In this document: piece after piece, positions 1 to 60,875 of the stretch | Position numbering within the stretch: the stretch's first letter is position 1 | Layout of the letters: each line of letters starts with the position of its first letter | Assembly: GCA_013289395.1 (NCBI GenBank) | Contig: JABCZY010000001.1 | Location: 1 to 60,875 of the forward strand | DNA: 60,875 bases | Direction: 5' to 3' | DNA from: Bacteroidota bacterium | GTDB lineage: Bacteria > Bacteroidota > Bacteroidia > JABEUT01 | Notes under the pieces: generated by a model | What the model was told of the DNA's origin: nothing | Databases searched by the model: none | The model's input: only the letters and a program-made list of their open reading frames with translations | Translations under genes and position numbers: made by a program

Positions 1-412
1 CCGTACCAAGCCAATGCCTCCAATGAATGGAACTCACTTGTTGTTTATCAAAAGGGCCAACTGAATGTATGTTAGCTTCATCAATATTTTGAGGCAAGTA
101 TGGTATAAGTGGAAAAACAGCCCATTGATAATTGAGTTTTTTCCACTCTACATTTTGTAATTCTGCAGGCCATTCACTTATACCTATTGAGACTAAATAC
201 GATCTGAAAACCGGGAAATACGTATGCCCCTGATAATTACAAGCCAACGGTTTTTCATTTGCTATAATATCCGCACATGAAGCAAATACAAGTAGTACAA
301 CAATGAACCTGATGGAATATTTTGCAACTCTATTTTTAAAGAGCTGCTTTCGAACCATCCTCCAATAGCCTTGCGAAGAAGCGTCGTTATCTATATTTTT
401 AGAATCGCTCAT
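1..412 (-). CDS. ABC peptide-transporter permease, OppC/DppC-like (5' part only; gene runs off the left edge)
   Basis: Not in the ORF track because it is truncated. My translation from the ATG at 412-410 reads MSDSKNIDNDASSQGYWRMVRKQLFKNRVAKYSIRFIVVLLVFASCADIIANEKPLAC... This is a basic stretch followed by one TM helix, as in OppC-type N-termini. Its ATG overlaps the TGA of the upstream permease (ATGA at 409-412). Confidence 0.65.
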   Translation of the reverse strand, partial: MSDSKNIDNDASSQGYWRMVRKQLFKNRVAKYSIRFIVVLLVFASCADIIANEKPLACNYQGHTYFPVFRSYLVSIGISEWPAELQNVEWKKLNYQWAVFPLIPYLPQNIDEANIHSVGPFDKQQVSSIHWRHWLGT

Positions 413-1842
413 ACAATTTCACGTTTTGAATATGAGATCCTGGGGTCAGCAATTGCATATAATATATCAGCGACCAATGTCCCAAAGAGAGTAAGCAAGG
501 CAGCAAACATTGTATTTGCAAACACTACCGGATAATCATTTGCTACCAATGCATTATAGCTAACCTGACCCATGCCCGGTATAGAAAATATCTGTTCAAT
601 TACAACTGAGCCCGATAATAGCAGGGGAAAAACATTCGCGAATAATGTAATTATAGGAAGAAGTGAATTACCTAATGCATGTTTCCAAACTACTTTATTC
701 TCCGGCAATCCCTTAGCTCTTGCGGTACGTATATAATCTTGGCCAAGGGTATTTAACATACCGCCACGCATTTGTCGTGAAATAAAAGCAAGCGAAGTAT
801 ACGTCCAGCATAACACCGGTAATATGAGTCGATAAATAGTTTGTGTGATATGATACATAAATGATGCATCGGAAGGAATTGGAGCAGCACCTGGTGCAGG
901 AAACCAGGAAAACCAATCGCCACCACAAAAGAAAATGATCAGAATGGTTGCAATCCAGAAATTTGGTAATGAGTATAGCATAAACAGTCCTGATGTCGTT
1001 AACTTCTCTTTATTACTTCCCTTGCTCACTGCTGCTTTTACACCAAGCGGAATAGCAATAAAATATGCAAGCAGAATTGATATAAAACTAATACCAAGTG
1101 TCCATTTCATAGCATCCCCAATTATTGAACTTACAGGCCGCATATCCTGATATGAAAAACCGAAATCACCCTTCAAAAAGCTCACAAGCCAATGGTGATA
1201 TTGGTTTCTGAATCCATACCAGTGCACTACAGGAATACATTTCTGATAAGGAGACTGGTGATCAATAAAGTATTTTTCAGACTCTTTTAATTCTGATAGC
1301 TTTGGTGCAAGTGACTGTAGAGTTGAATGTGGTTTACTAAGAACAGTATTAAGTTTTGATAAGGCGACATTTATCTTGCCCTGGTCATAATCCGAATATA
1401 ATTCACTTACATTTTTTTTTGCTGAAATGATATCTTCGGCATTTGAGCTATCGGATTTGATTTTGCTTACAGCAGTTTCGAATTGTTTTAGTGTGGCATA
1501 ATACTGTGCAACATTTGGCCAATTACCATATATAAAGGCTATGTGTGCCAGGTTATCGCGAACATTTGATTTTGGAATACGGTATAATGTATCGCAGGCA
1601 GTAGCGTTTGTAATACTAAAATAAAATAATGGAAGATCAAGTCCCAACTTATGCCGAACTGAATTATAGGCAGCTTCATCGGCAATACTTTTTATGGATT
1701 GACCCGACTCACCTTGCTGTTTGGTCAGAATAGTTTCAACTGGATCACTAGGTGCATTTACACCCAGTATAAACATAATGAACGAGATAACTAATAAAGT
1801 AGGAATGAAAATTAATACCCGTTTAATTATGTATTTCAGCAT
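409..1842 (-). CDS. ABC peptide-transporter permease, OppB/DppB-like, with a large extracytoplasmic insertion after TM1
   Basis: 477-aa ORF. N-terminal TM helix, then multi-TM C-terminal half with the EAA-loop region DYIRTARAKGLPENKVVWKHALGNSLLPIITL, typical of DppB/OppB permeases. It sits between a family-5 binding protein and a second permease. Confidence 0.85.
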   Translation of the reverse strand: MLKYIIKRVLIFIPTLLVISFIMFILGVNAPSDPVETILTKQQGESGQSIKSIADEAAYNSVRHKLGLDLPLFYFSITNATACDTLYRIPKSNVRDNLAHIAFIYGNWPNVAQYYATLKQFETAVSKIKSDSSNAEDIISAKKNVSELYSDYDQGKINVALSKLNTVLSKPHSTLQSLAPKLSELKESEKYFIDHQSPYQKCIPVVHWYGFRNQYHHWLVSFLKGDFGFSYQDMRPVSSIIGDAMKWTLGISFISILLAYFIAIPLGVKAAVSKGSNKEKLTTSGLFMLYSLPNFWIATILIIFFCGGDWFSWFPAPGAAPIPSDASFMYHITQTIYRLILPVLCWTYTSLAFISRQMRGGMLNTLGQDYIRTARAKGLPENKVVWKHALGNSLLPIITLFANVFPLLLSGSVVIEQIFSIPGMGQVSYNALVANDYPVVFANTMFAALLTLFGTLVADILYAIADPRISYSKREIV

Positions 1843-1856
1843 GCTATAGCATTACA

Positions 1857-3602
1857 TTACTTACCAGCATTGGCATCAAATCCGGCCTCCCAAAAGAACG
1901 GCATATTACATGAAGGGTAGACATTAGAGTATCTTTTATTTGCTGCTATTAAAGCTTGCTGAGCACAAAGAAATATATCGCCACATTCTTCATGCATAAT
2001 TCTTTCTAATCGTTTTACCATCTTGGCCCTTTTTATATCATCAAGCTCCACTCTTATCGAATCAATCAATGCATCAGATTCAGCATTGCCGAAGCTTATA
2101 AAGTTAGAACCTTTGTTAAGTGCCGATGTTGAATAAAATATTTGCTTGAAATCCATTGGCCCCGGTTGAAAGCCCCATACATCCATACACATGTCAAAAT
2201 TATGTGTCTTCAAATTCCCTCTGAATACATTGGCTTCCTGTTGCACAATACTTACATCAATTCCTACCTTTCTGGCTTCTTCTTTAAACATTAAACCAAC
2301 CTTTTTTCTTTGTTCATTACCCGCATTACATATATAAACAACCCTGAAATCAATTTTTTTACCATCTATTAACTTATCTAAAATACCATCTCCATCGCTG
2401 TCTTTCCAACCTGCAGCAGCAAGTAAGGCTTTGGCGGTATCTATATTAAATTCGTATGGCTTAATGGTATAATCATACTCAAGTGAATCCATTGGTGTAA
2501 CAGCCGAAGTAACTTGTTGAGCATAGCCATAATACACATCTTTAATTATCCTGGGTACATCAATCAGGTGCGCAATTGCTTTTCTGGTTCTTATATCCGC
2601 AAACTTCGGATCTAACATATTTAATCCAATATAAGCGTATGACAGTCGTAATGTTTTGAATGTATTGAAATTCTGTGTGAATTTTTCGGACTTAGAAAGG
2701 TCACCAAACTCAGAAGGCCTTATATTACCTATTACATCAATATTACCTGCCTTTAAAGAAACAAGTGCAGAAGTCATATCATTAATTGTTTGATACACCA
2801 ACTTAGTTGCATTTGCTTCAAAAAAACAATTCTTTGCTTTTAGTTCATCGCCCCACCAGTTAGCTTTTTTATCTAATACAATTCGCTGGCCTGTTGCCCA
2901 TGACGTGAATTTATACGCCCCACTTCCGGAAACATAACCAGGATCCCGTGAATACCTGTCAGCATTAAAACCTTTTCCAAATGCAAGCATTTTCGGGTCA
3001 TGTAAAGATGCCGTATCAGAATACATTTGCTTTATGGTGAAGCTCTCCATGTATTTGTTAGAATCATATACGTATTCGGGTATAATATAAGTGTCAGTTC
3101 CTGTAGCAATCACCGCCATCATGTATTTCTCATTATAAACGATTGTAAACTTCCTGGGATTATCAGGATACAATATCACATCACTAACCATATCATAGTA
3201 TGATCGCAGCGCTTCATCATTTACAGCAGGGTTTTTAATGACCTTCAGAGTAAATTCAGCATCTTTTGCCGTAACCGGAGACCCGTTATCCCATCTGGCT
3301 TCTTTTCGTATTTCGTAGGTAATGAACATTCTTCCTGCAGAATCGATCTTTACTGTTGGCAAAGTATCAGCTAATATTGGTACTAACTTAAGTGTTCGGT
3401 AATCGAAATTCAACAGGGGTTGAAATATATTATTGTCAATATCTGCTGCTCCCAGATCGCTTGCCAGAATAGGATTCAGCGCTCCAGGGTCACCCAATTG
3501 CCATAACACTACCTGTGTAGGATTTTTTTTATAAGTTGAACAGGAATTGAGAATAAGGCTAGCACATACTAATGCAGCAAAATAAAATATACCCTTCCTC
3601 AT
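1857..3602 (-). CDS. ABC transporter substrate-binding lipoprotein (solute-binding family 5, peptide/nickel type)
   Basis: 581-aa ORF with a lipoprotein signal (ASLILNSC). Length and motifs such as GSGAYKFTSW resemble the GTGPYK motif of family-5 binding proteins. It lies directly upstream of the two permeases. Confidence 0.8.
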   Translation of the reverse strand: MRKGIFYFAALVCASLILNSCSTYKKNPTQVVLWQLGDPGALNPILASDLGAADIDNNIFQPLLNFDYRTLKLVPILADTLPTVKIDSAGRMFITYEIRKEARWDNGSPVTAKDAEFTLKVIKNPAVNDEALRSYYDMVSDVILYPDNPRKFTIVYNEKYMMAVIATGTDTYIIPEYVYDSNKYMESFTIKQMYSDTASLHDPKMLAFGKGFNADRYSRDPGYVSGSGAYKFTSWATGQRIVLDKKANWWGDELKAKNCFFEANATKLVYQTINDMTSALVSLKAGNIDVIGNIRPSEFGDLSKSEKFTQNFNTFKTLRLSYAYIGLNMLDPKFADIRTRKAIAHLIDVPRIIKDVYYGYAQQVTSAVTPMDSLEYDYTIKPYEFNIDTAKALLAAAGWKDSDGDGILDKLIDGKKIDFRVVYICNAGNEQRKKVGLMFKEEARKVGIDVSIVQQEANVFRGNLKTHNFDMCMDVWGFQPGPMDFKQIFYSTSALNKGSNFISFGNAESDALIDSIRVELDDIKRAKMVKRLERIMHEECGDIFLCAQQALIAANKRYSNVYPSCNMPFFWEAGFDANAGK

Positions 3603-3619
3603 TCGCCCGATTTATTTAA

Positions 3620-3627
3620 CAAATCTA
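3620..3627 (-). promoter_or_regulatory. Candidate Bacteroidota -7 promoter box (TAnnTTTG) for the ABC operon
   Basis: The minus strand reads TAGATTTG, 17 nt upstream of the ATG at 3602, inside the 70-nt gap after the porP/sprF gene. Confidence 0.3.
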
Positions 3628-3672
3628 CAAAATTGTAAATACGAATAAATAAATTCAGAAAGAGAACACAGA

Positions 3673-4704
3673 TTATATCTGACTTCTGCTGAACATAGGG
3701 TGTCCCTTTATTATTGTCAAAATAAGCGAGAACTCCCAAGCACCTCTACCACCAGTAAATGCAGCAAGGTAAGAAGTGTTAATATCGTAACTGAAACGAA
3801 AAACATGCTCTCCATACTTTATTCCTGTATTTATTACTACGGCGTCATTAACTCTATCATTTGCACCAAGAATAATCTGGAATGGAGTTGTACCAATTTT
3901 ATAATAACCCAACAAACCCGCATCAAATTCTGTAACACCGGCCTCATTCATGTAAAATAACATTGGAGTGATCTTCAATTTTTCATTAACATTAAAATCA
4001 CACCCACCCTGGAAATTAAAACGCATTGGAACATCGCTTTTTGTAAAAGTAAACGATTCATTAGGCACCGTTAAATGCTGCATAGAAAAACCAAAAAACG
4101 GATGCACCTTTGAGCTTTCTTCAATATATTTATAGAATATACCGAAGTTCGCATCGAAGTTTGCCACACTCATTTTAGCGAAACTTTCTCCATTTGGCAT
4201 ATTCTGATCAAAACCACCAATGGCATCTGAATATTGATTATCGTATGTAAAATTGTTTGGGTTGAACTCCTTATAAAAGAAGCCGAGCTGTATGCCCGTA
4301 GTCAGGTAATGCTTGCCATTGGAATTATCTTTACTCATAATATCATATGCAATTGAGGCCATAAAAGAAGTAGTATTGAAACTACCCATTGGAGCTGCAT
4401 TATTTATAAAATACGCCCCTACTCCAAAGTTTTTATCCCATGCCTTTAATGGCATATCAAATGCCAGGTATTCATTAGTATAAGGGCTCGTGCCTAAGGC
4501 TCCCCATTGCGAACGATAGTCGTTATATATTTTATAATCTCCCCTTTCGCCACTATACATTCCCGTTAGTGCAGGATTAAGATAAAGGCTTGCCATATCA
4601 TACTGAGACATGTGATAATCCTGAGCAATGGCACTAACACTGCTCATTGCAAGAAAGAATACTATATATCTGGTAATTCTCTTCATAGCGCTAGTTTTTC
4701 TCAC
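3673..4704 (-). CDS. Type IX secretion system membrane protein, PorP/SprF family
   Basis: 343-aa ORF. A signal peptide is followed by AQDYHMSQYDMASLYLNPALTGMY, matching the conserved PorP/SprF N-terminal motif (QD.HFSQ...NPA.TG). The rest is a beta-rich OMP-like sequence. Its start overlaps the stop of the type-B CTD adhesin by 4 nt. Confidence 0.85.
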   Translation of the reverse strand: MRKTSAMKRITRYIVFFLAMSSVSAIAQDYHMSQYDMASLYLNPALTGMYSGERGDYKIYNDYRSQWGALGTSPYTNEYLAFDMPLKAWDKNFGVGAYFINNAAPMGSFNTTSFMASIAYDIMSKDNSNGKHYLTTGIQLGFFYKEFNPNNFTYDNQYSDAIGGFDQNMPNGESFAKMSVANFDANFGIFYKYIEESSKVHPFFGFSMQHLTVPNESFTFTKSDVPMRFNFQGGCDFNVNEKLKITPMLFYMNEAGVTEFDAGLLGYYKIGTTPFQIILGANDRVNDAVVINTGIKYGEHVFRFSYDINTSYLAAFTGGRGAWEFSLILTIIKGHPMFSRSQI

Positions 4705-7700
4705 CTCAATATGGTTACGTTACCGGTCATTTTTACTTGTTTACCATCAACTGTAGTACCTGTTAATGTCCAAACGAAAGTTCCTTCAGGTTGTACAGCG
4801 CCATGGAATTTACCATCCCATCCTTCGCTCTGAACATTGGCCTGGAATATTTGTGTACCCCATTGGTCGAACACTCTGAAATCAAACAAACTGAATGGGC
4901 CACCTCTTACATATAATATATCGTTATTTCCGTCACCGTTTGGCGTAAAGGCTGTAGGCACACCAGGTGCACTGGCAATTGTTCCATTATTATTACAAGG
5001 ATCAATGGTTAAGGTATCACTGTGTGATGCGGAACAGCCAGAATCAGAAGTAACCATTAAAGTAGTTATATACGTACCATTTATTGGATATACATGTAAA
5101 GGATTTTGTAGTGCACTAGTTGAAGAGTCACCAAACTTCCAATTCCATGCTGATATTGCTCCAGGGTTAACTATTGAATTATCGGTAAACTGAGCCGAAT
5201 CAGGGCATGATGTTTTAACTGTAAATAATGCGGTTGGCAATGGGTTCACAAAAATACTTCTGCTGATTGTATCGGAACAACCCGCACTGGTGCTGACAAT
5301 TAAAGTTATAGTTTGTGTGCCACTTATATTATAATTATCAGTTGGGTTTTGTGCAACAGAGGTATTATTACCCAGGTTCCAGTTCCATGCCGAAATACTG
5401 CCAACACTTACCGTAGATTCATCCGTAAAGCTTACTGTAGAATTCAAACAAGCTGTGGAACTCTTAAAGTTTGCAACTGGCTTAGATTGTATAGTTACAA
5501 TCATTGTATCAGTTGATGCAGAACAAGCTCCATTACCAGTTGTTGTAAGTACAATAGTTACTTTGCCTGTTGTTACATCGGCTAAACTTGGCACATATAC
5601 AGCATTCAGTGCTGAATCATTCGGTGTGAATATGCCACTTCCATTGCCAGACCATTTGCCACCAGCAGCAAGTGCAACTGTACCTTTCAGAATAACATTA
5701 CTTCCTGCGCATATTGCCTGGTCAGTTCCTGCATTGTCTTTAGGTGCAGGGCTGAAAGTTATCATCATAGTATCTGAAACCGGGCTGCAGGAATGAGTTG
5801 CACTAAATACCAGTTTAACTGATTTCGCAGCCGTATCTGCAGTACCAGGAACATAGTGTGCATTTTGCGTGCTATCATTTGGCATAAATGTACCCGTGCC
5901 TAATGTTTTCCATATTCCTGAACCACTAGAGACTGTAGCGTGAATAGGTATATTGTTATTATTTGCACAAACAGTAGTATCTGCTCCAATTGTAACGGTT
6001 GGTATCGGGGTGATCTTTATTAAAACCGTATCAGAAACTGATAGACATCCTCCATTATTAGTTGAAGTAAGTACAAGTTTTACAGTCTTTGCTGCCGTAT
6101 CTGCACTGCTTAAATTATATGTAGCATTCAACGTAGTATTATTAGGAGTAAATGTACCACTACCAAGGGTTGTCCAGGTACCAGCTGTTGCTCCACCTGA
6201 AACGCTTCCATTAAGCGATGCCGTTGTATTACCTGTACATACAAAAATATCAGAACCGGCACTTACTGAAGGTGAAGGTGAGAAAGTAACTTTCATTGTA
6301 TCGCTTATTGCTGTGCACAATCCATTTCCACTCGACACAAGAACAAGCTTAACAGAGTCTGTAGTAATATCTGAAGCACTTGGAGTATATGTTGCGTTAA
6401 GAGTAGAATCATTAGGTGCAAACATTCCGCCACCAGTTGTTATCCACTTACCTCCGCTTGCATTTGAAACGCTTCCTGCTAATACAACACTCGCATTATT
6501 AGAACAAACAACCTGATTAGGTCCTGCATTTACAACCGGAGCAGAATTGAAGAAAACAACCATTGTATCAGTAGAGACCATACACGCTTTCGTAGTTGTA
6601 AGAATCAGTTTTACACTGTGCGCTGAAGTATCTGCTGAAGTAGGAACATAATTTGCATTCAAAGTACTATCATTAGGTGTAAATGTTCCGCTGCCCAATG
6701 TAGACCACATACCGGTTCCTGAGCCTCCTGTTACATTTCCATGTATTGCTACGCTTGCGCTGCTTGCACAAACTGTTGTATCAGCGCTGACATTTGCAAT
6801 TGGTATAGGGTTAATTCTGATCACAACCGTATCAGTTACTGATATGCAACTTCCATTATTTGTAGAAGTAAGTACAAGTTTCACTGTCTTTGCAATTGTA
6901 TCAACAGTACTTAAATTATAGGTAGCATTTAAGGTGACATTATCCGGGCTGAATGTTCCACTTCCTAACGTAGACCACATACCGGTAGTTGCACCACCTG
7001 AAACGCTTCCATTTAATGATGCCGTTGTGTTACCAGTACACACATATATATCAGCGCCGGCATTCACCCTAGGCGATGGTGAGAAAATAACCTTCATGGT
7101 ATCTGTTGCCTTAGTACACAATCCATTACCAATAGATGCCAGAACAAGTTCTATAGAGCCTGATGTAATATCTGAGGAACTTGGAATATAGGTTGCATTA
7201 AGTGAGGTATTACTTGGTGTAAATGTTCCACTACCAGTTGAACTCCATTGTCCACCGCTTGCATTTGCAACGCTACCTGAAAGTGTAACATTGGCATTAT
7301 TAGCACAAACCGTTTGATCAGCGCCAGCGTTTACAATCGGGCCAGGAGAAACAGTTACCACCATTGTATCTGTAATTGCATTACAGTTTCCATTATTAGT
7401 TGAAGTAAGCACAAGAACTATGTTCTTAGCAAGAGTATCGGCGTTACTTGGAATATAGGATGCGGTAAGCGTCGAGTTATTTGGACTAAACACCCCAGTT
7501 CCATTTGCCGTACTCCAAATGCCTGTTCCACTTCCACCAATTATTACTCCGTTCAGTGCAACTGAATTATTTGCACAACCGCTTTCGTCAGCGCCCGCAT
7601 TTACACTAGGTGGCGCAGTGAAATTAATAACCATAGTATCTGAGGTAGCATTACAAGTACCATTATTTGTAGTAGTAAGAACCAGTTTTACACTTCCTGC

Positions 7701-10700
7701 CATTGTATCTGCAGTACTTGGAACATACGTTGCATTTAATGCAGCATTATTTGGAGTGAAGGTTCCGCTACCCAATGTAGTCCATGAACCTGTACTTGCA
7801 CCACCGCCCACATAACCATTCAATGTTACATCAGGGTTATTTCTGCATGCAAACTGGTCTGTTCCCGCATTAGCAAATGGAGCAGGTGTAAATGTTACTG
7901 TCATATTATCAGGTACTGAACCACAACCACCTGTTGTAGTAAGTGTTAATGTAACTGTACCTGCAGTTGTATCTGCATTGCTTGGAATATATGTTGTATT
8001 CAATGAAGTATTATCAGGTGAAAATGTGCCACTACCATTTGTGCTCCATATTCCCGAACCTGTACCCGATGCACCGCTTAATGAAACAGTAGCATTATTC
8101 GCACACAATGTTTGATCCGGTCCGGCATTTGCTGTTGGAACAGTAGAGTATGTTAATACTACTGTATCAGAAGATGCAGAGCAACCACCATTATTTGAAG
8201 AAGTAAGAACCAATGTTACTGTATGTGCTGCTGTATCAGCCGAACTTGGCATATATGTAGCATTTAAAGTGTTTACATTCGGACTGAATGTACCACTTCC
8301 ATTTGTAGTTGACCAGATACCTGCACCGGTTGAAGAACTTCCATTGAGCGTATAATCTGGATTACTCAAACATACGGTTACATCTCCACCGGCATTCACT
8401 CTAGGACCAGGGCTTATATTTATCAGCATTGTATCTGTAGCAGCTTTACATTGGCCATTACCTGTAGTAGTAAGAACAAGTTTTACACTATGTCCAGAAG
8501 TATCTGCTGCACTTGGAATATAAGTTGCATTCAATGTGGAATTGTTCGGCGAGAAAGTTCCGCTGCCCAAAGTGGACCATTGCGCACCTGACGCAACACT
8601 ATTAATTGATCCTGACAGAACCGCATCAGCATTTCCACAGATACTTTGATCGATACCTGCATTTGCGTAAGGTGCAGAAGTAATAGTTGCAACAAATTGA
8701 CTATTCGATGCAGCACATGCTCCGTTATTAGTTGTTGTAAGTTTTAATGTAACTGCACCTGCGCCGGTATCAGCGCTACTTGGAACATAAATTGCATTTA
8801 GGGTATTACTATTTGGTACGAATGCACCACTTCCATTACTGATCCATTGTCCTGATCCGGTGCTTGAGCTACCACTTAAAGAAATAGAATCATTATTTGC
8901 GCAAACTGTAACATTTGTACCGGCATTATCTTTAGGCCTCTTATCATATCTTATTATCATCGTATCGGTAACTGCACTACAATTACCATTACCTGTAGAA
9001 GCAAGAACAATCTTCACGTTTCCTGAAGTTGTATCTGCTGTACCTGGTATATATGTAGCATTTAAGGTTGTATTGTTTGGTGAGAATGAACCATCACCCA
9101 AAGTACTCCATTGTCCCGATCCCGTGCTTGAACTACCATTCAGGGTATAGTCAGGACTAGAATTACAAACTGATGCATTTCCACCAGCATTCACATTAGG
9201 AGCATGTGTTATTGTCAACACCATTGTATCGGTTGTTGCCTTACATAAACCATTACCTATAGTGACAAGGAAGAGTTTTACACTACCTGCTGTTGTATCA
9301 GCTGCACTAGGAACATATGTTGTATTCAAAGCAGTATTGCTTGGTGTAAATATTCCACTACCAGTTGTACCCCATTGCCCTCCGGTAGCATTCGACACTG
9401 AACCTGTAAGATCAGTATTTGCATTGTTTGCACAAACACTTTGATCAGGTCCTGCACTAACAACCGGCGCATGATTAATTGTTATTACCATTTGGTCAGC
9501 GACAGGTGTACATCCGCCATTATTTGTTGAAGTGAATGTAAGTGTTACACTTCCACTGGTTGTATCTGCATTACTTGGAATATAAATTGCATTTGACGTA
9601 TTATTATTGGGAGAGAAACTACCAGTTCCACTGCTACTCCACTGTCCGGAACCCGAAGTTGAAGTACCCGCTAATTGTACTGAATCATTATTTGCACATA
9701 CAGTTTGATCTGATCCTGCACCAACAACAGGTATCTTGGTATACGTAATCATCATTGTATCGGTAACTGCATTACAAGTTCCGTTACCGGTAGATGTTAA
9801 TACAAGCTTCACGCTACCTGCGGTTGTATCAGCAGTACTTGGAATATAGGTCGAATTCAGGGTAAGATTATCAGGATTAAATGTACCAGTTCCCGAAGTG
9901 CTCCATATTCCTGTTGTAGTAGCACCGCCTACAATACCACTCAACGTAACGTTTGCATTATTCCGGCAGACTGCCTGGTCAGGCCCCGAATTAACGTAAG
10001 GCGCATGTGTAATTGTAATAGTTATACTACTTGCTGTTGGATTGCAACCACCGGTAGCTGTGAATGTTAATTTAACTGAACCCGATGCTGTATCCGCACT
10101 ACTTGGTATATAAGTAGCGTTTAGCGTTGTATTATTAGGACTAAAAGTTCCTGTTCCGTTTGAGGTCCATTTACCTGTACCAGTAGATGAAGTTGCATTA
10201 AGAGAAACATCATCATTATTAGCACAAACAGTTTGATTGCTTCCCGCAGTAACAACTGGTGTTTTGGTGTAAGTCAAAACAATTGTATCTGAAACCGGGT
10301 TACAAGAAACATTATTTGTAGATGTTAGAATAAGAGTTGCTGTTTTTGCACTTGTATCAGCAGTGCTTGGTTTATATGTAGCACCTAATGTGTTTGTATT
10401 CGGAGAAAATGTTCCAGTACCAAGTGTTGTCCATGTTCCCGTTCCTGTCGAAGAATACCCACTTAAGGTATAATCAGGACTGCTTAAACAAACCTTTGTA
10501 TCCGGGCCTGCCTCAACATGGGGGGCAATAGTATATGTAATTGTCATTGAGCTGCTGACAGCATTACATTGTCCGTTACCTGTAGTTGTTAAAGTTATGG
10601 TTACACTCTTAGCTGCCGTATCTGCAGAGCTAGGAGAATACGTAGCATTCATTGTAGTATTATTCGGTGTAAATGTTCCACTTCCCGAAGTCGACCATGT

Positions 10701-13700
10701 TGCTCCACTTGCAATAGTAAATGAGCCATTCAATATAACATTTGCATTATTGGAACATACTGAAGCATTTGATCCTGCATTTGCAGTTGGAGCATGAGTG
10801 AAATTAACTACCAATTGATCTGATACAGGGCTGCATGTTCCATTATTTGTACTTGCCAATGTAAGTGTTACACTTCCTGTTGTTGTATCAGCATTGCTCG
10901 GTATGTATGTAGCATTTAAGGTTGTATTATTAGGTGTAAATGTTCCGCTACCACTTGTACTCCACTGGCCGGATCCTGTTGCCGATGTACCGTTCAGTAT
11001 AATCGCATCATTATTCGCACAAGCTGTAACATCAGGTCCTGCATTTACTTTTGGTATTGGTGTATATGTAACTGTTATAGATTTATTAACCGGAATACAG
11101 GTACCATTACTTCCAGAAGTTAAGGTCAATGTAACACTTCCGGCAGCAGTATCCGCGCTACTTGCAATGTACGTTGCATTTAATGTGTTTGCATTAGGAG
11201 AAAATGTTCCGCTTCCCGATGTATTCCAAACTCCGGAACCTGTGCTGGAAGTACCACTAAGTAAAACGTTCGCATTGTTCTTACACACTGAAACGTTACT
11301 ACCGGCATTCACATTAGGAGCATGTGTAATCGTTATTTTCATACCATCTGAAACAACGCTACATAGCCCGTTGCCCGTACTTGTTAATGTAAGCGTTATA
11401 CTTCCTGCGGCAGTATCTGCTGAGCTAGGTGTATACGTAGCGTTCATTGTAGTATTATTCGGAGCAAATACTCCGCTACCTGAAGTTGACCATACAGCTC
11501 CGGTTGAGGTAGTAAACGAACCATTCAACGTAACTACATCATTATTACCACAAACAGTTTGATCAGGGCCTGCATTCACATACGGTGCGTGAGTGAAGGT
11601 GATGGTAATATTACTGGTTACAGGACTACATGCTCCATTATTTTTCGAAGTAAGAGTAAGAATAACACTACCTGCAGTTGTATCAGCTTTACTTGGAGTA
11701 TACGTTGCATTAAGAGTTGTATTACTTGGAGTAAATGCACCTGTTCCACTACTACTCCATTGTGCTGAACCTGTGCTTGAACTTCCGTTCAGGGAAATCA
11801 CATCATTATTAGCACAAACAGTTTGATTGGTACCTGCATTTACCACAGCAGGCACATCAACTGTAACTAGCACTGTTCCAGCTGAGCCTGTGCAACCGTT
11901 TGCAGTTGCAGTTACCGAATATGTTCCGGCATCAGCCAGAATAACATTACTTATTGAAGTGTCCTGTGAAATAGAAACAAAACTGTTTGGCCCGGTCCAT
12001 TTATATGTTGCACCACCTATTGTGCTCGACATCAAGTTCAAGTTTGATCCTGTACATACAGGGCTGTTGCTTGTAGCAGTTGGTGTAGCTGGTATCGGGT
12101 TAACTGTTACACTAACTGTTCCGGCACTACTTACAACGCAACCCGGTACCTTAGCCGTCACGGAATATGTTCCACTAGCAGCCGTAGTAACTGAACTTAT
12201 ATTAGGATTTTGTGTTGATGAAGTAAATGTATTCGGTCCTGTCCATGAATAAGCTGCATTAGTTACAGTACTTGCTGTCAGATTAAGTGTTGTACCGGCA
12301 CAAATAGGGCTATTACTTCCGGCAACAGGTGCAGCAGGTGGAGGGTTAATACTTACATCCACGGTACCATTCGGGCCTGTACAACCTAGTATTGTGGCAT
12401 TAACCGAATAAATACCTGAGTCAGCGATAACTGATACGGGAATATTCGGATTTTGAGAGGTGGAAGTAAAACCATTCGGGCCACTCCATGCATATGTTGC
12501 ACTGGTAACTGTACTTGCAGTTAAATTAATAGCACCACCTAAACAAATTGGGCTGTTGCTTCCTACTGTTGGTGCAGGAGGAGTTTGATTAACCACAACT
12601 GAAACAGTTCCATTTGAACTATTACATCCATTTGCTGAAGCGACAACAGTATATGTTCCGCTTGCCGCGGTAGTGGAATTAAGTATTGATGTATCCTGCG
12701 AAATGGATTTAAAACTATTCGGACCCGTCCATGTGTAAGTTGTTCCTGGTACTGTACTTGCAGTTAAATTCAAGCTGCTTCCTGAACAAATTGGACTTGG
12801 GCTTGTTGCTGCTGGAGAAGCAGGTGTTTGATTAACTACTACTGTTATTGTTCCATTAGGACTTGTAGCACAACCGGGCACCGTAGCATTAACTGAATAC
12901 GTTCCGGCAGCTGCTGTAGTAACACTTGTAATATTGGGATTCTGATTGGTTGAAGTGAATGTATTCGGGCCGGTCCATGAATAGCTAGCGCCAGTTATAT
13001 TACTTGCGTGCAGGCTCAATGTATTTCCTGAACAAACAGGGCTATTACTTGTTACAGTTGGAGCAGCAGGTGGAGGATTAATTACAACAAGAGTAGTTCC
13101 CTCTGGGCTTGTACATCCACTCACAGTAGCCGTCACGGAATATGTACCGCCATCGGCTACTACCACTCCGCTTAAAGTCGGAGTTTGAGAAGTAGAAGAA
13201 AAACTATTAGGGCCAATCCATGCATATGTTGCGCCAGCAACAGTAGTAGCGTTTAAATTAAGAGTTGAACCGATACATAATGGTGTATTACTGCTTGCTG
13301 TTGGAGAAACAGGTATGGGATTAACCGTTGCAATAGTAGTATTACCCGAGCTTCCACAACCACCAACTGTTACTGTGATCGAGTAGGTTCCGCTTGCGGC
13401 AGTTGTTGCATTTGTTATAGATGCTATTTGAGAAGTTGAAGTAAAACCAGGGCCATTCCATGCATATGTTGCACCCGCTACAAGACCGGTAGTTAAAGTT
13501 AGGGTTGCACCTGCACATATTGGACCATTATTAGTTGCAGTAGGCGTTGTAGGAACAGGTTTAACCGTAGCTGGAGTTGTTCCCGCAGAGCTTGTACATC
13601 CACTTACAGTCGCATAAACCGAATATGTGCCTGTTGCTGCTGTAGTTGCATTTGTTATAGAAGTATCTTGTGAAAGAGAAGTAAATCCATTAGGACCACT

Positions 13701-16700
13701 CCAAGTATATGTTGCACCTGCTACAACTGTTGCATTAAGGTTTAATGTTGTACCTGCACATATTGGGCCATTATTAGATGCAGTAGGTGAAGCAGGAATT
13801 GGATTTACAATAAATGAACCAGACACTGCACTGGTTGCTGAACCACACGTTCCACTTACAATACAATAATAGTAAGTTGTGCCAGCTATTGCTGCCGACG
13901 GTGTATAAGATGACGAAGTTGCACCACTTATTAATGTACCTCCACTATTTGATGCTGATGCATTGCTATACCATTGATACGTTAGTGTGCCGGTGCCAGT
14001 TGCGCTTACAGAAATTGCACTAAACGCTCCACCTGCACATTGTGTTTGAGTTGCTGTTGATTGACTTGTAATGGATGTTGCAGGAGTTACAATTATTGCA
14101 CCAGATACTGCACTTGTAACATTACCGCATGGACCACTAACAATACAATAGTAATAGGTTGTACCCGCAACTATAGTTGGAGGAGTATAAATGGACGCAG
14201 TTGCAACACCTATTGAAGCACCTCCGGAATTTGATGCTGATGCGTTACTATACCATTGATATGTTAATGTAGCCGTTCCGGTTGCAGTTATTGACATCGC
14301 ACTGAAACTTCCTCCCACACATTGTGTTTGAGTTGCAGTTGACTGACTATTTATGGACGTTGCAGGAGTAACTATAATTGCTCCCGACACTGCACTGGTT
14401 GTATTAGCACAAGTGCTACCTACTATACAATAGTAATAAGTTGTACCTACTGATGTTGCAGGAGGTGTGTACGTAGATGAAGTTGCTCCAACTATTAATG
14501 TACCGCCACTGTTTGATGCTGACACATTGCTATACCATTGATAAGTAAGCGTGCCAGTGCCGGTTGCAGTTACTGACATTGGACTAAACGACCCACCAAT
14601 ACACTGCGTTTGTGTTGCCGTTGATTGGCTGGAAATTGATGTCGCCGGGTTAACTATCATTGCTCCTGACACCGCGCTAGTAGATGAATTACATGTTCCA
14701 CTTACTATGCAATAATAATAGGTTGTTCCTACTAAAGTTGCAGGGGGTGTATACGAAGATGAAGTTGCACCGCCGATTAATGTACCTCCACTATTTGATG
14801 CAGAAGCATTACTATACCATTGATAGGTTAAAGGTGCGGTTCCGGTTGCAGTTACTGATATTGCACTAAAGGCCCCACTCACGCACTGTGTTTGGGTTGC
14901 AGTTGATTGGCTTGAAATTGATGTCGCAGGTGTTACTATTATTGCTCCTGATACCGCACTGGTTGTATTAGCGCAACTGCTACCTACTATGCAATAGTAG
15001 TAAGTTGTACCTACTAATGTTGCAGGAGGTGTGTATGTAGATGAAGTTGCACCACCGATTAATGTACCTCCACTATTCGAGGCTGATGCATTACTGTACC
15101 ATTGATAGGTTAAAGTACCTGTTCCAGTAGCAGTTACCGACATAGCTGTAAAACTTCCGCCAATACACTGCGTTTGTGTTGCTGTTGACTGACTCGAAAT
15201 TATTGTGGCAGGAGTTACTATTATTGCCCCGGATACCGCACTAGTAGCTGAACTACAAGTACCACTTACTATACAATAGTAATAGCTTGTACCTACTATG
15301 GTTGTGGGAGGAGTATATGAAAATGAAGTTGCACCAACTATTAATGTACCACCACTATTTGATGCAGAAGCATTACTATACCATTGATAGGTTAAAGGTG
15401 CGGTTCCGGTTGCGGTAACGGACAAGGCACTGAATGATGCGCCAACACATTGCGTTTGTGTTGCTGTAGATTGACTTGAGATTGATGTGGCAGGTGTTAC
15501 TATTATTGCTCCCGATATGGCACTGGTTGCATTAGCACAACTACTACTTACTATACAGTAGTAATAAGTTGTACCTACTACGGTTGCAGGAGGTGTATAA
15601 GTTGATGAGGTTGCACCACCGATTAATGTACCTCCACTATTCGAGGCTGATACATTGCTATACCATTGGTAAGTTAAGACACCTGTTCCGGTTGCAGTAA
15701 CCGACATTGCCGTAAAGCTTCCGCCAATACATTGCGTTTGTGTTGCGGTTGACTGGCTGGAAATTGATGTAGCAGGTGTTACTATTATTGCCCCGGATAC
15801 TGCACTGGTTGCTGTATTACATGTTCCACTTACGATACAGTAATAATAAGTTGTACCAGCTACGGTTGCTGGTGGTGTATATGTCGATGAGGTTGCACCA
15901 ACTATTAAAGTACCACCGCTATTTGATGCAGAAGCATTACTATACCATTGGTATGTTAAAGGTGCGGTTCCAGTTGCAGTTACTGACATGGCACTAAAGG
16001 CCCCACTCACGCACTGTGTTTGGGTTGCAGTTGATTGGCTTGAAATTGATGTCGCAGGAGTTACTATTATAGCCCCTGACACAGCACTTGTTAATGCACT
16101 ACAAGTACTACCCACAACACAATAATAATAGGTTGTACCTACAATGGTTGCCGGAGGCGTATATGTAGATGAAGTTGCTCCGACTATTAATGTACCACCG
16201 CTATTTGATGCACTTGCATTACTGTACCATTGATATGTTAGCGTACCTGTTCCGGTTGCAGAAACTGACATGGCACTAAAGCTTCCACCAATACATTGTG
16301 TTTGGGTTGCTGTCGATTGACTGTTTATTATCGTAGCTGGATTAACAATTATGGCTCCGGATACTGCACTGGTTGCATTAGCACATGTTCCGCTTACAAT
16401 GCAGTAATAATATGTTGTGCCTACTGATGTTGCAGGAGGTGTATATGTAGATGAAGTTGCTCCTCCAATTAAGGTGCCACCACTATTTGAAGCACTAGCA
16501 TTACTATACCATTGATAGGTTAAGGTGCCGGTGCCGGTGGCAGTTACTGACATGGCGCTAAAGCTTCCGCCAATACACTGCGTTTGTGTTGCAGTTGATT
16601 GACTGGAAATTGATGTTGCAGGAGTTACTATTATTGCCCCGGATACTGCACTGGTAGCTGAACCACATGTTCCACTTACTATACAATAGTAATAAGTTGT

Positions 16701-19499
16701 ACCGGCTACGGTGGACAGTGGAGTGTAAGTAGATGAAGTTGCACCAATTATTAATGTACCTCCACTATTCGAGGCTGATGCATTACTATACCATTGATAA
16801 GTAAGCGTGCCAGTGCCGGTTGCAGTTACTGACATGGCGCTAAAGGACCCACTCACACATTGTGTTTGGGTTGCAGTAGATTGACTTGTAATTGCTGTTG
16901 TAGGAGTTACTATTATTGCTCCAGATACTGCACTGGTTGCTGAACTACATGTTCCACTTACTATACAATAGTAGTAAGTTGTGCCAGCTACTGTTGCTGG
17001 AGGTGTGTAAGTTGATGAGATTGCGCCAACAATTAATGTACCTCCACTATTCGAGGCCGATGCATTACTATACCATTGATAGGTTAAGGTACCTGTTCCC
17101 GTTGCAGTTACCAACATCGCTGTAAAGGTTCCACTCACACATTGTGTTTGTGTTGCAGTAGATTGACTTGTAATTGCTGTTGTAGGAGTTACAGTTACAA
17201 CAACGCTTGCCGGGGAATATGCACAACCACTGCTATTAACAAATACTGTGTAAGTAGTAGTAACAGTAGGGCTTGCAATAGGGTTGGCTGAACTGGAATT
17301 ATTTAAACTTACATTTGTTGAAGATGAAGTCCAGGTGTATACTGTACCACCACCGCTACTAGGACCGGTAGGGCTTCCTCCTAATGTTGTACTTTGTCCA
17401 CTACATATCGAAACATTAGAACCAGCTTGCAGCGGAGTCGGATCTGGCCTGTTGGCAGGAACGAATACAGCGTTAAGATACATTCTTACTCCATTAATAT
17501 AATTAAGAGTACCTGTCTGACCTGCCTGATAATCATGACCTGCTAAGTAAAAAACATTTCCACCCACTGAATCCGGGTTACCCAAGTGTACCCCTGCTGC
17601 AATTACAGTATCACCCGTTACTTTACCTGAATGGACGCATTCATACATTTCAGGGTGCCATGACGATGTATCGGCTGATGATAGCTCAAAACTTGCTACC
17701 GTACCTGATCTTGAAACTACCGTTCCCTGAAACTGAGAAAATGCCATATCGGCGTTTCCATAATAATTTGTAAATTGAGTACCTTGATCCACAACTCCAT
17801 GTGAAGACTGAAAGTGTCTGGTAGGCTGCATTTGGTTCTCATACTTATCAATACCTGCACATTGTGCCAAGAAATTGCCACCTTCCTCAATAAATTGATA
17901 GACCGGTCGTACTACGCTCGTATCCGCTGGGTAATTTATGGGGCCAGCAGCTGGAGGAACAGTTGTAGTATTATCCCAATGCGATTCCGAGCAGAAAGTA
18001 AAACATTCGGCCAAGCCTGAAAAAGAGCCAGCACTTAATGCCGTATCCACATTGGGTGATGTCCAAACTTTTGATGAATCCAGCATTGCTAACTGTACAG
18101 ATTGGAAGCCACCATTATTGAACAGAGCAATCTTTGGGCGGTGGCTTAGTGTATACCTAACATCTACAGAAGTATTGGAGCTCAACTTATACACTGCTAC
18201 TTTCCATCGTGTAGCAAATGTTGAAATAACCTGCGTGGCTGTTTGTTCCCCCGGGTAAACCGAACGTGCAAGGTAGGTGGTATCAACTTCAAATTCACCT
18301 GCCTTAAAGTACTGTAACGCAGCAGCAATATTAGTAGGGTATAATCTGGTTGCAATGGCCGAAAAATCACTACTGTCTTTTGTTTTACCCGATTTTATGA
18401 TCCATTTAACGGGTATATCCTGCATTAAAAGCGCACGTACTAAACCATATGCCTTTATATTAAATCCATTTAACGTTACACCGTTCGATTTCCATAAATT
18501 CTGGTGCGAGTTATCCATCGGAATTATTAAAGAACCTGCGGTAACAGTTTGAAAATTAGAGGTTGGATTTGGCAAATCGGGGGTAGCGTGACAGGCACCA
18601 GTACCAAGAGTAACTGAAACTGTTGGGTTAGGGCTCATATTACTTATCAGGCTTCCATTATAGTTAAATGAAGATAAGGTGGCATCGACAACATCTCCAC
18701 TTGTTGCAGTGGAGGCAATATCATAACAAACATAAAAGTAATATGTTCCTGCACCCAATAATAATGGCTGGGAACCATTTACAGTAAATGCCCCATTCGG
18801 ATTATTGACAGAACCAAAAAAATTAAAAGCATTATATCCCTGTGTTTGGCCGGTATAATATATTCTGGCTCTTGTAATATCAGTTGCAGCATTTGTTGAA
18901 CCCGCTGTTGTCAGGTTAAACTGTGTTATGGTACTTGCACAAGTACCACCCGTGTTCATCACAATTTTTATTTCCTGTACAGCATTAGTTACTTCAGTAC
19001 AACTCAAATCAATATTAGAAGCAATATATTGATCAGTGGAACTGGAAGTATATATCAAACCCGAAAGGATGATAACTGTTTGGGTAGAAGCTGTTGTAAT
19101 AGATCCGGCTGTTGCACAATTAACACCAGCAGCCCATGTTACAGTGGCGTAATAATAAAATGTCCCTGCAATTAAAGTTGGAGGCGCATAAGTATAGGTT
19201 GTTGTTGCAGTAGTTGAAGCTGTTGTTTGAACAAGTGTTCCACCGGAAGTAGAGTTTGATGAATTCTGGTACCAGGTAACCGTTATTGGAATATTAGTTG
19301 TAACACCACCTGGTATTGCGCCAGTACATGTAGTGGTAGTAATTGTAACTGTTAGATTAGATGAAGTGGTGTTCTGACAATAAGTTGCACCTCCGGCAAT
19401 AGTAATTCCTGTAGGGTACCTGTCTTTATTATTAGCAGCAAAGCTATAATTGACATTAGCAAGAAAAACAAAAATTAAAATCTTGTAAAAATTCCTCAT
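4701..19499 (-). CDS. Giant (4932 aa) repeat-rich cell-surface adhesin with a T9SS type-B C-terminal sorting domain (SprB-like cargo class)
   Basis: Single uninterrupted 14.8-kb ORF with an N-terminal signal peptide (ILIFVFLANVNYSFA). It contains three classes of Ig-like repeats, two PKD-like units (WNWNLGNN, WNWKFGDS) and a terminal FTPNGDGNNDILYV...WDGKFHG...GTFVW domain. Confidence 0.92.
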   Translation of the reverse strand: MRNFYKILIFVFLANVNYSFAANNKDRYPTGITIAGGATYCQNTTSSNLTVTITTTTCTGAIPGGVTTNIPITVTWYQNSSNSTSGGTLVQTTASTTATTTYTYAPPTLIAGTFYYYATVTWAAGVNCATAGSITTASTQTVIILSGLIYTSSSTDQYIASNIDLSCTEVTNAVQEIKIVMNTGGTCASTITQFNLTTAGSTNAATDITRARIYYTGQTQGYNAFNFFGSVNNPNGAFTVNGSQPLLLGAGTYYFYVCYDIASTATSGDVVDATLSSFNYNGSLISNMSPNPTVSVTLGTGACHATPDLPNPTSNFQTVTAGSLIIPMDNSHQNLWKSNGVTLNGFNIKAYGLVRALLMQDIPVKWIIKSGKTKDSSDFSAIATRLYPTNIAAALQYFKAGEFEVDTTYLARSVYPGEQTATQVISTFATRWKVAVYKLSSNTSVDVRYTLSHRPKIALFNNGGFQSVQLAMLDSSKVWTSPNVDTALSAGSFSGLAECFTFCSESHWDNTTTVPPAAGPINYPADTSVVRPVYQFIEEGGNFLAQCAGIDKYENQMQPTRHFQSSHGVVDQGTQFTNYYGNADMAFSQFQGTVVSRSGTVASFELSSADTSSWHPEMYECVHSGKVTGDTVIAAGVHLGNPDSVGGNVFYLAGHDYQAGQTGTLNYINGVRMYLNAVFVPANRPDPTPLQAGSNVSICSGQSTTLGGSPTGPSSGGGTVYTWTSSSTNVSLNNSSSANPIASPTVTTTYTVFVNSSGCAYSPASVVVTVTPTTAITSQSTATQTQCVSGTFTAMLVTATGTGTLTYQWYSNASASNSGGTLIVGAISSTYTPPATVAGTTYYYCIVSGTCSSATSAVSGAIIVTPTTAITSQSTATQTQCVSGSFSAMSVTATGTGTLTYQWYSNASASNSGGTLIIGATSSTYTPLSTVAGTTYYYCIVSGTCGSATSAVSGAIIVTPATSISSQSTATQTQCIGGSFSAMSVTATGTGTLTYQWYSNASASNSGGTLIGGATSSTYTPPATSVGTTYYYCIVSGTCANATSAVSGAIIVNPATIINSQSTATQTQCIGGSFSAMSVSATGTGTLTYQWYSNASASNSGGTLIVGATSSTYTPPATIVGTTYYYCVVGSTCSALTSAVSGAIIVTPATSISSQSTATQTQCVSGAFSAMSVTATGTAPLTYQWYSNASASNSGGTLIVGATSSTYTPPATVAGTTYYYCIVSGTCNTATSAVSGAIIVTPATSISSQSTATQTQCIGGSFTAMSVTATGTGVLTYQWYSNVSASNSGGTLIGGATSSTYTPPATVVGTTYYYCIVSSSCANATSAISGAIIVTPATSISSQSTATQTQCVGASFSALSVTATGTAPLTYQWYSNASASNSGGTLIVGATSFSYTPPTTIVGTSYYYCIVSGTCSSATSAVSGAIIVTPATIISSQSTATQTQCIGGSFTAMSVTATGTGTLTYQWYSNASASNSGGTLIGGATSSTYTPPATLVGTTYYYCIVGSSCANTTSAVSGAIIVTPATSISSQSTATQTQCVSGAFSAISVTATGTAPLTYQWYSNASASNSGGTLIGGATSSSYTPPATLVGTTYYYCIVSGTCNSSTSAVSGAMIVNPATSISSQSTATQTQCIGGSFSPMSVTATGTGTLTYQWYSNVSASNSGGTLIVGATSSTYTPPATSVGTTYYYCIVGSTCANTTSAVSGAIIVTPATSINSQSTATQTQCVGGSFSAMSITATGTATLTYQWYSNASASNSGGASIGVATASIYTPPTIVAGTTYYYCIVSGPCGNVTSAVSGAIIVTPATSITSQSTATQTQCAGGAFSAISVSATGTGTLTYQWYSNASASNSGGTLISGATSSSYTPSAAIAGTTYYYCIVSGTCGSATSAVSGSFIVNPIPASPTASNNGPICAGTTLNLNATVVAGATYTWSGPNGFTSLSQDTSITNATTAATGTYSVYATVSGCTSSAGTTPATVKPVPTTPTATNNGPICAGATLTLTTGLVAGATYAWNGPGFTSTSQIASITNATTAASGTYSITVTVGGCGSSGNTTIATVNPIPVSPTASSNTPLCIGSTLNLNATTVAGATYAWIGPNSFSSTSQTPTLSGVVVADGGTYSVTATVSGCTSPEGTTLVVINPPPAAPTVTSNSPVCSGNTLSLHASNITGASYSWTGPNTFTSTNQNPNITSVTTAAAGTYSVNATVPGCATSPNGTITVVVNQTPASPAATSPSPICSGSSLNLTASTVPGTTYTWTGPNSFKSISQDTSILNSTTAASGTYTVVASANGCNSSNGTVSVVVNQTPPAPTVGSNSPICLGGAINLTASTVTSATYAWSGPNGFTSTSQNPNIPVSVIADSGIYSVNATILGCTGPNGTVDVSINPPPAAPVAGSNSPICAGTTLNLTASTVTNAAYSWTGPNTFTSSTQNPNISSVTTAASGTYSVTAKVPGCVVSSAGTVSVTVNPIPATPTATSNSPVCTGSNLNLMSSTIGGATYKWTGPNSFVSISQDTSISNVILADAGTYSVTATANGCTGSAGTVLVTVDVPAVVNAGTNQTVCANNDVISLNGSSSTGSAQWSSSGTGAFTPSNTTLNATYTPSKADTTAGSVILTLTSKNNGACSPVTSNITITFTHAPYVNAGPDQTVCGNNDVVTLNGSFTTSTGAVWSTSGSGVFAPNNTTMNATYTPSSADTAAGSITLTLTSTGNGLCSVVSDGMKITITHAPNVNAGSNVSVCKNNANVLLSGTSSTGSGVWNTSGSGTFSPNANTLNATYIASSADTAAGSVTLTLTSGSNGTCIPVNKSITVTYTPIPKVNAGPDVTACANNDAIILNGTSATGSGQWSTSGSGTFTPNNTTLNATYIPSNADTTTGSVTLTLASTNNGTCSPVSDQLVVNFTHAPTANAGSNASVCSNNANVILNGSFTIASGATWSTSGSGTFTPNNTTMNATYSPSSADTAAKSVTITLTTTGNGQCNAVSSSMTITYTIAPHVEAGPDTKVCLSSPDYTLSGYSSTGTGTWTTLGTGTFSPNTNTLGATYKPSTADTSAKTATLILTSTNNVSCNPVSDTIVLTYTKTPVVTAGSNQTVCANNDDVSLNATSSTGTGKWTSNGTGTFSPNNTTLNATYIPSSADTASGSVKLTFTATGGCNPTASSITITITHAPYVNSGPDQAVCRNNANVTLSGIVGGATTTGIWSTSGTGTFNPDNLTLNSTYIPSTADTTAGSVKLVLTSTGNGTCNAVTDTMMITYTKIPVVGAGSDQTVCANNDSVQLAGTSTSGSGQWSSSGTGSFSPNNNTSNAIYIPSNADTTSGSVTLTFTSTNNGGCTPVADQMVITINHAPVVSAGPDQSVCANNANTDLTGSVSNATGGQWGTTGSGIFTPSNTALNTTYVPSAADTTAGSVKLFLVTIGNGLCKATTDTMVLTITHAPNVNAGGNASVCNSSPDYTLNGSSSTGSGQWSTLGDGSFSPNNTTLNATYIPGTADTTSGNVKIVLASTGNGNCSAVTDTMIIRYDKRPKDNAGTNVTVCANNDSISLSGSSSTGSGQWISNGSGAFVPNSNTLNAIYVPSSADTGAGAVTLKLTTTNNGACAASNSQFVATITSAPYANAGIDQSICGNADAVLSGSINSVASGAQWSTLGSGTFSPNNSTLNATYIPSAADTSGHSVKLVLTTTGNGQCKAATDTMLINISPGPRVNAGGDVTVCLSNPDYTLNGSSSTGAGIWSTTNGSGTFSPNVNTLNATYMPSSADTAAHTVTLVLTSSNNGGCSASSDTVVLTYSTVPTANAGPDQTLCANNATVSLSGASGTGSGIWSTNGSGTFSPDNTSLNTTYIPSNADTTAGTVTLTLTTTGGCGSVPDNMTVTFTPAPFANAGTDQFACRNNPDVTLNGYVGGGASTGSWTTLGSGTFTPNNAALNATYVPSTADTMAGSVKLVLTTTNNGTCNATSDTMVINFTAPPSVNAGADESGCANNSVALNGVIIGGSGTGIWSTANGTGVFSPNNSTLTASYIPSNADTLAKNIVLVLTSTNNGNCNAITDTMVVTVSPGPIVNAGADQTVCANNANVTLSGSVANASGGQWSSTGSGTFTPSNTSLNATYIPSSSDITSGSIELVLASIGNGLCTKATDTMKVIFSPSPRVNAGADIYVCTGNTTASLNGSVSGGATTGMWSTLGSGTFSPDNVTLNATYNLSTVDTIAKTVKLVLTSTNNGSCISVTDTVVIRINPIPIANVSADTTVCASSASVAIHGNVTGGSGTGMWSTLGSGTFTPNDSTLNANYVPTSADTSAHSVKLILTTTKACMVSTDTMVVFFNSAPVVNAGPNQVVCSNNASVVLAGSVSNASGGKWITTGGGMFAPNDSTLNATYTPSASDITTDSVKLVLVSSGNGLCTAISDTMKVTFSPSPSVSAGSDIFVCTGNTTASLNGSVSGGATAGTWTTLGSGTFTPNNTTLNATYNLSSADTAAKTVKLVLTSTNNGGCLSVSDTVLIKITPIPTVTIGADTTVCANNNNIPIHATVSSGSGIWKTLGTGTFMPNDSTQNAHYVPGTADTAAKSVKLVFSATHSCSPVSDTMMITFSPAPKDNAGTDQAICAGSNVILKGTVALAAGGKWSGNGSGIFTPNDSALNAVYVPSLADVTTGKVTIVLTTTGNGACSASTDTMIVTIQSKPVANFKSSTACLNSTVSFTDESTVSVGSISAWNWNLGNNTSVAQNPTDNYNISGTQTITLIVSTSAGCSDTISRSIFVNPLPTALFTVKTSCPDSAQFTDNSIVNPGAISAWNWKFGDSSTSALQNPLHVYPINGTYITTLMVTSDSGCSASHSDTLTIDPCNNNGTIASAPGVPTAFTPNGDGNNDILYVRGGPFSLFDFRVFDQWGTQIFQANVQSEGWDGKFHGAVQPEGTFVWTLTGTTVDGKQVKMTGNVTILR
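4704..4961 (-). other. T9SS type-B sorting domain (gliding-motility-associated C-terminal domain, CHU_C type), last 86 aa of the adhesin
   Basis: VPTAFTPNGDGNNDILYVRGGPFSLFDFRVFDQWGTQIFQANVQSEGWDGKFHGAVQPEGTFVWTLTG...NVTILR matches the type-B CTD consensus (FTPNGDG.ND...NRWG...W.G...G...G.Y.Y). Confidence 0.85.
5480..11840 (-). repeat. 24 divergent in-frame tandem units (~86-90 aa each) inside the adhesin
   Basis: I counted 24 units in the translation. Each has the pattern NAG.DQ.VCANN...L.G....G.W.T.G.G.F.PN..TLNATY.PS.ADT.AGSV.L.LT...NG.C. The lower boundary is approximate. Confidence 0.8.
11859..13805 (-). repeat. 8 in-frame tandem units (~80 aa) of a second Ig-like repeat class inside the adhesin
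   Basis: Pattern P.P..PTA..N.P.C.G..L.L.A....GA.Y.W.GPN.F.S..Q...I......GTYSV.A...GC.S, counted 8 times in the translation. Confidence 0.8.
13806..17189 (-). repeat. 12 x 282-nt (94-aa) in-frame tandem repeat inside the adhesin
   Basis: The plus-strand anchor ccattg(a/g)ta (YQW) recurs at 13971, 14253, 14535, 14817, 15099, 15381, 15663, 15945, 16227, 16509, 16791 and 17073, exactly 282 nt apart. Unit consensus: TPATSISSQSTATQTQC.GGSFSAMSVTATGTGTLTYQWYSNASASNSGGTLI.GATSSTYTPPAT..GTTYYYCIVSGTC..ATSAVSGAIIV. Confidence 0.95.
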
Positions 19500-19755
19500 A
19501 AGCCTCTCGATTAAATGTTTACTCCCTAACTATTTTCGTTCTACGTGATGATTCAATAAAAGATACGTTGTTAATTGAAATATAATACAATTAAAAACAG
19601 GGGCAATATATAGTAAACTACTGAAAGTCATAAACATGGATTTATTTTAAAATCCCTTCTAATTATGCAAAACAGGTAATTTTAAGTATAAATACCGATG
19701 TACTTATACTTACTTATATCTAATCTTTTAGAACCATTTAACTGCCTTAATAAAT

Positions 19756-19789
19756 AACAAAACCAGAATCCTGAAATTCTGGTTTTGTT
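19756..19789 (-). terminator. Strong hairpin, probable intrinsic (bidirectional-type) terminator
   Basis: Perfect 14-bp stem (aacaaaaccagaat / attctggttttgtt) with a 6-nt loop (cctgaa). On the minus-strand RNA the 3' arm ends GGUUUUGUU and runs into AUUUAUU. It lies just downstream of the tRNA-3'-end-like repeat and the kdp module, and 257 nt upstream of the adhesin start. Confidence 0.6.
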
Positions 19790-19815
19790 CACGAGTCATT
19801 TATTATTGGTAGGGT

Positions 19816-19837
19816 AGTGGCTCTGGCAGGAATCGAA
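19816..19837 (-). repeat. Copy 1 of a 22-bp direct repeat resembling a tRNA 3' end (att-like)
   Basis: Plus strand is agtggctctggcaggaatcgaa. The minus strand is TTCGATTCCTGCCAGAGCCACT, which reads as T-loop (TTCGATT), T-stem 3' arm (CCTGC), 7-nt acceptor arm (CAGAGCC) and discriminator A. It is identical to 31234-31255. No matching T-stem 5' arm or acceptor 5' arm lies upstream, so this is not an intact tRNA. Confidence 0.7.
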
Positions 19838-20078
19838 CCACTGCGCATAAAAATATGACTATCAATACATTGTGGTCTCTTGAAGAGCTCTGGTTACACA
19901 AAAGTGAAGCATTCTATTTACCAAACAATTCAATAAGGTTAATATTTAATTATCTTTTATTCAAAGATAATTTATTCCAAAACCTTTTAAGATTAATTAG
20001 TAGACTTAAAAGCACATTTTAATAGCGGGCTTTTATTATCTTATCCATATAATAAGAAGAATAAAGTAAATCTAGAAA

Positions 20079-21782
20079 TTATGTCACAGGTAGGGTAAAG
20101 TAAAACCTACTACCTTCACCTATTTTACTTTCTACTCCTATTTTACCATTCTGAGCCTCAATAAACTCTTTGGAAATAGCAAGACCCAAGCCTGTTCCGC
20201 TTCTTGAACTACCGGGTACCTGGAAATACCTTTGAAACAAACGGTCTTTATACTTATCCGGAATACCAATACCAAAATCTTTTACTGAGAACTCAACTGT
20301 AGAGTCGTTTTCTTTAACCTGTATAATCATTTTTTGATTCTCAGGACTATATCGAAGTGCATTTGATAGTAAATTGACCATGACCCATACTGTCTTCTCC
20401 GGATCGATCAATACATTCTTTGTTTTTTCAGGGCAACTTATTTCAAGTGCAACGTGTTTTTGCTCTGCTTGCATTCTTATTGTTTCTACTGCATAGTCCA
20501 CAATCTCCTTAGGGTTGGTTTGCCTGAAGTTAAGCTGAATATTACCTGTTTCTACCTGTGTCATATTTAAAAGCTCACTTGTAATATTAAGCAAACGCTC
20601 ACTGTCTTCCTTTATATGATTAATAAGTTGCTTTTGCTCCTCATTTGTATTCCCAACTCTTTGATCAGCCAATAGTTTCAGGCTCATTTTAATAGATGAA
20701 ATTGGCGTTTTTAATGAGTGAGATACCGTAGCAATAAAGTTAGTCTTGGCAAGATCGAGCTCTTTAAATTGGGTGATATTCTTTAGTATAATAACCTCAC
20801 CAATGGGTTGTTCATCAGCTGTTATTTTCAATACTTCTTTTGTAAAATAACTTTCTCTGTTATCGGCATATATTTTAAGTGGAGCTACTCCTTCTTCAGT
20901 AGAAATAAGGGCTCGTAACAGATCATTCTTTAAAGCAACATCAGGTGCATATTTGCCAATGAGTTCAGTGGCATTGATACCCAATATTTTTATAGATGAT
21001 GAATTAACAAAAAGTATTTTCCTTTTTTCATCAAGCCCGATAATAGGATCCTTCATGTTATTAATGATGGTATCAATTCTTTTTTTCTGGAAGATGATCT
21101 TAGCCAGGTTACTGTTATTATACTCATCCAGCTTTTGAGCCATTGCATTAAAGGCTTCGGCTAATTCCCCGAACTCGTCACCTTTCTCAATATGCATCCG
21201 TTGCGAATAGTTCCTGTTAGCTATTTGTTTTATCCCCTCAGTTAGTTTGCTAATGGGGTCGGCAATATACCCTGGGAAGTTGAGGAGCATTGTAAAAGAA
21301 ATAAGAAAAGCTACAGTTGCCAGTATAGCGAGATAAACTTTCAATTTATCTGCTGTTTGCTGAGTTTCATTATTCTTCCTTACAATAGCATTAGTGTTCA
21401 AGTCGCTTATTTTATAAAGGCCCGCCCGTAAGTCTTTTTCAAGTTTTGGGGTTGTAACCGAATCTGCGGTTTTGAGCCTTTCATACATTTCACGCACCGA
21501 AGCAGTTGCATCTTGCTCTCCAACTTCGGTTATATTGCTTTCCTGTGCTTTTAAGTTCTTCTCGAATTTATTCAATGCTTCTGGCTCTTTGGTTTCGTAA
21601 GCATCAATAGCCTGCTGCATATTTTCTGAATACTCAATACTTTCATAATTAGCCTTCAATATATTCTTCGATTCATCGGCAAGGCGATTAATTGCAAGCA
21701 AACCAACAGCGCCAATTAAAACAATCATTACAAAGAAAAAAGTCAAGCCAAGCGACAACTTGGTTTTAATGCGCAATTTCAT
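20079..21782 (-). CDS. Membrane sensor histidine kinase (TM-sensor-TM, HAMP, PAS-like, HisKA, HATPase_c); kinase half of a split KdpD-type sensor
   Basis: 567-aa ORF. HAMP segment ADPISKLTEGIKQIANRNY...FNAMAQKL, H-box FIATVSHSLKTPISSIKMSL, G-box GTGLGLAISKEFIEAQNGKIGVES. Its ATG shares one nt with the TAA of the KdpD N-domain gene (TAATG at 21780-21784). Confidence 0.85.
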   Translation of the reverse strand: MKLRIKTKLSLGLTFFFVMIVLIGAVGLLAINRLADESKNILKANYESIEYSENMQQAIDAYETKEPEALNKFEKNLKAQESNITEVGEQDATASVREMYERLKTADSVTTPKLEKDLRAGLYKISDLNTNAIVRKNNETQQTADKLKVYLAILATVAFLISFTMLLNFPGYIADPISKLTEGIKQIANRNYSQRMHIEKGDEFGELAEAFNAMAQKLDEYNNSNLAKIIFQKKRIDTIINNMKDPIIGLDEKRKILFVNSSSIKILGINATELIGKYAPDVALKNDLLRALISTEEGVAPLKIYADNRESYFTKEVLKITADEQPIGEVIILKNITQFKELDLAKTNFIATVSHSLKTPISSIKMSLKLLADQRVGNTNEEQKQLINHIKEDSERLLNITSELLNMTQVETGNIQLNFRQTNPKEIVDYAVETIRMQAEQKHVALEISCPEKTKNVLIDPEKTVWVMVNLLSNALRYSPENQKMIIQVKENDSTVEFSVKDFGIGIPDKYKDRLFQRYFQVPGSSRSGTGLGLAISKEFIEAQNGKIGVESKIGEGSRFYFTLPVT

Positions 21783-22909
21783 TAGGAGAGAATTATTAGG
21801 TCAATTTCTGATGAAGACATTTTTTGCAGCAACTGGTTGAATACGCCACCACTCATAATCAACTGAAGCAAATTAAAATGAGGCTTACCGATACAAATGG
21901 TTGTGATTTCTTTTTGTTCTGCTGTTTCAATAATTGCAGCTGCTATACTTTTACCAGTAACCTGAATTACTTCAGCGCCAAGCTCGGTTGCCATCTTAAA
22001 ATTGTTTATTAAATGGCGCTGGGCAGCCAGTTCAATGTTATCGGAGTTTTCTTTCTCAGTTTGCACGTATAATACATACCATTTTGAATTATAATATGAA
22101 GCCAGCCTTGCCGCTTTTCTTATTATCATTTTCGACACGTCAGCATTTGAGCTTACACATGCCAGAAAACGTTCAGGGCGCGCTGCAATATTTCTGGGGA
22201 TCTCATTTTCTATTTTCCGTTCAACCTGTGATGTGACTTCCCTCAGGGCCAGCTCCCGGAGCTGTAATATCTTTTCTGCCTGAAAGAAATTTTTAAGTGC
22301 AGTTTCTACTTTTGTTTTGTCATATATTTTACCTTCTTTCAAGCGGGCTATCAGATCATCAGCAGTTAAATCAATATTCACAACTTCATCCGCGGCTTGT
22401 AACACCCTGTCGGGTATACGTTCGCTTACCTCTATGCCGGTTATTTTTTGGATCTCCTCATTTAAACTTTCAATATGCTGAATATTTACTGCGCTTATAA
22501 CATTTATTCCTGCGTCCAATACTTCGAATACATCCTGCCAACGTTTTTCATTCTTGCTGCCCTCAATATTCGAGTGAGCCAACTCATCAATAATTACCAC
22601 CTCAGGATGGGTATTAATAATGGTCTGAGTATCCATTTCTTCCAATTCTTTTCCTTTATAAAAAAGCTTCCGGCGTGGTATTATCGGAAGTCCTTCCAAT
22701 AAGTCGTGGGTTTCTTTTCGGTTATGGGTTTCTATATAACCTAATTGAATATCAATACCGTTTTTTAATAATGTATGCGCTTCTTGCAGCATTCTGTATG
22801 TTTTGCCCACACCAGCACTCATGCCTATATAAACCTTGAACTTACCACGCCTGGATTTGCGGATAAGTTCAAGGAAATGTTCTGCGTTTTGCTCTCTTTC
22901 TTCAGGCAT
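21782..22909 (-). CDS. kdpD: KdpD N-terminal sensor module (KdpD domain + Usp domain) as a stand-alone soluble protein
   Basis: 375-aa ORF. GKFKVYIGMSAGVGKTYRMLQEA...IIDELAHSN...KRWQDV..LLDAGINV.SAVNIQHIESLN matches the conserved KdpD N-terminal (Walker-A-like) domain, and the C-terminal half is Usp-like. It has no TM or kinase region. Confidence 0.85.
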   Translation of the reverse strand: MPEEREQNAEHFLELIRKSRRGKFKVYIGMSAGVGKTYRMLQEAHTLLKNGIDIQLGYIETHNRKETHDLLEGLPIIPRRKLFYKGKELEEMDTQTIINTHPEVVIIDELAHSNIEGSKNEKRWQDVFEVLDAGINVISAVNIQHIESLNEEIQKITGIEVSERIPDRVLQAADEVVNIDLTADDLIARLKEGKIYDKTKVETALKNFFQAEKILQLRELALREVTSQVERKIENEIPRNIAARPERFLACVSSNADVSKMIIRKAARLASYYNSKWYVLYVQTEKENSDNIELAAQRHLINNFKMATELGAEVIQVTGKSIAAAIIETAEQKEITTICIGKPHFNLLQLIMSGGVFNQLLQKMSSSEIDLIILS

Positions 22910-22938
22910 AGCGCAAAGCTATACTGTTTTCAGGCCTC

Positions 22939-24366
22939 TTAGAACCTAACAAGAATTGCCATGATAATTCGATCTTCATGTGTTAAAAGATCAGGTTTCC
23001 AACCCGCCGGAATAGGGGTCGTTGTATAGCCTGTTGGCGATGTAACACCACCCGGGCCAGCAAAATAAGGAACACTGGCGTATCGGTACACATATTCTAA
23101 CCTGAATTCAAAACTCTGACTTGGCAGCCAGCTTATATTAGTAGAGAAATCCATTGCATGAAATTGATCTCCCGGGTTTTGTGTGAAAGGATTTGTACCT
23201 GTTTGTGTAGTTGTTTGTAATACTGTTCCATTTGGCAATACAACTGCAGAAGGGGTAGGAAGATCGCTAGCCTGACCTGTTGGTTCAAGAACTAAATAAC
23301 GACCTGGATTATTCATAACGCCCCCGCCAATTAACCATGCCAGCTTACCGTGTGCAAACCAAATTCTATTGTAAATCATTGCACTTGCAAAATATTGAGC
23401 TGGCCCTTTAGCTGAATCACCACTAACAAAACCATTTACTCCACCCCCTGATTCATCGCCAATATCACCGGTTAATGAGAATGCCATTTGAGTTATACCA
23501 CTTGATGATTTTGGTTTATGAAAATACCTTACTAAAAGACTATTATCGGAGTGGAATCTATGCCTGGCTAAAATGCCCGCTGCATCGGAACCATAATAAT
23601 CGTTTGTTAGAAGTTTTATATTTTCATTAGGACACCATGTGATATTTCCACCAAAACCCGGCATATCATTAAAAGTAGCATAACTCTGCCAACCATTAAT
23701 GAGCCATAATTCAATCTTTAGATTATTTGATGGAAATAGCTGTGTACGTATTCCATTGAAAAACCAAGGAGTATTATCTGATGTATAAGAAGCCTGGTAA
23801 TCCCAGTTTTCAACCTGATAATATGAGTTAAGGCCAATGTATGACATAAATAGTCCACCATCAACATTAATACCATGCCATACATTAAAGTGATATCCTC
23901 CATAGGCTTCACTTATGTAACGATACGCATCCTGCAGATCATATTGTCCACGATAAGGGCTATAATCATTCCTTGGAACCACTTCATCGCGGGTTCCAAA
24001 TTGGGTCATAAATCTTCCCCGTGCCCCTCCGTACGAAAAATCGCCGCCAAAGCCTAATTGTGATATTTGCATTTCATTATCGCGGGATAGTGCAGTAGAA
24101 CCAACAACGGTATGGTCTATAGGATTTGCAAATGAATAAGTTGCATTAGCATCTATAAAAATTTCAGGACTGAAGTACGGTATATGGAATATAGATGAAT
24201 CACGACGGTCGTTACCATTTATCCATGTTTGATCCATGTTGTCAAATGGAGTCTGGTCTGCTATCACATGTTTAGCAGTATCCTTTGCAGGTGTTGTCTG
24301 CGCATTAGCTTGTTGTGTAAGCGCTAAAGCCGCTAATGCAAGTAACGCTGTTTTTCCTGTGTTCAT
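22939..24366 (-). CDS. Outer-membrane porin encoded inside the kdp operon
   Basis: 475-aa ORF with signal peptide ALLALAALALTQQANAQ, a beta-rich aromatic/glycine composition, and a C-terminal ...AILVRF ending in Phe, as in OMP beta-barrels. It lies between kdpC and kdpD. Confidence 0.65.
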   Translation of the reverse strand: MNTGKTALLALAALALTQQANAQTTPAKDTAKHVIADQTPFDNMDQTWINGNDRRDSSIFHIPYFSPEIFIDANATYSFANPIDHTVVGSTALSRDNEMQISQLGFGGDFSYGGARGRFMTQFGTRDEVVPRNDYSPYRGQYDLQDAYRYISEAYGGYHFNVWHGINVDGGLFMSYIGLNSYYQVENWDYQASYTSDNTPWFFNGIRTQLFPSNNLKIELWLINGWQSYATFNDMPGFGGNITWCPNENIKLLTNDYYGSDAAGILARHRFHSDNSLLVRYFHKPKSSSGITQMAFSLTGDIGDESGGGVNGFVSGDSAKGPAQYFASAMIYNRIWFAHGKLAWLIGGGVMNNPGRYLVLEPTGQASDLPTPSAVVLPNGTVLQTTTQTGTNPFTQNPGDQFHAMDFSTNISWLPSQSFEFRLEYVYRYASVPYFAGPGGVTSPTGYTTTPIPAGWKPDLLTHEDRIIMAILVRF

Positions 24367-24406
24367 AGTTGTGTTGATTTATATCTGTTTACTAATTTAC
24401 TGATTA

Positions 24407-24982
24407 TTATTTACTAAGCTCTTTAATTTCATCAAGAGCAATGTTCAATTTCAATACATTTACTTTTTCAGGTCCTAAAATACCTAATAATGGTTTTTCA
24501 GTATGTTCTTCTACCAGTTTCATTAAATCCTGTTCAGATATATGGCGCAATGCAGCCACACGCTTAACTTGAATTTTAGCTCCTTCAGGGCTAAGGTCAG
24601 GATCTAATCCGCTGCCCGATGCAGTTACCAGTTCAGCAGGAATGTCAGCCTTATTAACTCCCGGGTTATGTACCATAAAAGTATCAATAGCTGCCTGTAC
24701 CGATTTTAGGTAATCAGGATTTGTAGGGCCCTTATTACTTGCACCTGAACCGGCTGCATTATAACCCACTGCCGATGGGCGTGGCTGAAAATATTTATCG
24801 CTTTTAAATCCTTGCCCGATATTTTCATAACCTACTACTTTCCCTTTATAGGAAACTGTAACACCATCTCCTCCGCCCGGAGCCAATTTTGCAACTGCAG
24901 CAATAAACAAAGGATACAATATACAAAGTAAGACCAGCAATACGGCTGTGAGTCTTAAGGATGGTAAAAGATATTTTTTCAT
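24407..24982 (-). CDS. kdpC: Potassium-transporting ATPase subunit C
   Basis: 191-aa ORF with a single N-terminal TM. Motifs ASGSGLDPDLSPEGA and GPEKVNVLKLNIALD are typical of KdpC. It sits directly after kdpB. Confidence 0.9.
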   Translation of the reverse strand: MKKYLLPSLRLTAVLLVLLCILYPLFIAAVAKLAPGGGDGVTVSYKGKVVGYENIGQGFKSDKYFQPRPSAVGYNAAGSGASNKGPTNPDYLKSVQAAIDTFMVHNPGVNKADIPAELVTASGSGLDPDLSPEGAKIQVKRVAALRHISEQDLMKLVEEHTEKPLLGILGPEKVNVLKLNIALDEIKELSK

Positions 24983-25001
24983 AATGATTCTGTTTTAAAT
25001 T

Positions 25002-27065
25002 TCACATAAATAAACCAAGTGCCATATCGATCAGTTTTATTCCAATAAAAGGTATAATAATACCACCTAAGCCATAAATAAGCAGGTTACGCCTCAATAA
25101 AGCGCTTGCGCCAATAGGTTTATATTCTACACCTCTTAATGCTAGCGGAATAAGCAATGGAATGATGATGGCATTAAATATAACAGCAGCAAGTATTGCA
25201 CTTTCAGGGCTCTTAAGTCCCATAATATTCAATGCCTGCAATGATGGTATAGTAACAATAAACAGTGCCGGAACTATGGCGAAATATTTTGCCACGTCGT
25301 TTGCAATACTGAAGGTTGTCAAGGTACCACGGGTCATCAGTAACTGTTTCCCTATTTCCACTATTTCAATAAGCTTGGTAGGGTCATTATCCAGGTCGAC
25401 CATATTACCTGCTTCTTTGGCAGCCTGTGTGCCGCTGTTCATGGCAACACCAACATCTGCCTGTGCAAGAGCAGGCGCATCATTGGTACCATCACCCATC
25501 ATAGCAACCAATTTGCCTTCAGCCTGCTCAGCCCGTATGTATGCCATTTTATCTTCAGGCTTAGCTTCAGCTATAAAATCATCTACACCTGCTTTTTCTG
25601 CAATATACTTTGCGGTAAGCGGGTTATCGCCCGTGACCATTACGGTTTTAATACCCATTTTCCTAAGACGTTCAAAGCGTTCTTTAATGCCAGGTTTTAT
25701 AATATCCTGCAATTCTATTACACCAATAACTTTTTTATTTTCTGAAACTACAAGTGGTGTTCCTCCATTTGATGAGATGATCTTTATTCTTTCACCAGTT
25801 TCAGAAGGGAATGAATTACCTGCCTCTATGGCTATTTTTTTAATAGCATCATAGGCACCTTTTCTGATCTGTTTACCATCCGTTAAGTTTATACCACTGC
25901 TACGGGTTTCAGCAGTGAAGTTGATAAGCGTTACCCTTTTAATATCAAAATCTGAAGGAACGGTTACATTTCTTTCTTTAGCCAATGCTACAATTGATTT
26001 ACCTTCCGGTGTTTCATCGGCAAGTGAAGCAATAAGGCAATTCTGTATGAAAAGAAAATCATCAACTCCTGAAGCAGGATAAAAATTGGTGGCTTTACGA
26101 TTACCTATGGTAATGGTTCCTGTTTTATCAAGCAATAATGTGTCAATATCTCCGGCCGTTTCAACTGCCTTACCTGACTTGGTAATTACGTTGGCACGTA
26201 ATGCCCTGTCCATACCGGCAATACCAATTGCGGAAAGAAGCCCGCCTATTGTTGTAGGTATAAGGCAAACAAACAAAGACACAAAAGCTGCAATAGTAAT
26301 CGGTGTTTGTGCATAGTCACCGAATGGTTTTAGTGTAACACATACAATAATAAATACCAGTGTAAAACCTGCAAGCAATATAGTAAGTGCAATTTCATTC
26401 GGTGTTTTTTGCCTTGATGCACCTTCTACCAATGCAATCATTTTATCGAGAAAACTTTCTCCCGGAGATGCAGTTACTTTCACCTTTATTTTATCTGATA
26501 ATACTTTTGTGCCACCTGTTACAGATGATTTATCTCCACCGGATTCCCTTATTACAGGCGCACTCTCACCCGTAATAGCACTTTCATCGATAGACGCAAG
26601 CCCTTCTATTATTTCGCCATCAATGGGTATAATATCACCGGCTTCACAAACAAACACATCACCTTTCTGTAAGGTTGATGAATTTACCACCTGTATTTCG
26701 CCAACATACATTTCGCCAAGGGGTAGTACTTTTTTGGCAGGGGTTTCCTCCCGGGTTTTACGAAGTGAATCAGCCTGTGCTTTACCACGTGCTTCAGCAA
26801 GCGCTTCAGCAAAATTTGCAAATAGTACGGTAAGGAACAGGATTAATGTAATGATAAGATTGTACATCAATGTACCCTGACTTTTATCGTGATTGATAAA
26901 AATATTCGCAGTTACTATGGCCATTACTACTGTGCCTATTTCAACCGTGAACATTACCGGGTTATGCCAGAGAATCCTTGGGTCAAGCTTAACAAAAGAC
27001 TGTTTTAAGGCTCCGTTTACCAGATCTTTTTGAAAGAGTGAAGTATTTTTTTTATTATTAGTCAT
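25002..27065 (-). CDS. kdpB: Potassium-transporting P-type ATPase subunit B
   Basis: 687-aa ORF with the P-type ATPase phosphorylation motif [13 protein letters not shown], plus TGDNPLTA and [18 protein letters not shown] motifs. Confidence 0.95.
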
Positions 27066-27085
27066 AATTCAAATATTCTGTATCG

Positions 27086-28801
27086 TTATTTCATATTGAA
27101 AAGTTCTGCTAATGGGCCTAATGTAAGTGATGGGAAAAATGCAAGAGCTGCAATAATTAATATTACGGCCAAGGTCATTAAACCAAATGTGCCCGTATCA
27201 GTCTTTAGTGTTCCTGCTGATTCTGGTATGTATTTCTTTTGTGCCATTATACCGGCAATAGCGACCGGGGCTATTATTGGAATGAACCTTGAAATTAAAA
27301 GTATAACGCCTGTAGTCACATTCCAGAACATATTATTTGCGGTAAGCCCACCCATTGCTGAGCCATTATTTGCAGCAACAGAAGTATTCTGGTAAAGCAT
27401 TTCCGAGAAGCCATGATACCCTGGGTTTCCAAGCCAGTTTTTTGGCTGGAAAGCCCAATGGATATCAGGATGATAAACCAAAACATACGATGCTAACGCG
27501 GTAAATGAAAGTATAAGAAAAGGATGCAACAAAGCTGCAATGGATGCGATCTTCATTTCTTTCGCTTCAACTTTATGCCCCATAAATTCAGGTGTGCGCC
27601 CTACCATAAGGCCTGAAATGAATACAGCTATAATAATGAATATGTAGTAGTTAAGAAAACCAGCGCCGCAACCGCCATAAAAGCAATTCACCATCATAGC
27701 CATTAATTGCATGGCTGTAGTCATTGGCATATAGCTATCATGTGCGCCATTTGCAGATCCTGTTGATATAATTGTAGTAACCGTACTCCAATACGCTGTA
27801 GCAGGTACACCGAAACGCACTTCCTTGCCTTCCATTGCTGTATTTGTTGGGCTGATACCCATGTGAGCAATGGCAGGATTGCCATGTATCTCTGCCTGGA
27901 GTGTTGGAATAAGGAACATGAACATTCCAATAGTCATCACTCCAAAAATTACATAAGCTAATTTTTTCTTTTTCAAATAAAATCCTAAAGCGAATACCAA
28001 TGCAATAGGTATAACAACCTGCGCTATCATTTCAAGCATATAGGTTAAATAGTTAGGGCATTCAAATGGGTGAGCAGAGTTAGCACCAAACCATCCGCCA
28101 CCATTTGTACCCAAATGCTTAATAGCTATCATAACTGCCGCAGGGCCACGAGATACCTGCGTGGTATCACCCTGCATGGTTATTACTGTGTCCTTACCTT
28201 TATAGCTGGCTGGTGTGCCATTAAATGCCAATATAATTGCTACCAATACAGCACCTGGCAAAAGAAAACGGGTAATACTTTTCACAAAGAAATCCCAGAA
28301 ATTGCCAAGTGTAGTCACACTCTTTTCTTTCATGCCCTTGTAAACTACCATCATAGCTGCTATAGCTGAAGCGGCACTAGCAAAATGCAGGAACATTAAC
28401 ACAAATAATTGAGTGAAATAGGTTACCCCCGTTTCTCCACTATAATCTTGTACATTACAGTTTACCAAAAAACTAATTGCTGTATTAAAAGCTAAGTCTG
28501 GTGTTTGACCAGGATTACGATCAGGGTTTAAGGGTAGTTTATCCTGAAATATAAGTGCAAAGAATGCATATACAAGCCACAATGAACTTATAGTCAGCAT
28601 TGCCTTCATATGACCTTTCCAGCTCATCTCCTCTGTAGGGTCGATACCCGAGAGGCGATAAATAAGACGTTCAAATGGCTTAAGAAAATCAGTCCATACT
28701 TTTTCTCCGGCAAATACTTTGGCTATATACTTTCCTAATGGAATGGCTAATAGTAAAGTAATTCCATACGTAACAATAATACCTGTAATCTCTGTGTTCA
28801 T
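27086..28801 (-). CDS. kdpA: Potassium-transporting ATPase subunit A (K+ channel-like subunit)
   Basis: 571-aa polytopic membrane ORF with KdpA-type selectivity-filter-like segments (GTNGGG, NNGSAMGG). It lies between kdpF and kdpB. Confidence 0.92.
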   Translation of the reverse strand: MNTEITGIIVTYGITLLLAIPLGKYIAKVFAGEKVWTDFLKPFERLIYRLSGIDPTEEMSWKGHMKAMLTISSLWLVYAFFALIFQDKLPLNPDRNPGQTPDLAFNTAISFLVNCNVQDYSGETGVTYFTQLFVLMFLHFASAASAIAAMMVVYKGMKEKSVTTLGNFWDFFVKSITRFLLPGAVLVAIILAFNGTPASYKGKDTVITMQGDTTQVSRGPAAVMIAIKHLGTNGGGWFGANSAHPFECPNYLTYMLEMIAQVVIPIALVFALGFYLKKKKLAYVIFGVMTIGMFMFLIPTLQAEIHGNPAIAHMGISPTNTAMEGKEVRFGVPATAYWSTVTTIISTGSANGAHDSYMPMTTAMQLMAMMVNCFYGGCGAGFLNYYIFIIIAVFISGLMVGRTPEFMGHKVEAKEMKIASIAALLHPFLILSFTALASYVLVYHPDIHWAFQPKNWLGNPGYHGFSEMLYQNTSVAANNGSAMGGLTANNMFWNVTTGVILLISRFIPIIAPVAIAGIMAQKKYIPESAGTLKTDTGTFGLMTLAVILIIAALAFFPSLTLGPLAELFNMK

Positions 28802-28828
28802 AACGAATAGTATAAATACGTTTTGTCT

Positions 28829-28906
28829 CTAAAACTTTTCCGGTTTAATAAGTGCGTAAACCAGATAGCAGAAAACTGCAATGCATAAAATAAATAGTAT
28901 GATCAT
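28829..28906 (-). CDS. kdpF: KdpF small hydrophobic subunit (25 aa), absent from the ORF track
   Basis: My translation is MIILFILCIAVFCYLVYALIKPEKF*. The YLVYALI...F tail matches the E. coli KdpF C-terminus (GYLVYALINAEAF). It ends 27 nt upstream of the kdpA ATG. Confidence 0.85.
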   Translation of the reverse strand: MIILFILCIAVFCYLVYALIKPEKF

Positions 28907-28910
28907 AATT

Positions 28911-28994
28911 TTATATTTTATCGAAAAAGTTAATTGATTTGAATAGTATCCACAGACCAACAATGCATCCGAGGAAAAGAATAAGTGTCATCAT
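28911..28994 (-). CDS. 27-aa hydrophobic mini-ORF immediately upstream of kdpF (hypothetical)
   Basis: My translation is MMTLILFLGCIVGLWILFKSINFFDKI*, a single predicted TM helix. Its stop (28911-28913) lies 4 nt before the kdpF ATG (28906). I recognise no homology. Confidence 0.35.
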   Translation of the reverse strand: MMTLILFLGCIVGLWILFKSINFFDKI

Positions 28995-29056
28995 ACTTTA
29001 CGTTATTTAAAATTTCAATTTTGTTTTTTGCGATATTTCTTATTTTTCAAAAGTCA

Positions 29057-29072
29057 TGCAATAGAGTACCCT
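29057..29072 (-). promoter_or_regulatory. Weaker sigma-54 (-24/-12) promoter candidate upstream of the mini-ORF/kdpF
   Basis: The minus strand reads AGGGTACTCTATTGCA. GG and TTGCA are at the canonical spacing of TGGCAC-N5-TTGCW, but the CAC of the -24 box is missing. Confidence 0.3.
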
Positions 29073-29121
29073 TACATATGACATCCCTCAGTTTGGTATG
29101 TGATATTTCTCAATTGCTTAA

Positions 29122-29490
29122 TTAAGGGTGACTACACGAAGCTTGTTTACGATATTCTTCCATCAGGGAGGCTGGTAAAAGCTCTTTAACCTGTTTAGAT
29201 GCTGCATGAGCCATATCGAAGAAAATAGTTATGGAAAAAACATAGACGTTTTCTATAGCACTTTTCACTTCAGTACTACCTTCTTCATATAGCTGCCCAG
29301 CTGCATTAAAGCAATCACCGATAATGGCTAGGTTTCCTTTTTTTATAAGATCAATTGTATAGTCGGCAAACCTATCTAATACATTACACAATGTACATTC
29401 TGCCGGTTGTTCTATATGTAATTCAGGAATGCTATTTGCAAGGATTGTTTTTACATCGGCACCCTGAATAACTGTATGATTGGTTTCCAT
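29122..29490 (-). CDS. Hypothetical cytoplasmic protein (122 aa) between the regulator and kdpF
   Basis: ORF track only. No signal peptide and no family I can name. Confidence 0.55.
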   Translation of the reverse strand: METNHTVIQGADVKTILANSIPELHIEQPAECTLCNVLDRFADYTIDLIKKGNLAIIGDCFNAAGQLYEEGSTEVKSAIENVYVFSITIFFDMAHAASKQVKELLPASLMEEYRKQASCSHP

Positions 29491-29514
29491 ATTTGTTTTT
29501 TATACAGGCATATA

Positions 29515-29531
29515 ACCAATAACCGTGCCAA
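29515..29531 (-). promoter_or_regulatory. Sigma-54 (-24/-12) promoter candidate upstream of orf122 and the kdp genes
   Basis: The minus strand reads TTGGCACGGTTATTGGT. The -24 box is a perfect TGGCAC, followed by N5 and then TTGG instead of TTGC. The -12 region is about 26 nt from the ATG at 29490. It overlaps the palindrome TGCCAA-N6-TTGGCA (29526-29543). A sigma-54-dependent activator is encoded immediately upstream. Confidence 0.4.
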
Positions 29532-29688
29532 TTACTTTTGGCAGTAAATCAACAATCAACTATAATTCTGATTATCAGTTTATTATAGAGCTTATACTGT
29601 AAGTCAGATAGAAATAGACCATGAAATACCCTTCCATTTTGGTAGGGTAATTATCATTTTGGAAGGCATTAAATTTAAGAGGGAACCT

Positions 29689-31038
29689 TTATGTGATTTT
29701 ATATTCCTCTAGCTTCCGGTACAATGTTGTCAACCCTATACCTAAAAGCCTGGCTGACTCTGTTTTATTCCCCTTGGTATATTCCAATACTTTTTGAATA
29801 TGTTGTTTTTCTATTTCAGAAAGAGAGAATGATGAACTGCTTTGTCCCGTAGAACAATTTTTAATTTCGAAAGGAAGATCCTCAACAGTAAGAACAGGAT
29901 TGACTGATAGAATAGCAATACGCTCCATCACATTTTTAAGTTCACGGATATTACCCTTCCATTCATATGCTTTCAGCTTTTCAATAAAATCAATGCTCAT
30001 TTCAGGTACTCTTTTATTTACCTTTTCTGAAAACTGTTTAAGGAAAAATAATGCTATAAGCTCTATATCTTTTTGACGATCTCTTAAAGAAGGTAACGAA
30101 ATTTGAAAAACAGCAAGGCGATAATAGAGGTCGGCGCGAAACGTACCATTTTCTGCTTCCTTTTGCAGGTCACGATTAGTAGCTGCTATTACACGCACAT
30201 CTACTTTAGTAGGTATGCTTTCACCTACTTTCATAAACTCGCTTGTTTCCAGCACACGCAATAGTTTCGATTGCAGGTCTTTATCCATTTCCCCGATCTC
30301 ATCGAGAAAAATAGTGCCTCCGTTAGCTTCTTCAAATAAACCTTTGGTGTCTTTAATTGCTCCCGTAAACGCTCCTGCTTTATGCCCGAATAAAGCGCTT
30401 TCGAGTAGCTCTCTACCAAGTGCTGAACAATTTACAGCAATAAAATTCTTATTCTTTCTGTTACTTGCATAGTGAATAGCCTGCGCAAATACCTCCTTAC
30501 CTGTTCCCGTTTCACCTAATAACAGAACTGTAGCCTCGGTGGCAGCTACTTTTTGAGCTATGTCAATCGCATTTTTAATTTGTTTTGAAGTACCAATTAT
30601 ACTTTCGAAACTATATTTTTTGCCTACCTTTTTCTCAAGTAGATGAATACGTTGCTGCAATTGAGCTTTATCTGCTGCACGATACAAAAGGGGAATTATC
30701 TTATCATTATCATCACCCTTTACAATGTAGTCAAAAGCACCATTTTTCATAGCCTTTACACCGTCATAAATAGTTCCATACGCTGTAATGACTATAATTT
30801 CAATTTGAGGGTAAAGTGCTTTTATTTTTTGAGTCAGTTCAACACCATTTCCATCAGGTAATTTAACATCGGTAATAACTACATCTATTTGTTCCCTCTC
30901 AAGTTTTTTCAATCCATCTTTGATAGTTGATGCTTCGATAACAGTATATCCTTCAAGCTCTATTATTCGGGTTAGCAGAGACCGAAGTTTATCTTCATCG
31001 TCTATTATAAGGATGTTGCCTTTCACTTTTAAGTACAA
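29689..31038 (-). CDS. Sigma-54-dependent response regulator (REC + AAA+ sigma-54 interaction + Fis-type HTH; NtrC family)
   Basis: 449-aa ORF. Receiver domain (DVVITDVKLPDGNG), Walker A GETGTGKE, the sigma-54 contact loop GAFTGA (HKAGAFTGA), and C-terminal HTH ARLLGIGLTTLYRKLEEY. Confidence 0.92.
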   Translation of the reverse strand: MYLKVKGNILIIDDEDKLRSLLTRIIELEGYTVIEASTIKDGLKKLEREQIDVVITDVKLPDGNGVELTQKIKALYPQIEIIVITAYGTIYDGVKAMKNGAFDYIVKGDDNDKIIPLLYRAADKAQLQQRIHLLEKKVGKKYSFESIIGTSKQIKNAIDIAQKVAATEATVLLLGETGTGKEVFAQAIHYASNRKNKNFIAVNCSALGRELLESALFGHKAGAFTGAIKDTKGLFEEANGGTIFLDEIGEMDKDLQSKLLRVLETSEFMKVGESIPTKVDVRVIAATNRDLQKEAENGTFRADLYYRLAVFQISLPSLRDRQKDIELIALFFLKQFSEKVNKRVPEMSIDFIEKLKAYEWKGNIRELKNVMERIAILSVNPVLTVEDLPFEIKNCSTGQSSSSFSLSEIEKQHIQKVLEYTKGNKTESARLLGIGLTTLYRKLEEYKIT

Positions 31039-31233
31039 ATTTGAATGCTCAAAGATATATATCCTGAATAGGATTACTGCGCATAAGTAAAAAATAAGGC
31101 ACTACCAATACAAATAAGATGCACTACTTAAGTATCGTATCGCCTTGTTACATCATATTTTTTGCTGTACTCTGTTTAATTGTCACAAAATTTAAGATTT
31201 ATGAAAATGGGCGAAACTGGGCGAAATTGGGGA

Positions 31234-31255
31234 AGTGGCTCTGGCAGGAATCGAA
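31234..31255 (-). repeat. Copy 2 of the 22-bp tRNA-3'-end-like direct repeat (att-like)
   Basis: Plus strand agtggctctggcaggaatcgaa is identical to 19816-19837. The match extends to 26 nt with one mismatch (ggg[t/a]agtgg...). It is preceded by the tandem 10-mer tgggcgaaac tgggcgaaat tgggg (31208-31232). No tRNA 5' half lies upstream. Confidence 0.7.
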
Positions 31256-31466
31256 TCTCAAAGGCATATTGCTGATTACTAACTATTTGTCGCACACTCT
31301 TTTTATTAGGTGAAGCGAAAGTGATACACCCTTCAAATTCGCAGCTATTTTACACCTTTGAATTTAACTTACCTACTACCGCTTGTGGTAAAGGGAAAGT
31401 TCCAATTCCAATAATAAGTTTAGTCAAATAGAAGATCTCTTCTCCTAATTCAACTAAACTATAGTA

Positions 31467-31664
31467 TTACTTCTTCTCCGTCTTTTGAGCAGGTATCTTT
31501 CCGGTACCCTCAACATGGTTGTTAGTCATTTTAGTTTTGGCCGGTGTAGAAGCATGCTTTGTTGTTTCCGTGGCAGTTTTGCTTTTATCATCTTGCTTTT
31601 GCTGAGCAAATGATACACCGGCAAATAATATTAGTGCTGCAAGAGTTAAACTTAAGTTTTTCAT
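31467..31664 (-). CDS. Small secreted Lys/Thr-rich low-complexity peptide (65 aa)
   Basis: Signal peptide MKNLSLTLAALILFAGVSFAQQ followed by a disordered K/T-rich tail. A paralogous layout lies next door. Confidence 0.5.
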   Translation of the reverse strand: MKNLSLTLAALILFAGVSFAQQKQDDKSKTATETTKHASTPAKTKMTNNHVEGTGKIPAQKTEKK

Positions 31665-31697
31665 AATGTTTAAAATTTAAAAGATTGGTGGAAGAAA

Positions 31698-31922
31698 TTA
31701 TTTCTGTTGAGTATTTGTTGGAGGCGGCCCCTTTACTTCATTGGGCTTGGCAACGCCAGTGCCAGGTTTAAAGTTCGGTTTTGAGTTAGGGGCAGGTGCA
31801 ATTTTCTTTTGGGCTATTGGTTTCTGTTCAGTTGCACCCTTGCCCTTATTTACTTGTGCCTGTTGGGCAAAAGTATTTCCAACAAATAGTAGCATTGCAA
31901 AGAGTAGCATTTGGTTTTTCAT
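31698..31922 (-). CDS. Small secreted Lys/Pro-rich low-complexity peptide (74 aa)
   Basis: Signal peptide MKNQMLLFAMLLFVGNTFAQQ followed by a K/P-rich tail. It has the same ...FAQQ cleavage context as 31467..31664. Confidence 0.5.
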   Translation of the reverse strand: MKNQMLLFAMLLFVGNTFAQQAQVNKGKGATEQKPIAQKKIAPAPNSKPNFKPGTGVAKPNEVKGPPPTNTQQK

Positions 31923-32036
31923 GTATTTTAGTTTTGTGGTTAATAAATCAAAACAAATTTAGTAAAATAAGTCTTTCTTTACATTAAAGATTTTGGTTTA
32001 GTACTTTCTTTTACATTAATAATAGGAGCCTTATCA

Positions 32037-33173
32037 CTAATATTGATAGCTATAGAACTTGTTAGAATCACTTATTGGTATTGGATGTTCTTTGAACCAT
32101 TGCATGAAATTATTCCACTTTTCTTTATTAGAATCCCTCCATTTTCTAAAGCCATCAGGATCTCCTTGCATTAGCACCCAATGATTATACGCCTCCATAT
32201 GACCAGCTTTAAGAATATAATTTTGGTAAGAGAACAAAGCATTAGGGTATTTTGTGTCAAGATTCCTACCATAATACAATTCAGCGAATTTTGTTCTTAT
32301 CTTATCCAATGTATTAATATCAAGCACTTTATTCCCTGCTATCGCCATAAGCATTAAAGGATCGTATACACCTATACCAAAAGGCATTTTTACGTGTTTG
32401 GAATTACTATTAGTGATATTAATTGTATTGTCTCTGGTAAAATCAACTTTTGCGCCTTTACTATCAATAGTTATTTCTCGTTTGTAGGTGTCAAATAATA
32501 AGTTACTTATCTCCGGTGTACGTTCAGAATTTCGTTCCAGATTAATAAAGATTTCCCCATATAACATACCCCAAACAGATTCTTGTGAAGAACAATATAA
32601 AATTGAAGCCCAATAATAGTTAGAAGGGAATTCAGGCTCCAGTCTTATTCCCTCTTCGTAGTATGCTAGTGCAGTTGTATATCGCTTTCTGTTAAAATGA
32701 TAATTACCTTCCTCAAGATATAGTTTACCAGATTTGGGAAATTTCCTTAGTCCATTGTCATACGCTTTAAGGCAATTGATTGTATCTCCGAGCTCATCAT
32801 AGGTATTGCCTAACATCTGATAACACTCATCTGTAACATTGTTACTAGTTAAGGTCTTTCTAAACTGCTCTAATGCTAAAGTGTAATCTTCTTTTAAATA
32901 ATATGCATTGCCTAATTCATACAGGTAATCTATATTATTAGAGTCTTTAATACATGCTTCCTTTAGAAGTTCGATTGCACCATTATAATTCCCATTGTTT
33001 TCAAACTTTTCAACTTGATTAATAAATTCGATTGATTGTTTAGTACTTATTTGAGCCAAACAACTATTGTGCCCCAAACATGCTAATAGTATTATTACAA
33101 TTTCATCAACAGGAAATTTAATCACTGCATAGGTAAATCTTCTCACCTTAATCAAGCATTGGGTATCGGTCAC
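32037..33173 (-). CDS. TPR-repeat protein, probably exported or a lipoprotein (start codon uncertain)
   Basis: 378-aa ORF with several TPR-like units (AIELLKEACIKDSNNIDYLYELGNAYYLKEDYTLALEQFRKTL; TALAYYEEGIRLEPEFPSNYYWASILY) and an N-terminal hydrophobic stretch IVIILLACLG. The track start is a GTG overlapping the upstream gene by 26 nt. An alternative GTG one nt after the upstream TAA gives MRRFTYAV... Confidence 0.6.
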   Translation of the reverse strand: MTDTQCLIKVRRFTYAVIKFPVDEIVIILLACLGHNSCLAQISTKQSIEFINQVEKFENNGNYNGAIELLKEACIKDSNNIDYLYELGNAYYLKEDYTLALEQFRKTLTSNNVTDECYQMLGNTYDELGDTINCLKAYDNGLRKFPKSGKLYLEEGNYHFNRKRYTTALAYYEEGIRLEPEFPSNYYWASILYCSSQESVWGMLYGEIFINLERNSERTPEISNLLFDTYKREITIDSKGAKVDFTRDNTINITNSNSKHVKMPFGIGVYDPLMLMAIAGNKVLDINTLDKIRTKFAELYYGRNLDTKYPNALFSYQNYILKAGHMEAYNHWVLMQGDPDGFRKWRDSNKEKWNNFMQWFKEHPIPISDSNKFYSYQY

Positions 33174-33645
33174 TAAATAATATATATAGCTTACGAGTAT
33201 CCCTATAATATTCGACTTCCATTATATAAGCGTGGGGTTTTATTAAAACATGGGCTATAGGTCCATTATCAACCTGTATTCCAATAGATTTTATTTGATT
33301 AATCTTTTGAATTTTCTTTGCATATGCTAATTCAGTAGAACGGTTAGTATTGATAATACAATCTTTATAAATAGTGTCATTCACATAAATTTTAATATTA
33401 TTCGAATCATATGAATTCGAAAAAACTAAAAGTAGTGAATTGGTATCAGGCAGTGACGACCCTTTTTCAGGAATTTTTTTGATCTTATAATTAATATGTA
33501 CACTATATTTAGCACTCTTCTTATCTCCACTCTGCCTGATATGTGAATATCTACCTTTCACACAACAGCACTTACCATAATCACTAATTAATATATTCAT
33601 TAGCATTATTAGAAGTAAAGTCACATATGAGTATTTAGGAGTCAT
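33148..33645 (-). CDS. Hypothetical membrane-anchored or exported protein (165 aa); candidate immunity protein for the upstream metallopeptidase toxin
   Basis: Starts 14 nt after the RHS gene stop and has an N-terminal hydrophobic segment (VTLLLIMLMNILI). The immunity role is positional inference only. Confidence 0.5.
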   Translation of the reverse strand: MTPKYSYVTLLLIMLMNILISDYGKCCCVKGRYSHIRQSGDKKSAKYSVHINYKIKKIPEKGSSLPDTNSLLLVFSNSYDSNNIKIYVNDTIYKDCIINTNRSTELAYAKKIQKINQIKSIGIQVDNGPIAHVLIKPHAYIMEVEYYRDTRKLYILFSDRYPMLD

Positions 33646-33659
33646 TTTTTTGTAAAAAA

Positions 33660-36600
33660 TTATGCTGTAGAATCACCACTTGATGACTGCCCTCCAGATT
33701 CATCCCCTCCACCTGAGAAAGGTGCGCTTCCATCACCACCAGAACTGCCACTATCATTATCGGGAACACCACCTTTCATTGATTCTGCATCAGCATGGTC
33801 TGCCGTTTCCTCATCTCTTTGCCCACCACCCTCGACATTATTACTGCCACCTGAATTATTCTGTGCTTGATCCTGTGTATTTTGCTGAGCAGGCGTCGAT
33901 GTATTTAATTCGACGTTATTTGCTCCTTCATTTTTAATTATAGCATTCTTAATTTCATTTAACTGTCCTATGTTTATATCAGTGCCGCTTCCATATCTTG
34001 ATTGATACATAACATTTGTTTTTGGATCACAATAGACCCCGTTAAAATCATAATTAGCAAATTTTTTCCTTCTTCTCTTGCCATTGACTTTTTCGCCAGG
34101 ATGATTTAATCCAAGAGCATGAAATATTTCATGCACACCTGTTCTTATCATATGGAATATTGGATCTTCGTTACCCATATAAACCATATTCTCCGATCCA
34201 ATAAAATTAAGGACCTGCATGCGATTTACTTTAGTTGCCCCTAATTTATCAGTAGCACCAAGAACGATACCCTTTCCATCTCCATCAGTGCCACTAACAT
34301 CTTCTACAAATTCCAAATAAAAGTCCTTTTTAGGATCAATTTGACTTGCTTGAACAGGTATAATATTCACGTGTGTTATAAAAAGAGTACAGGTTGCAGG
34401 ATCGTATTGGGTTCCATCATCTTCGACCTCGGTTGCAATTGCATTCATAATACCTGTTAGTTGAGCATCAATTCCATTTTTACCACTATTATTCACAACT
34501 TTAATATCTACATTTATACAAACATAAGTAAACCCATCGTCATCAGTATAAGTTGTTTGAGTGGCTTCTTTTCCATCTAAGTCTATAGCAAATATAGGAT
34601 TATTTGATGCAAATTGATAAGTAGACAACTCAGGAAATGACCTTTGAACCCGATCTTCAGAGAAGAATCTACCAACCCTTGGATCGAAAAGTCTATTACC
34701 ATAGTCATATTCATCACCTTCACCATATGTCTCATCATCTTTCTCTTTTCCGTTAAAAGCATATCTATAATTTGAAGAACTGAAATTCCTTCCTGGCTCT
34801 AACATTCCAAAAGGGTAATAGTCATTAGAACTTATAATATCTGGTTCGTATACTAAGGAGTCTTTATTATTCAGCCTTTGAATTTTTCTATCAGACACAA
34901 CTGCAATAACATTTTTTAAATGGTTATAAATTTCATACTGTTTATCGCCAAGATATCTTGCAAAGGAATCAACTTGTGCGATTGGCACAGGGCTAATTAA
35001 TTGAACTGGTGTATTATCAACCCCAATTCTATTAGCACCATAAATATCTCTCTCTTTCAGAATATAGCTTACAGAATTATTTGTCATGGTCTCCATGTAT
35101 ATGGCAATAATATTGCCTCCACCGTCATGTACATAAAAAGTATTTACTGGGTAACCTGAAGTTGGTTTATATTCCTTCCTAATTCTATTAAGGCTTGCGT
35201 CATAATAAAATATTATACTATCGCCGTTATATTTTTTTATTTTCCATGGCTTTCTATAATCATTCCAGATAATTGTATCAATACCACCAGCAGTATCCTT
35301 AGCTAATTCACCCATTGCTGTATATCGATAATTATTTTTCTGATTTATCGTTGCAGAAGCCGAGTTAAATGCACCCTCATCTTTTATATCCAACGGATTA
35401 GGAGTAGATGCAGCATTATTCACATGGTATAGCCTATTCTGAAGAGTCGGACCGGTTCCATTATTGTTATTATAATGGTAATTCAATATGCTCATTATTC
35501 CACCAATGGAATCATTTCTTTGTTGAAATAATATATTTCCATTGGCATCATATGCTAAACTATCAAAGTATAATCCAGAATAAGTCATGCTGCCCCATGT
35601 ATTATTTGTTCCAAGATTTTGATACGCCCTCATTCTGACTATGCGATTCAATTGGTCATAAACATAAGAAGTACCTTGCGGCAATGGATTTATATGAATC
35701 GAAGTATCATTCGAATACTTTACTGGTTTAGAAATTGTCGTAATCATTGCAGAAATATTACCATTAAACAAATTATGGCATGAATTCATTAAGCTGCTTC
35801 CATATTTAACAGATTCAAATCTTGTTTGAATATTATTCCACTTAGTCTTATTGATAGGATCATAATCTCCTGTGAAATAATCAATGCTGTATCCAGCAGC
35901 ATCCTTTGCAAACCCTTTATTTAAATTCGATTCTATTTGTAGGCCATCACTTCCAATATCATTATTTGGTGATAGAATATCGCTATTCATTGCTTTTATC
36001 TGTCCCTGAAGAGTGTATACATAATCCATACCCTGTACTTGCTGATCCCCAACTTCAACTCTTGCTAAATGAAAATGAGGGTAGTAAAAATAATGGGCAT
36101 CGTTGTCCCAAAGAATACTATCCCTTGAGGTTGAGACATTAGTAATTCTGAAATCGGCATCAAATGAATATTTTTGATGATACTGATCTAATTGCCCTGA
36201 TTGATAATCGAGCTCATTAATTTCACCACTTACAAAATCATATTTATAATCTAATCTTTTATATCGTTGGCCAACTATTCCTGCTATTGAATCATCTTGA
36301 ATTTGTGTCGGAACATCTCCAATAATATCATAGCTATAATGGATGGCATTATTAAAAACAAGCGAATCAGTTCTCACAGTATCTCTATAGGTGATTGATG
36401 CAATTCGATTTCTTAAATTTTGTTGTTGCAATACACTTGTTGGAAGTATCTCTTGGACATCATAATAATTATGCATTACCTGAATTCTCAATCCTGTGTT
36501 ATCTTTTATCCAAGTAATATACTTATTTGGTGAAATAACACTTGGATTATAAATACCCATTATTGTATCTCCAAATATTTTATTAAAAAGGTTTGAAGTA

Positions 36601-39600
36601 TCTGCATTCTCGATTTTTTGACCACTTTCATAAATTCTACCATTATTATCATATAATATATAAGTATATCCCTTTTTAATTTCGTTGTTCTGTTTCGTAT
36701 TTTGGCTTAAAACCAATCTACCTAATCTATCATACCAATATAAACTACTAAACTCCCCACCCCTATCATTAATCAACCTTGCGTAAGGGTAATTTTGGGT
36801 ATTGCTTGGCGGAGAAGTTGAATATGATCCACCTACAAAACCATCATAAGGTCCGGTAAAGGCTATGGTATTGTAGTTTACCTGGCCTGTATTCGATACA
36901 ATACTCTTTGCAGTAAGGCCATCTTCAACAGGCATTTCAGCAAAACCAAGCGGGTTAGCTGCTGTAGTATACAGGCTAGGGTCAAGTGACTGTATCTGCC
37001 CCTGTAATATAGTACACTTCATTATTTCTCCGCCCAGGTTAACTGCGCTATCACCCACCACATAGCCTACAATATCATCGCGGAAATAAATATCGTTAAA
37101 TGTAAAGTTGGTATAATTTGTATTGGTGCTTGGTGAGCAATTTATCCAACCCGGTATGGCCAGGTTATAATAGTAAATTGAACCTTGTGCACCGGCAACT
37201 ATAAAACTATTATCTCTGAACACATGTATGGCATGAAGATCTGAGCTGGCCGGCAGTGTATGTGCAAAATTACTAACCGTTAATGTAGCACCCGATATTG
37301 CCAGTTGCAATATGCTTCCACCCGATCCCACAACATATCCACTATTCGGATAATTGGCATGAAACTTTATTTTATACCATATCTGCGTACTACTGCTATT
37401 ATACACATAAGTGCTGCCTGTACCTGCATGGGTAACTATGTTGCTACCGCTTGCTCTTCCTAAAAAGCCTCCGGTTCCTGCAACAATTGAATTACCAATT
37501 CCTGTTGTCCATACTGTTTTATAATCGGGCACACCGTTGCTGTTTATTTCAGGCAATACAGTTTGCCATAATGCGCCTCCGTTGTCGGTTCTGCGTATTA
37601 TGCCGCTATCACCTACCACAAAGCCATGGTTAACATCCATAAAATTCTCAGCCCAGAAACGGCAATCGAATAAGCTATCTACCTTCTTGCCACTTGTAGC
37701 GCCATAGGCCCACATGTTACTGTTATTACCGAATAAGAAAGCGGTACCGAAAGGAGTTGAACAAACCCCATTAAAATTTGTAACGCCTCCGCTAACACCC
37801 TGTACGGCCGATGTTGCACTTGGGCTTGATAAGAACAACTCCGTTCCATTTGCACCCGCAATATATGCTTTTGTTCCGCTATTTGCTATGCCATATAATG
37901 GCGTGTATCCAACCGGCGACAAGATTGTGGTAAAGGTGCTTAGTGCATATCCGCTAAGGCCATAGGTTGCTTTATATATTGCTGATGAATCGCCAACTGC
38001 ATATAAAGCCGTTGCATTACTAATTATTCCGCTGAGGTTTTTAAGCGTCGGCATAGCCAAGGCTTTCATGTTAACTGTACCTGAAGTAACAATTTTGCTA
38101 TAATACAAACGGCCTTTGTCTCCAGTACTAAACACAGTTGTTCCACCGGTAGGGAATACACCAAGGTCGCTGATACGGTTACTATGTACATTGGTACTTA
38201 CATCCTGCCATGTTATGCTTCCGCTGCCTATTTTTCCTTTATACATTTTATTATTTACACTATCTGCCGCACTTACCCTATTAGAACCTGTATATACCAG
38301 GTTTGTAAGTACCGCATTACTTGCCGGTAATGCTGATAATACTGAAGACTCCCCTATTTCTGCAGGAAAGCCTGATGAAGGATATCTTCCTGTTAATATA
38401 TATGTACCAGCTGTAAGAGTTGCTCCAGGTGCATTATAGGTAACAAGTGTATCATTTACGGTTGCAGTATCGGAGCCACCTATATCTGTAAAGTTCGATG
38501 TGGAGGAGCCTGAGTTACTGCTATCAGCAATAGCTAAGGTATTTACAGGGCTTGTTGATTCAGTATTGCTTAAGCGTATCAATGTTCCTTTATCACTTAT
38601 CAGAGCTGGTAACATATAGTTATTTGCTCCGTCAAATATAAAGCCAGCTTTTCGTATTGTTGTCGGGATAGGAAGTTTAGTCCATGTAGCTGTGCTTGCA
38701 CTCGCATTTGTTGTGTAATACACGTTATGCTCTTCCCCGCCAACAATCATACTAATAACACCTTTAGAATTATCCAGCGCATATACTGCTCGCAGATCTT
38801 TGGTGGTAGGGCTGTTAACAGGTATCTCTCCAAAATAAGGATTCTTTAGGCTAAGTGTGTTTACCAGTCGCACTATAAGTCCATTATATCCCACGGCCAC
38901 ACCTTTATACGTTTTTCCTGTTCCCGCAGAGTCCTTATAAAAATTCATAGAATAAAATTCTTCCCCCGGTTTACTCATCAGGTTCCATGTATGCCCACCA
39001 TCGCCGGTAGTATATAACCTGCCATGTTGAGGAGAATTATCTATCAGTGCAATACCTACATTATCATTCACAAAGAAAACATCGCGTATGTCAAATAAGG
39101 TTGCCGGTGGAACCATATACCAGTGCGCACCTTTATCTACGGTATGCATCAGTGTACCTTGTAAACCCACTGCATAACCATGACCCGGTAAGCCGGGAAT
39201 AAAGTGCATTTTATATACAGGCAAACTGTTTACGTTATTTGCTGACTTGGCCCAAGATATAAGGCCATGAGTAGAACTTGGTGTACCAATGTACATCACA
39301 CCGTATCCACTGCTATCACCTACCGCATAGAACAAATCATTCGTTGCATCCCATTTCACACTTGTCAAAGAATCGGTACTGCTGATACTTCCCGTAGGTG
39401 CAACATATGCAGGCACTCCGCCGCTGATATCCATTCCGAATGCAATTCCATTACCTACTATAGCAAGTGTATTGTCAGTTACATCAATATCAGTACCTCT
39501 CAGTTTTTGAGTTACTCCGTTTTGATATAATGGTACAATATCCCAGTTATTACCATTATCCTGGGTCACCATTACAATACCGTTATCGCCCACAACGTAT

Positions 39601-47277: not shown

Positions 47278-50200
47278 TTATTTTTTTTGAATTCCGGTCC
47301 TGCTTTCCTGTATTGTCATTATGCCTCTTTCTGTTTCTTTTTTCACCCGTACCAGCTTACCTTCTTCATCATATTCATAAATGGTAGCATAATTCCTTTC
47401 GTCTAGTACTGCCATCAGTCTTAACGTATTGGGATCATATACATACGTTTTCAAAGTACCATTAAACGGAAATACTCTTATATCATCGAAGTTACATTCC
47501 CCACTTGCGCATGACAATTTAATATCGAAGGTGCTGGCAGTAATAGGCACAGTAAACTGCGTCTCTATTCGCTGCCATCCATCTATTATCCTTCCCTGCG
47601 GACTAAAAGCACCTAGTGTTGTGGTTCCGCTGGACGTAGTGAATACCAGATTAAGTTGAGGGTTCAGATATGTTGTATCTGTAGGAGGAGCATTATTGTC
47701 CTTAGCCCAGATACTAACTAGATAGGTCTTTCCAGGTATCAGGTTCAGACCGCCTAGGCACGTGTCACAACTGGTTGGGGTTTGCACACCAGGAACGATG
47801 ACTGTCACAGGTACGGTAACATCACTGCTGCAGTAATTATTCGCATCTGTTACTGTAACAGTATATGTCAGGGAAGAAACAGGACTGGCTATTACGGTTC
47901 CACCTGTACCGATGGTAATACCATCAGATGGATCCCAGTTAAAATTATATGGTGCTGTGCCATTGCTTCCTGTCGCAGTGAATATAACACTCTGACCGAG
48001 GTTCATACTTGCGGAAGAAGGTGTTACACTAACAGTTGGAACACTGTATGCATTAATAGTGGCAGTAGCTGTTGCACTGCAACCTTCTGCATCGGTCACA
48101 GTAACAGTGTATGTTCCTGAACTTAAGCCGGGTGCAGAGGAATTGGAGCCGCCACTTGGGGACCATGAGTAAGCAAATGGTGAAGTACCTCCACTTACAA
48201 TCGCTTTTGCACTGCCTGTAGCCGGTAAACATGCTGAAATCGATGTTACTGTAACTGTTAATGAAGGTGCGGCGGAAATAGTAACTGGCAGAGATGCAGT
48301 ACATCCGTTAGCATCCGTTACAAGGACGGTATATGAACCAATTCCTAAACCACTTGCGGTAGCATTGGTTCCACCACTTGGGGACCACAGATATGCATAT
48401 GGTGTAACCCCACCATTAACACTAACTGTCGGGCTTCCTGTCACACTGTTACCACAACCGGTTGTCGGACTTGAAGATATTCCGACTACCAGAGAATTAG
48501 GCTGAGTTACAGGTTCCATTGAACTTGTTCCTGTACAACCGGAAGCATCCGTAACCGTAACAGAATAACTTCCTGCACTAAGATTAGTGGCCGTTGAAGT
48601 TGTTTGACCATTGTTCCATAAATATGTATAAGGAGAAGTGCCGCTACTAACTGTTACGGGAATACTGCCATTACTTCCTCCATTGCAACTGACTTCAGTT
48701 ATGGTGCCTACATTAACTACCGGAGAAGATGGAGAAGCGCTTATCGTGAAAGAAGCGGTTCCGACACATCCGTTAACATCTGTTACAGACACAGAATAAC
48801 TGCCTGCTGAAAGATTGGTCGCTACTATATTTGTTTGAACCGGAGAAGTGCTCCATGCATAGGTATATGGCGCTACGCCACCACTTGCCCTTACTGTTGC
48901 GTCTCCCGTAGTGCTGCCACATACCGGTATGGTAGTTACTGATGGTGTTGGCAAAGCCGTAGGCTGAATAGTTACGGACGCAGTTGCGTTACAACCGTTG
49001 GCATCAGTTACTGTAGCTGTATATGTACCCGATGAAAGATTGGTTGCAGTCGCATTTGTCTGGATGGGCGAGGTATTCCAGGAATAGCCATATGGAGAGG
49101 TCCCTCCTGTGGCATTTACTTTTGCACTTCCACCGCCGCCGCCGCCACAGCCTGCATTTGTAATTGAACCTATAGTTGCGGATGGAAGAGGATTCAATGT
49201 TATTACTATCGTTTGGGTATTTATACAACCATTGGAATTTGTTCCGGTTGCTGTATATGTTGTAGTTACAGTTGGGCTAGCAGTTATGGTTGCGCCTGTT
49301 GTAGCACTCAGATTTGTATTAGGAGTCCAGGTGTAGGTACTTGCACCACTAGCAGTTAATGATGCTGAGCTTCCGAAACAAATTGAAGCTGATGAAGGTG
49401 TTATGGTAAGTGTTGGAAGGGGATCTACTGTTACAACAACCGTCTGAGTATTTACACATCCATTTGAATTTGTTCCGGTTGCTGTATATGTTGCAGTTAC
49501 AGTTGGGCTAGCAGTTATGGTTGCGCCTGTTGTAGCACTCAGATTTGTATTAGGTGTCCATGTATAGGTACTTGCACCGCTGGCAGTCAGTGATGCTGAA
49601 CTTCCGGAACAAATTGAAGCCGATGAAGGCGTTATCGTAAGCGTTGGGAGTGGATTTACTGTTACAACAATTGTTTGAGTATTTATACATCCATTTGAAT
49701 TTGTTCCGGTTGCTGTATATGTTGCAGTTACAGTTGGGCTAGCAGTTATAGTTGCGCCTGTTGTAGCACTCAGATTTGTATTAGGGCTCCAGGTATATGT
49801 GCTTGCGCCACTGGCAGTCAGTGATGCTGAACTTCCGGAACAAATTGAAGCCGATGAAGGCGTTATCGTAAGCGTTGGGAGTGGATTTACTGTTACAACA
49901 ATTGTTTGAGTATTTATACATCCATTTGAATTTGTTCCGGTTGCTGTATATGTTGTAGTTACAGTTGGGCTAGCAGTTATGGTTGCGCCTGTTGTTGCAC
50001 TGAGGTTTGTATTAGGGGTCCAGGTATAGGTACTTGCACCACTAGCAGTTAATGATGCTGAACTTCCCGAACAAATTGAAGCCGATGAAGGCGTTATCGT
50101 AAGCGTTGGGAGTGGATTTACCGTCACAACGACTGTCTTAGTATTTATACATCCATTTGAATTTGTTCCCGTTACAGTATAGGTTATTGTAACAGTAGGA

Positions 50201-53200
50201 CTGGCTGTAACAGCTGTGCCTGTTGTAGCGCTCAGATTTGTATTAGGGCTCCAGGTATATGTGCTTGCACCGCTGACAGTCAGTGATGTGGAATTTCCGA
50301 TGCATATTGTTGCTGAAGAAGGTGTGACAGTTATTGTAGGCAAAGGATTAACATTAACAACTACCATTTGCGTGCCTGCACAACCCGATGTTGTTCCTGT
50401 AATTGTATACGTACTTGTTGAGGTTGGATTAGCTGTTACCGGAGTACCTGTTGATGCACTTAAATTTGTATTAGGTGCCCATGTATAAGTACTTGCTCCA
50501 CTAGCTGCTAAAGAGACAGAACTTCCTATGCAAATTGCAGGTGTAGATGGAGAGATAGAAACAGTTGGTGTTGCATTTGTTCCTATCGTTACAGTAGCTG
50601 TAGCAACACAACTGTTATAATCAGTTACAGTTACAGTATAATTTCCGGCCGCTAAACCGGTTATAGAAGCAGTTGTCTTCACTGGGCTGGTATTCCATGA
50701 ATATGTATATGGTGAAGTTCCACCACTGGCTGTTACGGTTGCGCTTCCATTACTGCTTCCACTGCAGGTATTCGTATAAGAAACAGATGCACTCAAAGCG
50801 GCTGGTTGGGTAATAGTCACTGTTGCGGTGGCTGTACATCCATCACTATTATTTGTTGAGGTTACAGAATAGGTACCTGCTGCGAGACTATTTATAGTGG
50901 CTGTTGTATTACCTCCGGGAGACCATACATAATCATTGGATGGCGATGCAGATGCCGTAGCACTTCCGTTAGTTCCTCCATTACATAATACATTGGTATG
51001 TGTAGTTATAGTAACCGTTTCAGCCGGAATATCCTGAATGGTTGTGTTCGTTCCTACCGGACCGCAATTGTTTGCATCATTTACCGATACGGTATAGCTA
51101 CCCGGTGCAAGACCGGTAATACTATCCGCGGTACCTATATTTGGGGTCCATGTATATGTATAGGGCGGAGTACCTCCGGTTATATCAGCCGAAAGAATTC
51201 CGTAATTACCGGTACCACATATGTTATAAGCATCCAGGAAACCACCTAGCACAGCGGGTTGTGTAATTGTTACTGTAGTTGTTCCAGTACATCCATGATT
51301 ATCAGTTGCAGTTACCGTATATGTTCCTGCCTTAAGACTTGCTGTTGCATTTGTTCCTCGCCCTGATGACCAGGAATAAGTATATGGTGATGTTCCTCCT
51401 GATGCGCTAGCCGTAGCGCTGCCATACTCATTGTTACATGGGGCGTTGGAAGAAGAACTTATTGTGACAATTACAGCAGATGGCTGAGTTATAGTTACCG
51501 TTGCTGTTGCGGTACACCCCCCAGGGCTTGTAGCGGTAACGGTATATGTTCCGGCAGAAAGACTACTTGCAGTTGCATTCGTTGCTCCACCAGGGGACCA
51601 ACTATATGTAGAACCGGAAACAGCAGATGCCGTGGCACTACCATTTGCGCCTCCATTGCAAGACACATTTGTATGAGAGCTTATGCTTACTGTCTCTGTT
51701 GCCACTACCACAGTCGCTGTTCCTTCCAGCGGACCACAATTATTCGCGTCATTCACAAGTACAGTATAGGAGCCGGCACTTAAATTAGTAGCAGTTGCCG
51801 TAGTGCTCACATTGGGTGTCCAGGCATATGTATATGGCGGAGTACCTCCGGTTACATCATATACAGTGATCGACCCATTAACCGATCCGCAAATATTTGT
51901 TTGTTCTATGTATCCTCCAAAAACATCGGGCTGGGTTATAGTTACTGTGGCTGTGGCGGTACAGCTATTATGGTCAGTAACAGTAACCGTGTAGTTTCCT
52001 GCCAGAAGACTTGCAGTAGAATTTGCACCTCCACTCGGAGACCAGGAATAGGTATATGGAGATGTTCCACCTAATGCAGTTACGGTTGCACTTCCATGCT
52101 CACCATTACAAGGAGCATTACTACTACTTGAAATACTTGCAGACAAAGCCGTACCCGATTGTGTAATACTAACTGTTGTTGTAGCAACACAACCTTTCGC
52201 ATCCGTTACAGTGCAGGTATAGGTTCCTGCAGCCATGGTGCTTGCACTGGCAGTAGTTGCACCTGTAACTCCTGAAGAAGGAGACCAGGAATAAGCATAT
52301 GAAGTAGATCCACCACTACCTGCCGCAGTTGCAGTACCTGTACTTTGGCCATAACAAAGAACATTGGTATGTGAACTGATACTTGCAGATAAAGCAGATG
52401 GCTGGGTAATAGTTACCGTAACTGTTCCAGTACAATTATTCGCATCTTTTACAGTGCAGGTATAGGTACCTGCAGCAAGATTACTTGCTGTAGCCGCATT
52501 ACCGCCGCTCGGTGACCAAGAGTAGGTATACGGTGATGTGCCACCACTACCTGCTATGGTAGCTGAGCCATTAGAACCACCATTACAAGAAACATTTGTC
52601 TGTGAGCTTATACTTCCTGAAACTGCTGTTGGCGCAGTAATAGTTACCGTTGCTGTTGCTGTACAGCTTTTGGCATCGGTTACAGTGCATGTGTATGTAC
52701 CTGCTGCCATGGTGCTTGCAGAAGCTGTCGTTGCGCCGGTTACACCGCTTGAAGGTGTCCAAGCATATGTGTATGGTGAGGTACCGCCACTGCCTGCTCC
52801 TGTGGCAGAACCGTTGGTACTTGTACTGCATGGGCTTGCATTAGCATGAGAACTTATACTTGCCGACAGAGCTGAACTTGGCTGAGTAATAGTTACTGTT
52901 GCCGTGTTACTGCATCCTCCTGGGACTGTTACAGTAGCTGTATATGTACCAGCAGGTAAAGCTGAATAGGTGGCTGTTGTCCCTCCTGTATGTCCGGTTG
53001 GTGCCCAACTATATGTAGGTGATGATCCGTTTGTACTTACTGTAGCACTACCTGTACTATTTCCGTAACAATTTACATTGGTTGAACTTGTTATAGTTGC
53101 ACTGGGAGTTGTACATGGTGGAGTCGCATATATTTCTATTTGATCCAGTGCGACAGGATAATATTCGTAATCAGAAACAACAAAGAATACTAGTCTTGTG

Positions 53201-53808
53201 GTTGTCGAAGGTAGCGACATCGTTGCTTCATGCCAACCCACACTACCTGCAGCTTCCCCAAAGTTTGTACCGCTTGACCAGGTACTTCCATTCCAGTATT
53301 GCACCTGTATATAGGAACTGTAAGGCCCTGTCGGATTACCATTATTCCAGTAAAATGTCAAGGTCGCGTTAGTATAACCTGTTAAACTGAAATAAGGGGT
53401 ATAAATGCCACCATACGAACCACTTGCTACATCATAGTCATCAAAAATTGCAAAATAATTAGTATTGGAACTACCATACCCAATATTGGTACCTGTACCT
53501 GAAAAAACAGGTGCTCCCCCTGTAAGACCATATGCATTACCAGTTTCATCCTCACATGTTGACCAACCTGAACAGGAATTATTACCTTCAATTACACGAC
53601 TGCCACTGGTGTATTGTTCAGCCCAAGCGTTTCCACCATTCTGAATCTGGGTAGCAGTGGTCCATGTTCCATTATCATGTGAGCCTGATGTGGAATCAAA
53701 ACCCTGTTGAAGTATTACCACCTGAGACAATAATCGTGAGTTACAGGACACCAAGATCACTGCCGTCAACAATAGATATAAAAGAGATATTTTAGAAAAA
53801 ACTTTCAT
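47278..53808 (-). CDS. Giant (2176 aa) SprB-repeat surface lipoprotein with an Ig-like repeat array and a C-terminal jelly-roll-like domain plus YD repeats
   Basis: Lipoprotein-type signal (AVILVSC). Many SprB-type repeats (..NV.C.GG.NGSAT....GGTSPYTYSW.P.......L.AGTYT.TVTD.N.C..T.TVTITQP). Six 77-aa Ig-like units. It ends YVYDPNTLRLMAVLDERNYATIYEYDEEGKLVRVKKETERG. No T9SS CTD. Confidence 0.9.
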   Translation of the reverse strand: MKVFSKISLLYLLLTAVILVSCNSRLLSQVVILQQGFDSTSGSHDNGTWTTATQIQNGGNAWAEQYTSGSRVIEGNNSCSGWSTCEDETGNAYGLTGGAPVFSGTGTNIGYGSSNTNYFAIFDDYDVASGSYGGIYTPYFSLTGYTNATLTFYWNNGNPTGPYSSYIQVQYWNGSTWSSGTNFGEAAGSVGWHEATMSLPSTTTRLVFFVVSDYEYYPVALDQIEIYATPPCTTPSATITSSTNVNCYGNSTGSATVSTNGSSPTYSWAPTGHTGGTTATYSALPAGTYTATVTVPGGCSNTATVTITQPSSALSASISSHANASPCSTSTNGSATGAGSGGTSPYTYAWTPSSGVTGATTASASTMAAGTYTCTVTDAKSCTATATVTITAPTAVSGSISSQTNVSCNGGSNGSATIAGSGGTSPYTYSWSPSGGNAATASNLAAGTYTCTVKDANNCTGTVTVTITQPSALSASISSHTNVLCYGQSTGTATAAGSGGSTSYAYSWSPSSGVTGATTASASTMAAGTYTCTVTDAKGCVATTTVSITQSGTALSASISSSSNAPCNGEHGSATVTALGGTSPYTYSWSPSGGANSTASLLAGNYTVTVTDHNSCTATATVTITQPDVFGGYIEQTNICGSVNGSITVYDVTGGTPPYTYAWTPNVSTTATATNLSAGSYTVLVNDANNCGPLEGTATVVVATETVSISSHTNVSCNGGANGSATASAVSGSTYSWSPGGATNATASSLSAGTYTVTATSPGGCTATATVTITQPSAVIVTISSSSNAPCNNEYGSATASASGGTSPYTYSWSSGRGTNATASLKAGTYTVTATDNHGCTGTTTVTITQPAVLGGFLDAYNICGTGNYGILSADITGGTPPYTYTWTPNIGTADSITGLAPGSYTVSVNDANNCGPVGTNTTIQDIPAETVTITTHTNVLCNGGTNGSATASASPSNDYVWSPGGNTTATINSLAAGTYSVTSTNNSDGCTATATVTITQPAALSASVSYTNTCSGSSNGSATVTASGGTSPYTYSWNTSPVKTTASITGLAAGNYTVTVTDYNSCVATATVTIGTNATPTVSISPSTPAICIGSSVSLAASGASTYTWAPNTNLSASTGTPVTANPTSTSTYTITGTTSGCAGTQMVVVNVNPLPTITVTPSSATICIGNSTSLTVSGASTYTWSPNTNLSATTGTAVTASPTVTITYTVTGTNSNGCINTKTVVVTVNPLPTLTITPSSASICSGSSASLTASGASTYTWTPNTNLSATTGATITASPTVTTTYTATGTNSNGCINTQTIVVTVNPLPTLTITPSSASICSGSSASLTASGASTYTWSPNTNLSATTGATITASPTVTATYTATGTNSNGCINTQTIVVTVNPLPTLTITPSSASICSGSSASLTASGASTYTWTPNTNLSATTGATITASPTVTATYTATGTNSNGCVNTQTVVVTVDPLPTLTITPSSASICFGSSASLTASGASTYTWTPNTNLSATTGATITASPTVTTTYTATGTNSNGCINTQTIVITLNPLPSATIGSITNAGCGGGGGGSAKVNATGGTSPYGYSWNTSPIQTNATATNLSSGTYTATVTDANGCNATASVTIQPTALPTPSVTTIPVCGSTTGDATVRASGGVAPYTYAWSTSPVQTNIVATNLSAGSYSVSVTDVNGCVGTASFTISASPSSPVVNVGTITEVSCNGGSNGSIPVTVSSGTSPYTYLWNNGQTTSTATNLSAGSYSVTVTDASGCTGTSSMEPVTQPNSLVVGISSSPTTGCGNSVTGSPTVSVNGGVTPYAYLWSPSGGTNATASGLGIGSYTVLVTDANGCTASLPVTISAAPSLTVTVTSISACLPATGSAKAIVSGGTSPFAYSWSPSGGSNSSAPGLSSGTYTVTVTDAEGCSATATATINAYSVPTVSVTPSSASMNLGQSVIFTATGSNGTAPYNFNWDPSDGITIGTGGTVIASPVSSLTYTVTVTDANNYCSSDVTVPVTVIVPGVQTPTSCDTCLGGLNLIPGKTYLVSIWAKDNNAPPTDTTYLNPQLNLVFTTSSGTTTLGAFSPQGRIIDGWQRIETQFTVPITASTFDIKLSCASGECNFDDIRVFPFNGTLKTYVYDPNTLRLMAVLDERNYATIYEYDEEGKLVRVKKETERGIMTIQESRTGIQKK
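49195..50575 (-). repeat. Six in-frame 231-nt (77-aa) tandem units, four of them near-identical at DNA level
   Basis: The anchor gttccggtt (gttcccgtt and gttcctgt in the two right-hand units) recurs at 49241, 49472, 49703, 49934, 50165 and 50393. A 145-nt stretch (49580-49724) recurs exactly at 49811-49955. Unit: NPLPTLTITPSSASICSGSSASLTASGASTYTW.PNTNLSATTGATITASPTVT.TYTATGTNSNGCINTQTIVVTV. The upper boundary is approximate. Confidence 0.9.
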
Positions 53809-53875
53809 CTATTTCATTTGTTAACTATATCGTATAATCTCATTTTTTTATTATCAACTACTACCATTATTCTTT

Positions 53876-56800
53876 CTAATTACAAACCGGAATCGAAGCA
53901 CTAACTGTACCTCCATCAAATATTATTGTAGCCTGCCCTACACAACCATTCTCATCCGAAGCGTACACCTCAAAACTTCCATTGTAACTCGGGCTATATG
54001 TCGCAGTGTAACTTGAGCCATTATTTGTGAAGGTCACAGCGGAAGCCAAGCCTGAAGTCCTAATACCAGTAAATGAATATGTAGCAGCACCTCCGACAGG
54101 GCTAACCGTTATTGCGGTAGATCCGTCGCTTTGAGGTGTTACAGAATAACATAACTGAAGGCTGCAGCAAGATTGTATAGTTTGATTTGTAGTAGTTAAA
54201 TTCGATCGGCTCACACCCGTAATTTCCGTTGAATAACTACATGATGAATTATTAGCATCAGTTACGGTGATAGTAAGTGGAAGATTTCTAAATAAGGTCG
54301 AATAGTCTATTACAAACTCACCATTACTTGTTAAAGTAGAAGATTGTACACTTGAAGGAATGGTAAAAGTATAATTACCACTTCCACCTGAAGCTGCCAG
54401 AACAAAAACCTGATTTTGTTGTGGCCCGGCATTATAACAAAGTGAAAGGTTACATGGTGGTGGACATTGAGGAATGCCTGAAAAACTAGTAGAGTTTCCA
54501 GTAACAGTAGCCTGAGCAGTACATCCTTTGCTATCAGTTACACTAATGGTGAAAGTATAACTTCCACTGTAATTTGTTTTAATGGCCGGGTAGCCATCGG
54601 AATTAAAATACAGGTTTGCTCCTGTCCATTTATATGTATATGGTGCCGTACCTCCTTCAGGAACTATTTCAAGCACAGACAAGTCAACATTACCTGTTTT
54701 CATTCCGCATAAGGTAAGATTACATGGATTTACAGGGGTACATGTAGTAATCTGCCCACCGATGGTTACAGGTGTGCCGCTGGTTACCAGAAGGCTATGC
54801 CTGCCTGTATGCGCTTGTGTAGGATCAAGAACTATTCCTGTCCGGTTCACATCCATATGATTGTCTGCACAACCGTCAAAACCATAATCTTCAAATCCAT
54901 CAAAACCCATTTCCTGATATTTTGAATTCGCTGCTACCGCAGTGGGTAAGGTTTGATTGTAACCAAACGTGGCCGAAGAATAACGTCCTAAAGCGTCTAC
55001 ACTTTCTATCTCCTGACCATATGGGTTAAAATTCGTAACCGAACTGGTATAGGTCCAATTATTAGGGGTCATTTGCCAGCTTCCACCACTCTCCGAATAG
55101 AATGGGTTATAGGAATTGAATGTTCCGTCGCTCCTTATATTGGTATTATTATCAAAATTGCTTTGATCCCTCGTAGTAAGATAAAGCAAGGAGGTTTTCA
55201 ATCTATAATTCCCTCTTATTCCAAGCACATATGGGTTATCGGTATTATCACCAGACTGGGTAAAGCAATTGCAATATGTACTCCAACTATCCGTATATTC
55301 TCTTGCACTTGCCTGGGTTATCTTCTGGTATGAATTGCTCTGCAAACTATTTATCGGGTTAACAAGAGATGTGATATTCGCCATATCCATGTCCTGCATA
55401 TTCCTTCTACCGGAACGTATCACTTCAAGGTTTGTAAAAGGACCGGTTACTTTAATCCCGCTCTTGTACTCCGCCGTAATATTATTACCATTGACAGCGG
55501 TAACCCATGCGACGATACCAGTCGTTGAGCCAGTAAGTGCAAGCTCATCACCTGGGTAGAACATACTCGATGCATTGGGAATCATTGCAATACCATTTGT
55601 GAATGTTGTAGTAGAATTACTTATACTCACACCTATGTTAGAATATGCGGCACCCATACCACTATAATACCAATATGCAGGATAAGCCATATTGAATATC
55701 GAATCATTAAAATCATTAGTGGTTTTAGTCAATAGTACATTACCGGTTTGCGCATCGTAGGCAAGGTTTTGGGTTTTAACAGTAGAGCCAAGATCTGTTA
55801 CAATTGTACTATCAAGAATGCCGTAACGTTGTATAACCTTGGTATTGACACATGACCTAAATCTTATATACTCGCTTGTATTGGAAGGCAATACCATTGG
55901 GATCGGAATCGGGGGCCCAGCTATATTTATAACATCTAAGTTGATCATTGTCGCAGCAGAAGTATTATCAGTTTCCTCTGAGCGGAAATCATTAACATCA
56001 TCAAAGAACACTCCTATGTTATTCTTCCCCAGGCTACCATCAGGATTAACTACCGTTACATTATTACTCAGTTCAAAACTATTATTGCCTAAGTAAGGTG
56101 TACACTGATAAAAATACTGTACTGAACTTATAGGCGTGGTTTGGCCTTCCTGGTAAACCTCCTGTTTCTTAGGTTTGCCGTTCATATCATTAAGCTCTAT
56201 AGAGTACCCTTGACTTGCTGTCATATAACTCATGGAAGTTACATTAAACAATGAAGAAAGACTTGCAGGGTCTGTGGTTTCAGGTATAGGTTGAAGATCG
56301 GTTTGCTTTGTTATGGTTGGGAAATCTTTTGTTGTATAAAATTCATGTACTACAGAACCTGTGGCATTTCTATGTACATTGGCACGCTGAAGGTTCTTTA
56401 CAGTTACCATACTGTATCCTACTGAAGGAGAAGGGAAGAAAGATTCTCCAAATGGTGTTTCCATATAATATTGGTCATCCGGCACCTGGAGCGCGCTTGA
56501 ACTATAAAAAACCGGGGTATGCAAAGCGTTTTCATCTCCTCCTATCTGTGGTTCATAGCTTGCCACACCAGAAGATGTTACGCCATCCGGCAAGGTATAG
56601 GAATATTGCTGTCCGTAATCAAATGAAGGCTCAACCGATGTCATGGCCTTCCATTGATCATTCATCATGATATCTTTCACCCGTGCACCTCCGCCAAGTT
56701 TTCCGGTGCCGGGACTATTCAGTTTTATCCATGATTTATCTATAACAAAATTATTGCAGAAACCCTGATCATATAAAGAGCCATTCAGGCCCTTATTCAC

Positions 56801-59800
56801 CTGCGTTATTTGGAACACTGCACTTGCTAATGCCCCCAGCACATCCAGCAATTTTGCTTTATCAGTGATCTGTGGTTCATGCCACATAACCCTTGGGGTA
56901 TATAAACGTCCGAATTGCAATGCTGTTTTTATTATTGGTGAAACAAACCCACTGCCATTCCCATCTAGTTGTACTCCGCTAAGCTGAACATAACCATGCG
57001 CACCATCCGAGCAAACTCCCACACTACTCGGTGGAGCATATCCACTTACATATTCATAATATGGAGGAGAGACACTGATCTGCATTAGAAAACGGAAATA
57101 GATATATGGTAGCCCATTAAAATATTTTGCCGGATCTGTTATGTAGTGATTATTGGCGTCCTTTTGAAGTTCAAAAAACAAGTAATAGTTTTGATCAGAC
57201 TGAGATGAACCGGAACCGGATGTTAAAGGGAATGCCTGATATTGTGAGCCAATAGCAACAGAGTTACTAGTTCCTGCTCCGACAACCTTGAACATTTGTG
57301 TTGTCGGTGTATTCTGAACATAGGAATATTGATTGGATTCAAAATCCACATGGATGGAGCCTCCTGAAGGTAATGTGATATCTGTCAGTGTCCATGCGGC
57401 CACATATTGGTCCTCATTCGTTTTATTTTGTTCCACATAAGGATATTCTGCCGGACATAATGCTGTACCAAGAGCCGCTCCTTCACCTGGGTTAGGCTTG
57501 TATGTACCCCAACGGTTATATGCCTTTATATCATAAGGGAAATTATACTGTGGAAAATTATTATAGCAATATGTAAATTTATATGGGCTTAATGCGCCCT
57601 TGAAAGAATTCTGATACGTAAAATATACTTGCTTGAGTGTAAGCTTACCGGTATTTATACCTGTATTATTAATTGCATTGATATTATTGGGAATATTCGG
57701 ACACAGTTCATAATCATATACAAAATGCACTACTTCTATAGGAACAAGTGCCACACTGGAATTCGCCAGATGTGCATTATAGTTGGGTTTGGTATATAAA
57801 CTTATCGAATTCAACACCCGCTGGCTGTGGCTGGTATCCGGATCGATACTTCCATTTCCATCTGTGACCCCTAAGCCGTCCAACCTTGCCTGGGTATTGA
57901 ATACGGCTATATAATTCTTAGTTTCAATCGAGTTCAGGTACCATAATTCTTTCTGACCATATATGTAATTCCCTTTATCATCCGTGGAATCTGATTTTAA
58001 TCCTTCTTCATACGATGCTTTATTCGCTCCCATTGGCACTCTCCAGTTATAATAAGTAGGCCTCTTCTGATAATTGAATTTCGTCCATGTTCCCAGATCG
58101 CCATCACTCGGCCCGCGTATTCCATCAGCGTCAACATAGTCAGCAGAGAGAACAGCCGTCAGTAAATAGCTATGGGCATAGGGAGGTGTCTTGATATCGC
58201 TGTAATAATTATCTATCCCCTTGGGGTTATTTATAGAATTATCGCCAGATAAATAATTCACTAATCCACCGTTGGGGTCCACATGGTCTCCGACATCAGC
58301 ATTCGCATCAATTCCTGTTGCAAATGTGACTTCTTCCTTTTTGATATTGTACGCGGCGATGCCATACACATATCTCTTACCTCCGGTACCTAATGATGTT
58401 ACTTGCCCGATATGATATCCCTTTCCATTGTACAAATTCATTCCTGTGGTATCTTGTAAGCCGAAATTGTGCAATTGATCCCTGGTCAGCATTGATATAC
58501 TTTCATTCCTGATATCGCGATTCAGCCTGTAGTTTTTACCCGATACCTGGAGGCCTGATTCATATGTATTTGTAGCTACTGTATTGAACTGTGATATCTG
58601 GTTAAGCTCCAGGCGCTGTGGATCAAACCCTCCTACTTTCGAAAAAAATGCAGGATCAGAATCAACAGATTTTTCATTAGCCTCCTTAAAATAAACGGGC
58701 TCATAAAGTGGGTTTCCTCCGCCAGTTGAGTTGAAGGACAGATCACCATACGCCGTATTTCCTGCAGACCAATCCCCGCTATAACTTATAACATCCGCAT
58801 TTGACCAATCCACTCCAGCATGAATGATATCTCCTACTGATACCTCCATACCTACTGATTGGGCATTGCTCGTATTTACATTATATGGATCAAATACATG
58901 CCCGATGTCACTGCGGAAAGGCCTATAGCTTCCACTCATACCTTGCCCTGAGACAGAATAAATATCATATGTAAAGTTTGTCAATGGAAGGTCTGGCGTA
59001 TTCTGATTAAATACTCCATCCTTTTCACGGTTAAAATCCATCATTGCACTTGAATTACCCACTCCCGCATCTGCGTGCATGTACCCAAAAGCAGGATTGT
59101 AAATGCTGTTCGTTGCTAAGTATTGAGAAGATTGATATGCTTCAAAATTCACAGTTTCACTGTAACCACTGATCTCGTATCCACCCTTTACACTACCCGT
59201 CACTGAAGAATTTACGAGAGGTAGTGATATTTGCGGTGTGAAAGTTGGCATCATTTTATTAAAGGTTGCTGTTGGTGCAAACTCCGTTTCTGAATGACTT
59301 ATATTTGAACCATCACTGTGTAATGAATAACCAATACTGGCCCCTATTGTCATATTTTCAAGCCCTTGTCTTGAATTAAAAGTCTGGCCGATATGAATAC
59401 CCAGGTTTGTAGAAGCATTATCACCGCTTTTAATTCCAACACTAAGACCTGCATACGGAGTGATATTGACTCCTTCATCACTGCTTGAACTGAGGCCATA
59501 GCCAACCGTTAATTGTCCGCACGAAGGCTTACCAACACTCAGGCTCGGGCAAATTCCAACTTCTGCACCTATTCCCGTATAATTATTGTATTTTACTCCC
59601 AGCGAATATGTAATTCCTGCATTCAGTATTTCAAGACCGAAAAGTTCACCACCTTCGGTAAGACCAGTATTTAAACCATACGTGTCATTCTCCTTCATAT
59701 TAAAATCACGCTCTATGGTATCCCCGTTGAAATCATCTGGAATGCCACGTACTGTCCGTGTTATAGCACCTGCGTTTATGTTCCAGCCTAGTCCAACCCA

Positions 59801-60094
59801 GCTAGCTTCCTGGTCCATGGTTACACCTGACTGGTATGCTAAGTTGATGGGGTATCCGTCCACATTTAATAATGGGATATTATATGAAAAACTGCCAGAG
59901 AATGGGTCGACCATATCAGATGTTCCTACAGGTTCGAAACTATCAACCTCAGGTTGGCTCGGCCCGCCACCAAGCGTAAGCGCATAGTTAGGAGCCCCCA
60001 TCTCAAAAAGCAAAGTAAAGACAATACTAAGGGCAACCGTTTTATTTAACGGTTTTCCAAATTTCTTCTTTATTTTATTAATTGCTCTTCTCAT
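53876..60094 (-). CDS. Giant (2072 aa) exported protein with an SpvB/TcdB(TcB)-type N-terminal domain and C-terminal SprB-like repeats
   Basis: aa 38-125, LTLGGGPSQPEVDSFEPVGTSDMVDPFSGSFSYNIPLLNVDGYPINLAYQSGVTMDQEASWVGLGWNINAGAITRTVRGIPDDF, parallels the SpvB/TcdB N-domain pattern (LPKGGG...G.....PL....G....L.Y.SG.....GLGW......I.R....G.P.Y). The C-terminus carries SprB-like units (GGTAPYTYKWTG...VTDSKGCTAQATVTG). It overlaps the upstream lipoprotein gene by 4 nt. Confidence 0.85.
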   Translation of the reverse strand: MRRAINKIKKKFGKPLNKTVALSIVFTLLFEMGAPNYALTLGGGPSQPEVDSFEPVGTSDMVDPFSGSFSYNIPLLNVDGYPINLAYQSGVTMDQEASWVGLGWNINAGAITRTVRGIPDDFNGDTIERDFNMKENDTYGLNTGLTEGGELFGLEILNAGITYSLGVKYNNYTGIGAEVGICPSLSVGKPSCGQLTVGYGLSSSSDEGVNITPYAGLSVGIKSGDNASTNLGIHIGQTFNSRQGLENMTIGASIGYSLHSDGSNISHSETEFAPTATFNKMMPTFTPQISLPLVNSSVTGSVKGGYEISGYSETVNFEAYQSSQYLATNSIYNPAFGYMHADAGVGNSSAMMDFNREKDGVFNQNTPDLPLTNFTYDIYSVSGQGMSGSYRPFRSDIGHVFDPYNVNTSNAQSVGMEVSVGDIIHAGVDWSNADVISYSGDWSAGNTAYGDLSFNSTGGGNPLYEPVYFKEANEKSVDSDPAFFSKVGGFDPQRLELNQISQFNTVATNTYESGLQVSGKNYRLNRDIRNESISMLTRDQLHNFGLQDTTGMNLYNGKGYHIGQVTSLGTGGKRYVYGIAAYNIKKEEVTFATGIDANADVGDHVDPNGGLVNYLSGDNSINNPKGIDNYYSDIKTPPYAHSYLLTAVLSADYVDADGIRGPSDGDLGTWTKFNYQKRPTYYNWRVPMGANKASYEEGLKSDSTDDKGNYIYGQKELWYLNSIETKNYIAVFNTQARLDGLGVTDGNGSIDPDTSHSQRVLNSISLYTKPNYNAHLANSSVALVPIEVVHFVYDYELCPNIPNNINAINNTGINTGKLTLKQVYFTYQNSFKGALSPYKFTYCYNNFPQYNFPYDIKAYNRWGTYKPNPGEGAALGTALCPAEYPYVEQNKTNEDQYVAAWTLTDITLPSGGSIHVDFESNQYSYVQNTPTTQMFKVVGAGTSNSVAIGSQYQAFPLTSGSGSSQSDQNYYLFFELQKDANNHYITDPAKYFNGLPYIYFRFLMQISVSPPYYEYVSGYAPPSSVGVCSDGAHGYVQLSGVQLDGNGSGFVSPIIKTALQFGRLYTPRVMWHEPQITDKAKLLDVLGALASAVFQITQVNKGLNGSLYDQGFCNNFVIDKSWIKLNSPGTGKLGGGARVKDIMMNDQWKAMTSVEPSFDYGQQYSYTLPDGVTSSGVASYEPQIGGDENALHTPVFYSSSALQVPDDQYYMETPFGESFFPSPSVGYSMVTVKNLQRANVHRNATGSVVHEFYTTKDFPTITKQTDLQPIPETTDPASLSSLFNVTSMSYMTASQGYSIELNDMNGKPKKQEVYQEGQTTPISSVQYFYQCTPYLGNNSFELSNNVTVVNPDGSLGKNNIGVFFDDVNDFRSEETDNTSAATMINLDVINIAGPPIPIPMVLPSNTSEYIRFRSCVNTKVIQRYGILDSTIVTDLGSTVKTQNLAYDAQTGNVLLTKTTNDFNDSIFNMAYPAYWYYSGMGAAYSNIGVSISNSTTTFTNGIAMIPNASSMFYPGDELALTGSTTGIVAWVTAVNGNNITAEYKSGIKVTGPFTNLEVIRSGRRNMQDMDMANITSLVNPINSLQSNSYQKITQASAREYTDSWSTYCNCFTQSGDNTDNPYVLGIRGNYRLKTSLLYLTTRDQSNFDNNTNIRSDGTFNSYNPFYSESGGSWQMTPNNWTYTSSVTNFNPYGQEIESVDALGRYSSATFGYNQTLPTAVAANSKYQEMGFDGFEDYGFDGCADNHMDVNRTGIVLDPTQAHTGRHSLLVTSGTPVTIGGQITTCTPVNPCNLTLCGMKTGNVDLSVLEIVPEGGTAPYTYKWTGANLYFNSDGYPAIKTNYSGSYTFTISVTDSKGCTAQATVTGNSTSFSGIPQCPPPCNLSLCYNAGPQQNQVFVLAASGGSGNYTFTIPSSVQSSTLTSNGEFVIDYSTLFRNLPLTITVTDANNSSCSYSTEITGVSRSNLTTTNQTIQSCCSLQLCYSVTPQSDGSTAITVSPVGGAATYSFTGIRTSGLASAVTFTNNGSSYTATYSPSYNGSFEVYASDENGCVGQATIIFDGGTVSASIPVCN

Positions 60095-60753
60095 ATTGTT
60101 TCAAGCTGAGGTAGCTTCTTTATATCCTTCCCTTCAAAATGAAATTTTATTATTCCTTTGTTAAATTCATTGTCAGAAAATATCAATGTCTTATCTCCTT
60201 CCGCATCTTTACCTTTGGGAAAGGCCAGCAGAAAAACACCATACGGCGCTATATCATACACTCTTTCATAATGAAACAATAAACAAGGCAAGGTATCACC
60301 CGCTTCCACTAATTGAATATCCTTTTGCATTCCGAATGAAAAATAATTGACTCTGTCCTCATACTGAGCATTTTTGGTAAGACCGTATTTAAGGAGTTCA
60401 CCTTGCGGCACCTCTATTTTCAGATTCATATACTGCATTCCACTCAATTCTGCACTTCTTCTTTTTGCAAGCGAATCAGATATTTCATTTTTCTTTTCTT
60501 CTTCACATATCACATAAGGGACTGGCCTGTATTGTACCGAAAAAACTATATCATCTATTTTTTTCTCTTTCTCCATTCCGTTATTCTTATCTTCTATCCA
60601 GCTCACATATTGCGAAGGAGCTAGTTTATCAGGTACAACATTATCCCTTCTTGTCCCCGTACCTTCTTCACTAGTCATAGCTGTACCTCCTCCACACCTT
60701 GTGCATGCACCCGCAAAAAGAATATAGACTATCAATCCACAGATCATTTTCAT
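60091..60753 (-). CDS. Hypothetical lipoprotein (220 aa), translationally coupled to the 2072-aa gene
   Basis: Lipobox ILFAGAC. ATGA overlaps occur at both ends (60091-60094 and 60750-60753). I recognise no family. Confidence 0.65.
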   Translation of the reverse strand: MKMICGLIVYILFAGACTRCGGGTAMTSEEGTGTRRDNVVPDKLAPSQYVSWIEDKNNGMEKEKKIDDIVFSVQYRPVPYVICEEEKKNEISDSLAKRRSAELSGMQYMNLKIEVPQGELLKYGLTKNAQYEDRVNYFSFGMQKDIQLVEAGDTLPCLLFHYERVYDIAPYGVFLLAFPKGKDAEGDKTLIFSDNEFNKGIIKFHFEGKDIKKLPQLETI

Positions 60754-60875
60754 TTCTTCCCTTCGTATCTTTCGTTTACATATTGAGTCACCTGCGCAGT
60801 AATATTTTGCGATTCATCTGCATGCATGATAGAACCGTTTCCACCGTTACCCAATATATATAGGTAATTATTCTC
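60750..60875 (-). CDS. 3' end of a further upstream operon gene (C-terminal 41 aa only; runs off the right edge)
   Basis: My translation, in frame to the window edge, is ENNYLYILGNGGNGSIMHADESQNITAQVTQYVNERYEGKK*. Its TGA overlaps the ATG of the lipoprotein gene. Function unknown. Confidence 0.5.
   Translation of the reverse strand, partial: ENNYLYILGNGGNGSIMHADESQNITAQVTQYVNERYEGKK

Follow-up and report, generated by a model that had tools for sequence, protein, structure and literature searches.

The solved structures of Tc toxins and teneurins follow a shell-plus-propeller logic. In the Bacteroidetes, the outer-membrane route of the TANFOR polymorphic toxins is unknown (PMC7073777). LolA3 is a LolA paralogue without an assigned function; it has been treated as an orphan with no gliding or T9SS phenotype, and it binds a LolB-like protein only very weakly (PMC11885536, PMC13103446). 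Its gene neighbours are not discussed in the main text of either paper. Deletion of lolA3 in F. johnsoniae gave no gliding or amylase-secretion phenotype (PMC11885536), a result without bearing on any part in toxin export. In the window, which is the whole stretch of 60,875 nucleotides analysed here, a giant Rhs "cocoon" toxin is encoded in one operon together with chaperones of its own, a lipoprotein, a variable adhesin and a predicted outer-membrane protein of ~2000 residues. The operon is real and very widespread in Bacteroidota. It is apparently undescribed; no description of the operon or system was found in the searchable literature.

Seven tightly packed genes and the truncated 3' end of an eighth were found, all on the minus strand (Table 1). 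The ORF coordinates gave intergenic gaps of –4, +67, +1, +3 and +14 nt, in agreement with the tight co-oriented packing reported in a preliminary description. The stop codon of the Skp/OmpH gene overlaps the start of LIP (ATGA), and the TPR ORF overlaps the 165-aa ORF by 26 nt, provided that its GTG start is real. By eye, the N-termini of the operon proteins look like Sec or lipoprotein signals, as had been stated. Domain scans found no T9SS CTD, PAAR, VgrG, Hcp or TcA domain in the three giants (A, REP and RHS), and no PAAR, VgrG or Hcp in the other window ORFs scanned. The type-B CTD of a neighbouring 4932-aa protein is genuine (48.9 bits, cutoff 35), and this protein adjoins a PorP/SprF gene; these T9SS hallmarks lie 14 kb from the operon. 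Both the absences and the neighbour had been described correctly. The GC content changes sharply from ~0.42 to ~0.32 at ~36.7 kb, and the low-GC block comprises the RHS shell, the toxin, and the 165-aa and TPR genes. This block was counted as a sign of a module swap.

Table 1. Genes and protein regions of the operon, with positions in the window.
Feature	Positions	Strand	Description
Skp/OmpH-family chaperone gene	60750-60875	-	3' end only; window edge cuts gene
LIP, 220 aa	60091-60753	-	ORF
A, 2072 aa	53876-60094	-	ORF; signature protein of the system
A, residues 41-125	59720-59974	-	Near-invariant mature N-terminus with short SpvB-like motif; invariant columns in family alignment
A, residues ~123-440	58775-59728	-	Predicted meander of ~13 long amphipathic beta-strands; candidate outer-membrane beta-barrel
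A, residues ~1780-2072	53879-54757	-	Three Cys-bounded Ig/SprB-like repeats
REP, 2176 aa	47278-53808	-	ORF; SprB/Ig-repeat protein, lipobox-like signal
REP, C-terminal tail	47281-47481	-	CBM-like end FDDIRVFPF, then two YD repeats ...YVYDPNTLRLMAVLDERNYATIYEYDEEGKLVRVKKETERGIMTIQESR
LolA3-family protein, 251 aa	46521-47276	-	ORF; periplasmic, Sec signal
RHS, 4285 aa	33660-46517	-	ORF; Sec-exported Rhs/YD polymorphic toxin
RHS, residues 330-401, DUF6443	45315-45530	-	PF20041, E 2.3e-10, 41.3 bits against cutoff 27.8
RHS, residues ~2240-3040	37398-39800	-	BNR/Ycf48-type beta-propeller region; PSII_BNR, E 9.6e-12
RHS, residues ~3250-3899	34821-36770	-	YD-repeat shell; YD motifs at 3262, 3289, 3620, 3656
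RHS, residues 3900-3982	34572-34820	-	Rhs-associated core; TIGR03696, E 9.4e-12, 45.3 bits against cutoff 32.5
RHS, residues 3990-4285	33663-34550	-	Variable toxin tip; HEIFHALGLNH and low-complexity acidic/Gly tail
165-aa protein	33148-33645	-	ORF; hydrophobic N-terminus
TPR protein, 378 aa	32037-33173	-	ORF; exported, TPR repeats

The gene-order search in Bacteroidota that had been suggested earlier showed that at least 579 species genomes, with identities as low as 35%, share the order Skp-LIP-A-(REP)-LolA3-RHS, which nearly all of 84 A-anchored loci keep. The loci anchored on the Rhs shell recovered the same neighbours, and in relatives the system extends upstream of the window. The view of a distinct apparatus that does not map onto a described system was upheld: the co-transcribed-looking, Sec-exported giants centre on an Rhs cocoon toxin.

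The truncated gene at the window edge is identified by homology as that of a Skp/OmpH-family periplasmic chaperone, because its tail (...ITAQVTQYVNERYEGKK, then stop) is nearly identical to the C-terminus (...ITAAVTQYINERYEGKK) of a 179-aa gene at the same position in locus L005, and the gene at this position in L001-L004 matches Pfam OmpH (PF03938). The L001 copy also has a weak Skp match. A Skp gene is always present in the operon. LIP, with a lipobox reading LFAGA/C, is a conserved lipoprotein; it has no Pfam or NCBIfam match, and its homologues lie immediately upstream of A in 67 of the 84 loci. No relation between LIP and LolA3 was seen with hhalign (probability 1.2%). The 251-aa protein matched NCBIfam NF053579 LolA3_fam (91.5 bits against a cutoff of 83), and its positional counterparts in loci of Flavobacterium and Mesonia scored 188-227 bits. 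LolA3 is present in 56 of the 61 A-anchored loci with enough downstream DNA, and of 33 Rhs-anchored loci, 26 have it directly upstream of Rhs, where A or an ORF with the REP tail usually comes before it. Neither the 251-aa protein nor its family profile gave a PDB sequence match, and its LolA3 fold is predicted from the family naming and the literature. The 165-aa protein starts 14 nt past the toxin gene, within the low-GC block; it has no family match and no homologue among the 84 loci, and it is a candidate immunity protein by position only. The TPR protein has no counterpart in the related loci, which rarely reach that far, and its membership in the system is uncertain. The LolA3 and Skp/OmpH identities, the upstream continuation in relatives and the T2SS-like set frequent there had been missed in the preliminary description.

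Protein A has no Pfam or NCBIfam family above threshold. Its own family is large, with 5183 clusters at 50% identity and more than 4520 homologues in the word index, and the members are uniformly 1800-2500 aa long and all from Bacteroidota-type records. Residues 41-125 had low pLDDT (23-63) in both AlphaFold models. In the meander that follows, the strands are 10-17 residues long with pLDDT of 70-85 in the two models. All Foldseek matches of the N-terminus with a probability of at least 0.8 were outer-membrane barrels, including KdgM, OmpG, NalP and CymA (best E 1.5e-3), and autotransporter, intimin and CdiB barrels were also among the matches. The family-averaged hydropathy alternates by 3-4 units over strands 157-308, which indicates that the strands are amphipathic across the family. 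The modelled strands, the barrel matches, this amphipathicity and the Skp gene of the operon together suggest that A is an outer-membrane protein, with a candidate barrel-like N-terminus that matches outer-membrane beta-barrels only, and weakly. A closed barrel is a prediction only, because model quality is modest (mean pLDDT 65.9 and 56.5), the TM-scores are low (0.2-0.45) and no Foldseek match reached E ≤ 1e-3. No Omp85/POTRA, TPS, secretin or inverse-autotransporter Pfam domain was found in A, and no operon component matches a known translocon family. The C-terminal repeats of A have weak SprB, Big_9 and PKD-like matches and align with the SprB repeats of REP (BLASTP E 1.5e-7).

REP contains 12 SprB repeats (E 3e-71) and Ig_7 by Pfam, its signal reads ...ILVS/C, and its C-terminal end carries the YD motif YEYDEEGKL. 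Its earlier portrayal as an SprB-repeat lipoprotein with a YD end is therefore correct. In relatives, the REP position is taken by proteins of 181 to 2888 aa whose bodies are unrelated; the body is variable and adhesin-like. The tail is nearly invariant among REP proteins of every size, and the tails of three tandem REP paralogues in Mesonia are identical. In seven A-anchored loci without a separate REP, the REP tail ends a longer A (an A-REP fusion), and A fused to the tail was also found in many Rhs-anchored loci. The tail aligns weakly with RHS residues 2136-2165 (E 0.026).

Judged from its domains, RHS is a genuine Rhs polymorphic toxin. Over its first 900 aa, it shares homology with "DUF6443 domain-containing proteins" of Bacteroidota. 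The propeller region matched Ycf48 structures in the PDB, contains six Asp-box motifs and has two YD repeats on its upstream side (residues 2155-2215). A pattern search found seven YD motifs in total and Pfam RHS_repeat (PF05593) gave no match; by these searches, the YD repeats are divergent. The shell stretch has 441 relatives in metagenome contigs, and the core reads ...YDYGNRLFDPRVGRFFSEDRV...NNPIFAIDLDG. The tip motif, read directly, is of the metzincin type (HExxHxxGxxH); the matrixin/Peptidase_M10 match was sub-threshold (E 0.012), and the tip had no PDB sequence match. Of the YD repeats, Rhs core and C-terminal metallopeptidase ascribed to this protein before, the YD motifs, the core and the HEIFHALGLNH motif were confirmed, and the RHS_repeat and M10 families were not. 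The tips of relatives all differ. Post-core tails were nearly all distinct in 99 core-bearing ORFs from 80 related metagenome loci, the few identical ones being repeat assemblies of one gene. Arrays of orphan core-plus-toxin cassettes trail the main Rhs gene; L098 and L124, for example, each contain five core-bearing ORFs. From its predicted domain order, the single RHS chain is a whole BC-like unit with YD repeats, inserted propellers, a YD shell, the core and the toxin.

Beyond the observed domain content, synteny, fusions and toxin polymorphism, we propose, with evenly balanced confidence, that a conserved Bacteroidota operon, of which the window holds the distal two-thirds, serves to export, display and deliver a polymorphic Rhs toxin. 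All operon products would cross the inner membrane via Sec. RHS would be the weapon; by analogy with the solved Rhs/Tc cocoons, its single-chain YD/Rhs shell with inserted propellers would enclose the variable C-terminal toxin and free it by autoproteolysis. The enclosed toxin here would be a metzincin-like protease, with the small downstream gene as its likely immunity partner. A may be an outer-membrane anchor or conduit, the operon's own Skp chaperone would assist the insertion of its N-terminal barrel-like domain, and its large conserved body and Ig-like repeats would reach the cell surface. REP would be an exchangeable adhesin or receptor-binding module joined to A by the invariant YD tail, and LolA3 and LIP may be dedicated periplasmic or outer-membrane assembly factors. 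In many lineages, the machine of T2SS-like type encoded directly upstream probably aids passage of the folded giant through the outer membrane; in the lineage of the window, the place of the T2SS-like genes may be taken by another protein of barrel-like type and one whose end resembles a T9SS CTD. We infer the topology, the physical contacts and the export route, and the target of the toxin is probably neighbouring bacteria.

The preliminary description had divided the cocoon into a TcB-like A, with a "clear SpvB/TcdB-type N-domain", and a TcC-like RHS. A Tc-type toxin of this kind, in which a TcA substitute would deliver a cocoon made of A and RHS, is very improbable. The split fails because profile searches find no SpvB domain in A, an outcome that the same description had named beforehand as speaking against it. 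The N-terminal motif LxLxYxSG...GxGW...I.R...G.P does resemble the SpvB/TcB start, and RHS has the BC hallmarks. However, the resembling part is a motif of ~45 residues only. Pfam SpvB gave 12.9 bits (E 0.064, residues 64-126) against a cutoff of 22, and that only in a scan restricted to the first 402 aa; at E ≤ 1 it was found in none of 26 full-length family members. Against five genuine SpvB/TcB N-domains, hhalign gave probabilities of 0.5-1.8% over 33-46 columns. The A-family profile found no PDB chain at E ≤ 1, with TcB structures among the library chains, and Pfam scans did not find the TcdB mid-domains in A or its family. With Pfam, the PDB profile search and hhalign all failing, A as TcB/SpvB was rejected. 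The TcB-TcC chains 6sue_F and 6l7i_F appeared in the Foldseek list of A at E 0.02-0.03, but with probabilities of only 0.04-0.08, and no TcB chain was in the top 50 matches of the domain-only model. Because RHS has YD repeats on both sides of the propellers, a second shell half is not needed. In plasmid Tc loci, a TcA-type ("neuraminidase-like") gene is directly upstream of TcB, whereas a ~200-aa lipoprotein takes this place here.

The T2SS-like genes of relatives raise another explanation, in which A, REP and RHS would be soluble T2SS cargo assembling extracellularly, with A as a functional analogue of a TcA-like carrier and not a membrane protein of the producer. It is unlikely, if a serious contender. 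In 19 of 55 loci, which come from several families, a full set (GspD, GspE, GspF, prepilin peptidase, pilins and PilM/N) lies upstream at a distance of at most 10 kb, often co-oriented and otherwise divergent; all the proteins have Sec signals, as T2SS cargo does, and the barrel-like strands of A could insert into the target-cell membrane. However, such genes are missing in cis from two-thirds of the loci (36 of the 55 upstream flanks) and from the window. The operon Skp and the amphipathic strand pattern fit insertion into the outer membrane of the producer better, and a barrel-like domain right after the signal peptide recalls inverse autotransporters, although the intimin match is weak. A T9SS-dependent surface complex is distinctly unlikely. 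The nearby type-B CTD protein and PorP/SprF, and the SprB-type repeats that build REP and the C-terminus of A, would fit it. So would the gene two places upstream of A in relatives, whose product ends in a T9SS type-A CTD-like domain (PF18962 the top match in 16 of 38 proteins; best E 2e-5, all sub-threshold), but this protein is absent from many loci. No type A/B CTD was found on A, REP or RHS, though the same scans detect that of the neighbour. To our knowledge, an own Skp, LolA3 and lipoprotein are not among the features of T9SS cargo operons, which also counts against this reading. On comparable neighbourhood evidence, TANFOR toxins have been suggested to be T9SS cargo (PMC7073777), but T9SS readouts were unaffected by the F. 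johnsoniae lolA3 deletion (PMC11885536). Finally, that independent giant adhesins merely sit beside an unrelated Rhs toxin is strongly disfavoured, to the point of being nearly negligible. REP bodies are typical adhesin repeats and the interaction among the parts is only predicted, but the gene order conserved across species, the same neighbours recovered from the Rhs side, the A-REP fusions and the overlapping or abutting genes argue against independence.

The proposed system for export, display and delivery of RHS can be compared with several known ones. Like the Tc TcB-TcC cocoon (Photorhabdus TcdB2-TccC3, Yersinia YenB-YenC2) and teneurin-type YD shells, RHS has a propeller-interrupted YD/Rhs shell, and it shares with the Tc cocoon an Rhs-associated core beside a variable toxin at the C-terminus, as well as a mode of export in which T6SS parts are absent. 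Unlike that cocoon, RHS is one 4285-aa chain with a ~2100-aa N-terminal extension including DUF6443, and its propellers are of the BNR/Ycf48 type. There is no SpvB domain anywhere and no TcA gene, and Tc loci are without the partners A, LIP, LolA3, Skp and REP. The T6SS PAAR-Rhs effectors likewise combine an Rhs core and an encapsulated variable toxin with immunity and orphan cassettes, but RHS has a cleavable Sec signal instead of PAAR or another adaptor, and VgrG, Hcp and PAAR are absent from the window.

CdiB/CdiA two-partner CDI systems and Sec-dependent Rhs/YD toxins, such as Bacillus WapA, resemble the present operon in the giant Sec-exported polymorphic toxin, its variable tip, the downstream immunity-sized gene and the orphan toxin cassettes of relatives. 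A further shared trait is a partner with an outer-membrane-barrel-like domain, CdiB being among the Foldseek matches of A (E 8.8e-3). In contrast to CDI, no TPS domain, haemagglutinin repeats or Omp85/POTRA partner is present, the barrel-like domain forms the N-terminal part of a protein of 2000 aa, and the toxin would be encapsulated (Rhs) and not filament-borne. With inverse autotransporters (type Ve, intimin/invasin), A shares the order of signal peptide, short conserved segment, N-terminal barrel-like domain and large C-terminal part ending in Ig repeats; the intimin beta-domain 4e1s was among its Foldseek matches at E 0.013, a weak fold similarity. A differs from them in having no IAT_beta or LysM Pfam match, ~13 predicted strands rather than 12, and a ~1600-aa passenger whose conserved body is novel. 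The 251-aa protein scores above the curated LolA3 cutoff, and its Sec signal agrees with the one reported for LolA3 (F. johnsoniae Fjoh_0605, P. gingivalis PGN0947); unlike the published orphan LolA3, it has a fixed place in an Rhs-toxin operon, the context of F. johnsoniae LolA3 being inferred. Like RHS, the TANFOR toxins of Bacteroidetes are phylum-restricted, large polymorphic toxins with Sec signals and SprB/PKD-rich neighbourhoods (PMC7073777). RHS is set apart from them by its N-terminal marker DUF6443, its Rhs shell and its fixed accessory gene set.

All of the ORFs named in the preliminary description of this DNA, made from the sequence alone, were found by ORF calling on the minus strand at the sizes claimed. 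They encode a 220-aa lipoprotein (LIP), a 2072-aa protein (A), a 2176-aa SprB-repeat protein (REP), a 251-aa protein (LolA3), a 4285-aa Rhs/YD toxin protein (RHS), and a 165-aa protein. The gaps between successive genes from LIP through the 165-aa ORF are –4, +67, +1, +3, and +14 nt, and, provided that translation of the TPR ORF starts at GTG, it shares 26 nt with the 165-aa ORF. Signal peptides or lipoboxes were read by eye at the N-termini of the operon proteins, in agreement with the Sec and lipoprotein signals claimed before. At the position of the gene cut by the window edge, relatives encode a full-length protein that matches OmpH (PF03938) and whose C-terminus is near-identical to that in the window. 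Judged by this likeness, the cut gene probably encodes Skp/OmpH. LIP and the 165-aa protein gave no family match in the Pfam and NCBIfam scans. A sigma-70 promoter and terminator scan gave sites no more numerous than in shuffled sequence, its model being unsuited to Bacteroidota. The gap of about 1 kb downstream of the TPR gene contains two small ORFs (about 60–70 aa), each with a signal peptide and a mature part rich in Lys, Pro, and Thr. Between the toxin operon and a Kdp potassium-uptake operon there are a DUF7674 gene and a sigma-54 response regulator. The KdpD sensor of the Kdp operon is split over two genes, one for KdpD/Usp and one for a PAS-histidine kinase. The Kdp operon, the DUF7674 gene, and the regulator appear to have no relation to the toxin operon.

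Coordinates of the features in the window and in related loci of other genomes or metagenome contigs (L handles)
Feature	Location	Strand	Remarks
Cut gene, predicted Skp/OmpH	60750-60875	minus	41 residues inside the window; tail '...ITAQVTQYVNERYEGKK*'; stop overlaps LIP start
LIP, 220 aa	60091-60753	minus	ORF call
A, 2072 aa	53876-60094	minus	ORF call
A residues 41-125	59720-59974		conserved stretch
A residues 340-402	58889-59077		conserved stretch
REP, 2176 aa	47278-53808	minus	ORF call
LolA3, 251 aa	46521-47276	minus	ORF call
RHS, 4285 aa	33660-46517	minus	ORF call
Low-GC stretch	31900-36700
165-aa ORF	33148-33645	minus	ORF call
TPR protein, 378 aa	32037-33173	minus	ORF call
Two small ORFs	31470-31930	minus
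DUF7674 gene and sigma-54 response regulator	29122-31038
Kdp operon	20079-28801	minus	KdpA/KdpB/KdpC, OmpL-like porin, split KdpD
4932-aa T9SS type-B protein, then directly PorP/SprF gene	3673-19499	minus	TIGR04131
ABC transporter permease (oligopeptide-type) and family-5 solute-binding protein	409-3602	minus	ordinary housekeeping
BAR (844-917 aa) and CTD-like protein	L001 4107-8760; L003 4714-8759; L005 4122-8792		upstream of Skp
Complete T2SS/type IV pilus-like set	L054 230-9185 (Mesonia oceanica)	co-oriented	directly upstream of Skp-LIP-A
Three tandem REP paralogues	L054 15759-20210 (Mesonia oceanica)		527/476/476 aa

These genes form one conserved system. More than 4520 homologues of A, all unnamed, were found by a word-index search. 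Clustered at 50% identity, the family comprises 5183 groups, of which 2952 match at E ≤ 1e-30, and at least 579 matches are in species-representative genomes. Cultured carriers among the matches listed are Flavobacterium, Aquimarina, Mesonia, Flavivirga, and Pelagihabitans. The search of Bacteroidota genomes for a shared gene order, suggested earlier, was carried out on 84 loci found via A, with flanks of 10 kb on each side, by ORF calls and iterative HMM searches. The order Skp-LIP-A-(REP)-LolA3-RHS was nearly universal, and LolA3 was present in 56 of the 61 loci in which A is followed by at least 9 kb of sequence. A second anchor, the Rhs shell, was scanned against metagenome contigs and led to the same neighbours. 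A LolA3-like ORF was found directly before the Rhs gene in 26 of the 33 loci with upstream sequence, mostly preceded in turn by A or an ORF with the REP tail.

RHS is a classical Rhs polymorphic toxin. A scan of its N-terminal 700 aa gave DUF6443 (E 2.3e-10), and residues of about 2240–3040 carry a BNR/Ycf48-type propeller signal with six Asp boxes. The Rhs core reported in the preliminary description was verified with TIGR03696 at residues 3900–3982 (45.3 bits against a curated cutoff of 32.5). Two further claims on this protein held in part. The YD repeats were recovered by a pattern search as seven YDxxG[RNQK][LIVM] motifs, which flank the propellers on both sides (2157 and 2211; then 3262–3937), but the RHS-repeat profiles (PF05593/TIGR01643) do not match RHS even at E ≤ 10. 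The C-terminal metallopeptidase is represented by the motif HEIFHALGLNH in the post-core tip, but the matrixin match is sub-threshold. The RHS shell stretch finds 441 relatives bearing an Rhs core on metagenome contigs. Most entries found in a homology search with the N-terminal 900 aa were truncated, and toxin diversity was therefore taken from metagenome loci; the word-index protein search under-samples very long proteins. Among 99 core-bearing ORFs of related metagenome loci, the sequences past the core are nearly all different, and the few identical tails are repeat assemblies of one same gene. Orphan ORFs composed of core and tip lie downstream of the main gene in at least 11 loci. Two metagenome contigs, L098 and L124, hold five core-bearing ORFs each, mostly short orphan cassettes with differing tips. 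The 165-aa protein, encoded directly past RHS, is likely its immunity partner. The GC content falls from about 0.42 to about 0.32 (0.29–0.34) at about 36.7 kb, where the post-propeller YD shell starts, and stays low as far as the TPR gene, over the shell, core, toxin, and 165-aa gene. The best relative of the shell is 42% identical, against 57–62% for A and the Rhs N-terminus. The GC drop and the lower shell identity suggest that the whole shell-toxin-immunity module was replaced by recombination from a lower-GC donor.

REP belongs with A. As stated before, it is a SprB-repeat protein, with 12 SprB repeats (E 3e-71) and Ig-like domains. The proteins at its position range from 181 to 2888 aa and their bodies are unrelated, yet almost all of them end '...SFVYDP.T.RL.AELDE.NYATFYEYD.EG.LVRVKKETE.G..TIQE.R'. 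In seven loci found via A that have no separate REP, A is 2155–2289 aa long and ends in the exact REP tail; this fusion is also common among the loci found via the Rhs shell. The three tandem REP paralogues of Mesonia oceanica have identical YD tails and seem to be a small stock of adhesin modules that can be exchanged. The REP tail is similar to the first YD repeats of RHS (E 0.026), which likewise follow a CBM-like '...DDISF' element. The pattern fits an exchangeable adhesin that would dock onto a putative partner via the YD element, and the conserved tail appears to be a means of swapping receptor-binding modules.

The 251-aa protein, left unnamed in the preliminary description, matched the NCBIfam family LolA3 (NF053579) with 91.5 bits against a cutoff of 83, over positions 1–227 of 232. 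Its Sec signal peptide was read by eye. The cluster-embedded Flavobacterium and Mesonia genes score 188–227 bits on the same model, and therefore the curated LolA3 family is essentially the gene of this operon. Neither the single protein nor a 34-sequence profile matched PDB sequences; the LolA-type open beta-barrel fold is taken from papers alone. LolA3 was defined from F. johnsoniae Fjoh_0605 and P. gingivalis PGN0947, and its deletion gave no gliding or T9SS phenotype, while a LolB-like protein was bound very weakly; gene neighbours are not discussed in either main text (PMC11885536, PMC13103446). In the supplements of the LolA paper, Fjoh_0605 is the sole one of the Fjoh_0601–0606 tags mentioned. 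None of the 31 proteins found in a word-index search with a Flavobacterium LolA3 came from F. johnsoniae. We infer that Fjoh_0605 itself lies within such an operon, and several of the Fjoh_0601–0606 tags presumably appear in published F. johnsoniae secretomes. LIP was also considered as a LolB-like partner of LolA3, which was not supported (hhalign probability 1.2%). The operon gives a testable job to LolA3, a paralogue left without function by two recent papers.

For the understanding of A, two AlphaFold models of modest quality were used (mean pLDDT of 65.9 and 56.5). The signal peptide is followed by an almost invariant segment of about 85 residues, which has low confidence in both models. 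Residues of about 123–440 are predicted to form about 13 strands of 10–17 residues each (pLDDT 70–85), a conserved beta-rich body follows (pLDDT about 80–88 over residues 580–1050), and the C-terminus holds three Ig/SprB-like repeats. Foldseek gave no match at E ≤ 1e-3. Its high-probability matches were all outer-membrane barrels, namely KdgM, OmpG, CymA, the NalP/EspP/Hbp autotransporter barrels, CdiB, and intimin, and they are weak (E 1.5e-3 to 1.3e-2, probability up to 1.00, TM 0.2–0.45). A viral structure library gave nothing significant, and the picture was the same as in the main search. Hydropathy averaged over the A family alternates strongly along strands 157–308. From the models and the hydropathy, we regard A as a large surface protein whose N-terminus probably forms an outer-membrane barrel domain. 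Conservation within the family is highest in two stretches, residues 41–125 and 340–402, and these are exactly the parts of very low AlphaFold confidence (pLDDT 22–47). They may need a partner, or the interior of the barrel, in order to fold.

Other explanations of the operon were weighed. That unrelated genes merely lie side by side is hardly credible, given the order that nearly all of the 84 loci share. The reading as a Tc toxin without TcA goes back to the preliminary description, in which a clear SpvB/TcdB-type N-domain was assigned to A, and A and RHS were taken as the TcB and TcC halves of a cocoon. The SpvB-like feature in the N-terminus of A is real, but it is a short motif, LxLxYxSG..GxGW....I.R...G.P, and not a domain. 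The best score of the SpvB profile (PF03534) was 12.9 bits against a cutoff of 22 (E 0.064). It came solely from the N-terminal 402 aa when excised and covered profile positions 2–66 of 287, and the profile matched none of 26 full-length family members at E ≤ 1. TcdB mid-N, TcdB mid-C, and an RHS shell half had no Pfam match in A or in family members. A 26-sequence profile of the family found no chain among the PDB sequences at E ≤ 1; TcB structures are present in the library searched because they occur among the Foldseek targets. With hhalign, 94 A-family N-termini were compared with five reference N-domains (Salmonella SpvB, Serratia SepB, and the TcB of Yersinia, Bacillus, and Streptomyces), and the probability was 0.5–1.8% over 33–46 columns. 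The Foldseek probability of the A models against the TcB-TcC chains 6sue_F and 6l7i_F was 0.04–0.08. Therefore, A was rejected as SpvB/TcB by Pfam (whole protein, excised N-terminus, and 26 members), PDB profile, hhalign, and Foldseek. Besides, RHS carries shell repeats before and after its propellers and thus does not need a separate TcB half. The two-protein cocoon was abandoned on both grounds, and a Tc toxin without TcA is very unlikely.

Two other readings draw on the genes upstream of Skp, within which the window ends. In the closest relatives the operon extends there by three genes. One encodes a protein of about 375–390 aa with a C-terminus like a T9SS type-A CTD; PF18962 is the top match in 16 of the 38 members of this family, in all cases sub-threshold. 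Another, present sometimes, is a response regulator. The third encodes a barrel-like protein (BAR) of 700–917 aa, whose beta-rich C-terminal half has W or F as its last residue. In L001, L003, and L005, three of these related loci, BAR has a coiled-coil or low-complexity middle, ends in W, and matches no family. BAR as a divergent secretin was rejected (hhalign probability 0.9%). The organism itself has a T9SS, since the 4932-aa neighbour and its PorP/SprF gene are a classical SprB-type adhesin pair. The genuine type-B CTD claimed for this neighbour was confirmed (TIGR04131, 48.9 bits against a cutoff of 35). While the same scans picked up this positive control, no type-A (TIGR04183/PF18962) or type-B (TIGR04131) CTD was detected at the C-termini of A, REP, and RHS, as had been claimed. 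A T9SS-dependent complex is thus decidedly unlikely. Other lineages have a full type II secretion/type IV pilus-like set at this upstream position, composed of GspF, GspE, secretin, prepilin peptidase, pilins, and PilM/N. It was found, either co-oriented or divergent, in 19 of the 55 loci whose upstream flank is complete, and BAR in 10, never together with this set. The complete, co-oriented set of Mesonia oceanica, which includes two conserved linker genes (about 320 and 166 aa), is also found in L069, L079, L083, L084, L046, L077, and other related loci. The type II secretion-like genes of Flavobacteriia may be tied to toxin export. On another reading, the whole complex could be secreted cargo with A acting on the target membrane. 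The window has no T2SS genes, its 20–31 kb region being the Kdp operon and the sigma-54 regulator. Such a fully secreted T2SS cargo complex is unlikely, too.

Instead, from the gene content, synteny, fusion, and polymorphism observed in these loci, we propose display on the surface of the producer, with the following topology, contacts, route, and target. All parts would be exported by Sec. Skp would assist the insertion of the A barrel into the producer outer membrane, which would leave the body and Ig repeats of A outside. REP, held through its tail, would be the receptor-binding part, and the Rhs cocoon with a self-cleaved metzincin-like toxin would be exported and held on the A/REP scaffold. 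LolA3 and LIP would act as assembly factors, and the type II secretion-like machine may assist in lineages that encode it. Neighbouring bacteria are the probable target, because an export or membrane signal is seen on the likely immunity protein and because orphan cassettes occur; such cassettes are typical of interbacterial systems. For this mechanism as a whole the chances are about even, and the doubt lies mostly on the role of A and on the outer-membrane route. A wider claim would be a categorically new system, found throughout the phylum, that exports Rhs cocoons across the outer membrane and delivers them. LolA3, the lipoprotein, a Skp of its own, and A with its N-terminal barrel would form the machine, with T2SS-like coupling in many lineages and an exchangeable adhesin attached via the conserved YD tail. 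This claim is put forward tentatively, as a possibility that falls short of an even chance. If it is true, LolA3 would gain its missing function. The finding as such, if it holds, would give polymorphic toxins a new trafficking mode in one of the phyla dominant in soil, water, and gut. To our knowledge, no outer-membrane route has been described for the many Sec-dependent Rhs and other polymorphic toxins of Bacteroidota, a large class from which T6SS and T9SS signals are absent. The parts list of A family, LIP, LolA3, Skp, tail-bearing adhesin, and DUF6443-Rhs toxin is now defined, conserved, and abundant, and culturable strains of Flavobacterium, Aquimarina, or Mesonia allow each part to be deleted.

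No description of the cluster was found in the literature searched, which largely excluded subscription journals. TcdB/TcaC and PrsW are among the routes given in a 2012 survey of how polymorphic toxins are trafficked, and a term search of that survey gave nothing on the gene set of the operon. The view of the preliminary description that no described system matches was upheld, as were its statements that TcA and PAAR, VgrG, or Hcp are absent from the window. The scanned ORFs have no TcA-type domain by Pfam or NCBIfam. Genuine plasmid Tc loci have a TcA-type gene directly upstream of TcB, whereas the conserved upstream gene of A in related loci encodes a lipoprotein of about 200 aa. PAAR, VgrG, and Hcp, with which T6SS effectors are associated, were not found in the scanned ORFs, the giants included. 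T9SS cargo has a C-terminal sorting domain, which A, REP, and RHS do not carry. For two-partner secretion and CDI, neither a TPS domain nor an Omp85/POTRA TpsB partner was matched by Pfam in the operon genes scanned. An inverse autotransporter (type Ve) has a 12-stranded N-terminal barrel and an Ig-like passenger. For A, the models predict about 13 long strands with a weak match to intimin, C-terminal Ig-like repeats are present, and Pfam gave no IAT_beta match. Each of these five systems (Tc, T6SS, T9SS cargo, CDI/two-partner secretion, and inverse autotransporters) thus has at least one defining feature that the accessory set does not share. The overall comparison places RHS among the Rhs polymorphic toxins, with an accessory and trafficking set that appears to be new.
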